DNA of 64,000 nucleotides from Spirochaetota bacterium (GCA_965208615.1 CBDBPB010000004.1:96001-160000), one strand, 5' to 3'; numbered from the stretch's first letter, positions 1 through 64,000 are shown. Made by a program: numbers and translations. The notes: generated by a model from the sequence alone, not told the origin.

Positions 1-31
1 AGAACCCGCTCAGTATGAGTCATAAAAAAAC

Positions 32-304
32 CTAATCATTAAACTCCTCTACCATCCACTCCTTTATCCACTTCTCAGCAATCAAGCCATTCTTAATAAA
101 CGGATCATCAAGTATAACCTTTGTTGCCTCCTCAAGAGAATCAGATAAAAAACTAATTAACCCACCTGACCTATCAGCAAATGGTCCACCAGCATAGTCC
201 TCTAAACTAAGGGTTACCCAATAACTAATGTGAGACGGAATAACCTCTCTTATCTTTTCTGGATCGTTCTTCATAAAATAAAAATAAATAAATCTTGTCT
301 TCAT
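32..304 (-). CDS. YciI/YCII-related small protein
   Basis: 90 aa with H..Y, GGPFADRSGGL and DDPF motifs typical of the YCII family. Confidence 0.75.
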   Translation of the reverse strand: MKTRFIYFYFMKNDPEKIREVIPSHISYWVTLSLEDYAGGPFADRSGGLISFLSDSLEEATKVILDDPFIKNGLIAEKWIKEWMVEEFND

Positions 305-343
305 AATAAATAGTCCCTTTTGTAATCAATAAAAATATATACC

Positions 344-2914
344 CTACTTAATAACTATATTAACCAACTTATTAGGCACCACTATAACCTTAATAATAGT
401 CTTTTCATTAGTCCACTGCCTAATACGCTCATTATCAAGAGCTATAGCCTTAACCTCGTCCTTGCTAAGGGATACAGATAAATCATCTTTTGCCCTAACC
501 TTACCATTAACCTGAAAAACATAAGTTATAGTATCATCCTTAGTCAACTCATGAGTGTAAGACGGCCAACTACCCTCATACAACGACTTATCATAACCAA
601 TAATCTCATTAATCTCCTCAGCAACATGAGGTACAACAGGTAATAAAAGGTATGATAACTTAGTCATAACCTCCTTTAACACCACATAATCACTCTCAAG
701 CTTAGGACTAAAGGCATATATACCATTAAGCAACTCCATCATAGCCGCTATGCCAGTATTAAAATGATACCTATTAATAAAATCCTCAGTAACCTTTTTA
801 ATAGTCTTATGCAACTTCTTTCGTAAAGCAATGGCACTATCAGACAAAGATAAACTATTTATACCGCTAATACTAGTATTCTTTAGCCTATCCCCATTAT
901 CCAAAGCAATGTTATAAACCCGCTTTATAAACCGAAAGCATCCATCTAAGCCCTGTTCATTCCATTCTAAGTCACGCTCAGGGGGAGCCGCAAATAACAT
1001 AAACAATCTAACAGTATCAGCACCATACTTTTTAATAATATAATCAGGATCAACACCGTTATTCTTCGACTTAGACATCTTATCCAACTTTTTAATTAAA
1101 GGCTCTCCAGAATTAGGACAAATATCTTTATTCGCTAACTCACTAGGATTATAATACCTCTTAAGCCCCCTAGAATAATAGGAATAGGCAATAACCATCC
1201 CCTGAGTAAGCAAATTGTTAAAAGGCTCATCAGTCTTAATATAACCCAAATCCCTAATGGCCTTGTGGAAGAACCTCGCATACAATAAATGCAGTATGGC
1301 ATGCTCTATACCACCAACATATTGATCCACATTCATCCAATAGTTAGCCTCTTCGCTGTTAATAGGGCTATTATCCTCATTAGGCGAGCAAAACCTTAAA
1401 AAATACCAAGACGAACAAACAAAAGTATCCATAGTATCAGTCTCACGAGTAGCTAACCCATTACACTTAGGACAATTAACCCTCTTAAAACTATCACTAG
1501 TCTCCAAAGGATTACCTTTATCCTTAAACTTAACGTCAATAGGCAATTTTACAGGTAACTGATCAACAGGTATAGGCTGTGTACCACAACTATCACAATA
1601 AACTATAGGAATAGGATTACCCCAATAACGTTGCCTCGATATTAACCAATCCTTCAGCCGATAATTAATTTGTCCCTCGCCAATAGCCTTATCCTTAGCG
1701 TAGTCTATTATTTTAGACATGGCACTTTTATTATCTAACCCATCAAACTCACCCGAGTTGATAAGATAACCCTCATCTATATAAGCCTCAGTCATAGTAT
1801 TAGCAGATAAATTATTTTCTTTATTCTGAATAACAACCTTTATCGACAAATCATACTTCTTTGCAAATAAAAAATCCCTCTGATCATGAGCTGGTACTCC
1901 CATAAGTGCACCAGTACCATAACCCAATAATACAAAATTAGCTATGTATAACGGTATTTTATCCCCATTAAAAGGGTTGTCAATATACTTACCAGTAAAT
2001 ATACCCAGCTTATCACTATGCTCAGACGTTCTCTCAATATTACTTTCCTTTTTAACCCTATCTATAAAAGACCTTATACTCGCCTTATTATGACTATTAT
2101 CAATAATATCCTTAACTAAATGATGCTCAGGAGCAATAGCCATAAAAGTTACACCGTATATAGTATCAGGCCTTGTTGTGAATATAGGAAAGTCCTTATT
2201 ATCAAGCTTAAAATTAGCATAAAGACCATAACTCTTGCCTATCCAGTTCTTCTGCATGGCAATAACCCTGTCAGGCCAACTGTTAAGCTTATTATAATCA
2301 GATAATAAACTATCAGCATAGTTAGTTATCCTAAAAAACCATTGGGACATATCCCTCTCTACAACAGCATTACCACAACGCCAACAATTACCATCCTCAA
2401 CCTGCTCATTAGCCAAAACAGTCAAACAATCATCGCACCAATTAACAGGTGCATCCTTTTTATAAACTAATCCCCTCTCATAAAACTTTATAAAAAGATA
2501 TTGCTGCCACCTATAATAACCCTCATCACAAGTTGCAAGCTCCCTATCCCAATCATAAGAAAATCCCAAACTCTTTAACTGCTTTTTCATATAACTTATA
2601 TTATCATAAGTCCACTTAGCTGGATGAACCCCCTTATCTATAGCGGCATTCTCAGCAGGTAAACCAAAAGCATCCCACCCCGTTGGATGGAGTACATTAT
2701 ATCCCTCTAACCTTTTGCTAATAGCTATTGCATCCCCTATGGCTAAGTTCCTAACATGGCCCATGTGTATCTTACCAGATGGGTATAAAAACATCTCAAG
2801 ACAATAAAACTTCTTCTTTTTATTATTAACATTAGCCCTAAAAATAGAACTGTCTTCCCAATACCTCTGCCACTTCTCCTCAATCTTAGTAAAATTATAT
2901 ACTTTATCTTTCAT
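344..2914 (-). CDS. leuS: Leucyl-tRNA synthetase
   Basis: [24 protein letters not shown] editing domain, KMSKS, C-terminal VPNKLVNIV. Confidence 0.98.
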
Positions 2915-3072
2915 TCACTTTACCCTATCAAAATATATAGTAATCCAGTTAAGCTAAAGTAAGCCTCGTAGTCAAGATTAATAATATAATAAACTAAATT
3001 AAAAATGCCTTAACCTATTTAAGTAAACATGGTAAATAGTAAACTATTAAGAATAACCCTTTATACCCTATT

Positions 3073-3147
3073 TGTTAACTATTATTCTAACATTTAAATA
3101 AAGGTGCAAACCACTTTTTATTTGACACCTTAGAACGTTTAATTTCA
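3073..3147. repeat. Mini-element copy R1, direct repeat of 7341-7439 lacking one 24-bp unit
   Basis: 3073-3137 matches 7341-7405 (65 bp, 1 mismatch); begins TGTTAAC; single TAGAAC box at 3131. Confidence 0.9.
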
Positions 3148-3341
3148 TCTCCCATACCTAATATCCTTTTTCTGTAATTATCTATATCGTTAAGCTTAAA
3201 TATTATAGATGGGATGTCAGATTATTAATAGTCCTTGTTTTGGAAAGCTATGATGTCATATACAAACTCACCTTTTGGGTTATTCATAGTTTTGTTGTTA
3301 AAACATTATATACCGAAACACGGGACGCGCAGAGGCAGTCT

Positions 3342-4756
3342 TTATTTAATCGATTTTTCAATAATTTCATCAATCATCATTCTTTCGCTTTCAATTTTCT
3401 TCTTAATTTCTTTTTGCTTGTCTAATTCTGTTTTGATTTCATCAACGATTTTTTGTTGAGTTTTCAAAGAAATATCAATCATTGGAAATTCTTGTATTTG
3501 GCTTGGAAAGATATTTGTATTATTTCCTAATCCTTTTTTGTTTACTTCTACAAGATATTGAAAATACTCTGTTCTGAAATAGTAATATGCAAAAAGAGGA
3601 TTGTAGTTTTGCAGTCTTATTCTCATAGTAAAATCGGCAAAAATACCTTGTAAATCTTCATCAACAATTAAAGCAACTTTTCCAATTGTTCCTTCTCCTG
3701 AACGAGCTATCAAGATGTCATTTTTAGAAACTGTTTTTTTTTGTTTTGATCTGAATATTCCTTAGAAATAAGTTTTGAATTTTCGCTTTCAAATTGCCAG
3801 TTTTTAATGTTCGCCATTGAGATATAATAATAGTCTCCGTTTTCATCATAATCTTTTGGCGATACTCCTTTACCTAAAACGATTGGCTCTGAAATAAAAT
3901 CTTTAATTTTTTTTCTTGTGACCTTTTTAAGCTGTTGGATAACAAAAGTTCCTGCTTCTCTGTGGAATTTAACGCTTTGTCTTATATCTCTATTGTTTCC
4001 AAAAGCAAATAGATCAAGATAATAATTTCTAATTTTCTTCAATTCTTCAAACTTTTCTAAATCAAATCCAAACTCTCTTACAAAAACTTTATTAATAACT
4101 TCTTGCGGTGGGGTGATTTGTGTTTTTAGTCCTTTGATTATCTTTTCAATAGATTCTATTTGAGCAACGATTTGGTCTTGTTTTTGTTTTGGAATTAAAG
4201 GTATTTTTATTTTTAGTAAATCTTCTTTCTTATAAGCAGAAATTCCAATACCCCTATAAATATGATTATTAAGAATGCTCTTTAATTTTTTTGTTCTCAA
4301 AATGTAAAGGGAAAATTTATTATTCCAATCATCATTTACTTTGAAAATATAAAAACCATTTGAAAAGACATATTCAGATAAATCCTCATTTTCAAAAAAC
4401 AATGCTGGAGATTTTGCCAATCTTAAACTTGAAATAAGAATATTATCATTAGAAACTTTATATTTTAATCTTCCCGGGTGGTTTTCTGCGGTTACGGTTT
4501 GAAATTCTCTTATATACCCGTCTTCATCTAAATAAGCTTCCCCTGTTGGTATTCCTTTATATTCTCCGTCATCTTGATAATCAAAAAGAGTATAATCATC
4601 ACTCAAAATATCTTTAAGCGGAATAAGTTTTTTACTTGGAGAATCAAACAAGTTCCAACCTGATGAAAACAAAAAACTATGATATTTTTCATCATTTCTT
4701 AAATAAACATCTTTTGCTAGTTCCATAAAATCAATTGTAAAATGTTTCAATCCCAT
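3342..4756 (-). pseudogene. Restriction-modification specificity (S) subunit, frameshifted into ORFs 3710-4756 and 3342-3713
   Basis: Two TRD-like halves with IPLIPKQKQDQIV and FPMIDISLKTQQKIV helices; one extra A in the A9 run (3734-3742) joins ..DQNKKK to TVSKNDILIARSGEGTIGK. Confidence 0.8.
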
Positions 4757-7125
4757 TTTATGTCTCTCATATAATCTAAAGCAGTTTCAAAGATTTTATC
4801 CTCATCTGAAAGTAAGAGTTCATTATCCTTATTTACACGATAAAGTTCATTAGGCATTTGTTTTTCACCTCTTTTAGTTCTCTTATAACCTACATTTTCC
4901 ACTTCTGCCATAAAGATTTTATAACTAAGTTCTTTGGCAACTTCGCCAAAAACCCACCAAGTATTTACAAAACCAAAAACATCTTTGGTGTCTTTATCAT
5001 ATTTGCAAAGGTCTTTTAGTTCGTCTTGATACTTTATAATCAATTTGTTTACAGATAGATTGTTATCATCTTTTTCAATATAATTTTTCAACATCCTTGC
5101 TAATATATCTTTTTTTTCCTGCTCTGATAAATCTTTAATTGATGGTAATTTTTTTTTATCTTTATCTTCTAAATAAACTTTCATCAAATTTTCACATTTG
5201 GTTTTAAGACTACTCCATTCACTTGAATACTTGTCCCAAAGTTTATTCCATTCATCAATTTCTTCTTTAGTTTTCTTTTGAGCAAAAAGTAAACTAGTTT
5301 TAGTATTGGTAAAAGGAGCAAAAGTAAGTTGTGGTAAACTCACAACGGCTTTAACTTTAAAATATTTGTAAATAAAAAGTCTGATATATTTATTTTCTGT
5401 CGTATCAAAAACACTTTCTGGTAAAACTACACCCATTCTACCATTTTCTCTCAATAACTGATACCATCTTTCTATAAATAAGTTTTCAGAGTTCTTTTTC
5501 CCACCAAAAACGAACTCTTTATTTACATTCTTTTTAGTTTCATTGTCTAAATCCACACTAAAAGGCGGGTTTGATATGATTATATCAAATTGTCCATTCA
5601 CCTCTTTATCAAAATACAAACTATCTTTTTCGTTTGATTTCAAATAATTTGGTGCTGTTGCTTTGTCATAAAAATTAAATGGTAATAATCCATCTTTGAC
5701 AAAAATCTTGGTTGAGCCGTCTCCGTGCAAAATCATATTGACTTTAGAAGCTGTACCAAGATTAAAATTAATTTCTACACCGTAAATATAGTATTTTGCC
5801 CATTTGTTTTCCCTGTGGTCCGGCGTAAACCATTGATAAAATTTATCTTCTACATCTCTTGTTTCATTTAGTTTATCATTGAATCTTCTTTTCAGGTTTT
5901 CAGTGATAAACTTCATATACTCAATAAGAAAAGTTCCACTACCAGCACTTGGATCAATCAAATATGGAATCTCCAAATCTTTGTTTACTCTTTCAACTGC
6001 CAATTTATCAAGCTGTAACCCCCAAAGCAGAAATTTAACAACATTGATATGAGTAAAAAATTGACCTTTGGTTTGCTTAAATCCTTCCCTGATAATCCCT
6101 TCAAAGAAGTCTCCTAAAATATCTTTTCCGTTAAAACTATTTTTACCATCCACAAAACTAAATCTTTCAAGTTCTGAAACAGTATATTTTAGCTTGTTAA
6201 GTGAAAACTTGTTTTCATCAATAACAAAAGATTTTTGAAGTTTTCCCTCATCAAAAATATTTAATCTTTCTTTTAAAGCCCTTCGATACAGTTCATTGAT
6301 ACGTTCAAATAACTGTTCATTACTCTCAAAATTATCACCATCTCTATATGAAAATATTTGAAAATCATATTTTTCACCTAACTTTTTTTCACTCTCATCT
6401 TGTATTTTAGCTAAAATAATATTTACCAAAGACGAAAATACATCATTATCATCAGTACCTCCACCACCCCACAAAACATTATGAAGATTTTTTCTAAGTC
6501 CGTCTAATTGTTCATGTGTAAAACTTGTTTCTAAATCCTTCTTGCCATCTTTGATATAAGATTCTTTTTGCGCCTTACCATAATTTTTAGGTAAAGCATC
6601 AACAAAATCTCTTATTTTACTCCAACTATCAAAAGAAGTAAATTTTTCATAATCTATAACTAAACATTTATCTTTTATTTTATTTTCAATAATTTCAAAA
6701 GTATAAAGGACTAAATATCTAACATTTACTCCTTGACCTTTTTCCTGAGATGCCATGTTAAAAAGCTGTTTTTCAATTACTTCGTCTTTGTCCTTTTCAT
6801 AATCTTTCGGACTTTTTAGCTCAATATAAAGGAAAGCATCATCTTTATCATCCCTGACAATAATATCAATTCTTGGCTTGTTTACTTTTGGTCTTCCAAT
6901 ATCGTATTGCTTTTCAAGTTCAATTTTTTCAGGCTTATAGCCTAATTCGTTTACAAGCCTAGCAAGAATAAAAGCTCTGACGATTTCTTCATCGCCTCTA
7001 AATTTATAAATCTTCCCGCCTTTTATCTTCTCAGAATACTCTACTATTCCCTAATCAAAATCATATTCTTTAACAGCTTTGACTTTTTGATTATCTAAAT
7101 AATTCTTTATAACATTACAATCCAC
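4747..7125 (-). pseudogene. Type IIG-like fused endonuclease/N6-adenine methyltransferase with in-frame TAG at codon 25; downstream 669-aa ORF (4747-6756) keeps the MTase domain
   Basis: GQFFT, DPSAGSGTFL and NPPF motifs. The frame continues upstream through RIDIIV..FLYIELK (PD-(D/E)xK) to a GTG at 7125 with an AGAGGA RBS, broken only by TAG at 7051-7053. Confidence 0.85.
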
Positions 7126-7340
7126 AATTATCCTCTTTCACTTAATATTTCTTTTCTTCGCCAGCCATGGACGACTACGTCTTAGGACAGGATCATTTTA
7201 TCAAGAATCAACTATTTTAAAACTATAATACTATATGAGCAAGTTTAAGATTTTGCGTATTTCCGTTAAGATCAGTGAGTTCTGTTCTATCCTTTTCATT
7301 TAATACCACCATGAGTGCATTAGGACAAACCTCTATGAGG

Positions 7341-7439
7341 TGTTAACTATTATTCTAACCTTTAAATAAAGGTGCAAACCACTTTTTATTTGACACCTTA
7401 GAACGCTTTTTAATTAAATCATTAGAACGTTTAATTACA
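7341..7439. repeat. Mini-element copy R2 (99 bp, TGT...ACA)
   Basis: Starts TGTTAACTATTATTCTA and ends TAGAACGTTTAATTACA; TAGAAC boxes at 7399 and 7423. Confidence 0.85.
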
Positions 7440-7466
7440 TATATACAAACTATTTTAGCTAATATC

Positions 7467-8354
7467 CTATTCTAAAGCCCTCTCAGGAAGCTGATTATTA
7501 CTCTTAACCCCCATCTTCTTAAGCTCCTCTACCTGCCAGGCTAAATTACCCTTACCAGACATTAACCTTTTTATAGAATCATCATAAATATACCTAGACT
7601 TATCCAAACTCTTACCCAGCCTTTCTAACTCATGATAAAACCCAACAAACTTATCATAAAGCAATCCACCACGCCTTGCAATATCTATAGCATTCCTATT
7701 TTGTTTTTCAGTCATCCATATATTTGCAATTGTCCTCAAAGAAAAAAGCAAAGTAGACGGAGATACCAAATGAATCCCCTTATTAAGTGCGTAACCTAAT
7801 AAACTTTTCTTATTCTGGAACGCCAGTATAAGAGCAGGCTCAATAGGAATAAACATCATTACAAAATCAGGGGTGTTAATATCATGAATGTCTTGATAAC
7901 GCTTACTAGATAAATTATCAATGTGTCTTATTGACGATTTAATATGCTCCTTAAGATAATCAACCCGCTTATGATCTTCACAATTAAAATGCCCCTCATA
8001 AGCCACCAGTGATACCTTAGAATCTATAATTAACTTTTTGTTTTCAGGTAAGTTGATTATTACATCAGGCTGTAATCTATTGCCCTCATCATCCCTAAAA
8101 ACCCCCTGAACACTATACTCAGTACCCCTAGATAAACCAGATAACTCTAAAATCTTCTCCAAGATAAGCTCACCCCAATTACCCATAGTCTTAGACTCAC
8201 CCTTAAGTGCATTTGTAAGCTTAATAGCATCCTCAGACATTCGCTTGTTGAACTCGGTTAACTGCCTTATCTGCTCCCCTAACCTAACCCTCCCTTCAAT
8301 ATCTTCCTTCTGAGAGGCCTCAACCTTGTTTTTAAAATCTAGTATATTAATCAT
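7467..8354 (-). CDS. rmuC: DNA recombination protein RmuC, C-terminal part
   Basis: GNWGELILE, QPDVIINLP..IIDSKVSL, DFVMMFIPIE and VSPSTL motifs. Confidence 0.9.
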   Translation of the reverse strand: MINILDFKNKVEASQKEDIEGRVRLGEQIRQLTEFNKRMSEDAIKLTNALKGESKTMGNWGELILEKILELSGLSRGTEYSVQGVFRDDEGNRLQPDVIINLPENKKLIIDSKVSLVAYEGHFNCEDHKRVDYLKEHIKSSIRHIDNLSSKRYQDIHDINTPDFVMMFIPIEPALILAFQNKKSLLGYALNKGIHLVSPSTLLFSLRTIANIWMTEKQNRNAIDIARRGGLLYDKFVGFYHELERLGKSLDKSRYIYDDSIKRLMSGKGNLAWQVEELKKMGVKSNNQLPERALE

Positions 8355-8577
8355 TCTTAAGCCTGGCAGTGGTATAGTTAAGAGCCTTTAATGAAATGTT
8401 CTCAAACTCCTTAGTAAGCTGTTCTTTTATATTAAGAAAACTCTTTTCTTTAGAATCAGCATTTTCTTTTAACTCCCTTATAGTCAGCCTATACCTAAAA
8501 TATTGAAAAAGTAAACCTAACACAAATCCAACTATTAAACCCAATAAAATAAATAGTGTAATAGAATAAATCGTCAT
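8347..8577 (-). CDS. Probable N-terminal membrane anchor and coil of RmuC, split from the downstream ORF
   Basis: GGAGG RBS before ATG 8577; TM helix then KEQLTKEFENIS, resembling the RmuC coiled coil; overlaps the next ORF by 8 nt. Confidence 0.65.
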   Translation of the reverse strand: MTIYSITLFILLGLIVGFVLGLLFQYFRYRLTIRELKENADSKEKSFLNIKEQLTKEFENISLKALNYTTARLKND

Positions 8578-8683
8578 TAGATAACCTCCCAATAAATTTA
8601 ATAAACCATAATAATTATACCCAAACATAACCTATAAAATTATAGGCATAATGTCAATAAAAAATTATATTAACCATACACTA

Positions 8684-11600
8684 TTAATACCCTAATTTAG
8701 CACTACAACCCGGACCACTAATTGTACTAGTTGCCCCGCTAGGGTTAACAGTAATTTGAGTGCTTATCCACTCCTTCAAGGCGGATACATGGGATATAAT
8801 ACCAATAAGCTTTCCATCCTGTTGCAAGTTAGATAAAGCCTCTAAAACCGTGTTTAATGATTCCTCATCCAAAGTACCAAAGCCCTCGTCAAGGAATAGT
8901 GAATCAACACGTACTTTATGGCTAGCCATATCCGAAAGACCTAATGCCAAGGATAAACTCATAATAAAACTCTCACCGCCAGATAAGTTCTTTATAGACC
9001 TAACCTCTCCAGCTTGGTAGTTGTCAATAATACTTAACTCAAGAGGCTTATTATTATCGCTAACAAGTAAATAGCGATCAGTCATTTTCTTAAGCTGTCT
9101 ATTAGCATAATTTATCATAAAGTCAAAAGTTAGCCCCTGAGCAAAGTCTCTATACTTTTTACCATCAGCCGAGCCTATCAAAGAATGAAGTAAAGCCCAA
9201 TTATTAAACTCCTTTTGCTGGCTTTCAACTAAAAGCTCTTTAGCCTTGCCAAGCTCCTTAGCAGAGTCATTATCCGATAGCCTTTGCTTTATAGCTCCAA
9301 TCTCCTTATGAAGGTCTTCTAAAGAGTTATTAGTATCATCCAAGTCCTTTTTTAGACTATCTAAGGACTCTTTAGTAAGGCTTTTACTTAACTCATTAGC
9401 CAAACGCTTTTCTCTATCACTTTTACGCGACTGAATATCAGCTTTCTTTTTTTCAAGGTCATCAGCTTTTTTAGCTAATCTATCCCTATCCTTATCACCC
9501 AGCCTGGCTAAGGTAAAACTATCCTCATTATCAAAACCAGCCTGCCTATAACCCTCAATAAATAATGACTCAAGCCCATCAAGCTTAAGCCTATTATCCT
9601 TAACATCATTATCAAGAGCAGATATACGAGCATTAAGATCATTTAACTTATCCCTTATAGCATCCATATTCTGCCTATACTTAGCCTCACACTCTTCTGC
9701 ACCCTTAACCATACTCTCAAAACGCCTCTCTTCATCATCCGTACTCTTTGAACCGTATATCTTATTACGGCTAGTATTAAGCCCCTCATACTCACCTTTT
9801 AAGCTGTTAATGTTATCCTCTTTTGCCTTAAGTGAATCACTAAGAGTCTTAATAATACCATCAAGCTCCTTTAGGTTAAGAGCTATCTCACCCTTCTTAT
9901 CCTCAATCTCCGCTTTCTTATTTTTGTATTCCATCCACTTCTTAAGTCTATTTTCTAACTCTAAAATAATAGTGTCAAGATTAGATAGATCACTAATCCC
10001 AAATGGACTAAGCTCTGATAGTAAATCAACCTTTAGATTATTAACCCTATCTGATATACTATTATTCTCATCCTCCAAACGCTTTAAGTTAGACTGAGAC
10101 TCCTTTAACTTATGCTCTATATTCTTATAGACCTCTTTAGCCTCAACTAACTTATTATTAAGCTGGTCTTTTTCATCCTTTATAGCTTTAATATCATCTT
10201 CCAGCCGTTCAGCCTTACTAATTAAGGCAGATAGCTTATTAAGTTCTATCTCGCTATCATCCGCCTTTGGAATATTATCCCTTGCAAAAGGATGATCCAA
10301 TGAACCACATAATGGGCATGCCTTGCCATCCTCTAACCGCTTACGCTTATTCTCAAGACTCTCTATCACCTTTTGATAAGACAGCTTTTTTGAAAGCCTA
10401 TCACGCTCATCTCGATAATCCTTTAAAATATGATCCTTCAAATGCCTTTTTAACAACCCCTCATTTACTGTCAACTGCTTTTCTATACTCTTATAATCAC
10501 TCTCAAAACCACTAAGGTGCTTATACTGCCTTTCATACTCAGCTGAATATAGGTCTTTTTGCTTTTTACAGTCCTTAATTTGACTTTCCTTTGACGACAG
10601 CTCACCATAGAACTGTTTTAAACCATTAATTTGCCCTTTTATACCCGCAAATCCAGTAAGTAAACCCTCATCACAGCCATTAGATAAAATATAATCCTTA
10701 ACCTCTTTTAAATCTTGTAAAAAACCTTCCTCAGCTTTTAATAGCTCAGACCTCGTAATATCATTATCATTAAGCTGACCCTTAACCCCCTCGTAGTCAT
10801 TAGTGGCAGAGCTTATCTCTTTGTTTTTAGAAAGTATTTGTGAATCTAATATCCGTACCTCATTTATTAGTTTAAGCTCATCAGCCTGCTCATCCTTACG
10901 TCTTATGGTATTAGTCACACTAGTTTCATAAGCTTTTTTGGCCTTGTCTAAGTCCACTTGTAAGAGAGGTAGCTGTTTATTATATTGACTTAATAACTCT
11001 TGGACATCCTTGTACTCCTGTCGCTTTGAAAATAAAACCTTATAATCACCCTCAAGATCATTAGCCCTAATAGCCCTATCAAGCCTATCCCTATCAGGCT
11101 TAAATAACTCAAGCTCCTTTTGTAAATCCTCATACTCTATATCCAAATTAGAAAGATCATCTTTTATACTATCAATCTCATTAAGCCATGCAATTGCCTT
11201 GCCTAACTTATTAGCCTTATTCTTAAGACCCTCCTCTAAGCCGTTCTTATCCTTAAGCTCAGCTTTTAATAAGGTCTCTTCCATCTCCTTAAGGTAAGTG
11301 ACCCCTCCTAGCTCTGCTTTTAACTCATCAAGCTTTAGCTGTTCTGCTCTATAACGCTCATGAACATGCTTTGAAATATCACTATAAACCTCTGTACCAG
11401 TAATCCGCTCAAGGATTGGTGATCTATCACTTGGCTGTGCCTGAAGAAAAGTAGAGAAACCTCCTTGAGCTAAAAAAATAGAACGAGTAAACCTATCAAA
11501 ATCCATACCCGTCTTACTCTCAATAAGATTAGCTACATCCCTCTTTTTTGACCCAAGTATCTGACCAGTATTTGCATTAGATAACTCATGCTTTGACTCA

Positions 11601-11923
11601 CTTAGCTTAGCATCAGCCTTTTTACCCGTTCTACGCTGAGACCAATGACATCTAAACTTATTAGTCGCCACTTCAAAAGTAACCTCTGCAAAACACTCTC
11701 TAGTAAGACGGGACATAATCTCATTTGTACTTTTACTAATTGACTTAAGTCGTGGAGTCCTGCCGTAAAGAGCTAAACAAATCGCATCAAGAATAGTCGA
11801 CTTTCCCGCACCAGTAGGACCAATAATAGCAAATATACCATTATACTCAGGCCTAGTAAAGTCTATAACAAAATCACCAACTAATGAATTAAGATTCCTA
11901 AACCTAAGGTTAAGTACCTTCAT
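8684..11923 (-). CDS. sbcC: SbcC (Rad50-like) ATPase
   Basis: GPTGAGKS Walker A, CPLCGS zinc hook, LSGGE signature, FLDEGFGTLD. Confidence 0.96.
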   Translation of the reverse strand: MKVLNLRFRNLNSLVGDFVIDFTRPEYNGIFAIIGPTGAGKSTILDAICLALYGRTPRLKSISKSTNEIMSRLTRECFAEVTFEVATNKFRCHWSQRRTGKKADAKLSESKHELSNANTGQILGSKKRDVANLIESKTGMDFDRFTRSIFLAQGGFSTFLQAQPSDRSPILERITGTEVYSDISKHVHERYRAEQLKLDELKAELGGVTYLKEMEETLLKAELKDKNGLEEGLKNKANKLGKAIAWLNEIDSIKDDLSNLDIEYEDLQKELELFKPDRDRLDRAIRANDLEGDYKVLFSKRQEYKDVQELLSQYNKQLPLLQVDLDKAKKAYETSVTNTIRRKDEQADELKLINEVRILDSQILSKNKEISSATNDYEGVKGQLNDNDITRSELLKAEEGFLQDLKEVKDYILSNGCDEGLLTGFAGIKGQINGLKQFYGELSSKESQIKDCKKQKDLYSAEYERQYKHLSGFESDYKSIEKQLTVNEGLLKRHLKDHILKDYRDERDRLSKKLSYQKVIESLENKRKRLEDGKACPLCGSLDHPFARDNIPKADDSEIELNKLSALISKAERLEDDIKAIKDEKDQLNNKLVEAKEVYKNIEHKLKESQSNLKRLEDENNSISDRVNNLKVDLLSELSPFGISDLSNLDTIILELENRLKKWMEYKNKKAEIEDKKGEIALNLKELDGIIKTLSDSLKAKEDNINSLKGEYEGLNTSRNKIYGSKSTDDEERRFESMVKGAEECEAKYRQNMDAIRDKLNDLNARISALDNDVKDNRLKLDGLESLFIEGYRQAGFDNEDSFTLARLGDKDRDRLAKKADDLEKKKADIQSRKSDREKRLANELSKSLTKESLDSLKKDLDDTNNSLEDLHKEIGAIKQRLSDNDSAKELGKAKELLVESQQKEFNNWALLHSLIGSADGKKYRDFAQGLTFDFMINYANRQLKKMTDRYLLVSDNNKPLELSIIDNYQAGEVRSIKNLSGGESFIMSLSLALGLSDMASHKVRVDSLFLDEGFGTLDEESLNTVLEALSNLQQDGKLIGIISHVSALKEWISTQITVNPSGATSTISGPGCSAKLGY

Positions 11924-11928
11924 AAATA

Positions 11929-13149
11929 CTACCCTGCATTAATATCCCCTTCATGCAAAGATTTAAGGGTCTCTTTATATAAAGCCATAAGAAGATTGCC
12001 CTCATCCCCAGACTTGTTATGACTTTCTAAACAACGATTAAATACCTCTAACTCATCTAAATCACCTAAAGCCTCACCCTCATCCAGCCTGTTAATAGCC
12101 CTATTGACTACAGAACTATTCTTTATACGACGTATCTCTATATCAGTGCCAGGTATTAACTCATATAAATGCTCCCTCAAATTAGACGGTGCATTAGTAC
12201 CAGTAAAGTCTACCTCCAACCATACATTAGCACCCTTAAGCTTAAGCTCACAAATCCTCTTTTCAATATCACTAAGCCCGCCAGATAGCCTCTCTAAAGA
12301 CTGAAAGCAAGGAACAGTAATCTCATCAATAATAGCTTTCCTACTGTTAAACTCAACCCTTATAACCTTCTTTTTTTGATTAGCCTCACCATATCCCATA
12401 GGTATAGGCGAACCAGAATAACGAAAATGATTAGTCTTAGCAACAACCTGAGGTACATGTAAATGTCCTAATGCTAAATAATCTATAAAATCTGGAAAAG
12501 TATCCTTAGGTATATGAGATAATGATCCAACCTCCCTTACCCCGTCATCTTGAATAGTCTTTCCACCAAGAGTAAATAAATGCCCCATAACAATAATAGG
12601 TATATCACCATAAGCCTTTCGCCTATCCTCAGCAATACTACAAACATTATGATAATGATCCCTAATACCCTCAAGCAACTTAATATCCTTATCCTCAATA
12701 GTCTCTCCAGGGTCAACTCTACGTATATCACGATCCCTTAAATACGGTACAGCACAAATAATAGCCTCTGGCTTATTATCACTACCAGTAAGAGTAATAA
12801 CCTCATCCTCTAAACTGTCAGTAATATGACTAACCACATGAACATCCAATCCCCTAAGAAGGTCTTTTGGTGCATTCAAAAATGAAGGAGAATCATGATT
12901 TCCCGCTACCAAAACAATATGACGACAACATGACCTTGATATCCTATCTATAAATCTATAATATAAACCCTGCGCACGGTTACCCGGTGTACTATTATCA
13001 AATATATCTCCAGCAACCAATAAAACATCAATATGCTCATCCTCAATTAGCTTAGCCAACCAATCAAGAAATAACTGAAACTCCTTATAACGACTTTTGC
13101 CATATAATGACCGACCAAGATGCCAGTCTGATGTATGGATAATCTTCAT
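11929..13149 (-). CDS. sbcD: SbcD (Mre11-like) nuclease; likely start MKIIHTSDWHLG at 13149
   Basis: DWHLG, AGDIFD, GNHDS, ALGHLH and YSGSP metallophosphoesterase motifs; adjacent to sbcC. Confidence 0.96.
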   Translation of the reverse strand: MKIIHTSDWHLGRSLYGKSRYKEFQLFLDWLAKLIEDEHIDVLLVAGDIFDNSTPGNRAQGLYYRFIDRISRSCCRHIVLVAGNHDSPSFLNAPKDLLRGLDVHVVSHITDSLEDEVITLTGSDNKPEAIICAVPYLRDRDIRRVDPGETIEDKDIKLLEGIRDHYHNVCSIAEDRRKAYGDIPIIVMGHLFTLGGKTIQDDGVREVGSLSHIPKDTFPDFIDYLALGHLHVPQVVAKTNHFRYSGSPIPMGYGEANQKKKVIRVEFNSRKAIIDEITVPCFQSLERLSGGLSDIEKRICELKLKGANVWLEVDFTGTNAPSNLREHLYELIPGTDIEIRRIKNSSVVNRAINRLDEGEALGDLDELEVFNRCLESHNKSGDEGNLLMALYKETLKSLHEGDINAG

Positions 13150-13283
13150 TTTCTGACCTATCCTATAAAAATATATATCAAACTTAATATAGAGAAGTAA
13201 CAAAGGCAAGGTGGCAAGCCACTTTTTATTGAACAGGCATCTTAGAACGGTTTTTAGTTAACTTATTAGAGTGTTTAATTACA
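13130..13283. repeat. sbcD start, upstream region and element end, duplicated at about 15157-15310
   Basis: CTATCCTATAAAAATATATATCAAACTTAATATAGAGAA and AAAGGCAAGGTGGCAAGCCACTTTTTATTGAACAG are identical in both copies; boxes at 13243/13267 and 15270/15294. Confidence 0.92.
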
Positions 13284-13400
13284 AGGCTACAATAGTCCCA
13301 ACATAGTGTGACTTTGCATAATGATCATCTACAAGAGAGTCAATATCCTCAATAAGATCATTACAATGCTTATCTTCCCAAGCATCGCCCCTCTGATATT
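13284..13400 (-). pseudogene. Duplicated fragment of the 5' region of the GmrSD gene
   Basis: Near-identical to about 17089-17204 (AGGCTACAATAGTCCCAACATA...GCCCCTCTGATATT). Confidence 0.92.
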
Positions 13401-14200
13401 AGAGACAGACTAGGAAAGGAGTCAACTTTTTTAGGAAAGAGGTCATCTTCTGTTAGATAACCCCCTGGCTCTTTTTCTATATAACCCCCTTCCTTAAAGC
13501 CTTTTTTTAACGTTTCCAGCACTTTTAAATAGTCATCTGCATTACAGCTTTCCTTGGGACCATTACGCCCGATTTTGATCTTACGCCCTGTTGTGGTCAC
13601 CAGTCTCTGTTCGATATATCCATGAGACCAATTATCAAGGGTTAAGAAATTCCATGGACGAATCCAGTACAACCCAATTGTCAAATTCCACTTAACATTG
13701 TGCCTCTTAACTGCATTGTCATAAGCAGAAATGAAATTAGCTCTAGCATCAGCGTTGTCAGAGCCTGAAAAGGTTATAGCTTGGGCAAATATCTCCCATA
13801 GAGCATCAATGTCATCCTCTTCCCTTTCGTAAGAACACCCAAAAAACCATGAGTTCGTATTGTGAAGGACAGGTATTCCTTCAAATGAATTCGGCACAAC
13901 TTCTTCCACCCCCAAAAAAGCTGCCAATTCAGTTGCGACATTTTTCCTGGTTATATTTACCTTGTCGAACTTGGTATTACCACGGTTGAAAAAGCCCATA
14001 GCTGTAAATGGACAGATATCCTCCAGCGAGAATTTAGTATCATCTTTACGTCTATCCTTAGGACTCGAAAAGCCTTCAACTCTTGATGCAATTGAATGTA
14101 TACATTCTATCAGCTCCTTTCGCTTGTCCCTGTATAAAAGGAGTTTGTCTGCTATAGCTTCATAAAAACTAGTCCAGAGAAATTCTTCTTCTATTGCCAT
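13370..14200 (-). pseudogene. N-terminal domain of a McrB-like AAA+ restriction protein, truncated
   Basis: WTSFYEAIADKLL, DICPFTAMGFFNRG, SFEGIPVL and KWNLTIGLYWIRP recalled as N-termini of McrB-like proteins; no Walker A; last codons come from the GmrSD fragment. Confidence 0.6.
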
Positions 14201-14286
14201 AATAAAATCCCCCTAAATTAATATGTGTTATATATCATCTATTATTGGCTTTCCATAAACTATGGAAAGTACTTTACGCTCTTAAT

Positions 14287-14975
14287 TGTTAACAAACGTT
14301 TTAGAAAAAATAACAAAAAACATTCTATCAGGCATTTTGTTAGTGAAGGTTTTAGTAGATTATTTTTTTTGTTTGTTATTTACTCATATAGGATTAGGTA
14401 TACTTTTTGAAGTTTTACATATAAAGTCAATATAGAATATTCCAATAATCCGCTCTAAGCCTTTGTGGAACGGCGAATCCGTTATCACTTAATAAAGGTC
14501 TATAATTCTTAGTCTCAGTAAGGGATTCTTAATAGCTCTCGTAGTGATGACTACTTGCATAAAAAGTGATATTTTGTGTTCATTGCTAAGGCATTTAAAC
14601 AGCACTTAAAGAGCATAAAGGGATAACCTGCTTGACACAAGAAAATAGCTTTTCCATGAATATCTTAACTTTCCTGTTCCATAAAGAAATCTGGAATTCA
14701 CTTCCCTTTACGTTATATGTCTTGCCTTTTTACCCTGTATGACTAGTCATAACTCTATCATAAAATGATAACTAAATTATTAAATAATATCCCTTTAAAT
14801 AACCTAATATCAAAAAAAAAACGCCATCCTCCCCAGTTACTAATTACTATAGCTTTTAGATAAAAAATTATTATAACACAATTGCTAAATAGATTTTATC
14901 TGCACTTTAGGAAGTTTAAAAAGATAAACTAACTTAGAATACTTTTGCTCTACACCACTAGAACAATTACTAACA
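14287..14975 (-). mobile_element. Non-coding TGT...ACA element, copy A (689 bp, single 74-bp-type unit)
   Basis: Reverse complement is near-identical to 35844-36402 and 58739-59456; imperfect terminal inverted repeats; no long ORF. Confidence 0.8.
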
Positions 14976-14993
14976 ATGAATGAAAATATTAAT

Positions 14994-15010
14994 TATTGAA
15001 GGCGGCGGAG
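14994..15010 (-). repeat. Degenerate copy of the tmRNA 3' end (att-like scar)
   Basis: TATTGAAGGCGGCGG versus TATTGGAGGCGGCGG at 17319-17333 (14/15), same orientation, 2.3 kb downstream of ssrA. Confidence 0.6.
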
Positions 15011-15080
15011 CCTTACCCCAATTCGCCCTCCAAACCGAAAAACATCCATAAGACAATTTTATTCAACAACTTACACCACA

Positions 15081-15176
15081 TCAAACCCTTTCATAAAAGG
15101 CTGAAAATTCCTGATAACGTTTCCGCCTATAAAGAGAGCGACCTAAATGCAAATCTAATGTGTGGAGGATCTTCAT
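15081..15176 (-). pseudogene. Truncated sbcD paralogue stub (31 aa)
   Basis: Translates MKILHTLDLHLGRSLYRRKRYQEFSAFYERV*, versus SbcD MKIIHTSDWHLGRSLYGKSRYKEF. Confidence 0.85.
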
Positions 15177-15415
15177 TTTCTGGCCTATCCTATAAAAATA
15201 TATATCAAACTTAATATAGAGAAATAATAAAGGCAAGGTGGCAAGCCACTTTTTATTGAACAGACACCTTAGAACGCTTTTTTGTTAAATTATTAGAACG
15301 TTTAAATGCCATAAAACTTTTTTATTTTATTGACCACAGTCTATCACAAAAGCTATAGTAAAAATCTAATGATACCAACATTCATACATAAAACTAAATA
15401 TCAATTAATCAACCT

Positions 15416-17260
15416 TTAACGAAATATTTCGACTACTTGTTTCTCATCATTTTTATTTTCTGCCTGAACATCTTTAACACTCCAACGATCTATAATCCAA
15501 TTAACTAACTTTTCCCTGCGTTTTTTAAGTGAGTCCACTGTCCAATCGTCAAAAGCTGCTATTTCACGTTCTTGGCGAATATCTGAATTGGCATAACAAA
15601 TACCTTCTCCACTCTTTCCTTTCTTACACTCAAAGGTAAAGTTACTATAAGCAGAGTTATTATTTGTTAGAACCAGATTTCCAATATCATGTAAGTAGGT
15701 ATCTATATGTTCTTGATTCCACTTCTCTTTCCATTCCTTTGTTTGGGTTTGAGGGAGAATATGCCCAATACTTGCTTCTTTAAGCTTAGCCCAAACTATT
15801 TTAGGGCTATGTTCATGACCATCCTCATGAAGCAAATGCTTCTCATATTCATAAAGTATATGCTTTAGACGCTTCCTATAATTACTACTACCATTAGCAT
15901 ACCACCAAGTTCTTGGGTTTTCTAAAAAGCGAATAAATTTTTCCTTTGGCGAATACCAATGGGTCAACTCATCAATTTTATTAACAAGGTCTTTAACAAA
16001 GCCTTTTTCATAGCCTTTTTTACTAAAAAGTTCATTTCCATGACGATAAAAATCTGCTTTACCTGTATTACCACGCTTGTTTACTATTAAAAAAACTCTA
16101 AACGCAAAGCGTTCAAGAGCTTTTAACAAATTAATATAATCATCTTTAGCCTGGTCATATACCCGTATACGAGCTGCAACCATTAATGGCAAAAAACTAG
16201 CAATAATGTTTATGTTCTCAAATTTAGTTAACCATTCAAACTCATCCTCACATAGATTATTAGCCTTAGAAGGATTTATAATAATAGAATAGTGTTTCGA
16301 AACCTTTACTAGATTATCAATAAATGTAGATAGGAACTCTTTTACTTCTTCTTTAGTTTTTTTAGAAAAATCACGGAGTGGAATGTACTTCTTAAAACTA
16401 TTATAACCATCCCAATGTTTAGCTTGATAACTACAGAAAAGAGTCCAAGCAATTTGAAGGCATTGGTCATCACTACCTGAATTAGCAAGATTAGAGTAAA
16501 TATCTTTCCATGCACTGTTTATCTTCTCTGTTAAAGTATTTCGTTCATTATTGTCAGTATTACGAAATAGCCAATGCTTAAAATAGTTTTTAAGTAACTC
16601 AAGAATACTAAGCTTCTTACCACGAGAATTCATTAGCTCAAAAGTCATTCCAATCTCACACTCTTCGTCAATAGCATAGTATGTGAAAACGAGCTTGTTG
16701 GTAATAGCATTAAAAAGCCCTTTTAAATACTTAGTTGACTCTTTCCTCCTCTTTTTTACTTGCTCTTCAATATGTTTTGAGAACTTCTTAGTGGCATTAA
16801 TTAGTCGCCCTTGGTGTGGAGTGGTCTCTTTGTTAGTTCTAGTATCACCATTTTCTAGAAGGTGACGGAATAAGCGTAAGTCACATTCATTATTTAAAGT
16901 CAACCTGCAAGTTTCTCCGTTATATAAGTATATAGGAGTCTTCTTTTCATACTCACTTTCTTCTTTTGCAAGCTCTCTAATAATTACTGAAAGATATAAA
17001 CTGATAGATGCAAGCCTCTGTTGTCCATCAACAACATCAAAGACTTCAACACTTTCTAGGTTATAATCTTTATTTTCTTTTGTTGAGTAGGCTACAATAG
17101 TCCCAACATAATGTGACTTTGCATAATGATCATCTACAAGAGAATCAATATCCTCAATAAGATCATTACAATGCTTATCCTCCCAAGCATAGCCCCTCTG
17201 ATATTCAGGAATAACGAAGACTTTACCGCTAAATAGTCTACCTAAAGTTTGCTTATCCAT
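15416..17260 (-). CDS. GmrSD-family (DUF262 + DUF1524) type IV restriction endonuclease
   Basis: IPEYQRGYAW, VVDGQQR, FELMNSRG; C-terminal HILPQ...IGNLVL..N HNH-like motif. Confidence 0.9.
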   Translation of the reverse strand: MDKQTLGRLFSGKVFVIPEYQRGYAWEDKHCNDLIEDIDSLVDDHYAKSHYVGTIVAYSTKENKDYNLESVEVFDVVDGQQRLASISLYLSVIIRELAKEESEYEKKTPIYLYNGETCRLTLNNECDLRLFRHLLENGDTRTNKETTPHQGRLINATKKFSKHIEEQVKKRRKESTKYLKGLFNAITNKLVFTYYAIDEECEIGMTFELMNSRGKKLSILELLKNYFKHWLFRNTDNNERNTLTEKINSAWKDIYSNLANSGSDDQCLQIAWTLFCSYQAKHWDGYNSFKKYIPLRDFSKKTKEEVKEFLSTFIDNLVKVSKHYSIIINPSKANNLCEDEFEWLTKFENINIIASFLPLMVAARIRVYDQAKDDYINLLKALERFAFRVFLIVNKRGNTGKADFYRHGNELFSKKGYEKGFVKDLVNKIDELTHWYSPKEKFIRFLENPRTWWYANGSSNYRKRLKHILYEYEKHLLHEDGHEHSPKIVWAKLKEASIGHILPQTQTKEWKEKWNQEHIDTYLHDIGNLVLTNNNSAYSNFTFECKKGKSGEGICYANSDIRQEREIAAFDDWTVDSLKKRREKLVNWIIDRWSVKDVQAENKNDEKQVVEIFR

Positions 17261-17321
17261 TGTTGCCCTCCATATAATTATATTTTTATATTAAGAAAAT
17301 ATATAAATTAGCACTTTATAT

Positions 17322-17673
17322 TGGAGGCGGCGGGAGTCGAACCCGCGTCCTAAAATAAATCAACTTATGCCACTAGCATGCTTAGTCTGCGATTCTTAAC
17401 TTCAGGATAACAGCCCTTGCACAGACACAGGTATATCATCCCTAACCTGTATTTGTCTCACTAAAAAGTCCAGGTCCCCTTTTAGCCAGCCTTAAGTAGC
17501 TTAACGCCCTATGACCAGTCCTTAAGACAAAGCCAGTCTAAGACGAGCAGCAATTATGCTGCTAATGCCAATTCTTGATTGTCGGCAATTAAATGTTTAG
17601 AGCATTTACGGGATACCCCAACCCGACATACCAACCTAAGCCTTTTTATCCCAGTCGAAACCGTGTCGCCCCC
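17322..17673 (-). ncRNA. ssrA: tmRNA, tag peptide ADNQELALAA
   Basis: 5' GGGGGCGACACGGTTTCGAC; 3' GGTTCGACTCCCGCCGCCTCCA; tag ORF 17586-17554 ending ALAA*. Confidence 0.97.
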
Positions 17674-17735
17674 TTTAAAATTAAAATAGAATAGCTAAAT
17701 TAAAAAAAAACATAAGTATATAAAATAAACAATAC

Positions 17736-18197
17736 CTAATTAGCCCTAAGCAACTTCTTTAATATAATAAACCTTGACCCAAAAGCAATATTACTCTTCT
17801 TAAACCATCCCCTATTAACCTCTAAAGCATATTTAGCCCTATTAGATGAAGAATAAACCCTGTTAGACTTAGGCTTCATACTAAAAACCTCAAATAACCT
17901 CTTATTCTCATCAAAAAAGCCAATATCCAAAGGTATTAAGGTGTTCTTCATCCAAAAAGATAATATTTGGGGATAATCAAAAATAAATAACATACCCCTG
18001 TCTTTTTTAAGGCTCTTCCTAAACATAAGGCCGACTTTATGCTTAACAGGTGTATCAGCAACCTCTACCAATAACCTCTTATTATTTAAACCAATAACAG
18101 CCTTATCAAAAGTAATCTTGCTGTCCCCGCTAACGAATAAGTTAGGAATAAGTAAAAATAAAATAGCAGGTATAGTCTTAAAAATATTAATACCCAT
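17736..18197 (-). CDS. DUF192 family protein
   Basis: VEVADT..GLMFR..GMLFIF..FWMKNTLIPLDIGF..YALEVNRG. Confidence 0.93.
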   Translation of the reverse strand: MGINIFKTIPAILFLLIPNLFVSGDSKITFDKAVIGLNNKRLLVEVADTPVKHKVGLMFRKSLKKDRGMLFIFDYPQILSFWMKNTLIPLDIGFFDENKRLFEVFSMKPKSNRVYSSSNRAKYALEVNRGWFKKSNIAFGSRFIILKKLLRAN

Positions 18198-18256
18198 AAG
18201 ACTATTATACTAAACTATTACAAAAAGTAAACAGATTTATTAAAATAAATGATAGA

Positions 18257-18748
18257 CTAGTCTCTCTCCACCACATTTAAACGACATCTATCATCACCTG
18301 CCGCCAACCTATACTCAATAGTAAGCTTAAAACCCATACCCTCATACTTACCATAATCAGTGGCATTAGCAATCTCACACATCTTATTAACCTCTGATGA
18401 TGATAAACCCATATCCTGCCAAGCCTCTACCAAAGGACATCTCTCCATGTCTATAACCGCTGATCTATTATCAACACTATGTATAGATGGCTTAAACAAC
18501 TCCCCACCGCAAACAGATGACTTAATAAACTCATCAGCCACACCTTTAAAATCCTTATTCTTAGCCATACCCTCATAACGATGAGACTTTAACCCTCCCC
18601 ACCTATAAATAGCCTTAGCCATAATCTTAGTAGCTCTCTCTTCACCAAACTCATTAACTAACTCCTCATAAAATAAACGGTAAAGTATAGCCCTGCTCTT
18701 ATATGCTTCGTATGTTTCTTTATAAGCCTTTTTAATTTCATTGTTCAT
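18257..18748 (-). CDS. L-2-amino-thiazoline-4-carboxylic acid hydrolase-like protein; start likely ATG 18748
   Basis: RCPLVEAW..G, MCEIA..D and GDDRC motifs; GGGGA RBS before 18748. Confidence 0.75.
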   Translation of the reverse strand: MNNEIKKAYKETYEAYKSRAILYRLFYEELVNEFGEERATKIMAKAIYRWGGLKSHRYEGMAKNKDFKGVADEFIKSSVCGGELFKPSIHSVDNRSAVIDMERCPLVEAWQDMGLSSSEVNKMCEIANATDYGKYEGMGFKLTIEYRLAAGDDRCRLNVVERD

Positions 18749-18760
18749 AGTTATCCCCCA

Positions 18761-18829
18761 TGTTAACAAACGTTTTAGCAAATATAACAAAAAAACGTTC
18801 TATCAGACATTTTGTTAGTGAAGGTTTTA
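18761..18829. repeat. Solo right end of the TGT...ACA element
   Basis: TGTTAACAAACGTTTTAGCAAATATAACAAAAAAACGTTCTATCAGACATTTTGTTAGTGAAGGTTTTA matches 14287-14354 and the reverse complement of 59389-59456. Confidence 0.9.
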
Positions 18830-18982
18830 CTATGTTATTGTAAAAGCATTTTAGGCTTGTCAAATTAATTATAATATATAACCTAAAAAAAACGTTTTTA
18901 ATAACATATTTAAGAATAATATTATTAGTTTTATTAACATCCATTATTATATTCATAGTAACACATTTTAAAATGTATCAAA

Positions 18983-19756
18983 ATGAAACTATATATAACT
19001 ATATTAATCCTATTCCTAAGCCTTAATAATTACGCAAAACAAAATGAAAAAAAACTACTTTATTTCGATGATAAAATCGGCGATGTATACAAAATTAATA
19101 GACTCTCAAATAAAAAAATATTTCTAAATAATAAACATATTAAAACATTAAATTATAAATATATAGGTAAAAAAGTAGTCGGAAATAATAAAAAAAGTAA
19201 AATAATAACCGAACTTAATAACCTATATAAAAACAATAAACTTATTATGAAACAATATAGCAAGTTTATTAGAGAAAAAAACGGCAGTATTAAAGTTAAA
19301 AATAATTATATTTATCCCCTGATCAGAGGTGTACCACAATTCCCTGACTTTAAGGTATCCATTGGAGACTCCTGGCAGGCTAAAGGCTTTTCTGTACTAA
19401 ATGTTACTAAACTAGGCTTTAGAAAACCTATACTCTCCCCTATAGATGTTAGGTATAAGTATGAAACCATAAAAAAAATAAATGGTGTAGAGTGTGCTGT
19501 AATATCAGCCTACTTCATAGATAACCTAGATAATAAAATCCCTGCTGGACCTATGTACAAAAAACTATGGGTTAGTAAAAGTGGATTACTCCCAGTAAGG
19601 TGGATAGGCTTCTCTAATGGACTATATTACTACTCTCTAAAAGATAACTATATTATACGCTTTAAACTTAACTATATCCATATATTTATACTCGAAAACG
19701 GCCTTATACAAGAAATTACCGGCTCTGACTACGCAAATATAATAAGAAAACGCTAA
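18983..19756 (+). CDS. Exported hypothetical protein, resembling the N-terminal domain of spirochaete OmpA-family proteins
   Basis: Signal peptide; PLIRGVPQFPDFKVSIGDSW motif; no OmpA C-terminal domain. Confidence 0.5.
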   Translation: MKLYITILILFLSLNNYAKQNEKKLLYFDDKIGDVYKINRLSNKKIFLNNKHIKTLNYKYIGKKVVGNNKKSKIITELNNLYKNNKLIMKQYSKFIREKNGSIKVKNNYIYPLIRGVPQFPDFKVSIGDSWQAKGFSVLNVTKLGFRKPILSPIDVRYKYETIKKINGVECAVISAYFIDNLDNKIPAGPMYKKLWVSKSGLLPVRWIGFSNGLYYYSLKDNYIIRFKLNYIHIFILENGLIQEITGSDYANIIRKR

Positions 19757-19787
19757 CTCAAAACATAAATAATATCGGAGATAATTA

Positions 19788-20960
19788 ATGAGAGTCTACC
19801 TCGACAATAATGCAACTACTCCTATACATCCTAAGATTATCAATACTATAAAAGAAAACCTTTCTCACTACGGTAACCCGTCCAGCCTGCACGAAATAGG
19901 TAAACAAACTAAATTATTAATCAATAATGCTAGAACCTATGTCGCATCACTATTGGGTGCATCCAATAAAGAAATTATATTCACCTCAGGGGCCACTGAA
20001 GCAAATAACACCGTAATAAAAGGTATAATAAATAACAAAGAAAATCACATAATAACTTCTAAGATAGATCATCCTTCTGTTATTAATCCATGCAAACATC
20101 TGGAGTCTATGGGCTATAACGTTAGCTATATCTCTGTGGATAAATACGGTATTATAAATTTATCAGAACTAGAAAATGCCATCTCTAACAAAACAAGGCT
20201 AATATCTGTTATCATGGCTAATAACGAAATAGGGACTATACAACCAATAAAAGAAATAAGTAGTTTAGCTAAAAAGCATAATATCCTATTCCACACCGAT
20301 GCTGTACAAGCTATTGGCAAGGTTAACGTTAACGTGGATGAACTGGAAATTGACCTCTTAACCCTATCTGCACATAAATGCGGCGGTCCAAAAGGCGTTG
20401 GAGCTCTTTATATAAAAAAAGGTATAAAAATTAATCCCCTATTATACGGCGGCGATCACGAAAAAGGCCAAAGATCTGGTACAGAAAATACCCTAGGTAT
20501 AATTGCTTTTGGTGAGCTTTGTAAAATATTAAAAAATAATATCTCCAACAATGCCAATCAAATGCTTAAACTTAGAAATAAACTGGAAAAAGCTATTCTT
20601 AATAACATCCCCGATGTTGTTTTAAACGGTCATCCAACTAACAGACTCCCAAATACCTTGAATATTAGTTTTAGCTTCTTAGAGGGTGAGGCTATTCTAC
20701 TAGCTTTGGATATGATTGGTGTAGCAGTATCCACCAGTTCTGCGTGTAGTAGTACACATCCTGAACCTTCCTATGTCATAATGGCACTAAACAAAGGCTT
20801 TGAAGTAGCACATAGCTCTATTCGCTTTAGCATAGGCACTCAAAATACTGATAAAGAAATAAACTATGTTATTAGTAGGTTCCCAAACTTAATTAAAAAC
20901 TTAAGGAAAGTTTCTCCGCTAAAACTAGATAATCCCTTCCTAAAAAATAATATATCATAA
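19788..20960 (+). CDS. iscS: Cysteine desulfurase (IscS/NifS)
   Basis: YLDNNATT, FTSGATE, HTDAVQ, SAHK..GPKG, RSGTEN, SSACSS. Confidence 0.93.
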   Translation: MRVYLDNNATTPIHPKIINTIKENLSHYGNPSSLHEIGKQTKLLINNARTYVASLLGASNKEIIFTSGATEANNTVIKGIINNKENHIITSKIDHPSVINPCKHLESMGYNVSYISVDKYGIINLSELENAISNKTRLISVIMANNEIGTIQPIKEISSLAKKHNILFHTDAVQAIGKVNVNVDELEIDLLTLSAHKCGGPKGVGALYIKKGIKINPLLYGGDHEKGQRSGTENTLGIIAFGELCKILKNNISNNANQMLKLRNKLEKAILNNIPDVVLNGHPTNRLPNTLNISFSFLEGEAILLALDMIGVAVSTSSACSSTHPEPSYVIMALNKGFEVAHSSIRFSIGTQNTDKEINYVISRFPNLIKNLRKVSPLKLDNPFLKNNIS

Positions 20961-20979
20961 GGTAATAAGGTTTTAAGCT

Positions 20980-21180
20980 CTATTTAATTTTATATTTTTG
21001 TTTAAACTTCTCTACTCTACCTGCAGTATCCAATATTTTATGCTTTCCAGTATAAAATGGATGGCAACTCGAACAAGTCTCAACATGAATGTTTTTAGCA
21101 GTAGACCTCGTTTTGAATGAATGTCCACATGCACAAGTAACCGTTACTTCTCCATATTTTGGATGAATATTCTTTTTCAT
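20980..21180 (-). CDS. rpmE: 50S ribosomal protein L31 (zinc-binding type)
   Basis: [27 protein letters not shown]. Confidence 0.98.
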
Positions 21181-21192
21181 TATTAACTCCTT

Positions 21193-22584
21193 TTATCCGT
21201 TACTCATTGACTTTAAAAAAGCGTTATTTGTTTTAGTTTTACCTATCTTATCAAGTAATAACTCCATAACCTCCGAGTTAGTCATGTTATTAAATACCTG
21301 ACGTAATATCCACATCTTTTGAATCTCTTCTTCAGATAACAATAACTCCTCTTTTCTAGTTCCTGACTTTTTAATGTCTATAGCTGGGAATAGCCGTCTA
21401 TCAGCCATTTTTCTATCAAGGTGAATCTCCATATTACCAGTACCCTTAAACTCCTCAAATATAACCTCATCCATCCTACTACCAGTATCTATTAAAGCAG
21501 TAGCAATTATAGTAAGGCTCCCACCCTCTTCTATATTCCTGGCAGCACCAAAAAATCGCTTAGGCTTTTGAAGGGCATTAGCATCCACTCCTCCAGACAG
21601 CACTTTACCACTAGTAGGAACAACCTGATTATATGCCCGTGCCAACCTTGTTATACTATCTAATAATATAACAACATCTTTTTTATGCTCCACCAGTCGT
21701 TTTGCCTTATCTATTACCATTTCCGCCACTTGTACGTGTCTTTGTGCTGGCTCATCAAAAGTAGAACTAATAACCTCACCCTTAACAGTTCTCTGCATAT
21801 CAGTAACCTCTTCAGGCCTTTCATCTATTAATAGCACAATTAATAAAACCTCAGGATGATTAGTAGTAATCGCATTGGCAAACTCCTGTAGTAAAACAGT
21901 CTTACCAGTCCTTGGAGGAGCAACTATTAAACCTCTTTGTCCTTTGCCTATTGGAGTTAGTAAGTTTACCACCCTAGTTGACAGCTTAGTTGGATCAAAC
22001 TCAATGTTCAGCCTTGACTCGGGGTATAACGGTGTTAAATTATCAAATAAGATTCGCTTATTTACGGTTTCAGGATCTTCAAAGTTAACCGCCTCTACCC
22101 TTAATAAAGCAAAAAATCGCTCATTCTCTTTTGGAGGCCTAACCTGACCAGCAACTGTATCTCCAGTTCTAAGCCCAAATAACCTTATCTGAGAAGGAGA
22201 TATATAAATATCATCAGGACCTGGTAAATAATTATATACAGGCTGTCTCAAAAAGCCATATCCCTCTTGTAATACCTCTAATACTCCATTAGCAAAAAGT
22301 AGTCCATCTTTTCTGGTTTGAGTCTCTAATATAGCATAAATAAGATCTTGCTTAGTTTTACTGCTACTACCCTGTATACCAATTGATCTTGCAATCTCAG
22401 TTAATTCAGATATATGCTTTTTACCAAGCTCTGATATATCCAGCCTATCCAAAGAAGATGGACCTGGCCTATCAGAAGGTTTTGAACGAGCTTTAACAGC
22501 TTTGTTAGACGACTTTGACGCATTAAAACCATCACCTTTATGACTATGACCAGTTTTTATATCTTTTTTAGTAGTTTCAGACAT
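21193..22584 (-). CDS. rho: Transcription termination factor Rho
   Basis: [48 protein letters not shown]. Confidence 0.98.
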
Positions 22585-22998
22585 GATCTCTCCAAGTTAA
22601 TTTAGTGATTTAGAAATGAATAAACATTAAAAAAATAAGTTGTGTATATAATAAGCTTAAACCGAGTTAAATGAATTAGTTCGTTTGCCTTTAAGGACAG
22701 AATAATAATATGACTGATATAATTAATTAACACTCAAAATCATTAATACTATATTTTATTTTTATCATCTTATTTTTATATAACTACATATTATCTGTTA
22801 GATGGTCATTTTTTATTTACAAATAAGATTTATTTTAAGTTTTTTTATAAGCATTACCCGGTATGACTAATATAAAGAAGTAATTCTTTTTAAGTATAGA
22901 CCGCAGTAGGTTAGATATAATGCATAGATTTTTATATACATAACTATAACTTACTTTTTACAGCTATATTATAAATAATCTTATCTAGTCGTAGTAGA

Positions 22999-24015
22999 TT
23001 AATTATAATTCTTTTTTTCAATAACGGCAAATAATTCTTTAAAAATTCTTTTATAAATATTTAATTTATCTATAAGTTCATATTCAAAAAGGTCTCCAAC
23101 TAGAACTATATCGTTGTTCTTAATGGCATCAGAAAGTTCACTTAAAAGATTATAAAATTCTTCATTAACTTTGTCAACAGTTTTATCATCAATCTTAATA
23201 TTATCATAATTAACGTTAAATAATTCCTTTAATTTTCTTAGGTGATAGTTTATACTTTCCATTAGCCCAAGAACATTTTTAATTTCTACATAAGCCTCAA
23301 CCTCTTTATCTGCCTGTAGATTAGTTCCTATGTTCTTTATAACAGGAAAAAACACATCAATTGTATCAGTTAAATCCTGCAAACAATTGCTAATATTTGT
23401 TAAATCGAAGTTCTCACATTTAGAAAGATGAAATACTCCCCTTTGTAATACCCTAGGTATAAGCTTTTCTAACTTTTCTATATTTGGAACAAGTTTAATA
23501 TTTATAATTTCACTAAATACCTTTGAATCATGCTTATATACCTCAAGATCCTTTAATATATTAGAATTGTTAGCAATAATATCAGAAAGAGGTGTTGCAT
23601 TAGAAAAAATAGTATTAGTATCTATTCCAATTATCCTACAGCTATTAGCAAAAATATCCTTTAGCCATGTTAGCCCTTCAAAAATATCATCTTTTTGTTT
23701 GTTATTATAGTTAGCATTACTTTTTGATACCATTAGCAAAAAACGAGTTATATAGTCTTTTGTATCCATTAATATATTTATAACATATTCTTCATTATTA
23801 GATGTTGTTATCTCAAGTTTTTCAGTATTAGATATAAGATAACTTTCTAGTTCTTTTCGTTCAGTTGAGTGGATAAGCTTTCCATCTATTTTCAACTCAT
23901 TAATAATCTTATTATGCTTACTAAGCCATCCCTCAATTGAGTCTATTATTTCTAACATATTTCTTTCTTTTTCTAAAGTAAAGTCCAACTTATCACCGTG
24001 AATTAATATTTCCAC
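22999..24015 (-). CDS. Hypothetical protein, acidic and helical, downstream of fliD
   Basis: 338-aa ORF, GGAGG RBS, GTG start; C-terminal DIVLVGDLFEYEL resembles flagellar-locus hypotheticals. Confidence 0.65.
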   Translation of the reverse strand: MEILIHGDKLDFTLEKERNMLEIIDSIEGWLSKHNKIINELKIDGKLIHSTERKELESYLISNTEKLEITTSNNEEYVINILMDTKDYITRFLLMVSKSNANYNNKQKDDIFEGLTWLKDIFANSCRIIGIDTNTIFSNATPLSDIIANNSNILKDLEVYKHDSKVFSEIINIKLVPNIEKLEKLIPRVLQRGVFHLSKCENFDLTNISNCLQDLTDTIDVFFPVIKNIGTNLQADKEVEAYVEIKNVLGLMESINYHLRKLKELFNVNYDNIKIDDKTVDKVNEEFYNLLSELSDAIKNNDIVLVGDLFEYELIDKLNIYKRIFKELFAVIEKKNYN

Positions 24016-24049
24016 TTAGCCTCCAACACCTATAGCTATATAAATACAC

Positions 24050-26251
24050 TTATCGATTATTGCTGTTACCAAAATTAAGACGTTTTAACCTTTCTTCTCC
24101 ATCGATTCTTGCATTTTCAGCTTTTTCTAGCTGTGCCTTTAATCTAATAATTTTATCCATATTTCTTTTTTTAATTACTTCAAACTTCCTTTTTAATTGT
24201 TTAATCCTATTTTCAACAGCTTTAATCTTAATTTCAATAATACCTATTCTTAGTGATCCATCCTTAGCCCTAACACTTTTTTTTGCATAGTGGTTAATAA
24301 GGGTAACCATATTAACAGCAATTCCATTATTTTTAATTAGACTTCCTACTTTTGCATGGGCAAATAGAGCCTTTATATTATCAAAGTTAGTTTTTAGTTT
24401 ATGTTTTATAATTTTTTTATCTAGATAAATATATCCCGCTTTTAAGTTTTCACTATCCTCTCTACCCCCTTCTCTATCAGGATTCTTAAATCCAATCTGA
24501 AATATGAATTTAATATTCTTTTGTTCATATCTTTTATAAGGAGTGGATGTGATTTCCCTTCGTAGTTTAATCCTAAGGTTCTTAGCAGAAAAGTCATTAT
24601 TCATAGTACCAATAAAAGTCTTACCGGATAACTCATTAAACTGTTTTTCTTCATAGCTCATTCTATCAATTTTTTCTTCTTCTTTTTCAAACTCTATAAG
24701 AGTCTGTCTTAGCTTATAAAAGGTAGTATTTTTTAAGTATAGCATTACGTTATTATACTCATCAACAAACTTTTGTAGCTGTTCAACTATTTTATCATAA
24801 TCCCATGTAATTTTTAACTCTTCCTCAACCCTAGACGGACTCTTTAAACTTATTGTTATACCCCTAATTAGATCATCTATATTATTTTTATCTCTGGTAA
24901 CCTCAACTCCATTATAAAGTAACCTTGCGTCCTGAGCTTCGCTTATATAATTATAACCCTTTTTACTCTTACTAGGATTATATATTTTTATTTGTTTAAA
25001 ATATATATTTTGATCACTAAGGGTATTTACAATAGCAAATTTATTAAACTTTTTTATGCTTGTATTATCTAGTCTAGTTTTAATAGTAGTCCATTTTTTT
25101 ACTTTTGGTATATCCTTTTTTATAAACTCTTTGTTATTGTCATTTAATACAGCCATATACTGTATAGGTATTTCTTCTTTTTGATCCTGCTTATCAGTAG
25201 TTTTTTCTGTCTTTTTTTTATCTTTTATTTTTTTTATTTCCCCGATTAAAGGTTCACCATATAGCTTTATTCGCCCTACTTTAACCTCTTCTATACTACC
25301 AATTTTATGTTTAAGCTTTTCCTTAGTGTCTTTCTTTTTATCTTTTTTGTCATACACTCTTTTTTTTATTTCTTTCTTATCAACCTTATCAATTTTAGTA
25401 TTAACCTCCAAATAGCTGTTTCTAGTTATCCTAATAGGCCTTGGACTAGTTAATATTATATGAGAATTGGGATATACTATTAAAATATTTTTATCTATGG
25501 CATAATTTCCTTTTAACACATCCCTATAAAGACCATTAAATTTATATATACGATCTTTTTGTTTTTTTATTTTTCTGTCTATAAAACCGAGCTTTTTAAA
25601 GAACTTTTGATTTCCAATTAGTTCAATTCTATTTTTACTTCCCTTTTTCATACCGCTAATAACAAGCATTTCATTATCTTGATCAACTTTTGTAGTTCTA
25701 GCTTTTGCAACCTTATTTTTTGGCTTATTAAAGGCATCAGCAAGGTCTAGAAGAGTACCACCCTTAGTAAAATCAACTTTAAAAGTTTTATCACCAGACT
25801 TTATAACAAAGCTAATACCCTTAAATTTCTTAGTTGGACTAAATGGTTTAGAAGCTATTTTATCAGCTCTAGCCAGCTGTATAACTTTAATACTATGATT
25901 ACCCTCTTTACTTCCCTGAGTAGATGTAGCAGTAAAGCTTTCTGAATTTGTTGATTCAGTTTTGGTTGTATTGAACGCAGATACAGTAGGATCGTAGAGA
26001 TTTTTAGATGCCTCTCTAAGCAATATAAGTCTATTTTTTAGTCCTTTCCAGCTTTTTTTTTCTTTTTCTGATAGTTTACTGTTCAGGACAATTGGGTCTT
26101 CATATCGACTTTTTAAAACATTTCTATATTTGTCTATTTGTTTATCTATATCAATCTCTTTTACGGCGTATATTGAAAAGCTAAACAAAAGGATCAATGA
26201 GGGTATAAATACTATTAATTTATTTTTAGATATTAATTTCATTTTAAACAA
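24050..26251 (-). CDS. fliD: Flagellar cap FliD-like protein
   Basis: IKVIQLARADKIAS, AQDARLLYNGVEVTRDKNNIDDLIRGITISL, FVDEYN; large central insertion. Confidence 0.8.
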   Translation of the reverse strand: MFKMKLISKNKLIVFIPSLILLFSFSIYAVKEIDIDKQIDKYRNVLKSRYEDPIVLNSKLSEKEKKSWKGLKNRLILLREASKNLYDPTVSAFNTTKTESTNSESFTATSTQGSKEGNHSIKVIQLARADKIASKPFSPTKKFKGISFVIKSGDKTFKVDFTKGGTLLDLADAFNKPKNKVAKARTTKVDQDNEMLVISGMKKGSKNRIELIGNQKFFKKLGFIDRKIKKQKDRIYKFNGLYRDVLKGNYAIDKNILIVYPNSHIILTSPRPIRITRNSYLEVNTKIDKVDKKEIKKRVYDKKDKKKDTKEKLKHKIGSIEEVKVGRIKLYGEPLIGEIKKIKDKKKTEKTTDKQDQKEEIPIQYMAVLNDNNKEFIKKDIPKVKKWTTIKTRLDNTSIKKFNKFAIVNTLSDQNIYFKQIKIYNPSKSKKGYNYISEAQDARLLYNGVEVTRDKNNIDDLIRGITISLKSPSRVEEELKITWDYDKIVEQLQKFVDEYNNVMLYLKNTTFYKLRQTLIEFEKEEEKIDRMSYEEKQFNELSGKTFIGTMNNDFSAKNLRIKLRREITSTPYKRYEQKNIKFIFQIGFKNPDREGGREDSENLKAGYIYLDKKIIKHKLKTNFDNIKALFAHAKVGSLIKNNGIAVNMVTLINHYAKKSVRAKDGSLRIGIIEIKIKAVENRIKQLKRKFEVIKKRNMDKIIRLKAQLEKAENARIDGEERLKRLNFGNSNNR

Positions 26252-26470
26252 TATTTTTTATAAAAAGAATTTCTTTATTAGTTATCGATTAATAATATCG
26301 ACAAATTATCATATAGTAATAATGTTTAAAATTAAAAGTCTTCAATTATCCGTTATTAACCCTTATAACAAAGGCTATTACAAAATAATAAGCTTTATTA
26401 AATAGTTAAATTATCCTAAAGTTTTTTTATAAGGTCAGCTAACACTATAATAAATATTATGAATCCGCTT

Positions 26471-26986
26471 TTATAGACTAAAATTATTAAGCCAATTAAA
26501 ATATTGTCTTTCAAAGTCCGAGATAGAGTCAATAGTATATATATTTTTTTTATGCTTATTATCGATTTTTTGCATACGTCCAACGTGATGGCTCCATCCG
26601 TTAACACAAGTATATGCAAAAATTGTTTTCTTAAACTGCCACGCATATGCTATCTCAGAAAGAGTACCAGCTCCCCCACCAATAGCGATAATAAGATCAC
26701 CGGCTAATACATTAACAAGATTACGAGCATAACCTATACCAGTAGGGATTACCACATCATTAAATTCATGAGTATCATCAAAATCATGGTTAGGTAAAAT
26801 GGATATAACAAAACCACCCGACTCTTTTGCCCCCCTACTAACATGCTTCATAACGCCATACTTACCACCAGTAATTAAGACAACACCACTTTCACCAATG
26901 ATCTTGCCAGTTTTATAAGCTATTTCTTTTTCAAGTTTTTCTGCTAAGTTGTTTCCAATTACAACAACTTGTTTTTTTCGTTCCAT
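26471..26986 (-). CDS. TIGR00725/LOG-family nucleotide-binding protein
   Basis: TGGKYGVM, TGIGYARN, IGGGAGTLSEIAYA. Confidence 0.88.
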   Translation of the reverse strand: MERKKQVVVIGNNLAEKLEKEIAYKTGKIIGESGVVLITGGKYGVMKHVSRGAKESGGFVISILPNHDFDDTHEFNDVVIPTGIGYARNLVNVLAGDLIIAIGGGAGTLSEIAYAWQFKKTIFAYTCVNGWSHHVGRMQKIDNKHKKNIYTIDSISDFERQYFNWLNNFSL

Positions 26987-27305
26987 AAGTTTTCCTTATC
27001 TAATATGTTACAAACCCAAATAAATATGAGTAGCAAATATATAATGTTAACAAATGAAATGGCTAATATCTTAGATTTATATTAATAATTGGAAAATATT
27101 ATATAAATTTCTAAAAAATACTTTGTTGTATTAGCAATTTATTATTATTCTATTATCTTTTATCTTAAAAAGTAAAGAAAGAATTACATTAACAAAATGT
27201 ATTTAAAATTGTAAAGTTTTCTCTATATAAACTAATTGTACTCTATTCAATTTTAAAACATTATATTAACTCTTTAAGTAAATATAAGTTAGGGGGGTAT
27301 AAGCA

Positions 27306-27707
27306 GTGGAAATAAAAATCCAATTGTCAATATTTATGGAAAATAAACCAGGTAATCTGTCAAAGTTTTGTGGTATATTAGAAGATGGAAATATAGATAT
27401 TATAGGAATATCTGTTACTGATGCAGTAGATCATAGCGTTATAAGAGTAGTGGTTAGTGATTCTGAAAAATGTTCCCACTTGCTTGGTAATCATGGTATG
27501 GTGGTAATAGAAAGTGAGGTCATAGAGTTAAAATTAAAACATCATCCCGGAGAACTTAGAAAAATAGCACATATACTATCAAAAGAAAGCATTAATATAG
27601 ACTACATATATGGTAGCGGAGTAGGTAATAATGCTAATGCACTCCTATTTTTAAAGGTCTCTGAGCCTTTTGTTGCTAAAGACCTATTATTAAAGTTTAA
27701 ACTTTAA
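27306..27707 (+). CDS. Tandem ACT-domain protein
   Basis: QLSIFMENKPG and HHPGEL..INIDYIY. Confidence 0.88.
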   Translation: MEIKIQLSIFMENKPGNLSKFCGILEDGNIDIIGISVTDAVDHSVIRVVVSDSEKCSHLLGNHGMVVIESEVIELKLKHHPGELRKIAHILSKESINIDYIYGSGVGNNANALLFLKVSEPFVAKDLLLKFKL

Positions 27708-27828
27708 CATCTTTAAACTTTAATAAATAATTAAGGAACTATTTTTAATATTTATACGTTATAAATACAACTTAATCTAGATTAGAAAAATAAAATTTTA
27801 TTTAATTAATAATTAGGGAGAAGATACT

Positions 27829-29097
27829 ATGGGATTTGAAAAAATAAAAATACCGTCTGATGGCCAAAAAATTACTATGGGAAATGATGGAGTATTAAAT
27901 GTCCCAGATAATCCTATTATCGCCTTTATTGAAGGTGACGGAACTGGACCTGATATTTGGAAAGCCTCACAAAAAGTATTTGATGCCGCCGTAAATAAGG
28001 CTTATGGAGGTAAAAAAAAGATTGCATGGATGGAGGTCTTTGCTGGTGGAAAATCATGGAATATGCACGGTAAAAGCGATGAAGGCTGGTTACCACAAGA
28101 AACCTTAGATGCAATAAATGAATATATAGTTGCTATTAAAGGTCCTATGACTACTCCAGTAGGAGGGGGAATAAGATCTATTAATGTAGCCCTAAGACAA
28201 AAACTCGATCTATATGTATGCCTTAGACCTGTTAAGTATTTTAATGGAGTACCATCTCCTGTTAAAAGACCAGAAGATGTAAATATGGTTATATTTAGGG
28301 AAAATACTGAAGATATTTATGCTGGTATTGAATTCGAAAATGATTCTGCAGGTGCCGCCAAAATGAAAGACCTACTAAAAGAACTAGGTGTGTTTTCTAA
28401 AGTAAGATTCCCTAAGACTGCCTCTTTTGGTGTTAAACCTATATCCATTGAGGGAACTGACCGTATAGCAAGAGCCGCTATTCGCTATGCCATTGATAAC
28501 GATAAAGATAGTGTTACCTTTGTTCACAAAGGCAATATTATGAAATTTACAGAAGGTTACTTTATGAAGTGGGGTTATGAGCTTGCCAAAAAAGAGTTTG
28601 GTGCTACTGAACTCGATGGTGGTCCATGGTGTACTATTAAAAATCCTAAAAATGGTAAAACTATTACTATTAAAGACGTTATAGCAGATGCCTTCTTACA
28701 GCAAATCCTAACTAGACCAGCAGAATATAGTGTTATTGCTACTATGAATCTAAACGGAGATTATATATCCGATGCTTTAGCCGCAGAAGTTGGTGGAATA
28801 GGTATTGCTCCTGGAGCTAATATTAATTATTATACTGGTCGTGCTATCTTTGAAGCTACCCATGGTACCGCTCCAAAATATGCAGGTCAAGATAAAGTTA
28901 ATCCATCATCAGTAATACTATCCGGCGAGATGATGTTCAAACACCTTGGGTGGGACGAAGTTGCGAGTCTTATTGTTAAAGGCATTGAAGGTGCTATATC
29001 CAAAAAGGTAGTTACCTATGACTTTGCCAGACTAATGGATGGAGCAAAGGAAGTTAAATGCTCAGAATTTGCTGATGCTATTATAGACAATATGTAA
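27829..29097 (+). CDS. icd: Isocitrate dehydrogenase (NADP, dimeric)
   Basis: [45 protein letters not shown]. Confidence 0.98.
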
Positions 29098-29111
29098 TAT
29101 CACTTTTTTAT

Positions 29112-29438
29112 ATAGCAGGTCAGGGAATCGCTAGTTAATCTAGAGGAAAGTCCGGGCTACATCAGGAAAAAGACCGGATAATACCCGGGGGGAGTGATCC
29201 TACGGAAAGTGCAACAGAAAATATACCGCCAGTAATTTGCTGGTAAGGGTGAAAAGGTGGGGTAAGAGCCCACCGCTTTTTTTGGTAACAAAAAAAGGCA
29301 CTGTAAACCCTCTTTGTAGCAAGGTCAAGAAGCAAGTAATCCTGATAATATTCTTGCAGGTAGGCCGCTAAATAGATTGAGTAATCAATCTAATAGATAA
29401 ATGATTCCTTAAACAGAACCCGGCTTATGACCTGCTAT
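29112..29438 (+). ncRNA. rnpB: RNase P RNA
   Basis: GAGGAAAGTCCGGGC, AGTGCAACAGAAA, AACAGAACCCGGCTTA; P1 helix ATAGCAGGTCA/TGACCTGCTAT. Confidence 0.97.
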
Positions 29439-29464
29439 TATTCCCTGTTTCAGAAAAGCATAAA

Positions 29465-31081
29465 CTAATTAGTAAGATAATCTTTAAGCTGTCTTTTCTT
29501 ACTAAGCTCTTTTAACCGTTTTAGAGCTTTAGATTCTATTTGTCTTGCCCTTTCCCGTGTAATATTAAAAAAGTATCCCGCTTCTCTTAGGGTATGATTA
29601 TGGCCATCAATTAAACCAAATCTCAATTTCAAAATAGTTTGCTCCCTTATAGGTAGTGTAGAAAGAATCTTATCTAACTGCTCTTTAAGACTATAGATAG
29701 ACTGATCAGTTACGCTATACGGATCTTCTATAAAGTTAATTAAACTAACATCTTCATTGCCTACAGGGGTTTCTAATGAAATAGGCTCCATAGTAATTTC
29801 GTAAATATTCTTTACCTTTTCCAAAGCCCAACCTAATTTTTCACTTAACTCCTTAAAAGTAGGCTCACGACCAAGAACCTGTAATAAATAATTTGACTCT
29901 TTCATGAGCTTCTTCATTTGATCAACAATATGGCTAGGCAGCCTAATTAATCGCCCTTGATTAGAAATACTTTTTGTAATAGCTTGTTTTACCCACCACG
30001 TAGCATAAGTAGTAAAACGGAATCCCTTTTTATAATTAAACCTATTAACAGCTTTAATTAACCCAACATTACCTTCTTGGATCAAATCAAAAAAATGTAC
30101 GTTAAAATGTATATATTTTTTCGCAATGCTAATAACCAGCCTTAAATTAGCATTAACTAAACTATCCTTAGCAAGGGCAATTTTCTCTTTTCCTCTTATT
30201 ATGTTTTTATACCATAAAATGGCATCATTAGACTTAATGCCTAATTTATTTTCTAAAGTAGAGTAGCTCTTCTTTTCATCTATATACTTTTTTAAGGAAT
30301 CCTCTAACTCAGATGATAGCTTTATCAATTCCTTAAAAGAAAAGTCTGCATTTCTAATCCGTTTTAAAGTACTTTTAATAATATTTTTTCTTTTGCTTAC
30401 AAAAAACTCTCTTTTTAGACATTTTACATAATAGTGGGTTAACTCTTTTTCTATATCCTCTATACTGTTAATAGCATCTTTTAATGTACTATATAAACCA
30501 TTTAACCTATTACTAAGGCGTACTCTTTCATCATGAGAAAAATGGCATGAATCATTATGAGCAAATAACTGAGCAACATCAGATTTATTTTCTATAAAGC
30601 ACTTAACAAGTTTCATGGTAGAGTAAATAGTAAACTTTGATGAGAATAAACTTTCTTTAATAAGATTTTCTCCTTCTATCATCTTATTAATAAGCTTTAA
30701 CTCATCCTCAGAAGAGAGTAATGAAACCTTAGAAATCTCTTTCAGATATAAGCTAACAAGATCTTCATTATTACTTTCCTTATTTTGAGTTAAATCCTGT
30801 TCCTTAGGGTTATTAGGCTCTTTAGAAGGCTTATCAGGCTCTTTGGATAGTTTTTTATTTAAAAAAACTTTATTTTTATAACTTTGTTTATCGCCAGATA
30901 ACTTACTAACTATTGGAATATTCATATCATCCAAAACAATAAATAAGTTATCTATTATTTCACTATCAATACCATCAATAGGAAGATGGTTATTAATATC
31001 ATCATAAGTAAGTCCACCTTTACTTTTACCTAATTTTACCAATTGCTTAATCTGAGGTATTGATGTTATCTCTTTTAACAT
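29465..31081 (-). CDS. rpoD: RNA polymerase sigma-70 factor, RpoD-like (divergent)
   Basis: Regions 1.1 and 1.2, ANLRLVISIAKKY, DLIQEGN, TYATWW, ITRERARQIE; directly follows dnaG. Confidence 0.85.
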   Translation of the reverse strand: MLKEITSIPQIKQLVKLGKSKGGLTYDDINNHLPIDGIDSEIIDNLFIVLDDMNIPIVSKLSGDKQSYKNKVFLNKKLSKEPDKPSKEPNNPKEQDLTQNKESNNEDLVSLYLKEISKVSLLSSEDELKLINKMIEGENLIKESLFSSKFTIYSTMKLVKCFIENKSDVAQLFAHNDSCHFSHDERVRLSNRLNGLYSTLKDAINSIEDIEKELTHYYVKCLKREFFVSKRKNIIKSTLKRIRNADFSFKELIKLSSELEDSLKKYIDEKKSYSTLENKLGIKSNDAILWYKNIIRGKEKIALAKDSLVNANLRLVISIAKKYIHFNVHFFDLIQEGNVGLIKAVNRFNYKKGFRFTTYATWWVKQAITKSISNQGRLIRLPSHIVDQMKKLMKESNYLLQVLGREPTFKELSEKLGWALEKVKNIYEITMEPISLETPVGNEDVSLINFIEDPYSVTDQSIYSLKEQLDKILSTLPIREQTILKLRFGLIDGHNHTLREAGYFFNITRERARQIESKALKRLKELSKKRQLKDYLTN

Positions 31082-31093
31082 ATTGACATTCCA

Positions 31094-32848
31094 TTAAACC
31101 AAACCACTTTGTTTTAATTTGTTTTCTTCATTAATAAGAAATTGCTTTTCTTCGAGCAATTCATTAATATTTACATAGTTAGTATTACCGGCCTCTTTAA
31201 TTTTTTTAGATATCCGACTTTGTTGATTCTTAATCTCTTTTAACTTTAGTCTATTAAAACAATCCTGTATCATCTTAATAGGCTCATATATATACTTTTC
31301 ATTAAATAATTCATCAAGAACAAGCTGTCTATCCTCTTCAGTAGGCATACTCTCAACAACTTTATATACATCCAGCTTGCCAAGCTCCAAATCAACTTCA
31401 GTCATAGTCTGGAACAACTTCATAGAAAAGCCGTCACTAAGCATGGTTAACATTATTTTATTTTTATAATTACAAAACAACTCTGGATTATTCAATATAG
31501 TAAACAATAAAGTATAGTCTGGATTATTCTTTTTATTATAAGCCTTTTTTGGAACTAATATTACTTTATCTTTCTTATTAAGACTACGAGTCTTCTTATA
31601 ATCAGCATATATAGACTCCTTAGATAACTTTAAAATCTCAGAAGCATTTTTTATTACCTCTTCTTTTTTTATCTCACTATCTATGTTATCTATAAATGCA
31701 AACAAGTCAGCAATAAACTTGCCTTTTTTATGAGGATCATCAGGATTATACCTTTTAAGTGCCCATTTAATACGATAATTAATCCCTGTTTTAGCACTAT
31801 TAACGTATTTTAAAAAACTATCACTTCCGTTTCTCACAAGGAATTCACATGGGTCTAATTCATTAGGTAGCTCAACTACAAAAACCTCAATATTAGCTTT
31901 TAACGCTAGGCTAAGAGAACGTATAACAGCTCTTTGCCCTGCCTCATCGCCATCAAACACCAAAACAACTTTATCGGTATATCTCTTTATTTTTTGTATA
32001 TGCTTTTCAGTAAGGCCGGTACCTAGCAATCCAACTACATTATCAATACCCATTTGATGAGCCATAATTACATCAAAATATCCCTCTACCAAGATTACCA
32101 GTCCATTTTTAAATATGCCGTTTTTAGCAAGGTTTAATCCATAAAAAACCTCTCTTTTTTTAAAATAATAATTTTCAGTGGAATTAAGATATTTTGGATT
32201 AGAATCATCTAATACCCTTCCTCCAAAAGCAATAACTCTATTACTCTCATCGTATATAGGAAAGATTATCCTATTTCTAAAATAATCATAAGGCTTATTA
32301 TTTTTACCTTTAACAATTAAACCACTCCTATACTGATTTTCTAGTGAATAATGATCATTAGTTAATTTGCTATTAAGAAGAGTCCAGTTATCCACAGCAT
32401 AACCAAGACCAAATTTATCTATAGAAGGCTTAGTAATAGAACGCTTTTTAAGATAAGCTAAGGCAGTTCTACCATACGGCTGAAAAAGGTAATAATTATA
32501 TGCTTGTAAGGCTTTTTTAAAAATATTAATAAGAAATGAATATTGTTCTTTTTTATTATTTGAATAGCTGTCAATATTAAGTCCAACATACTTAGCAGTT
32601 TCTCTTAGAGCGTTAACAAATGGAATGTTTTTATATAACATAAGGAATGTAAATATATTACCACTCTTTCCACAGCCAAAACAATGAAAAAAGTTTTTCT
32701 CTTCGCTAACCGTAAAAGATGGAGTCTTTTCGCTATGAAAAGGACATAATCCAACATAATTACGTCCCTGTTTTTTCAGGGTTACATACTGCTGTATAAT
32801 TTCTTTTATGTTAGCCCTTTGCTGAACCTCATCAATTATATTACTCAT
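31094..32848 (-). CDS. dnaG: DNA primase
   Basis: CPFHSEKTPSF..CFGC zinc finger, KYLNS, VEGYFDV, FDGDEAG TOPRIM. Confidence 0.97.
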   Translation of the reverse strand: MSNIIDEVQQRANIKEIIQQYVTLKKQGRNYVGLCPFHSEKTPSFTVSEEKNFFHCFGCGKSGNIFTFLMLYKNIPFVNALRETAKYVGLNIDSYSNNKKEQYSFLINIFKKALQAYNYYLFQPYGRTALAYLKKRSITKPSIDKFGLGYAVDNWTLLNSKLTNDHYSLENQYRSGLIVKGKNNKPYDYFRNRIIFPIYDESNRVIAFGGRVLDDSNPKYLNSTENYYFKKREVFYGLNLAKNGIFKNGLVILVEGYFDVIMAHQMGIDNVVGLLGTGLTEKHIQKIKRYTDKVVLVFDGDEAGQRAVIRSLSLALKANIEVFVVELPNELDPCEFLVRNGSDSFLKYVNSAKTGINYRIKWALKRYNPDDPHKKGKFIADLFAFIDNIDSEIKKEEVIKNASEILKLSKESIYADYKKTRSLNKKDKVILVPKKAYNKKNNPDYTLLFTILNNPELFCNYKNKIMLTMLSDGFSMKLFQTMTEVDLELGKLDVYKVVESMPTEEDRQLVLDELFNEKYIYEPIKMIQDCFNRLKLKEIKNQQSRISKKIKEAGNTNYVNINELLEEKQFLINEENKLKQSGLV

Positions 32849-32981
32849 ACAATCTAAATGTATCCCTATACGGTTTATTAATGTTATAAAAAAAATAAGT
32901 TAACATTAAAATAATAAAAGTCAACTTTTGCATTTTAATACATTAAAAGTAGTATTTCTATTTTTTTAATACCTTTGTACG

Positions 32982-34850
32982 TTAAACTGTCTTGTTCAGC
33001 ACACTAACTCTATTAAGAGCCTTTTTAAGTTCAGCTATGTTAAAATCTATTCCACTTAGAATATGTTCATATAAGCTAATGGAGCGTTTAGCAGTTTTAA
33101 GCTCATTATTTTCTTTTTCCTGTTTATTTAATTGGCTATCCTTATCAGAGTCAATATCGTGTATTATACTTTGTATAGTTATACTTATTAAGCCATTTAT
33201 AGTATTATCCTTAGTAATTAATTTATCTATTTCATTTAGCTTACAATTAATTTCCTTTACTCGTTTAGGATAGGGCTTTTTATGTGTTATACTTTTAAGT
33301 ATAACATCATAAAGTTCTTTTGCAAGATTTTTTCCATACTCTACTTTTTTTTTCAGACCAGAAAAAGTTATTATAACCTCATCCAAAGCCTTTAGGAGCT
33401 CAGTTAAATTAATATTATCGCAATTGGTATTATCTATATCTATATTGAAGTTAGAATGTTTAAAATATTTATCTATGACTTTTTCAAAGGACATAGTTAT
33501 ACAGTTTTTTTTAACTGCTCCACCTTCAGTAGCATCTATAACTGTTTGATCGGTTTCAGCAAACTTACTCTCAAGCCACTTTTGGAACATATAAAACTTT
33601 CTATCACTTTTAACATACTGATTATTATATCCTTTTACATTAAAGGTATTAGACTTTTCTAGCAAGTTCCAGTTAAAGTAATTTATATTTTTAAAGCGAG
33701 TTGATAAATAAAAGCAATTTTCTTCAAAGTAAGTTCCCTTTAGGTGAGTTTGATTATCAGAATAGGCTAAGTCCAATCCTATAAAAACGATAGGATTACA
33801 TCCCATTTTTTTAGCAAGGCCATAAGCGGCGGTAACAACAGAGCCGCCAATTTCTATTTCGCCCTTTTCGCCAGTAAAGCCTTCAAGCCACTTGACTAAA
33901 TGAAATGCTGAACCAAGTATCAACTTTTTATTACTATATGCATTAAAAATATTCGGAGAGATAGAGGATTCACAAACCAAAACAGTATTACTATCTTTTA
34001 GATTTTCAAAATACTTTTTATTTACATATTGGGGATCAATGGCTATAGCAAAGTCAGGTTCTATTCCGTAATATTGAAGTACTTGTAGAGCGGTATCAAC
34101 GGCTATTATGATAGCTTTTCCTTTAACCTTTTTTAATAGATTAATATTTTTATTTAAAGACGGTCCAGCGGCCACTATAACACAAGGATGCCTATATTTA
34201 TCAAAGGTAATGTTTACGCCTTTGTATAGGATAAAAGGTATAATATTTTTTAATATATTTCTTGACCATAACCTCTGAAAACGGTTTAATGTGGCAATAT
34301 TAATACCCTTACTATTGTTGAAGTTTCTAATCGCCTCGACCAATTTATCATAAAAATCTGGATACATCTGCTTTGAGGGCTTATGAACTATAAAACCTAT
34401 ATTAGAAGTTTTAAACTCTTTTATATAATCTATTAAAGTTTGTGGTGAGCTATCAAATACAAAGTGTATTCTAGGGTTAGTAAAAATCTTACTAAGGTTA
34501 CGATTTTCAAGGGCAATCTTCAAAACAACCCAATCAAAGTCAAAAATAATAACCTTACAGCTTTTAAAAATAGATAAGGCGGCCTCAACAAGGTAGCCCA
34601 ATGCAAACCCTGCGATTACTAATATTTGTGGTTCTTTTGGAATAGTGGTTTTAATTAAGCTTTCAGCCTCTCTTACTGGGTTATACTTACTATGATATGA
34701 AATATATTTATCATTTTTTTTACTACCAAGGATAACATCCCCTGATTTAGCTTTATCTATCTTATAATCAGAGGATATATCAACCTCATTGATTTTTTCA
34801 ATCCACTTTGGATAATACTTATTGAATATAAAATAGTTCTGTTCTATCAT
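32982..34850 (-). CDS. Motility-associated factor (Maf/DUF115, MptE-like) putative flagellin glycosyltransferase
   Basis: HSKYNP.REA, AAGPSL, GGSV, IGLDLAY, DATEGG. Confidence 0.85.
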   Translation of the reverse strand: MIEQNYFIFNKYYPKWIEKINEVDISSDYKIDKAKSGDVILGSKKNDKYISYHSKYNPVREAESLIKTTIPKEPQILVIAGFALGYLVEAALSIFKSCKVIIFDFDWVVLKIALENRNLSKIFTNPRIHFVFDSSPQTLIDYIKEFKTSNIGFIVHKPSKQMYPDFYDKLVEAIRNFNNSKGINIATLNRFQRLWSRNILKNIIPFILYKGVNITFDKYRHPCVIVAAGPSLNKNINLLKKVKGKAIIIAVDTALQVLQYYGIEPDFAIAIDPQYVNKKYFENLKDSNTVLVCESSISPNIFNAYSNKKLILGSAFHLVKWLEGFTGEKGEIEIGGSVVTAAYGLAKKMGCNPIVFIGLDLAYSDNQTHLKGTYFEENCFYLSTRFKNINYFNWNLLEKSNTFNVKGYNNQYVKSDRKFYMFQKWLESKFAETDQTVIDATEGGAVKKNCITMSFEKVIDKYFKHSNFNIDIDNTNCDNINLTELLKALDEVIITFSGLKKKVEYGKNLAKELYDVILKSITHKKPYPKRVKEINCKLNEIDKLITKDNTINGLISITIQSIIHDIDSDKDSQLNKQEKENNELKTAKRSISLYEHILSGIDFNIAELKKALNRVSVLNKTV

Positions 34851-35026
34851 AAAGCAATTATCGACAACACTTTTATAATGGTTTAAAAATAAAGCAGTTT
34901 ATATAAGCTTAAAAAGAAGGAGTTTTAAGTTAGTTATTGTTACTAGTTGCTTTAGTAATGTAGAAAGCATTATAACTTAGCTTATATATTTAAAACTTAA
35001 AACATAGATAAAATCTATTTAGGAGT

Positions 35027-36500
35027 TGTTAATAATTGTTCTAGTGGTATAGAGCAAAAGTATTCTAAGTTAGTTTATCTTTTTAAAGCTTCCTGAAGTG
35101 CAGTTAGTAATTGTTCTAGTGGTGTAGAGCAAAAGTATTCTAAGCTAGTTTATCTTTTTAAACTTCCTAAAGTGCAGTTAGTAATTGTTCTAGTGGTGTA
35201 GACCAAAAGTATTCTAAATTAGTTTATCTTTTTAAACTTCCTAAAGTGCAGTTAGTAATTGTTCTAGAGGTATAGACCAAAAGTATTCTAAGTTAGTTTA
35301 TCTTTTTAAACTTCCTGAAGTGCAGTTAGTAATTGTTCTAGTGGTGTAGACCAAAAGTATTCTAAGTTAGTTTATCTTTTTAAACTTCCTAAAGTGCTGT
35401 TAGTAATTGTTCTAGTGGTGTAGAGCAAAAGTATTCTAAGTTAGTTTATCTTTTTAAACTTCCTAAAGTGCTGTTAGTAATTGTTCTAGAGGTATAGAGC
35501 AAAAGTATTCTAAGTTAGTTTATCTTTTTAAACTTCCTAAAGTGCTGTTAGTAATTGTTCTAGTGGTATAGAGCAAAAGTATTCTAAGTTAGTTTATCTT
35601 TTTAAACTTCCTAAAGTGCTGTTAGTAATTGTTCTAGTGGTGTAGAGCAAAAGTATTCTAAGTTAGTTTATCTTTTTAAACTTCCTAAAGTGCTGTTAGT
35701 AATTGTTCTAGAGGTATAGAGCAAAAGTATTCTAAGTTAGTTTATCTTTTTAAACTTCCTAAAGTGCTGTTAGTAATTGTTCTAGTGGTGTAGAGCAAAA
35801 GTATTCTAAGTTAGTTTATCTTTTTAAACTTCCTAAAGTGCAGTTAGTAATTGTTCTAGAGGTGTAGACCAAAAGTATTCTAAGCTAGTTTATCTTTTTA
35901 AACTTCCTAAAGTGCAGATAAAATCTATTTAGTAATTGTGTTATAATAATTTTTTATCTAAAAGCTATAGTAATTACTAACTGGGGAGGATGGCGTTTTT
36001 TTTTTGATATTAGGTTATTTAAAGGGATATTATTTAATAATTTAGTTATCATTTTATGATAGAGTTATGACTAGTCATACAAGGTAAAAAGGCAAGACAT
36101 ATAACGTAAAGGGAAGTGAATTCCAGATTTCTTTATGGAACAGGAAAGTTAAGATATTCATGAAAAAGTTATTTTCTTGTGTCAAGCAGGTTATCCCTTT
36201 ATGCTCTTTAAGTGCTGTTTAAATGCCTTAGCAATGAACACAAAATATCACTTTTTATGCAAGTAGTCATCACTACGAGAGCTATTAAGAATCCCTTACT
36301 GAGACTAAGAATTATAGACCTTTATTAAGTGATAACGGATTTGCTGTTCCATAAAAGCTTAGAGGGGATTATTGGAATATTCTATATTGACTTTATATGT
36401 AATTTTCTATGTGAATTAAAAATAATAGAACAGCTTATATCTATAAAAATTGATAAATCTAGAACGCTTTTACTATAACCTACTAGAACATTTGATAATA
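35027..36500 (+). mobile_element. Non-coding TGT-ended element, copy B (12-unit array, body, diverged right end)
   Basis: Body 35918-36402 is near-identical to copies A and C; boxes TAGAAC at 36460 and 36484 ending TAGAACATTTGATAATA. Confidence 0.78.
35029..35917 (+). repeat. Tandem array of 12 x 74-bp units
   Basis: Unit TTAGTAATTGTTCTAGTGGTGTAGAGCAAAAGTATTCTAAGTTAGTTTATCTTTTTAAACTTCCTAAAGTGCAG; starts at 35029, then 35104 + 74n up to 35844. Confidence 0.97.
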
Positions 36501-36560
36501 ACTTTTATATATTAAACCCACTCTTAAATATATTAGTAAATTTTATATGATATAAATATA

Positions 36561-38381
36561 CTAAAAAGTTAAAAACATAAAACAAAATATCATAATTATA
36601 GTCGGAATAATAGCATATTGTAGCAACCTAGCAGGTGATACAGTATTATCAGGAAAAAACTTCTTTAAAATAGACTGTCCAGCAGGATTAGGTGCATTAG
36701 CTATTACCGTTAATCCTCCACCAGCTACCGCTCCAGCAACTACTGCATACTTTAAACTAGGACTAAAATCCTTAACAAGTGTACTAAGTAAAGTAATAGC
36801 CGCGTTATCATTAAATGAAGTCAAAATAGTTGCACCAAATAATAATACCGTTTCGGATAACCTTGTTAAAATAGGCTCTATCCACCATTCCTGTACTCCC
36901 CCATGAATAACTAAACCAGCTAAAAAAAATCCCACTAAAAGAGGCGGCTTTAAGTTAATCCTATTCTGAAAATTAATTGTTACACGACTAAAACCCAAAA
37001 ATAATAAAAATCCCCCAATAAATAATGGTGGATGATGAGCGTTTATAACAGTCCATATCAAAAAACCTAAGTGAACAATCATAACCCAAGCAGGTACCCA
37101 ACCCTCTCTACTATCCCAATAAGGATCAACATATATAGCCCTTTTGCTAATAGGCAAAAGTCCAGGAAGAGTCTTCCTTAACTCATTAAGACGTGCCTTT
37201 TCAAAACTTTGATCAAATGCCTTTTCAACTAATGACTTGTTTATACCCTTTTCTTTAATCTCACTCAATATCCTTCCTTTTAAACCTATCCTTATCTTTT
37301 CAAACTCCCTGGCTAACTTATCAGTAAATCCTAACTCCTCGCCAGCAATAATCTCTGTCCTTTCAAATATTTCCTCTAACTCATCCTCTTTAATATACTT
37401 AGCCTTAAGCTCTCTCTGTAACCTAACAATAGCATATTTCTCTTGTAACCGCTCCATCTCTTTTCTAAAAAATAAAAAATATATAAAATTACTAATAATT
37501 ATCCCCATAGCGGCTTTCCAACCAAAATTACTAGCCATAAATACTAAACCCCAATCCCACTTATCAGCTACCATAAGAACAGGAGGTGCCGCAAAATGAG
37601 TAAGAGTACCACCAACAGATACATTAACAAATAATAAAGCTAATGTGGCATACTTAAAACTATTACTAGGCTCAAGATTATAAAACTTCTCCCCCAATAA
37701 AATAGCGGCTATAGTCATAGCCGCAGGCTCAGTAATAAATGAACCCAAAAGAGGTCCAAAAGTAAGAATAGTAAACCACCAAGAAATTAACATTCCCTTA
37801 GCTAAATTAGCAATCCGCCACATCAACATCTCTGAAAACTTTAAAACAGGCCTGCTAGAGGCTAAAGTCATAATAACCATAACAAAAAGTGGCTCGGTAT
37901 ACTTAACCTCATAGTTAAAATAATGAATAGCCGACTCCCATCCATAAATACCGCATATAGCCATGCCTAATACTACGCTCCATAAACCAAATACTACCTC
38001 TATCTCACCTAAAAAATGAAATACCTCTACCCCAAAATGATGAGAATGCTTATGAACCCTCCCCTCCTTTTTTAAAAGATCATGCTCATGAGCCCACTTA
38101 TGAGAAATACGAGTAAACATACTACTCAAAAATGTATGTATAATAGCAAATAAAAATATTATAGTCCCAATCAAATAAAAAGGATGCTTTATTATCCTAT
38201 TATATAAAATATCAACTAAACTATCATCCTTACTATAACTATCCAACTTTGGTGGAAAATCTAACTTACTGCTTGCATTATCCATAGGTGAACTATCATC
38301 ACTAACAGCAGAGTAAACTATAACAGCAATCCCAAAAGTAAATAATAATAAGACTATAAGCTTTTTTACAGAGCCTTTCAT
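36561..38381 (-). CDS. Putative Na+/H+ antiporter (DUF1504-type)
   Basis: HFLGEIEVVFGLW, ITEPAAMT, THFAAPPV, GGGLTVIANAPNPAG; multiple TM helices. Confidence 0.88.
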   Translation of the reverse strand: MKGSVKKLIVLLLFTFGIAVIVYSAVSDDSSPMDNASSKLDFPPKLDSYSKDDSLVDILYNRIIKHPFYLIGTIIFLFAIIHTFLSSMFTRISHKWAHEHDLLKKEGRVHKHSHHFGVEVFHFLGEIEVVFGLWSVVLGMAICGIYGWESAIHYFNYEVKYTEPLFVMVIMTLASSRPVLKFSEMLMWRIANLAKGMLISWWFTILTFGPLLGSFITEPAAMTIAAILLGEKFYNLEPSNSFKYATLALLFVNVSVGGTLTHFAAPPVLMVADKWDWGLVFMASNFGWKAAMGIIISNFIYFLFFRKEMERLQEKYAIVRLQRELKAKYIKEDELEEIFERTEIIAGEELGFTDKLAREFEKIRIGLKGRILSEIKEKGINKSLVEKAFDQSFEKARLNELRKTLPGLLPISKRAIYVDPYWDSREGWVPAWVMIVHLGFLIWTVINAHHPPLFIGGFLLFLGFSRVTINFQNRINLKPPLLVGFFLAGLVIHGGVQEWWIEPILTRLSETVLLFGATILTSFNDNAAITLLSTLVKDFSPSLKYAVVAGAVAGGGLTVIANAPNPAGQSILKKFFPDNTVSPARLLQYAIIPTIIMIFCFMFLTF

Positions 38382-39019
38382 TCTATTAACCCCTTTTTTC
38401 TCATTGTATAAATAACTAGATCAGAAGCGTCTTCCAAAGATATTCTCGACATGTTAATAATTAAATCATAATAATGAGGATCAGAAACATCAGTAAAAAA
38501 ATAATCCCGAATAAAGGCATCTCTATCCTTCTGCATCTTAGTAATAAATTCTTTGCTTTCTATAATAGAAATACTCTTCTGTTTTGCCATCTGATCAATC
38601 CGCCAGTCCATAGTAGCTATAACTCGTACATGAAAACCATTTAATAACTCATGGGTAATAAAACATCCTCCTCTACCAACAATAATACTATTACCAGCAA
38701 TGGAAAGAGACTTAATCACCTTTGCCATCTTACTAAAAATTACAAAACGTTCAGGCTTATTAGTAATAAGTTTATTAAAAAACTCTGTAATAGTACTATC
38801 AGCAGGCTTGTCTAAAGACTCAACCAACTCCTTAGATAACTTTTCATCCTTTTCAATTTTAGCTAAAATCTCTTTATTATAGCTCTTCCACGGCGGATCA
38901 GACTTCTTAGTATTAAGTTTATCCTCAATCTTCTTAGCCAATACCCATCCTTCTGAGCCAAACTCCCTGGATAACGTAATAAAGGGCTTTTTATCATACA
39001 TATTATAACTACCTTTCAT
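38378..39019 (-). CDS. Cytidylate kinase-like family protein (start may be 39001)
   Basis: ITLSREFGSEG, IIVGRG, DPHYYDLIIN. Confidence 0.88.
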   Translation of the reverse strand: MKGSYNMYDKKPFITLSREFGSEGWVLAKKIEDKLNTKKSDPPWKSYNKEILAKIEKDEKLSKELVESLDKPADSTITEFFNKLITNKPERFVIFSKMAKVIKSLSIAGNSIIVGRGGCFITHELLNGFHVRVIATMDWRIDQMAKQKSISIIESKEFITKMQKDRDAFIRDYFFTDVSDPHYYDLIINMSRISLEDASDLVIYTMRKKGLIE

Positions 39020-39081
39020 AACTTTATAGTATACATAATGTAAAAAAATATTAGTCTATAAAATAACAACAAGTATTTCTT

Positions 39082-40020
39082 TTAGTTTTCTTGAACTGTA
39101 ACAATTTTCATCCAATCAAGAAAACTAAGAGTTTCACCCTTTTCTTTAACTGCTATTACTGGTACATTAAGATTATGTATTAATTTCTCCGTTATACTAC
39201 CAAGTAATACCGATGTCATAAAATTTCGCCCCCTTGCTCCAACAACAACAAGGTGGATGCCTAACCTATCAATTTCTTTTTGGATCGCCTTAACAGGCTT
39301 TTCATCAAGAACAAAATTAATCTTTACATCTATATTATTAAGATCAACCGTATTAATAAAATGGCGGTATTCATTTTCAGCATTATTTTTCATCGCATTA
39401 GCAAATTCTTCTTCGTTCTTCCCAGTCTTATAATATCCAGACGGCAGACTAAATGTATGTATAGCGTATATTATAGACTGACCCGATGCTAAAGCATACC
39501 TAATAGCTATTTCCATAGCCTCATTAGAATGTTTAGAAAAGTCTACTGGAACAAGTATTCTTTCAATATTAGCCTCTATATTAACTGGGACTATCAATAC
39601 AGAACAAGGAGACTTTCTTGTTAACTTATCTGGAATAGTCCCCCCACTATATAATAATTTTTTTCCAGTTATAACTAGGTCAATCTCCTTTCTGACAGTC
39701 ATACGAAGCAAGCCCAATAACCTTGAACCCTCTCTCACCTCACATCTAACCTTAGTAGTCTTTGGCCCAATAAAGTGTTTTTTTATTGAGTCCTGCATCT
39801 TATCTTTAATAAACTCGTCTATAGGCTCTAAAAATGTATCATGATGCTTTTTAACCTCATCAGGTAAATCAAGAGTTTTGCTAATATGACAAAAATAGAC
39901 CTTATCCGAGCAAGCCAAGTTAGATATAACTGATGCCATTTTAATGACATATTCATCCCTATCGCTAAAATCAAGACAAACTAAAATTCGTTTATATCTA
40001 TACATTAAAAAGTTCCTCAA
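39082..40020 (-). CDS. Tandem-domain universal stress protein
   Basis: RILVCLDFS and RILVPVDFS; VVGARG..LLGSITEKL. Confidence 0.92.
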   Translation of the reverse strand: MRNFLMYRYKRILVCLDFSDRDEYVIKMASVISNLACSDKVYFCHISKTLDLPDEVKKHHDTFLEPIDEFIKDKMQDSIKKHFIGPKTTKVRCEVREGSRLLGLLRMTVRKEIDLVITGKKLLYSGGTIPDKLTRKSPCSVLIVPVNIEANIERILVPVDFSKHSNEAMEIAIRYALASGQSIIYAIHTFSLPSGYYKTGKNEEEFANAMKNNAENEYRHFINTVDLNNIDVKINFVLDEKPVKAIQKEIDRLGIHLVVVGARGRNFMTSVLLGSITEKLIHNLNVPVIAVKEKGETLSFLDWMKIVTVQEN

Positions 40021-40064
40021 ACATACTATTTATATAATAAGTCACATAATAGCCAAGAATTATA

Positions 40065-40682
40065 CTATTTACCGCCAAAAAGCAAACTAACAAGTTGAGG
40101 CCTTAAGTAAAACTGAAAAAAACAGTTAAAATCGTCATCAGTAAAACTAATATGGTAGTTTCCGTTTTTAGGATAAATTTTAAATCCCGCATTAATCTTA
40201 TCATCAAAATTAACTTCTAATCCAGAATTAAGAATGTCAAGAACCTTATTACTAAAATAGTCTTTTAAGCCTTCTTCATCCTTTTCAGAAAGCAGTATAC
40301 CAATGGATACCGGCTCAGAACTTTGTGTATTCCAATTTGTTATAATAGTCCCAATTATCTTTTTTAAAAAACTATTATCTTTAAAAACTTCTCTAATTGG
40401 CTCTTCCAATACTTTAACCTTTATAAGATTATCTATTCTCTCTCTAACAGCATTAATAGCCTGCCTTATTGACAGGCTCACTTCAGCTTTAGTTGAGCCT
40501 CTTAGCTCATCACCATGTCTTTTTGCATGTAATATAATCTCCTCTGCTTTAATATTAGCGTTCTTGATAATCTTTTCTGCCTTTTTTTTTGCGTTAGATA
40601 TAATTTTGTTTTTTTCAACCTCAGCTTTTTCGATGCTTTCTTTATAAATTTTTTCTGTCAACTCATCAATTTTGCTTTTCAT
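40065..40682 (-). CDS. V-type ATP synthase subunit E-like protein (orphan)
   Basis: KIDELTEKIYKESIEKA, GFKIYPKNGNYHISFTD, YLRPQLVSLLF. Confidence 0.8.
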   Translation of the reverse strand: MKSKIDELTEKIYKESIEKAEVEKNKIISNAKKKAEKIIKNANIKAEEIILHAKRHGDELRGSTKAEVSLSIRQAINAVRERIDNLIKVKVLEEPIREVFKDNSFLKKIIGTIITNWNTQSSEPVSIGILLSEKDEEGLKDYFSNKVLDILNSGLEVNFDDKINAGFKIYPKNGNYHISFTDDDFNCFFQFYLRPQLVSLLFGGK

Positions 40683-41088
40683 AGTAAGTTAACACCTTCT
40701 AATAAAAAAATAAAATTAATTCTCTAAATTAAAAAAACAGCTTTTATTACATAGTTAAAACCCCTATTAACACTAAGAAATACATGCTAAAATTAAAATT
40801 ATCCATATTAATTGTTATTAACTTATAGTGATAAAAATTAAACGAGGTATAATCATATTTATAAAGCTATATATTAAAATTTATGGAATTATTCCTACTT
40901 TAGTATGGAAAATTTGGATAGTTTTATAGAAAACTTTTAGATAGTCCCAAAAACTTAATTTTTAAAAAGCCTGTAACTTATAACACAATAAAACGTTAAC
41001 AATAATAGTAATTAAAAAATATTTTTATTCTTATTGGCATGATTATTGATTGTATAAAAATACACACTTCAAATTTAGGAGACTTTCT

Positions 41089-41496
41089 ATGAACAGAGTT
41101 AATTACTCTTTATTAATTACTTTCCTATTAGTAGCACCAGTAATCAGTTATATACTATACAAGAAAACAATTTATACAAAAGAATATGCTAATTATGCAA
41201 AAGCTATTATCAAAAAGTGTCAACCTTTTGTAAATACGCAACCTTCTCCCAAAAAATCTGTAAACTTTTTTTCAACGAAAGAGCTAAAACCTAAAAGAAT
41301 TACAATAAAGTCTCAAACAAAGAGAGTATCCATAAACAATAACCTATGGAAATTAAAAGAGAAGGTTATAATAGAAATTGAAAATCATAAAATACAATAT
41401 AAAGCTATTAAAAAAAGTTTTACCGTTAAAAAAAGTTTTAAGAGAAAAAAACCTTTTAAGTTAATACATTTTCCATTAAAATTATATAAATTTTAA
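41089..41496 (+). CDS. Hypothetical basic membrane-anchored protein
   Basis: AGGAGA RBS before ATG 41089; N-terminal TM helix; Lys-rich. Confidence 0.55.
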   Translation: MNRVNYSLLITFLLVAPVISYILYKKTIYTKEYANYAKAIIKKCQPFVNTQPSPKKSVNFFSTKELKPKRITIKSQTKRVSINNNLWKLKEKVIIEIENHKIQYKAIKKSFTVKKSFKRKKPFKLIHFPLKLYKF

Positions 41497-41564
41497 ACTA
41501 TAACCTATAATATAAAATCAAGCATACTTATTTTAAGCTTCAGAATACTTATTAAGGTAGCTAT

Positions 41565-41597
41565 AAAAACATGTGTACCCCATAATGGGTACACATG
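41565..41597 (-). terminator. Intrinsic terminator between lexA and the convergent ORF
   Basis: Stem CATGTGTACCC/GGGTACACATG with a U5 tract on the minus strand. Confidence 0.75.
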
Positions 41598-41702
41598 AAA
41601 CAACTATTAACTTGCTTTGCAAAAGAAAAGAACGGAAATTAATTTGATAGGCAATAAGCAAACCAAAAAATGAATAGTTTGTAGTGAAGGATTAATAAAA
41701 TT

Positions 41703-42299
41703 TTAAAACTTTCTTAATACTCCAACAACCTTTCCACAAACTTTCAAGTCTGACTTAGCAGTTATAGTTATAGATTCATACAAGTCATTTTCTGGTTGTA
41801 AAGTAATTTTATTAGAATCAAAAAGTATTCTTTTAACAGTGGCTTCGTTATCGATTATGGCAACACATATTTCTCCATTTTCTATGCTTTCCTGATATTT
41901 TACAATGGCATAGTCACCATCTAAAATACCAGCATTCCGCATAGAATCACCTTTAATTCTAATAACGTAGCATCCTTCTGCATCAAAAAGCTCTTCTAGC
42001 CTTAGGTTACCCTCATTAAACTCATCTGACATAATAGGATTCCCTGCGGCCACTCTAGCCAAAATAGGAAAGTAATCTTTTCTTAAAATAACTATTCCCC
42101 TACTTCTTTTAAGCCTTTTAATATATCCCTTTCTCTCAAGAGCTTTTAGATGGTCAACTACACCTTGGTTAGAAGCAAAGCCAAAATGCTTTTTAATATC
42201 CACAAGTGTAGGAGGGCGGTTCTCCCTATTAGTATACTTATAAAGAAAATCGAATACTTCTTTTTGTCTAATAGTAATTTTTTTCATTTTATATTCCAA
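41703..42299 (-). CDS. lexA: SOS repressor LexA (start may be 42287)
   Basis: RPPT..DI..FG, HLKALERKGYI, VAAG cleavage site, GDSM, ATVKR. Confidence 0.95.
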   Translation of the reverse strand: MEYKMKKITIRQKEVFDFLYKYTNRENRPPTLVDIKKHFGFASNQGVVDHLKALERKGYIKRLKRSRGIVILRKDYFPILARVAAGNPIMSDEFNEGNLRLEELFDAEGCYVIRIKGDSMRNAGILDGDYAIVKYQESIENGEICVAIIDNEATVKRILFDSNKITLQPENDLYESITITAKSDLKVCGKVVGVLRKF

Positions 42300-42429
42300 T
42301 TTTTCTATCTTTATTTTAATAAAACAAATAAATAATCGATTTACTTAGGTAAACGAAGAAAATATTGTTATTAAATATTCTAGTATTTTAAATAAAGAAC
42401 ATTATAATATAACATAACTATTTAAAATG

Positions 42430-42600
42430 TATTAAAATACACCTAAAAGGCATCTAGTTTTAGGGAGATAAAAAAAGTTTTTTTAATAGATAAGATAAAC
42501 AATATACAAAAGAAAATAACTTTTCCATCAATATTTTACTTTTCTGTTCCACAAAGGAGTCTAAAATACATTTATCTTGACGTTATATGTTTTATCTTAA
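42430..42600 (-). repeat. Diverged fragment of the element body
   Basis: AAGAAAATAACTTTTCCATCAATATTTTACTTTTCTGTTCCACAAAG..ACGTTATATGT aligns with 14639-14720. Confidence 0.7.
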
Positions 42601-42946
42601 AGCGATAAATACTAAATTAACAAACCTTCCTAACTATATCTGGTGAACACTTTATAACACATAAACTAAAATAAAAAAATATGACAACTAATAAATATTA
42701 GTGTACTTCTTAACCTAAATTTATTAACTTTTCTTTAAAAATTCCTTGCTTAACTATTTAAAATATAGAACTTTTAACATTTTCTGTATACTATCTATGT
42801 TATTATTATATTTTATTAATAATTGATCGATTTCTAATATTAAATTCCGTTAACGAACCAAAGGTAATATATATTGCTAAACCTTAAACTAATTTTTTTA
42901 CCTTACTTAAAAATGAACACTACTTCAATCTACCTAACTTAATTAA

Positions 42947-45382
42947 ATGAGGGTGGTTATGCGCTATTCACTAAAAATTATAATAATAATTTTTCTTATT
43001 TCTATAGTAACTCTAGCACTTTCCTTAATTTTATTAAAAGAAAATCTAGCCTTTAGACAAGCTCTAATAGCCTCGAGTATAGCTTCTACAATAATCTTTC
43101 TCATTGGCTTGTGGATAACTACAAAACAACAAAAAACATACAGAAAATATCCCCTAAAAAATAGAATAGAAGAAATCCTAAATAATACATGGAACTTTTT
43201 TCCAATTACAAGTAAAGTAAAAAATGAACAACTATCCGATGAACTAATAAGCTATAATAAATTATTTAATAAATTGGCTAAAAATGCCTCCATAACGCAA
43301 TCAGTTGCCAATAGACTAAATGACCTAGGAGGTTTTTTATCTTCCTCTTTAAATACTACTACACAAAATATGGATAGTATGATAAGATCTATTGAAAGAG
43401 TGAATCAAACAGTCATTGAGCAAACAAATATTGTTAACAAGACCGACTCTACTATTGGTGATATAATCTACTCCTTAGAAGAAATGATAACGCAAATTGA
43501 GTCCCAAATTAAAGAAGTAGAAAAAAACTCAAAAGCCGTAGAACACCTTACAAAATCAATAACCTCTCTAAACCTTATGACTGGTAAAGTAAATAGCGTT
43601 GCCACTAATCTCTCAGAAGTCGCCAGTGAAGGAGCTAACTCTATACACAGTGCTATAGAGGCTATTAAAGAGATTGAGTCTGCTAGCCATAGAGTGAGTG
43701 AAGGTGTTAACGTAATAACCAATATAGCAGAACAAACTAACTTATTGGCTATGAATGCCTCTATTGAAGCTGCACATGCAGGTAAATATGGTAAAGGTTT
43801 TGCAATTGTAGCCCATGAGATCAGAAAATTAGCTAATAACAGCACTCAGTCTGCCAAAGAGATTAGCGGTCTCAATAAAGATATGTTAACGAGAATCGAA
43901 CATGGTGTTAAGTTGGCTGATCACGCAGAAACATCTCTCACTGCTATTATAACCGATATTAGTGAAACAACTACCCTAATTAATAAAACAACTTCTACTA
44001 TATCAGAACAAGCTAAACAAACTAAATCTCTTGTAGAGTCAATGGAATCCTTAATGACCATATCTAGAGGGATTATGAAGGCTATTAATACCCAGCGTAC
44101 TGAAATAGAGGATGTTAAACAAGTTCTTAAAAGCCTTCTTCTAATCACAAATAGGGTGGTATTAACAACTTTTGACCAGAGTAAAGATGGAGAGCTAATT
44201 AGCCATAAAATAAATCTGATTAGTGGTAGCATTAATAATGGTAAATCACTATTAGATAATTTGAGTACTATTACCAATGCTTTTATAATTCCCAAAAAAC
44301 AAAAAGTCTTAAAAATCGGCTTTATAGCTGATCAGAGTGCTAGTGGAGTTGCTGAATTCGGTATTTCTGGAGTACATGGGTTTGAACTGGCTATTAATAA
44401 CATTAACTCAAATGGAGGCTTACTCGGTCATACAGTAGTTGGAATTAGTGATGACGATAAAGCATCACCAGATTTAGCCAGAGATAAGGTAACTAACCTC
44501 ATTGAAAAAGAAAATGTTATAGGTATAGTTGGTGGTGGTACCAGTGGTAGTACATTAAATTGGATAGATATACCACAAGAAAAAAATATTCCCTTAATAG
44601 TGCCTATAGCTACGGCAAGTGAAATAACGACTAGGTATAGCGATGAAGAGCAAAATTACATTTTTAGAGTTTCTAATACTGATTTAGACCAAGTAAAACT
44701 TCTAATTGCTCAAGCACTTAGGAGGTCTAAAACTGGTAAGATTGCTGTAATGGCTGACTCTACCTCATACGGAGAAGGTGCTCTTATAGACATTAAGCAT
44801 ATTTTGATGCAAAGCAAAAGAAGCCCTGTTGCTGTAGAAAGGTTTAAGCCTGGTGATGAGGATATGACTCTACAACTTAAAAAAATACAAAATAGCGGTG
44901 CAGATATTATACTTGTATACGGACTAACTACCGAAAATGCCAGAATATTAATAAACCTACAGGTTATGCAAAACTTTAAACCTGTACTACTTGGAAGCTG
45001 GGTAAATATGATTTCTATGGTATCAAAAGTCATAAATATTAGTAAATCTGAATTACTATTTACTGCCTCATCTATATCTGGGACCAATGAGGTATCCAAA
45101 AAACTGCAAGAACAAATTGAACAAAACTATCGTTTTACTCCTGTATTTTCGGTAGCGGCTCAGGCCTATGATGCTACCTTACTGCTTTCTCAGGCTATTA
45201 GTGACGCTAACTCTACTAACGGAGCTAAAATAGTTAAGGCATTAGAGAGTCTTGGACAGGTAAAGGGAGCTATTAAATTATATCATAAGCCCTATTCCGA
45301 AGATAATCATGAGGCACTAAGCAAAGATGACCTATTTTTAGCTCATTGGGACTCAGGACAAATAAAACCATATAGGCTATAA
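42947..45382 (+). CDS. Methyl-accepting chemotaxis protein fused to a C-terminal LivJ-like (type I) solute-binding domain
   Basis: Two N-terminal TMs; IAEQTNLLAMNASIEAAHAGKYGKGFAIVAHEIRKLA; then LKIGFI..INSNGGLLG..DD..P, YIFRVS, AQAYDA. Confidence 0.9.
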   Translation: MRVVMRYSLKIIIIIFLISIVTLALSLILLKENLAFRQALIASSIASTIIFLIGLWITTKQQKTYRKYPLKNRIEEILNNTWNFFPITSKVKNEQLSDELISYNKLFNKLAKNASITQSVANRLNDLGGFLSSSLNTTTQNMDSMIRSIERVNQTVIEQTNIVNKTDSTIGDIIYSLEEMITQIESQIKEVEKNSKAVEHLTKSITSLNLMTGKVNSVATNLSEVASEGANSIHSAIEAIKEIESASHRVSEGVNVITNIAEQTNLLAMNASIEAAHAGKYGKGFAIVAHEIRKLANNSTQSAKEISGLNKDMLTRIEHGVKLADHAETSLTAIITDISETTTLINKTTSTISEQAKQTKSLVESMESLMTISRGIMKAINTQRTEIEDVKQVLKSLLLITNRVVLTTFDQSKDGELISHKINLISGSINNGKSLLDNLSTITNAFIIPKKQKVLKIGFIADQSASGVAEFGISGVHGFELAINNINSNGGLLGHTVVGISDDDKASPDLARDKVTNLIEKENVIGIVGGGTSGSTLNWIDIPQEKNIPLIVPIATASEITTRYSDEEQNYIFRVSNTDLDQVKLLIAQALRRSKTGKIAVMADSTSYGEGALIDIKHILMQSKRSPVAVERFKPGDEDMTLQLKKIQNSGADIILVYGLTTENARILINLQVMQNFKPVLLGSWVNMISMVSKVINISKSELLFTASSISGTNEVSKKLQEQIEQNYRFTPVFSVAAQAYDATLLLSQAISDANSTNGAKIVKALESLGQVKGAIKLYHKPYSEDNHEALSKDDLFLAHWDSGQIKPYRL

Positions 45383-45396
45383 TCACCCCTAAATTT

Positions 45397-46119
45397 ATGG
45401 TACTAAAAAATAAAACTGCTCTCATTACAGGCGGAGGAACTGGTATTGGTAAGGCTATAGCCAAAGAGTATGCCAAAGCTGGTGCCTCTGTTATTATTAT
45501 ATCACGAAAAGAGTTAAACTTAAAAAAAACCAAAATAGAAATACTAAATGAAATCAATAGTAAAAATATAGACTATTTCGTATGCGATATAGCTAACAAA
45601 GAGCAAGTAGACAATCTAGCAAACAAAATAAAAAAACAATTTGGTCATCTTAATATTTTGGTAAACAATGCTGGAGTACTAGGACAAAGAAAAACTATAG
45701 CTAACTACCCAAAAGACGTCTGGGAAAAGGTAATAAACATTAACCTTAACGGAACTTTTTATATAACAAAAGCTCTTATACCTCTAATGACAAAAAGTTA
45801 TTCCTCTATCATAAATCTATCATCAGGAGTAGGCATAGAACCAAAAAAGGAATGGGGAGCCTATTCAATATCTAAGTTTGCCATAGAAGCCTTTACTAAA
45901 ATACTATCCCAAGAGCTATTAGCCTATAATATTAGGGTTAATGCGGTTAACCCCGGAGCAGTTAGAACCGATATGCGTGCTAAAGCCTATCCTAATGAGG
46001 ATCCAAATACAATAGCTAAGCCTGATGATATAACTAAGGTTTTTCTATATTTGGCTGAGGACAGTTCAAAACATATTACAGGAAAGTCTATAAATGCCAA
46101 AGAATATATAAATAAGTAA
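45397..46119 (+). CDS. Short-chain dehydrogenase/reductase (YciK-like)
   Basis: TGGGTGIG, NNAG, YSISK, NPGAVRTDMRAKAYP. Confidence 0.92.
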   Translation: MVLKNKTALITGGGTGIGKAIAKEYAKAGASVIIISRKELNLKKTKIEILNEINSKNIDYFVCDIANKEQVDNLANKIKKQFGHLNILVNNAGVLGQRKTIANYPKDVWEKVININLNGTFYITKALIPLMTKSYSSIINLSSGVGIEPKKEWGAYSISKFAIEAFTKILSQELLAYNIRVNAVNPGAVRTDMRAKAYPNEDPNTIAKPDDITKVFLYLAEDSSKHITGKSINAKEYINK

Positions 46120-46175
46120 TATAGCAAATTGTTTTATGTTACAGGATAAGAACTGTATAAATAATCAAGGATATT

Positions 46176-47015
46176 ATGAAAACTAAAACTATGGAACTAG
46201 CTGATGGATGGTATCCCAAAAATAAAAAGTTGTGCTATAAAGAAATTAACTCTTTTTTAAACCAATATCCTAACATATCACTAAAAAACAGCCCTGTTGG
46301 GGGAATAGTACCTCATGCAGGATGGTACTTCTCTGGTAAACTATCCTGCAAAGTAATTAGCCTGTTAGCTGAAAGCAATGTAGATGTAATAGCAGTATTT
46401 GGCGGACACCTAAAAATAAATGACCTAATCACATATTATGACTACGACCTCTTTGAAACACCATTTGGTAATATTGAACTCCATAAACCCCTTTTTGACA
46501 AAGTTATAAACGAAATTAAAAATAACTCCGAACCAAACTATCTAACCGATAATACTGTAGAAATACAACTACCCTTTATAAAATACTTTTTTCCCAATAC
46601 AAAAATAGTTGCCTTTCGCTCTCCACCGTCTAATCTATCCGCTAACTTAGGGCAACTCATTGCCAATAAGGCAAAAGAACTAAACCTAAAACTAATTACC
46701 ATTGGCTCAACCGATCTAACCCATTACGGTCCCAATTATAGCTTTATGCCAGCAGGACTAGGTGAAAAGTCTATAGAATGGGTAAAAAATATAAACGATA
46801 ATACCCTAATCAACTACCTAAGCAAAATGGATGAAGATTTATCAATTGAACATGCCACTCAAAACTCAAGTGCATGTAGTGTTGGAGCCGCTATATCATG
46901 TATATCCGCCAGCAAAGCCTTAGGAAGAACTAAAGGAAATATCATTGATTATTATACAAGCTACGACGTTATGAAAAATGACAGCTTTGTCGGATATGTG
47001 GGTATGGTCTTCTAA
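46176..47015 (+). CDS. MEMO1-family protein (AmmeMemoRadiSam protein B)
   Basis: PHAGWYFSG, EIQLPF, STDLTHYG, SFVGY. Confidence 0.9.
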   Translation: MKTKTMELADGWYPKNKKLCYKEINSFLNQYPNISLKNSPVGGIVPHAGWYFSGKLSCKVISLLAESNVDVIAVFGGHLKINDLITYYDYDLFETPFGNIELHKPLFDKVINEIKNNSEPNYLTDNTVEIQLPFIKYFFPNTKIVAFRSPPSNLSANLGQLIANKAKELNLKLITIGSTDLTHYGPNYSFMPAGLGEKSIEWVKNINDNTLINYLSKMDEDLSIEHATQNSSACSVGAAISCISASKALGRTKGNIIDYYTSYDVMKNDSFVGYVGMVF

Positions 47016-48193
47016 TGCCCCTTTTAACTAGCTATGTGGATAATAGCTCCTTAGAAACCGCCATAAGCTTAGGCTTTGATAAACTATTAATAGAAGATCA
47101 ACAGTTCTCAATCCTCGCAAACAATAAGAGTGAAAATATCACCCATAAAATAAAAAACCTATACAATAAAGCTAAAAAACTTAATCCGCAAATAAAACTG
47201 GTCTTCAATATAGATATTATAACCCACCAAAATAACGTTAATATCATATCTAACCTAATAAACAGCCTATACACCATAGGTTACGACGGAATAAGAGTAC
47301 AGGATATCGGACTGGCTTGGCTCATCTATAATAAATATCCAAAAATTAACTTGGAAATAAATACTCAAACTGCTAATCGTAACTATAAAGCTATAAACTT
47401 CATGGAGAATAATTTTAAACCCTCTCTCAAAACTATTGTACTCTCCAATGAAATACCAAAAGATCAGCTTAAAACTATTATAGATAAGTCTTCTACACAA
47501 ACAGAAATATTAATACATGGTCCAATCTTGATGTTCCAAAGTAAACGACGGCTAATTGAACAGAGTAACTTTATAAATAAAGCTATCAAAAACCAAAATA
47601 ACTATGAAATATACCTAAAAGAACAAAAAAGAGAAAACGACTGGTTCCTGTTTAAAGATAATCCCCACGGTAGCTTTATGTTTTTCAGCCGTGAACTATG
47701 CCTCATAAACCAAATAGATGAAATACTAAAATTAAAAATACCATCCCTACTCTTTGACTTTAGAAATAAATCATCCGAAGTTATGATAAACGTTACCAGA
47801 GCTTATAAAGATAAAATAAATAATCCAACTATACCTAATAACCAAAACCTATTAAATAAAATAAATAAATACTATCCCCAAGGACTAACAGAAGGCTTTT
47901 TTAATAATAATCCGACTGATAATATCAATATTAATATGAATCAACCAAACCCAATAGCAAAGGTAATAGGTCTAGTAAAATATAAACTAATAGCCGTTGA
48001 GGTATACTCCAAGTTTAACAACGAAAATACTCTAAAAATTAATACCCCAGAAGGAAAAACCTTTGTACTAAATAACTATACTATCAAAAATATAGAAGGT
48101 GATCAAATCACACAAACAACAATAGGAGATGTAGTCCTACTAAATTGGCATAAAGGAATTACACCAGAAAGCCTTTTATATATAAATAAATAA
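47015..48193 (+). CDS. Peptidase U32-like protein (atypical)
   Basis: IRVQDIGL, NTQTANRN, VLSNE, EILIHG, FSRELCL. Confidence 0.75.
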   Translation: MPLLTSYVDNSSLETAISLGFDKLLIEDQQFSILANNKSENITHKIKNLYNKAKKLNPQIKLVFNIDIITHQNNVNIISNLINSLYTIGYDGIRVQDIGLAWLIYNKYPKINLEINTQTANRNYKAINFMENNFKPSLKTIVLSNEIPKDQLKTIIDKSSTQTEILIHGPILMFQSKRRLIEQSNFINKAIKNQNNYEIYLKEQKRENDWFLFKDNPHGSFMFFSRELCLINQIDEILKLKIPSLLFDFRNKSSEVMINVTRAYKDKINNPTIPNNQNLLNKINKYYPQGLTEGFFNNNPTDNININMNQPNPIAKVIGLVKYKLIAVEVYSKFNNENTLKINTPEGKTFVLNNYTIKNIEGDQITQTTIGDVVLLNWHKGITPESLLYINK

Positions 48194-48194
48194 A

Positions 48195-51100
48195 CTATAC
48201 CTTTTTAATCCTAATTATAGATTGCTCTCCATTTAAGTCCCACTCTTTGCCTTCGCCGTCAATGGACTTATTAAAAATAATATCCACAGCCAAAGTCTCA
48301 TTCTTTATATAATCACTAAGCCAAGTTATAGAGTCCCTCACAGTATTAGACGAAGAATAATCCACCCTAATCCTGTCAAGAACATCAAAGTTATACTCCT
48401 TCCTCATATTCTGTACCTTGTTAACAAACTCCCTTGCAAAACCCTCTTTTCTTAATTCAGTAGTAATCTCAGAGTTTAATGCCACTGTAACATCATCTGA
48501 TACCTCAATAACAAGACCAGGCCTCTCCTTTCTCTGTATTAAAACATCATCCAGCGTAATATTAATAACTTTATCATCATAACCTAACTCAATACCATTA
48601 CCACCCTCAAGCTTTATTATGTCATCCCCAGTGAGAGCAGAAATAATAGGAATAACCTTCTTTAACTCCTTACCCAACATAGGACCAAGCTTCTTTAAAT
48701 TAGGCTTTACCGTTAGAATAACTAAATCCTTATCACTCTTAGCCAAAACAACTGATTTAACATTAAGCTCCTCACAAACTAAATCACTCATGGCTGATAT
48801 AACCCTCTCATCATCACGATTGTGACATACAACTATAAGCTCACTCAAGGGTTGACGTACCTTTATACCATACTTATTCCTCAAAGAACGACCCAGAGAT
48901 ACAACCGTACGTATAAGGTTCATCTCATGTTCTAAGGTTAAACTTCTATCTCCGTCATCAGCAACAGGATAATCGCATAAGTGTATGCTCTCTTTAGCGT
49001 CCAAATTAACCGACCTAACAACCTGTTGGTATATTTCCTCAGTAATAAAAGGTAAAAAAGGTGCCAATACCTTTAACAAATCAACAAATACACTATACAG
49101 CGTATCATAAGCCTCTTTTTTATCATTATCACTCTCCGACTTCCAAAAACGCCTTCTACTCCTTCGTATATACCAATTAGAAAGCTTATCAATATACTCA
49201 AATATATGTTGACATGACCCAGAAGAGTCATAACTATCCAATGCCTTTGTTACCCCAGTAATTAGACCTTTAGTCTCTGATAATATCCATAAGTCCAATG
49301 GATTAGATGAATTATGTATATCGTCAGGCTTGTAGTTATCAATCCTCGCATAAGTTACAAAAAAACTGTATATATTCCATATTGGTAAAATAATCTGCTT
49401 AAGATTATCCTTTAGTGCATCCTCAGAAAAGCGTATTGAATTACCAGGACTGGTATTCAAAAATAACCATCGCATAGCATCAGCACCATATTTATTAACC
49501 ATATCCGCAGGATCAACTACATTACCCTTAGATTTGCTCATCTTATGGCCGTCTTTATCCAAAACCAACTCTGTACATATAACATTCTTATAACTAGACC
49601 TGTCAGTCAACATAGTAGATATGGCTAATAAAGCATAAAACCAACCCCTTGTTTGATCCTGACCCTCACATATAAAATCAGCTGGATATTGACTGTTTAA
49701 TAACTCTGTAGAACCATCCTTAGAAGGATAGGCAAACTGACCCCAAGGCATTATCCCAGAATTATACCAACAATCTAGTACATCAGGCTCCCTTGTCATA
49801 TCCGACTTACACTTTGGACAAGTGCATATAACCTTGTCTATCTCTGGGATATGTAAATCAAAATCATCATCAATCTTAACTTTAGAATAGTCATTTAGCT
49901 CTTTAATAGACTCAACACAAATCTGATGCTTACAATCACCATTAGTACATGTCCAAATAGGCAAAGGTGAACCCCAATAACGCTCACGGGATATACACCA
50001 ATCCACATTGTTCTCAAGCCAATTACCAAACCTACCATCCCGTATATGACCAGGATACCAGTTAATATCCTTATTAGCCAATAACATACGATCCTTATAA
50101 GCAGTAGTTTTTATAAACCAGCTCGACTTTGCATAATACATAAGCCTCGCACCAGTACGATAGCAAAAGGGATAGGAATGCTCCAACCTCTCCTTAGCAA
50201 ATACTAAACCCCGTGATGACAAATCCTTAAGTATATTAACATCCATACCATCTTCAGTAAAGTATTTACCAGCATAGTCCCCACACTCATTAGTAAAATA
50301 ACCAGATAAATTAATATGCTGTACATAAGGCAAATCATACTTTTTAATTATACGATAGTCATCCTCGCCGTATAAAGCTAAATGAACAATACCAGTACCA
50401 TCCTCAGTGGTAACATAATCATCGTTTATAGTAAAATGCTTTCGCTTATCAAAACCACTATGAAACCCCCATAAAGGCTCATAGTCTATATTAACTAAAT
50501 CAGAACCCTTATAACGTTCAATTATATCATAATCGGCAAGAAAACCCTTATCCTCTAAAGGCTTAAGCCGTGCCTCAGCCAGAATATACTTCTCATTGTT
50601 AACCCTAATCTTAACATAATCAATATCCTTAGCAAGGGCTAGAGCTACATTACCTAATAAAGTCCATGGGGTAGTAGTCCATGCTAAGAAAAAGGTATTA
50701 TCCTCATCCCTAATAGCAAACTTAGCAAAAATAGATATATCTACTACATCCCTATACCCTTGGGCAACCTCATGATTTGATAATGACGTTCCAAGCCTTG
50801 GACAATGTGCTATAACCTTATGACCCTGATATAAAAGACCCTTCTCCCATGCACGCTTTAATACCCACCAATCACTTTGAATAAAATCATTAGTAAGAGT
50901 GGCATATTCATCCTCAAAGTCTAAAAACCGCCCAATACGCCTAATAGCATTAACCCACTCACCCTTATACCTAAACACCGTTTTACGACAATAATCTATA
51001 AACTTACTAACTCCATAATCTTCAACATCCGCCTTAGAGTTTAAACCAAGCTCCTTCTCAGCAGTAAGCTCAATAGGTAAACCATGAGTATCCCAGCCAG

Positions 51101-51350
51101 CCTTTCGTATAACACGATAACCCTGCATAGCCTTATACCTAGGCCATAAATCCTTTAATACACTTTGTAACATATGCCCTATATGAGGATGGCCGTTAGT
51201 ACCCGGTGGTCCATCATAAAATACATAGTCTTTATTTTTATTCTCAAGACTTTTGTAAAATATCTTGTTGTCTTCCCAAAACTTAAGTATTTGTTCTTCC
51301 AGCTTAGGAAAGGATACACTGGATAATGGCTCTCTATACATAAAAATCAC
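48195..51350 (-). CDS. ileS: Isoleucyl-tRNA synthetase, type 2
   Basis: FYDGPP..HIGH, GWDTHGLPIE, WTTTPWTL, KMSKS; C-terminal AREFVNKVQNMRK without the type 1 zinc finger. Confidence 0.97.
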   Translation of the reverse strand: MIFMYREPLSSVSFPKLEEQILKFWEDNKIFYKSLENKNKDYVFYDGPPGTNGHPHIGHMLQSVLKDLWPRYKAMQGYRVIRKAGWDTHGLPIELTAEKELGLNSKADVEDYGVSKFIDYCRKTVFRYKGEWVNAIRRIGRFLDFEDEYATLTNDFIQSDWWVLKRAWEKGLLYQGHKVIAHCPRLGTSLSNHEVAQGYRDVVDISIFAKFAIRDEDNTFFLAWTTTPWTLLGNVALALAKDIDYVKIRVNNEKYILAEARLKPLEDKGFLADYDIIERYKGSDLVNIDYEPLWGFHSGFDKRKHFTINDDYVTTEDGTGIVHLALYGEDDYRIIKKYDLPYVQHINLSGYFTNECGDYAGKYFTEDGMDVNILKDLSSRGLVFAKERLEHSYPFCYRTGARLMYYAKSSWFIKTTAYKDRMLLANKDINWYPGHIRDGRFGNWLENNVDWCISRERYWGSPLPIWTCTNGDCKHQICVESIKELNDYSKVKIDDDFDLHIPEIDKVICTCPKCKSDMTREPDVLDCWYNSGIMPWGQFAYPSKDGSTELLNSQYPADFICEGQDQTRGWFYALLAISTMLTDRSSYKNVICTELVLDKDGHKMSKSKGNVVDPADMVNKYGADAMRWLFLNTSPGNSIRFSEDALKDNLKQIILPIWNIYSFFVTYARIDNYKPDDIHNSSNPLDLWILSETKGLITGVTKALDSYDSSGSCQHIFEYIDKLSNWYIRRSRRRFWKSESDNDKKEAYDTLYSVFVDLLKVLAPFLPFITEEIYQQVVRSVNLDAKESIHLCDYPVADDGDRSLTLEHEMNLIRTVVSLGRSLRNKYGIKVRQPLSELIVVCHNRDDERVISAMSDLVCEELNVKSVVLAKSDKDLVILTVKPNLKKLGPMLGKELKKVIPIISALTGDDIIKLEGGNGIELGYDDKVINITLDDVLIQRKERPGLVIEVSDDVTVALNSEITTELRKEGFAREFVNKVQNMRKEYNFDVLDRIRVDYSSSNTVRDSITWLSDYIKNETLAVDIIFNKSIDGEGKEWDLNGEQSIIRIKKV

Positions 51351-51640
51351 CTGCTTATAATATTCAACGGATAAAGCAATAAAAATTCATATATCAAGAA
51401 AATATAGTATTTCTTAGAAAATTAAAAATAATCAAAACCCTAACTTTGTCAAGGGAATACTAAGTCTTTAAGCTTATCCGCTAACTTAGAACAACTCGAT
51501 AGCTTAAAACCTTTTTACAATAGTATACCAAGATATTCACAACTGTATACCAATAAAATATAATTTTTACCACTTAAATAATAATTCTTAAACTCTATAT
51601 ACCGAATAACTTCAATATAGAACATAATAAGGAATAAAAT

Positions 51641-52621
51641 ATGAAAACTAAACTCTTACTAATAATAACTATCCTATTATTTGCAACTAATAGCTATACA
51701 TATAACTGGGAAAAAGGAACTAAAATATTTAAACTCAATATGAGCATCCTAAATATAGAAAAAATATTAGTTAAACATAATCCATCACTCAAAGTCGCCC
51801 AAAACTACTATAGTAAAAACTTTTACTTTTTTACCGATAACAATATAATAAATAGCAGGTTCTATCATGATGACCCAAATATTAGTATTGGTTATAATAG
51901 CAATGAAATAAATAAATCCCTATCTGCAAAAATAACACTAAAAAGAGTGTTTGGCTATAAACTGGGTAAACTTAATTGGCTAACTAATAGTAAAGTACTC
52001 TCATCAGCTAATAAAACTCAACAATATAAATTAACCATCAATACTAAAAATGATAAACTGCATAAAAAAATTACTAATATACTTAAGAATAACTTATCAA
52101 AAAACAATATGACAAAAGAAGGCAACACCTTTATCATTGCTAGTATTAGTACAGCTAAGGCAAAAACAATAAAAAATAAAATCGAAAGCTTAAACAAAAA
52201 TATAACTATAAATATAGAACTAGACTTTAATCCTGAAATAGTTTATAGCTACCGTAGTTTTCCAATTGAAAAGTTTAACCCTTTAATTAACTCTATAGAG
52301 CTTGGTTTCATCGATAAAAGCCTGTTTAGGATTATGTATGAAATAAAACTATCACCACAACAATATAAGATCCTAAAGGAAAACCTTAATACTAATTATG
52401 CCAAATATAAAAAAACTATTAATAAAAATACAATCCACTATCAAAACGATAAGCAAAGTATTAAACTATTATCCAAACAGAATAATAATATCTATAACGT
52501 CCAACTTACCTATATACAAAAAGATAAACATAAACAACTAAAAGACTATAAACTTAAATCTAAAATAATGCTATCAAAGCTCATTAGGCATAGTAAATAC
52601 AAATACCTTAGCAAGTTCTAA
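51641..52621 (+). CDS. Exported hypothetical protein
   Basis: AAGGA RBS, signal peptide, 326-aa Lys/Asn-rich ORF. Confidence 0.6.
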   Translation: MKTKLLLIITILLFATNSYTYNWEKGTKIFKLNMSILNIEKILVKHNPSLKVAQNYYSKNFYFFTDNNIINSRFYHDDPNISIGYNSNEINKSLSAKITLKRVFGYKLGKLNWLTNSKVLSSANKTQQYKLTINTKNDKLHKKITNILKNNLSKNNMTKEGNTFIIASISTAKAKTIKNKIESLNKNITINIELDFNPEIVYSYRSFPIEKFNPLINSIELGFIDKSLFRIMYEIKLSPQQYKILKENLNTNYAKYKKTINKNTIHYQNDKQSIKLLSKQNNNIYNVQLTYIQKDKHKQLKDYKLKSKIMLSKLIRHSKYKYLSKF

Positions 52622-55272
52622 CCCAATAGACTAAGATTATCCCTTAGCTTATCCAAATTAATACTAAACTCCTTTAGCTTATCCTTTTCCTTTTGGATAA
52701 CTATATCCTTAGCTTTGTTTATAAAATCATTATTCTGGAGTTTTTTATTAGTTCTAGTGAGTTCTTTTTCGAGCTTATTTATTTCTTTTACAGTTCTATC
52801 CTTTTCTTTATCTATATCTATTACGCCTTTTAGAGGGATGTATAACTCATAACCACTACCAATACTATATGCACAACCAGAATCCATACTAAACTCGTCT
52901 CTAATGCTCATCGACTCTAACTTAGCAAGACTATTAATATATTCACTATGATTATTTAATAAAGTTATTACGTTGTTATCAGTGGCCTTTACAACAATAT
53001 TAACCCTTTTATCAGGAGGTATGTTCATCTCACCCCTTATATTACGAATGCTATAAACAATCTCCTTAATTATAGCCATGTTCTTTTCTGCAGTGTTATA
53101 TGAATATTCACTGTTCACCTTGGGATAACTGCTAACCATAATACTATCCCCATCATGGGATAGCTTTTGCCACACTTCCTCTGTGATAAAAGGCATAATA
53201 GGGTGTAAAAGCTTTAAACTCTCTGATAACACATATACCAAAATGGATAAACTATTCTCTTTCTCTTTAACAGACTCACCATACAGCTTAATTTTGGATA
53301 ATTCAATATACCAATCACAAAAATCATGCCAGATAAAGTCATAGAGAGCCATAGCAAAATCATTGAACCTATAAGAACTCAAATAATTATCAGACTTAAG
53401 AATTACATTATTTAAGCTGGTTAATATCCACTTATCAGCCAAGCTTAAACAGTCTTTATCAATAGGGTTTATACTATAATTCTTTATATTCATAAGTATA
53501 TACCTTGATGCATTCCATATCTTATTGGCAAACCTTGTACCCACTAAAAAGTCATTTTCTTTATCAGAAAAGGATAACTTAATATCAAGTCCCATAGGAG
53601 ATAAACTGGTAATAGTAAACCTAAGAGCATCTGCACCATGCTTATTTATTACTTTTAGTGGATCTATACCGTTACCCAATGACTTACTCATTTTTCTACC
53701 CAGCTTATCCCTCACCGTTGAATGAAGGTATACCTCAGAATATGGTATATCATCCATAAAGTACAGCCCAGCCATAATCATTCTGGCAACCCAAAAGAAT
53801 AATATCTCCGGAGCAGTGGATAAAACATTAGTAGGATAAAAATAACTAAGCTCCTTAGTCTTGTCAGGCCAACCCATAGTAGAAAAAGGCCACAACATAG
53901 ACGAAAACCATGTATCCAATACATCATTATCCTGTTCCAAAGGGCAATTACACTTGGGACAGCTATTAGGATCCTCTCTGGTAACTATAATCTCATTACA
54001 ATTAGTACAAGTCCAAACTGGTATTCTATGTCCCCACCATATCTGCCTACTAATACACCAATCCTCTATGTTGTCCATCCAGTGTATATATACCTTTTTA
54101 TGCTTAGACGGATAAAAACGTATTTCATTATTCTCAACAACCTCCTTAGCCTTTTTAGCAAGGGGTTTCATCTTTACAAACCACTGATCAGATAAATAAG
54201 GCTCCACCATTGTGGAACATCTATAACAATGTCCAACATTATGTATGTGATCAATCTTTTTAATAAATAGTCCCTGGTTAATAAGATCATTAACAACCTT
54301 CTTTCTGCACTCAAAGCGGTCTAAGCCCTTATAGTTATTCCCTGCATCCTCACTCATAGTGCCATTGGGGTTCATTATATTAATCTGTTTTAGATTATGC
54401 CTCTTAGCAATTAAAAAATCATTGGGATCATGAGCTGGAGTAACCTTAACAGCACCAGTACCAAAATCCATCTTACTATGCCTATCAGCTATTATAGGTA
54501 TCTCTCTGTTTACCAGTGGGAGTATTAAGGTTTTACCTATAAGATGTTTATACCTATTATCATTGGGATTAACAGCTACAGCGGTATCCCCAAGCATAGT
54601 CTCTGGACGAGTAGTAGCAATCTCAATATATTTATCGCTATTTTTGATCATATATTTTATGTGATAAAAAAAGCCGCTTATAGACTCATAATCAACCTCT
54701 TCGTTGCTAAGAGCTGTCCCACACCTCGGACACCAATTTACTATATACTTACCCTTATATATTAATCCATCCTCATATAAGCGTACAAACACCTCTCTTA
54801 CAGCTTTAGACAGTCCAGGATCCATTGTAAACCGTTCTCTATCCCAATCGCAGGAACATCCCATAGCTTTTAGCTGATTTATAATTATACTACCATATTG
54901 TTCTTTCCACTTCCAGACTTCTTTTATGAAGTCCTCTCTTGTGTAGTCGTGTCTGGACTTATTCTTAGCGGATAATTCTTTCTCTACCACGTTTTGAGTG
55001 GCTATACCCGCATGATCAGTACCAGGCATCCAAAGAGTATTATAACCCTGCATTCTTTTCCAGCGGATTAGTATATCCTGTATGGTATTATTTAGACCAT
55101 GTCCCATGTGTAAATGAGAGGTTATATTAGGTGGAGGTATAACAATGGTAAACGGCTCTATCTTATTATTAGGACTGGCATTAAAATAACCTTTCTTTTC
55201 CCAAAAGCTAAACCATTTTTGTTCAAAGTCTTTTGGATTATAAATCTTAGGCAGTTCAGACACTATAAACAC
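52618..55272 (-). CDS. valS: Valyl-tRNA synthetase
   Basis: PPPNIT..HMGH, DHAGIATQ, ATTRPET, KMSKS, C-terminal coiled coil. Confidence 0.98.
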   Translation of the reverse strand: MFIVSELPKIYNPKDFEQKWFSFWEKKGYFNASPNNKIEPFTIVIPPPNITSHLHMGHGLNNTIQDILIRWKRMQGYNTLWMPGTDHAGIATQNVVEKELSAKNKSRHDYTREDFIKEVWKWKEQYGSIIINQLKAMGCSCDWDRERFTMDPGLSKAVREVFVRLYEDGLIYKGKYIVNWCPRCGTALSNEEVDYESISGFFYHIKYMIKNSDKYIEIATTRPETMLGDTAVAVNPNDNRYKHLIGKTLILPLVNREIPIIADRHSKMDFGTGAVKVTPAHDPNDFLIAKRHNLKQINIMNPNGTMSEDAGNNYKGLDRFECRKKVVNDLINQGLFIKKIDHIHNVGHCYRCSTMVEPYLSDQWFVKMKPLAKKAKEVVENNEIRFYPSKHKKVYIHWMDNIEDWCISRQIWWGHRIPVWTCTNCNEIIVTREDPNSCPKCNCPLEQDNDVLDTWFSSMLWPFSTMGWPDKTKELSYFYPTNVLSTAPEILFFWVARMIMAGLYFMDDIPYSEVYLHSTVRDKLGRKMSKSLGNGIDPLKVINKHGADALRFTITSLSPMGLDIKLSFSDKENDFLVGTRFANKIWNASRYILMNIKNYSINPIDKDCLSLADKWILTSLNNVILKSDNYLSSYRFNDFAMALYDFIWHDFCDWYIELSKIKLYGESVKEKENSLSILVYVLSESLKLLHPIMPFITEEVWQKLSHDGDSIMVSSYPKVNSEYSYNTAEKNMAIIKEIVYSIRNIRGEMNIPPDKRVNIVVKATDNNVITLLNNHSEYINSLAKLESMSIRDEFSMDSGCAYSIGSGYELYIPLKGVIDIDKEKDRTVKEINKLEKELTRTNKKLQNNDFINKAKDIVIQKEKDKLKEFSINLDKLRDNLSLLG

Positions 55273-55501
55273 CTCATTATTTTATAGGGATTTAGTTGTT
55301 TTGGGGTTATATTTACGGCTAACTATTATCTATCTTTCAAAATAACAGTTAAATATACTGGTTTATAATTTAGTAAAAAAAACATTAAGGGTGGACTATT
55401 TTTTTTTATATTTTAGCTTTCTTATCCAAAATATAGATGTTAATGATAGTTCTAATGCCTGCAAGCCAAACATAACTATGATAAAAATAATAAGTTAATA
55501 T

Positions 55502-55576
55502 AAAAAAAGCTAAGAAGTTAACTTCTTAGCTTTAACTGTCATAAACAGCCCTAGCTCTAACTAGGGAACTGTTTAT
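55502..55576 (-). terminator. Double hairpin terminator after the Cys-rich lipoprotein gene
   Basis: 28-bp perfect palindrome 55506-55533 with a minus-strand U tract; second stem ATAAACAG..CCCTAG/CTAGGG..CTGTTTAT at 55541-55576. Confidence 0.75.
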
Positions 55577-55579
55577 TTA

Positions 55580-57082
55580 TTAATTTGTGTCATCATCTTT
55601 TTTACACTCTTCAGCCTCTTCAGACGTATTAATCCAACTAATAGCTTCATAACCTCCTGTTTCACATTCTTTAGCACTCTTTCCACATCTTATAAGCTTA
55701 TGGGTTCTCCTGTCGGTAATTTTACATAGTTTATCACCAGGAGTACATTGGCTAGGACCCCAATGACTACTAGTATAGTTAGGTTTTTTTCCTTCTTCAT
55801 CACAATCCTCTTCAGTCTTAAAATCACATGTCCTGCTCACATAAGAGGGCTTACCTCCTAATTTAATATCTTTATCCAACTGACACAATTTCGTTTCAGC
55901 TGTTTCAGACTCTTCACATTTAGTATCCACAACCCACTCAGCTTTACTAGCACTAGTTTTTTTAATAGATCCATCATCATTACGATCTATAATTTCACTA
56001 AATTTATTAGTGTTACAATCTGAGTTTGCTTCGACTGTACTATCACATGTAATTTTAGATTTCTTAGCAATCACTTTAGCCTCAGGCTTATTACTATCGA
56101 TAATAGTTTCAGTCAGTTTTGTAACCTTACATATATGTTTTATTGGAATACACGTATTTGAACCCGTCAACCATTTAATTGTTCGTGGATTACCTTGCTT
56201 CTTATTATCATTAACCTTTTTCTCAAAAACTGATCTTGGTATTTTTAGACATTCTACATTTTTAGTGGCACCCGTTTCAACACTAACTACATTCTCACCA
56301 TCTCTACAAACTACCCCTCCCCACTTAACTTCAACGCCAGTTCCAGGACCATCCGTATTCTTAGCATTACAAGCGGCTTGAGTTATATAATTGTCAATAC
56401 CCCTTTTCCCACATGCCGTAGTAACATCAGTAATTTTACCACTAGCATCCTTAGTCGCAGTAATAGTCCTACATAATCCAATCTCCACAGTCTCTACTTT
56501 ACAAGCAGCTCTATCAACCCATTTATTACTACTAGTACAGGCTGATTTTGTTACGTCAGTATTACATTTAGTGGTAACTTTTCTCTTTAGGGGCGAATTG
56601 CCAATATCATTAGTAGTAGAACTCTCACATGCTCTCTCAGCAGTCACTGGGCTAGGACATGTAGCAGACTTAACAACCCATTCCTTATCTTCACCAGTAC
56701 ATGTTGATTTTAGTGTGCTCTCACATTCAGTATTGATTGTTGTCTGACCCACTTTAGTATTATCTTCAGTTCTAATCAGACATTCTTTAGGACCTTTTAT
56801 ACACTTACTTGCTTCAACCAACTTAGCTTCAGCATTAGGAGCCTTACCCTTAGCAGTACAAGCGGCTTCATCAGCTACCTCTTCACATGTTGTTGTAACA
56901 TCAGTAATTTCACCATTAGCATTCTTAGTCGCAGTATCAATCTCACATAGTTGTGTTGCAGGGGCAGGTTTCTTATTTCCAGAACCAAGGACTTCGTTCA
57001 CCTGATCCTCCCCACAGCCTTTAGCCCCTATTGAAATAAAAAAAACCATAGCTGATAACAGTACAATTAATAGTTTTCCCAT
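55580..57082 (-). CDS. Cysteine-rich repeat lipoprotein
   Basis: AAGGAG RBS; hydrophobic signal ending GAKG-C23; 31 Cys in repeated modules. Confidence 0.8.
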   Translation of the reverse strand: MGKLLIVLLSAMVFFISIGAKGCGEDQVNEVLGSGNKKPAPATQLCEIDTATKNANGEITDVTTTCEEVADEAACTAKGKAPNAEAKLVEASKCIKGPKECLIRTEDNTKVGQTTINTECESTLKSTCTGEDKEWVVKSATCPSPVTAERACESSTTNDIGNSPLKRKVTTKCNTDVTKSACTSSNKWVDRAACKVETVEIGLCRTITATKDASGKITDVTTACGKRGIDNYITQAACNAKNTDGPGTGVEVKWGGVVCRDGENVVSVETGATKNVECLKIPRSVFEKKVNDNKKQGNPRTIKWLTGSNTCIPIKHICKVTKLTETIIDSNKPEAKVIAKKSKITCDSTVEANSDCNTNKFSEIIDRNDDGSIKKTSASKAEWVVDTKCEESETAETKLCQLDKDIKLGGKPSYVSRTCDFKTEEDCDEEGKKPNYTSSHWGPSQCTPGDKLCKITDRRTHKLIRCGKSAKECETGGYEAISWINTSEEAEECKKDDDTN

Positions 57083-57312
57083 ATTTACTCTCCTTAATTT
57101 AATATAAAATTTAAAATTTAGTGCAAAACACTATACTTTATTATAACTATTAATTTATAAATAACCAAATAAAAAGTCAATTTTTACTTAAAACTTTTTA
57201 AGCTATATAAAATATACAAAACAAAACCTTATAGGGTAGACTTATTACCTGAACTATATTTAGAGTATTAGAGTAACAAAAAACAGAAGGTTATTAATGG
57301 TTTTAACAGATA

Positions 57313-57560
57313 TTGTTATAAATTATTCAGCGGGTTATTATAAAAACGTTCTAAGGCGGTTTAGAACTTCTAAGTTTTTAGTATCAGGATATAAAGTTTA
57401 CTCTAATTTATACATACTTGTACAGTGCATATAGTAAAATAACGTTTGCTGAGGCTAAAATTATATACTTATTAAGTCTTAAAGCATTTGCCTTTCCATA
57501 AAGACATATAGCAGATTAATAGAATATTATATGTTGGTGTTATCCATAAAACTTTTGAAG
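57313..57560 (+). repeat. Diverged short copy of the element just upstream of copy C
   Basis: GCTGAGGCTAAAATTATATACTTATTAAGT..ATTTGCCTTTCCATAAAG..AGCAGATTA aligns with 59201-59274; end-like TTGTTATAAATTATTC..AAAACGTTCTAAG. Confidence 0.65.
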
Positions 57561-57622
57561 GCTGTCTGTAATACTTTATAACATAATATGTAACTTAAGC
57601 AATATAAAAAATAACCCAATAT

Positions 57623-59456
57623 TGTTAGTAATTGTTCTAATGGTATAGACCAAAAGTATTTTAAGTTAGAGTTAATAGCAAGCTGGTTTTAGCTAATACG
57701 ATGATTTTAAAGAAAAACATTGCTGATAGTATTAAAGAGGGGCTATTTATAATGCTTATAACTCAAGGATAACGGCTTCTCATAAAGTTGAGGTTGTTGA
57801 CTATGGGAATACATATAAACATGTACGTTTAGACTTTGAATTAGGGTTTATAATTGTTCTAGAGGTGTATACCAAAAGTATTTTAAGTTAGAGTTAATAG
57901 CAAGCTGGTTTTAGCTAATACGATGATTTTAAAGAAAAACATTGCTGATAGTATTAAAGAGGGGCTATTTATAATGCTTATAACTCAAGGATAACGGCTT
58001 CTCATAAAGTTGAGGTTGTTGACTATGGAAATACATATAAACATGTACGTTTAGACTTTGAATTAGGGTTTATAATTGTTCTAGAGGTGTAGACCAAAAG
58101 TATTTTAAGATAGAGTTAATAGCAAGCTGGTTTTAGCTAATACGATGATTTTCAAGAAAAACATTGCTGATAGTATTAAAGAGGGGCTATTTATAATGCT
58201 TATAACTCAAGGATAACGGCTTCTCATAAAGTTGAGGTTGTTGACTATGGAAATACGTATAAACATGTACGTTTAGACTTTGAATTAGGGTTTATAATTG
58301 TTCTAGAGGTGTAGACCAAAAGTATTTTAAGATAGAGTTAATAGCAAGCTGGTTTTAGCTAATACGATGATTTTCAAGAAAAACATTGCTGATAGTATTA
58401 AAGAGGGGCTATTTATAATGCTTATAACTCAAGGATAACGGCTTCTCATAAAGTTGAGGTTGTTGACTATGGGAATACATATAAACATGTACGTTTAGAC
58501 TTTGAATTAGGGTTTATAATTGTTCTAGAGGTGTAGACCAAAAGTATTTTAAGTTAGAGTTAATAGCAAGCTGGTTTTAGCTAATACGATGATTTTCAAG
58601 AAAAACATTGCTGATAGTATTAAAGAGGGGCTATTTATAATGCTTATAACTCAAGGATAACGGCTTCTCATAAAGTTGAGGTTGTTGACTATGGAAATAC
58701 GTATAAACATGTACGTTTAGACTTTGAATTAGGGTTTATAATTGTTCTAGAGGTGTAGACCAAAAGTATTTTAAGTTAGTTTATCTTTTTAAACTTCCTA
58801 AAGTGCAGATAAAATCTATTTAGTAATTGTGTTGTAATAATTTTTTATCTAAAAGATATAATAATTAGTAGCACATAGGCAAACATAATAAGAAGGTATT
58901 TTTTGTGATAATTTAGGTTATTTAAAGGGATATTATTTAATAATTCAGTTATCATTTTATGATAGAATTATGACTAGTCATACAAGGTAAAAAGGCAAGA
59001 CATATAACGTAAAGGGAAGTGAATTCCAGATTTCTTTATGGAACAGGAAAGTTAAGATATTTATGAAAAAGTTATTTTCTTGTGTCAAGCAGGTTATCCC
59101 TTTATGCTCTTTAAGTGCTGTTTAAATGCCTTAGCAATGAACACAAAATATCACTTTTTATGCAAGTAGTCATCACTACGAGAGCTATTAAGAATCCCTT
59201 ACTGAGACTAAGAATTATAGACCTTTATTAAGTGATAACGGATTTGCCGTTCCATAAAGCTATAGAGCAGATTATTTAAATATCACATATTGACTTTATA
59301 TGTAATACTTCAAAAAGTATACCTAATCCTCTATGGGTAAATAACAAACAAAAAATAATCTACATAAAACCTCTTTACAATAAAAAACTAAAACCTTCAC
59401 TAACAAAATGCCTGATAGAACGTTTTTTGTTATATTTGCTAAAACGTTTGTTAACA
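57623..59456 (+). mobile_element. Non-coding TGT...ACA element, copy C (5 x 222-bp array plus full body)
   Basis: Starts TGTTAGTAATTGTTCTA and ends TAAAACGTTTGTTAACA; 58739-59456 matches copy A. Confidence 0.8.
57629..58738 (+). repeat. Tandem array of 5 x 222-bp units
   Basis: TAATTGTTCTA recurs at 57629, 57851, 58073, 58295, 58517 and 58739; units are nearly identical. Confidence 0.97.
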
Positions 59457-59462
59457 ACAATG

Positions 59463-59490
59463 TTGAAAAATTAACTTGTTTTGTTATAAT
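59463..59490 (+). promoter_or_regulatory. Sigma70 promoter for the DUF1385 gene
   Basis: TTGAAA-16 bp-TATAAT with extended -10 (TGtTATAAT). Confidence 0.65.
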
Positions 59491-59494
59491 ATAC

Positions 59495-59542
59495 ATTAAA
59501 TACTTTATTCAATCTAAAATTAAATACTTTATTCAATCTAAA
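59495..59542. repeat. Exact 24-bp tandem duplication
   Basis: ATTAAATACTTTATTCAATCTAAA twice. Confidence 0.95.
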
Positions 59543-59555
59543 AGGGGATAGTAAT

Positions 59556-60545
59556 TTGAAAAAAAATGAAATAAATGTTGGCGGACAGGCTCTAATAGAA
59601 GGCGTCATGATGAGAGGTAAAGATGACTACTTTCTTGCACTATTAAAAGAATCCGGAGAAATAAAGGTCATTCATAAAAAAATTAAGTCTATTACAAAAA
59701 AATATAAATTTCTAAAGCTACCATTCTTTAGAGGTATAATAGCCCTATTCCAAAACCTAACCATAGGTATGAAAAGCTTAACCTTATCCGCAAATGAAGC
59801 TCTACCAGAAAAAGATAAAATAAAATCTAAAAAAACAGAAGGTATAACCATCTTCTTTATGGTATTTTTATCCATCGTATTTGGAATGGGTATATTCGTT
59901 GCCATACCAAATATAGTAATAGAGGTAATGGGTGTAAAAGAGACAGCTGAACCTATGCTATTCCACCTTATATCTGGTTTATTAAGGCTTATTATGTTTG
60001 TATTATATGTTTATGGCATATCCCTAATGAAAGACATAAAAAGAGTATTTCAGTTCCACGGTGCAGAACATAAAGCCGTTAACGCATACGAGGCAAATAA
60101 AGAACTAAACCTAAATAATGCTAAAGAATGTAGCACTTATCACCCTAGATGCGGTACCTCATTTTTATTTTTCGTTTTTTTTATTTCAATATTCATATTT
60201 TCACTCGTACCAATAGCTTTACTATGGCTATTCCCATGGTTTGAACCACTACATATTATATTCCAAAAAATCATCTTAATAGGAAGTCATATAGTTCTTT
60301 TGCCTGTGGTAGCGTCAATCTCTTATGAGCTAATAAAACTAGCCTTTAAAAAACAAGATAATCCAATACTAAAAGCCATGAACCTACCAGGCTACTACAT
60401 ACAAAAATTAACCACTAAAGAACCAGATGATAAACAAATAGAAGTTGCTCTTACTGCCTTAAAAGAAGTTGTAAAACTAATTAGTCCTGAGTCTAATAAA
60501 GAACTAAATAATATAGTAGACCCTAAACCTGCTATGGTAAACTAA
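59556..60545 (+). CDS. DUF1385 family membrane protein
   Basis: GGQALIEGVMMRG, FQFHGAEHK, HPRCGTSF, LTTKEPD. Confidence 0.93.
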   Translation: MKKNEINVGGQALIEGVMMRGKDDYFLALLKESGEIKVIHKKIKSITKKYKFLKLPFFRGIIALFQNLTIGMKSLTLSANEALPEKDKIKSKKTEGITIFFMVFLSIVFGMGIFVAIPNIVIEVMGVKETAEPMLFHLISGLLRLIMFVLYVYGISLMKDIKRVFQFHGAEHKAVNAYEANKELNLNNAKECSTYHPRCGTSFLFFVFFISIFIFSLVPIALLWLFPWFEPLHIIFQKIILIGSHIVLLPVVASISYELIKLAFKKQDNPILKAMNLPGYYIQKLTTKEPDDKQIEVALTALKEVVKLISPESNKELNNIVDPKPAMVN

Positions 60546-60552
60546 TACAACT

Positions 60553-61338
60553 TTATGCCAAATGTTTATGAGCCATATCTACTATTAGTTTAAAGTCTAT
60601 GTTAACAGGGGGTTTTTGATCAGTTAAATAAATAAGAAACTCTATATTACCTTTAGGACCCTTTATAGGAGAGTGTATAGCCGAATAAGTATACAATCCC
60701 AATGAGTTAGCGTATATGTTAACCTTTTCTAAAGCATTAATATGATAAATAGACTGCTTAACTATACCCTTAAAGTTGCTTATGTCTTGTCCTACCTCAA
60801 ACTGAGGCTTAACTAAGGCAATAATTCTTTTATCGTAAATAGAGTTAAAAATAGGCTCTAACACCTTAGTCAGGGATATAAATGAAACATCAACCACTGC
60901 TAATTGTATTGGATGATTAAACATATCCCCAGTAAGGTTTTTAGCGTTAACCTTTTCTAAAACAATAACCCTAGGATGAACCCTAAACTTATAATCTATT
61001 TGATTGAATCCAACATCTATTGAGTAGACTAATCTTGCCCCATTCTGAATTAGACAATCGGTAAATCCACCAGTAGATGAACCTATATCAACGGTAACAA
61101 GATTTTTAACGTCTAAAGAAAAATAGCTTAATGCTTGCTCTAGTTTATATCCCCCTCTACTAACATACTTTTTAACACTTCTAAAGCGGATATTAACACT
61201 ATCATCGACTTTAATACCAGGTTTTGTTATAACTCTATTATTTACAATAACATCACCAGCAAGTATATGGCCTTTAGCTTTTTCGCGGGAGTTAACTATA
61301 TTACGTAGTACTAAAAGACTATCCAGTCTAAACTTCAT
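60553..61338 (-). CDS. tlyA: TlyA-family rRNA methyltransferase
   Basis: S4 domain, YVSRGGYKL, DIGSSTGGFTD, DVSFISL, VKPQFE, GNIEF. Confidence 0.95.
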   Translation of the reverse strand: MKFRLDSLLVLRNIVNSREKAKGHILAGDVIVNNRVITKPGIKVDDSVNIRFRSVKKYVSRGGYKLEQALSYFSLDVKNLVTVDIGSSTGGFTDCLIQNGARLVYSIDVGFNQIDYKFRVHPRVIVLEKVNAKNLTGDMFNHPIQLAVVDVSFISLTKVLEPIFNSIYDKRIIALVKPQFEVGQDISNFKGIVKQSIYHINALEKVNIYANSLGLYTYSAIHSPIKGPKGNIEFLIYLTDQKPPVNIDFKLIVDMAHKHLA

Positions 61339-61458
61339 TAATCATTATGTTAATATATCTATAGTTCATGTTTTATTGTTTCTCTTGGCATGGAAGTTAA
61401 TATATTGGATTATTTAACATAGATAGATTAGTTATTATATAGCATAATTAGTTAAAAC

Positions 61459-61671
61459 TTATCCTAAAATTGTAACATCTTGAGCCTGAGGCCCTTTTTT
61501 ACCTTCTGATACCGAGAACTCTACACGTTGCCCTTCTTCTAATGTACGAAAGCCATCACCTCTTATTCCACTATAGTGAACAAAAATATCCTTGCCTTCA
61601 TCTCTAACTATAAAGCCATAGCCCTTTGTTGCGTTAAACCACTTGACAGTCCCTGCTTCACGTTCTGTCAT
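61459..61671 (-). CDS. Cold-shock protein (CspA family)
   Basis: GTVKWFN..KGYGFI, DIFVHYS, KGPQA. Confidence 0.96.
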
Positions 61672-61758
61672 TTGTATACCTCCAAAAAAAGAAAAAAATT
61701 ACCTTTGGCAAAAGTCTTAGAAAAGCGTTTATGTTAAGATGAGTGCCAAATTGATCAA

Positions 61759-61787
61759 AGTATAGTATAAACTTCTTAACTTGTCAA
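61759..61787 (-). promoter_or_regulatory. Sigma70 promoter of the cold-shock gene
   Basis: TTGACA-17 bp-TATACT, about 90 bp upstream of the start. Confidence 0.8.
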
Positions 61788-61851
61788 GCTAAATTTATTT
61801 ATACTATAACATTTTATACGCCTCTATATTATAAAACTAGACTATATAGTA

Positions 61852-63453
61852 TTATAGCGAGTTTAAATGCTCTATAGCTCTTTTAGCAATAACTACTATA
61901 TTTTTATCCTTAGAACTCTTTATATAGCTTCTTAATATAGGAATACTATCTTTAATTCTCTTTCTCTTAAACAAGTTTATAATATATAGTATTAAGTTTT
62001 TATCCTTTTCAGCCAATAGAGCCTTAAGTATAGCCTTTTTATCAAAACTTATATTATTGCTTATAAGTCCATAATAAATATACTTCCTTACACGAGGATT
62101 CTTATGAGTAATATATTTATTCAAAGTAGGAATACCCTTTTCACCGCGAATACTATAAACCTTATATAAATAATACGTCTGAAAATTGAATAAACTATTC
62201 CCTCTTTTAGAAGCCATAATAAGCTTATCTATAAAGCTATCCACTTTTTTATCGTTAAGGTTAATAAGCTTTTCGATCATAAGCTTTTTTAATTCGACAT
62301 TCTCTTCTTTATGAAAAACATTTTTTATAACAGAAAATGCTATATCCTTGTTCATATTGCTAAGGGATTTAATAATAGCAAACTTAAGCTTAGTATTATT
62401 AGCCTTTAACTCCTTAAGCCATAACCTTATAACCCTTTTACCACCAATAATACTTAATACAAAAATAGCCTTTCTTCTTACTTTAATATCTTTATCATTA
62501 TATGCCATATAGCTAAGTATATCAAATGCCTTTGCAGACTTTAAATGCTCTATCCCCAAAAGACCAGAGTATCGTATAGCTTCATTATCATGCCTAAGAG
62601 CAGAAAAAATATAAGGATATGCTTTATTACTTTTAGTCTTGCCAAAAGCCTCAATTACAGCTTTTAATACAACAATGTCTTTTTCATCAGTATAGAGTTT
62701 TAGAATATTAACAGCCTTTTCTTTTCCCAGCTTAGCTATAGACGAAGCCGCAAATACCCTTACATACCTCCCAACCGCCTTACTAGATAAAACATCACTT
62801 AAAAACGCTATGGAAGACGGTTTATTAATCTCTCCTATAGCATTTACAATCCCTATTTTTGTATCATCATCAGTATTACGTTTATAAAATATTTCGTGCA
62901 TCAGCTTAAGGCTTTTTTTTGACTTAATCTGTCCCAAATACCATATAGAAGCTCTAATTATCCATAAGTTTTCACTTTCTTTAAGAGTATCCATTATAAT
63001 ACTCTCTTTTGTCTTATCCTTAAAGTGACCCAATGCTCTAATAGAGGCGGCTTTTATATCATCTTTACTAGAGTATAGCCTTTTACTAATCAAGGATATA
63101 AACTCTTTAATATTCAGATTTATTGTAGCATATATACCCTCAATCACAACACTGTTATTATCCTCATTTTCCAGTACCCGCTTTATAAGGGGATAGTACT
63201 TCTTATCCTTCTTAACAACAATTTTTTTAATGGTATCAATTCTATCTTTAGATATACCATAGTATAATATATCCCTAAAATGATTATACTCAGACTTATT
63301 GTGTTTATTAATGTTATCCTTTTTAGCAAATAAAGAAGGTGTAATGCTAAAAAATACTATTAAAAATACAGATATTATCCTCATAACTACCCCATAAGTA
63401 AAAGATAAACCCTTATACCTATTATTAAAAAAATACATAAATAGAGTCGACAT
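61852..63453 (-). CDS. Exported HEAT-repeat protein (start likely 63384)
   Basis: Signal peptide MRIISVFLIVFFSITPSLFA; repeated ..A..ALG.. helices of about 31 aa. Confidence 0.8.
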   Translation of the reverse strand: MSTLFMYFFNNRYKGLSFTYGVVMRIISVFLIVFFSITPSLFAKKDNINKHNKSEYNHFRDILYYGISKDRIDTIKKIVVKKDKKYYPLIKRVLENEDNNSVVIEGIYATINLNIKEFISLISKRLYSSKDDIKAASIRALGHFKDKTKESIIMDTLKESENLWIIRASIWYLGQIKSKKSLKLMHEIFYKRNTDDDTKIGIVNAIGEINKPSSIAFLSDVLSSKAVGRYVRVFAASSIAKLGKEKAVNILKLYTDEKDIVVLKAVIEAFGKTKSNKAYPYIFSALRHDNEAIRYSGLLGIEHLKSAKAFDILSYMAYNDKDIKVRRKAIFVLSIIGGKRVIRLWLKELKANNTKLKFAIIKSLSNMNKDIAFSVIKNVFHKEENVELKKLMIEKLINLNDKKVDSFIDKLIMASKRGNSLFNFQTYYLYKVYSIRGEKGIPTLNKYITHKNPRVRKYIYYGLISNNISFDKKAILKALLAEKDKNLILYIINLFKRKRIKDSIPILRSYIKSSKDKNIVVIAKRAIEHLNSL

Positions 63454-63590
63454 GCTAATAAATATCTTTAGGGGATCAAATAATGAAAATCTAATATTTA
63501 GCGGTAAGATAAATTATACTTAATAAGCCTAAGCCTAACTATTAATTAAGCTTAAGCTAAACCAAAAAAAATCTTAAGTTTAAAAAACTT

Positions 63591-64000
63591 TTATTTTGCC
63601 TTGCGTGACTTAACAGAAGTTAACCTCATACTCTTAATCTTTGGCCATCTTGGCTCAACCCAACGATTAGCTTTATAAATCCAAACCGGACCTCTATCAC
63701 CAACTACCTTTATAAGTTTAATACGACAATATTTATTTATCCATTTATTTATGTTAACCTTATAGCCCTTTGACTTTGCAAAAAGAACTACTTTATGCAT
63801 ACCCTTTTTATCCCGTCCAAGTCTTACATAATAAAGATCAGCCTTATTAATCATAAACCTATCATAGACTTCCCAATAAAAGTTTGGTTTATAGTAGTAT
63901 TTATTAGTATCAACTCCGGCTAACAGTACATCAGCAGTAATTTTACTATTTACGATAATTGTAACCTTATCCGCTTGATTATAGTATTGTATATATGCCC
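63591..64000 (-). CDS. C-terminal part of a hypothetical protein running off the window
   Basis: The frame of ORF 63591-63854 stays open to the window end (AYIQYYNQADKVTII...YDRFMINK). Confidence 0.6.
   Translation of the reverse strand, partial: AYIQYYNQADKVTIIVNSKITADVLLAGVDTNKYYYKPNFYWEVYDRFMINKADLYYVRLGRDKKGMHKVVLFAKSKGYKVNINKWINKYCRIKLIKVVGDRGPVWIYKANRWVEPRWPKIKSMRLTSVKSRKAK

Follow-up and report, generated by a model that had tools for sequence, protein, structure and literature searches.

A genome-wide family of non-coding elements with Mu-type ends and tandem left-end arrays in a Spirochaetota bacterium

Non-coding repeats in a 64,000-nt stretch of DNA from a Spirochaetota bacterium (GCA_965208615.1, CBDBPB010000004.1:96001-160000; hereafter the window) were found to belong to a genome-wide family whose ends resemble those of a resident Mu-like prophage. 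Judging from sequence, we read these elements with modest confidence as non-autonomous DDE transposons of the Mu superfamily, in effect natural mini-Mu, which the transposase of the prophage, or of an extinct relative, may have moved in trans. Mobilisation in trans had been proposed in a preliminary description of the window; a candidate enzyme can now be named, encoded in a prophage outside the window. No target-site duplication was found at the elements, which counts against simple mobility. A literature search returned no earlier description of a natural mini-Mu-type repeat without proteins, nor any publication that connects MITEs with Mu-like phages.

Spread, ends and core of the family

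With a core of approximately 400 nt as query, nhmmer returned 56 matches across the 2.46-Mb genome, of which 40 are nearly full-length; a profile search of the same genome gave 64 core-family matches, so that the family reaches beyond the window. All 56 matches are intergenic and none overlaps an ORF of at least 110 aa, and coding capacity was sought in the elements and not found, in agreement with the earlier view of a non-coding element. A copy enclosing an enzyme gene, which the preliminary description had suggested looking for, did not turn up: none of the 56 encloses an ORF of at least 110 aa. The copies show no constant orientation relative to neighbouring genes and are unevenly spaced, with eight full copies within C4:83-201 kb and the next only at 357 kb. 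Mean identity is 0.888 for pairs less than 60 kb apart (n = 45) compared to 0.837 for the remaining pairs (n = 735), indicating that nearby copies tend to be close relatives. Outside the source genome, the core was found neither in 30 relatives and 150 genomes of the phylum nor when genome, metagenome and viral collections were scanned for exact words; for a flanking gene, the best metagenome relative is 52% identical.

A typical copy consists of an L end (1-15 copies), module X or P, the core, an inner right end (R2) and an outer right end (R1), and elements delimited by L..R pairs are 650-1950 bp long. Every end type displays TGT at positions 1-3 and TTCTA at 13-17 and 37-41, so that a TGT tip is followed by two or more TTCTA boxes in 24-nt phasing, where, we infer, a transposase provided in trans would bind. 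The ends keep a constant orientation around the core and are asymmetric, with two boxes on the left and three to four contiguous boxes on the right. As in terminal inverted repeats, L and R2 share 70% identity across 43 nt and have TGT and both boxes at identical positions. BLAST yielded 110 end loci (L 73, R2 17, R1 15, phage-type 5), in which the conserved stretch covers about 55 nt for L (25 loci) and about 70 nt for R1 (15 loci). Termini had previously been described as TGT-N8-RTTYTA. This single box is only weakly enriched, by 1.5-1.8x (133 on contig C4 against 75-90 in five shuffles), whereas the two-box form occurs 36 times on C4 against 0-1 in five shuffles and 76 times genome-wide. 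Degenerate tips (TATTA, CGTTA, CATTA) are frequent, and many copies are therefore probably immobile. Around the 40 near-full cores, both ends were recognised in 17 cases, L only in 3, R only in 7 and neither in 13, the last group counting against a simple mini-Mu reading.

Within the core, variation per column amounts to 4-8% at the centre and 17-23% at the edges, and two short palindromes, TATCAT..ATGATA and TATGACTAGTCATA, could be read directly in its 5' part. No conserved ORF was detected, and no Rfam family was matched. The core is without convincing RNA structure: folding is no better than that of shuffles for the forward strand (z +0.40) and marginal for the reverse strand (z -1.91), and the consensus fold reaches -11 kcal/mol with compensatory change in 2 of 35 pairs. 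Neither BLAST nor shared 12-mers revealed a counterpart of the core in the Mu-like prophage, and simple deletion of this phage consequently does not account for the elements. No packaging or regulatory sequence of phage type was found in them either.

Copies and tandem arrays in the window

Repeat listing, nhmmer and direct reading placed three copies (A, B and C), the fragments, mini copies and solo ends where they had been located before. Copy A (14287-14975, minus strand) is a complete single element with its L tip at 14975, comprising a 74-nt L unit (14902-14975), module P (about 14822-14901), the core (about 14415-14821), an R2-like inner end (about 14335-14380) and an outer R1 end with two boxes (14287-14334). 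Positions 14415-14974 of A form a 560-nt inverted repeat with 35843-36402 of B that is 98% complementary, and A matches C (58892-59355) over 464 nt at 94%.

Copy B opens with an array of 12 tandem 74-bp L units, each with a two-box left end (35027-35917, plus strand; in the assembly listed as a tandem repeat at 35028-35917, 12.0 copies of period 74 with 96% matches), in which GTGC is followed at internal junctions by either TGTTAG or AGTTAG. Its body (35918-36500, plus strand) holds module P and the core (35983-36402), followed by a right end of R2 type that reaches to near 36500; R1 is absent. Just left of the array, a diverged older L unit with the start of module P (34936-35026, plus strand) ends exactly at the first tip; it is 74% identical to L and P of copy A over 101 aligned columns and appears in the repeat listing as copies of 62-78%. 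We read it as a putative fossil of a nested insertion. In copy C, the array (57623-58779, plus strand; in the tandem-repeat listing 57629-58779) comprises 5.2 units of 222 bp at 98% matches, each made of an L end and module X, with an intact tip on the first unit and a degenerate one (GGTTTATAATTG) at internal junctions. The body of C (58780-59456, plus strand) continues with the last L unit, a P-like module, the core (58897-59328), an R2-like inner end (about 59365-59408) and the outer R1 end (59409-59456). Directly upstream of C lies the deleted relic of another family member (57313-57562, plus strand), which bears a phage-type box (AAACGTTCTAAGG) near 57340, shares 12-mers with the phage end and was aligned by nhmmer to core positions 311-433 at 57443-57562 (plus strand).

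Smaller pieces complete the picture. A core fragment at 42507-42597 (minus strand) covers core positions 108-199 (nhmmer E 9e-6). A 99-bp mini element (7341-7439, plus strand) combines a single-box left end with a two-box right end of phage type that closes with ACA, with a terminator-like hairpin between them and no flanking duplication; its truncated copy at 3073-3144 (plus strand) is 97% identical over 68 nt and 95% over 75 nt. A solo right-end relic at 13208-13283 (plus strand), in which a hairpin and T run precede a two-box end of phage type closing with ACA (end proper at 13236-13283), is part of a 201-nt repeat (D4), the second copy of which holds the relic again at 15235-15310 (plus strand; end proper at 15263-15310). 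At 18761-18853 (plus strand), a solo R1 plus R2-like end with the tip TGTTAAC at 18761 reads inwards in the rightward direction; it matches positions 470-547 of the core model, with no core attached.

The array counts proposed earlier, twelve left ends in B and five in C, were thus recovered. The additional sequence in C, previously taken for captured cargo, is module X, a standard part of the family that 24 of the 40 full cores have in the 400 nt upstream of them. The suggested link between left end and arrays also held and proved sharper than first described: at least seven arrays of different period (74, 110, 169, 201, 263, 317 and 318) have units that start with an intact TGTTA tip, and the left sides of the junctions fall at differing points of module X between arrays. 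Under random tandem duplication, the tip would be expected as the start about once per period length. We therefore propose nested self-insertion followed by recombination, rather than the repeated re-copying of the end suggested before. A resident copy would receive a second element in its left part, recombination between the two cores would leave two tandem left ends with the tip as their exact start, and unequal crossing-over would then expand them. The nested R2-inside-R1 right end may have arisen by the same route of insertion and recombination. For eukaryotes, PMC9659126 likewise describes tandem arrays derived from transposon ends, in which non-autonomous elements have terminal or internal stretches expanded; here the host is a prokaryote and units begin exactly at the predicted transposase cleavage tip.

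A Mu-like prophage as candidate partner

The prophage (G000:C7:424829-460177, 35.3 kb) has adjacent genes for a 532-aa DDE transposase (phrog_310, E 3.4e-35) and an AAA ATPase of 282 aa (DNA transposition protein phrog_296, E 1.8e-26; AAA_22, E 7e-23). The best solved-structure matches of the transposase are retroviral integrase cores (E 6e-5). Pfam rve lends its DDE fold weak support, with an E of 7.5e-5 that misses the curated cut-off. Genes for terminase, tape measure and Baseplate_J are present besides Portal_Mu (E 5e-90) and Phage_Mu_F (E 2.5e-23), and the prophage is apparently intact. A second copy of the transposase module, 98.5% identical, exists. Both prophage ends (TG...CA) begin with TGTTA and have two boxes and 47 identical bases in common, in inverted orientation. 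Over 43 nt, R1 matches the phage end at 81% identity, R2 at 70% and L at 60%, box spacing being equal in phage and elements, and BLAST matches between phage and elements are confined to the ends. Taking the low identity of L into account, the resident transposase may not bind this end.

The prophage splits one core copy, 143 nt from an L end and 322 nt from an R1 end, and is flanked by the duplication GTGCTG, which reads as 6 bp, although 5 bp plus one chance match would also fit. The target-site duplication of Mu itself is 5 bp. As noted in the preliminary description, no consistent target-site duplication accompanies the elements: none was found for 17 L..R pairs, the youngest copies (96-98% identity) included. 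When the flanks of 62 tips were compared all against all, four pairs matched, of which three are no more than chance gives, and the fourth, the prophage's own, is the only one genome-wide whose members are partner ends of a single element.

Alternative readings and known systems

The earlier suggestion of kinship with IS21, IS481/IS1202 or Tn7-like elements, which would make the likeness to the prophage ends convergent, did not withstand the enzyme searches and is very improbable. TG...CA tips with repeated subterminal boxes are common to these families, and L shares only 60% identity with the phage end, but R1 reaches 81% with identical box spacing, and no copy encloses an ORF of at least 110 aa. 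A whole-genome search with Pfam rve gave no match at E <= 0.01, although it was positive in 7 of 14 control genomes, and DDE_Tnp_1, TnpB, IS110 and RVT_1 returned nothing at the same threshold; the sole rve-type/AAA enzyme pair found sits in the prophage with the Mu-type portal, F and tail genes. We therefore consider a Mu-like family the better fit. That the tandem arrays, as opposed to the family, are assembly artefacts of a repeat-rich genome would agree with 5 of 18 contig ends having a family feature no more than about 3 kb away (about 2.6 expected), yet this too is hardly credible: units inside one array are 93-100% identical with ordered point changes and with A- and T-type junctions grouped in blocks, 11 of 40 full-core loci have at least two L tips, with nine unit lengths and differing junctions among these arrays, and a second 74-bp array of 15 units lies at C4:91067-92177.

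An unlikely but not negligible reading holds that the core is a functional locus maintained by the host, either weakly structured RNA genes or a site for a nucleoid or regulatory protein, and that its copies are immobile, being kept alike by selection and gene conversion, with Mu-type ends as relics of old spread or of phage-type insertions attracted to the core. The conserved core centre, the two palindromes, similarity that tracks proximity, the 13 full cores without recognisable ends and the landing of the prophage inside a core agree with it, as do near-identical copies without target-site duplication, which fit homogenised old insertions. Against it stand the missing Rfam match and conserved ORF, the poor folding, the restriction of the core to the source genome among all collections searched, its variable orientation to neighbouring genes and ends conserved as well as the core, which is unexpected of relics. 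We regard as improbable an interaction with the phage in which the elements are satellites, replicated by its transposase and headful-packaged from their ends, or decoys protecting the chromosome, where arrays of end boxes would titrate transposase or render the surrounding DNA unattractive for insertion. DNA bearing Mu end sites becomes a poor Mu target, up to 24-30 boxes are found per locus (12-15 L units) at about 60 loci over the genome, and the ends match a resident, apparently intact prophage with a second transposase module. However, the prophage sits inside an element, whose nearby L and R1 ends hence did not prevent its insertion, the copies are clustered rather than evenly spaced, and the elements have no phage-like packaging or regulatory sequence.

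Mini-Mu are laboratory deletion derivatives of phage Mu retaining just the two ends. The elements described here, read as natural mini-Mu, resemble them in lacking a transposase gene, in asymmetric TG...CA ends with several phased (here predicted) binding sites, and in the presence of a candidate helper, a transposable phage with DDE transposase and AAA ATPase, on which they would depend. They differ in being natural, in their roughly 56 copies with a non-coding core foreign to the phage, in the diverged (60%) and arrayed left end and in the lack of target duplication. Ends of Tn7-like, Tn5053 and Tn552 type also have TGT tips and several subterminal repeats, which bind an rve-type transposase acting together with an AAA ATPase, but no TnsB/TniA-type gene was found here by Pfam rve. 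Known phage satellites (P4, PICI, PLE), to our knowledge, encode proteins and integrate by their own integrases, whereas the present elements encode nothing; parasitism of helper replication would be a possible common trait. With bacterial MITEs, as outlined for the Correia elements of Neisseria in PMC3898611, they share a non-autonomous, multi-copy and intergenic nature, inverted ends and the lack of an ORF, but differ from that account in their length, in multi-box Mu-type ends without target-site duplication and in a candidate autonomous partner that is a phage instead of an insertion sequence. As for the core of the family, it probably works in cis as DNA, or else as a weakly structured transcript, and would benefit the element, for example as an enhancer-like or packaging sequence.

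Core family and end architecture

In this genome of 2.46 Mb (31% G+C, 9 contigs), the body of copy A finds 56 places, or 64 when a profile is used, and more than 330 nt of the ~400-nt core are covered in 40 copies. All features listed in the preliminary description are present in the window, including the three main copies A (14287-14975, minus strand), B (35027-36500, plus strand) and C (57623-59456, plus strand), which match with 98% identity over 560 nt (A and B) and 94% over 464 nt (A and C). The two segments regarded there as diverged fragments are partial cores; the mini copies and solo ends agree with their earlier description. None of the 56 copies overlaps an ORF of at least 110 aa, and they occur in co-directional, divergent and convergent gaps in proportions like those of the background, with no fixed orientation towards neighbouring genes. 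Core sequences have a median pairwise identity of 85%, with per-column variation of 4-8% in the centre and 17-23% at the edges. Closely related cores often share a contig at distances of 6-90 kb, and the youngest group (96-98% identity), which includes A, B and C, is found at 83-201 kb of contig C4; this clustering fits either local transposition or local conversion. For annotation, the cores alone account for at least 21 kb that would otherwise resemble unexplained conserved intergenic DNA.

Order and orientation around the cores are constant, with one or more left ends (L), followed by module X or P, the core and an inner right end of the R2 type. In many copies an outer right end, R1, is added, with its inner boundary abutting the R2-like tip. 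BLAST with four end types yields 110 end loci (73 L, 17 R2, 15 R1 and 5 of the type that ends the prophage discussed below). Both ends flank 17 of the 40 full cores; another 3 have L alone, 7 a right end alone and 13 no end, and 11 carry at least two L tips. The stretch that had been considered extra cargo of copy C turns out to be module X, a regular constituent standing upstream of 24 of the 40 cores; module P, the one present in A and B, precedes 9. All end types share one geometry, with the terminal TGT at positions 1-3 and TTCTA (or TTTTA) boxes at 13-17 and 37-41, to which the right end adds one or two more boxes that keep the 24-nt phase. Since conservation extends over ~55 nt in L (25 loci) and ~70 nt in R1 (15 loci), the ends are kept as well as the core. 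The end motif TGT-N8-RTTYTA, proposed earlier in its single-box form, shows only a modest excess on contig C4 (133 occurrences versus 75-90 in five shuffles); it is the two-box form that stands out, with 36 occurrences versus 0-1. In the mini elements, and likewise in the solo ends at 13283 and 15310, a terminator-like hairpin precedes a two-box end of the phage type; these pieces look like relics of prophage right ends.

Several further repeats were observed in the window. A 201-nt direct repeat (13078-13278 and 15105-15305, 85%) stands on either side of copy A and of a 276-aa gene of no assigned family, and a 117-nt repeat (13284-13400 and 17089-17205, 97%) overlaps two ORF ends. This region is located just downstream of the tmRNA gene (17319-17673) and adjoins a GmrSD-type restriction gene and SbcD; at the tmRNA locus it gives the impression of a patchwork island. 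A perfect tandem duplication of 24 bp (59495-59543, 2.0 copies, 100%) separates the R1 tip of copy C from the DUF1385 gene start and adjoins a near-consensus promoter-like site at 59463-59490. Repeats of 82 nt (1002-1083, 49465-49546 and 53615-53696, 63-73%) reside within minus-strand ORFs of 856, 1051 and 884 aa; because the repeat spells a KMSKS-type motif on the coding strand, these are probably ordinary paralogous class I aminoacyl-tRNA synthetases.

Evidence on mobility and a Mu-like prophage

The idea of non-coding elements mobilised in trans can be examined at the flanks. None of the 17 L-to-right-end pairs has matching flanks. Comparing the flanks of 62 unique tips all against all gave four matching pairs. 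Just one of them, that of the phage, consists of partner ends belonging to one element; the remaining three, with matches of 6 bp (two pairs) and 5 bp (one pair), are at about chance level for this base composition. Degenerate tips are frequent among the elements. Absent duplications and degenerate tips could both be explained if gene conversion had homogenised old insertions, or if rearrangement had come after replicative events. In lacking a target duplication the elements depart from one defining feature of MITE or transposon insertions, and because of this, together with the weak match of the left end to the resident phage, we do not treat them as proven members.

The lineage is isolated (among the genomes searched, its family has no other member and its order is represented by two), and the best metagenome relative of the gene adjoining copy C, at 52% identity, is too distant to reveal empty sites. 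BLAST of the element against 30 relatives returned just one 48-nt match (E 3.8e-4) and did not find the core. In 150 genomes of the phylum, a sequence-only model for the core gave four weak, chance-like matches (E 0.002-0.004, 55% column identity). Exact 23-24-mers of the element have no match in genome, metagenome and viral collections, nor did blastn yield one in phage and plasmid collections.

A lead to a candidate partner comes from one core on contig C7, which is split into positions 1-242 and 229-547, 35.3 kb apart. The intervening DNA carries inverted two-box ends of the same geometry as the elements and is flanked by a GTGCTG duplication. C7:424829-460177 is a Mu-like transposable prophage, apparently intact, encoding a 532-aa transposase (phrog_310, E 3e-35; Pfam rve at just E 7.5e-5; PDB integrase cores, E 6e-5), an adjoining 282-aa AAA ATPase (phrog_296 'DNA transposition protein', E 2e-26), a Mu-type portal (E 5e-90), Mu F, terminase, tape measure, baseplate J and a sigma-70-type factor of its own. 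Its early and late genes run towards opposite ends; also observed were three P22_AR_N antirepressor-like genes in tandem and, near the right end, an internal tandem repeat of ~129 bp. Over 43 nt, the phage end shares 81% identity with R1, 70% with R2 and 60% with L.

A second copy of the transposase module, including the ATPase, is located at C3:10639-15823 (5.2 kb, 98.5% identical), without recognisable ends, and could be a domesticated or stranded enzyme source. A second, degraded prophage at C7:139129 retains one phage-type end. Whole-genome Pfam searches at E <= 0.01 for rve, DDE_Tnp_1, TnpB, IS110 and reverse transcriptase were all empty, with positive controls, leaving the Mu-like enzyme as the sole candidate among the families searched. 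The genome seems nearly free of ordinary insertion sequences, yet holds ~60 loci of this family. The transposase itself is highly divergent, with three distant matches among 300 genomes of the phylum, four among 5.8 billion proteins (including the genome's own second copy), two faint ones to known phages (22-25% identity) and no relatives in genome and viral contig collections. Its AlphaFold2 model (mean pLDDT 49.8) is too poor for a fold search.

Formation of the left-end arrays

Copies B and C are headed by tandem arrays of 12 units of 74 bp (35028-35917) and 5.2 units of 222 bp (57629-58779), respectively. At least two L tips occur at 13 loci, with assembly-based periods of 74, 110, 152, 169, 201, 208, 222, 263 and 317/318 bp. 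In the arrays of 74, 110, 169, 201, 263, 317 and 318 bp, an intact TGTTA tip directly follows some point within the 3' portion of module X (or of the L unit), and this point varies between arrays; the 222- and 208-bp arrays have degenerate junction tips. A tandem duplication with random breakpoints is expected to start at a tip about once per one period length. Seven such coincidences mean that the junctions arose at the tip itself, as products of transposase chemistry. To the left of array B stands an older L unit with the beginning of module P; the two together are 74% identical to their counterpart in A and are cut exactly at the first new tip.

The simplest account, in our view, starts with an element that inserted itself into the left portion of a copy already present. 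The cores, then in direct repeat, would recombine with loss of the intervening DNA, leaving two tandem left ends which could subsequently expand via unequal crossing-over. The same three-step process on the opposite side would produce the right end in which R2 lies inside R1.

Possible role of the core and significance

The core has stops in every frame and no three-base periodicity. Small proteins were rejected, since six candidate ORFs of 20-38 aa, intact in 19-35 of the 40 copies, show more non-synonymous than synonymous changes and none is conserved. A structured RNA was likewise dropped as the main reading, because Rfam gave nothing relevant (whole window at gathering score, copy A at E <= 10), single-sequence folding is near shuffle level (no better in forward orientation, z +0.40, and marginally better in reverse, z -1.91) and consensus folds are weak (-11 to -19 kcal/mol over 400 columns, with 2 of 35 pairs compensatory). 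Derivation from the phage was rejected too: beyond the ends, no shared sequence was found by BLAST (word size 7), filters-off profile search or shared 12-mers, and a 13-nt match in the phage early region reads as chance-like. Promoter and terminator scans found sites no commoner than in shuffles; TGTGTTATAAT of module P looks as much like a decayed end tip as like a promoter. As regards DNA bending, 3.4% of 500 shuffles equalled the 11-bp AA/TT periodicity of the core within the 10-11 bp band, and 13.8% did so when all periods were considered. At the 5' core edge, two short palindromes, TATCAT-N3-ATGATA and TATGACTAGTCATA (14770-14800 in copy A, minus strand, and at the same place in other copies), could be operator-like protein sites; in some copies both arms are altered. 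With modest confidence we favour a cis-acting role of the core for the element over a host RNA gene.

Mu-type transposable phages are a classic model. The elements resemble mini-Mu in having two asymmetric multi-site ends, no enzyme of their own and, in the same cell, a transposable phage with matching ends. To our knowledge, mini-Mu elements exist only as laboratory constructs, and a full-text literature search found no description of natural mini-Mu or of MITE-like families derived from Mu-like phages. A bolder reading, which we consider rather unlikely, is that the elements form a satellite system of a transposable phage, replicated by the helper transposase and headful-packaged from their ends. 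The end-box arrays would then titrate transposase or shift phage landing, as the active prophage lies within one element, and the core would act as a cis-acting enhancer or packaging signal, or as a regulatory transcript. Were this satellite reading true, ~60 different stretches of host chromosome would be carried into virions.

Dozens of natural, protein-less Mu-ended elements on one chromosome would demonstrate that transposable phages can give rise to MITE-like parasites or sustain them. They would also provide a natural setting in which to study how ends are recognised by a highly divergent transposase that is almost without relatives, how insertion becomes self-targeted, the opposite of Mu target immunity, and how transposon tips in a prokaryote give birth to tandem arrays.
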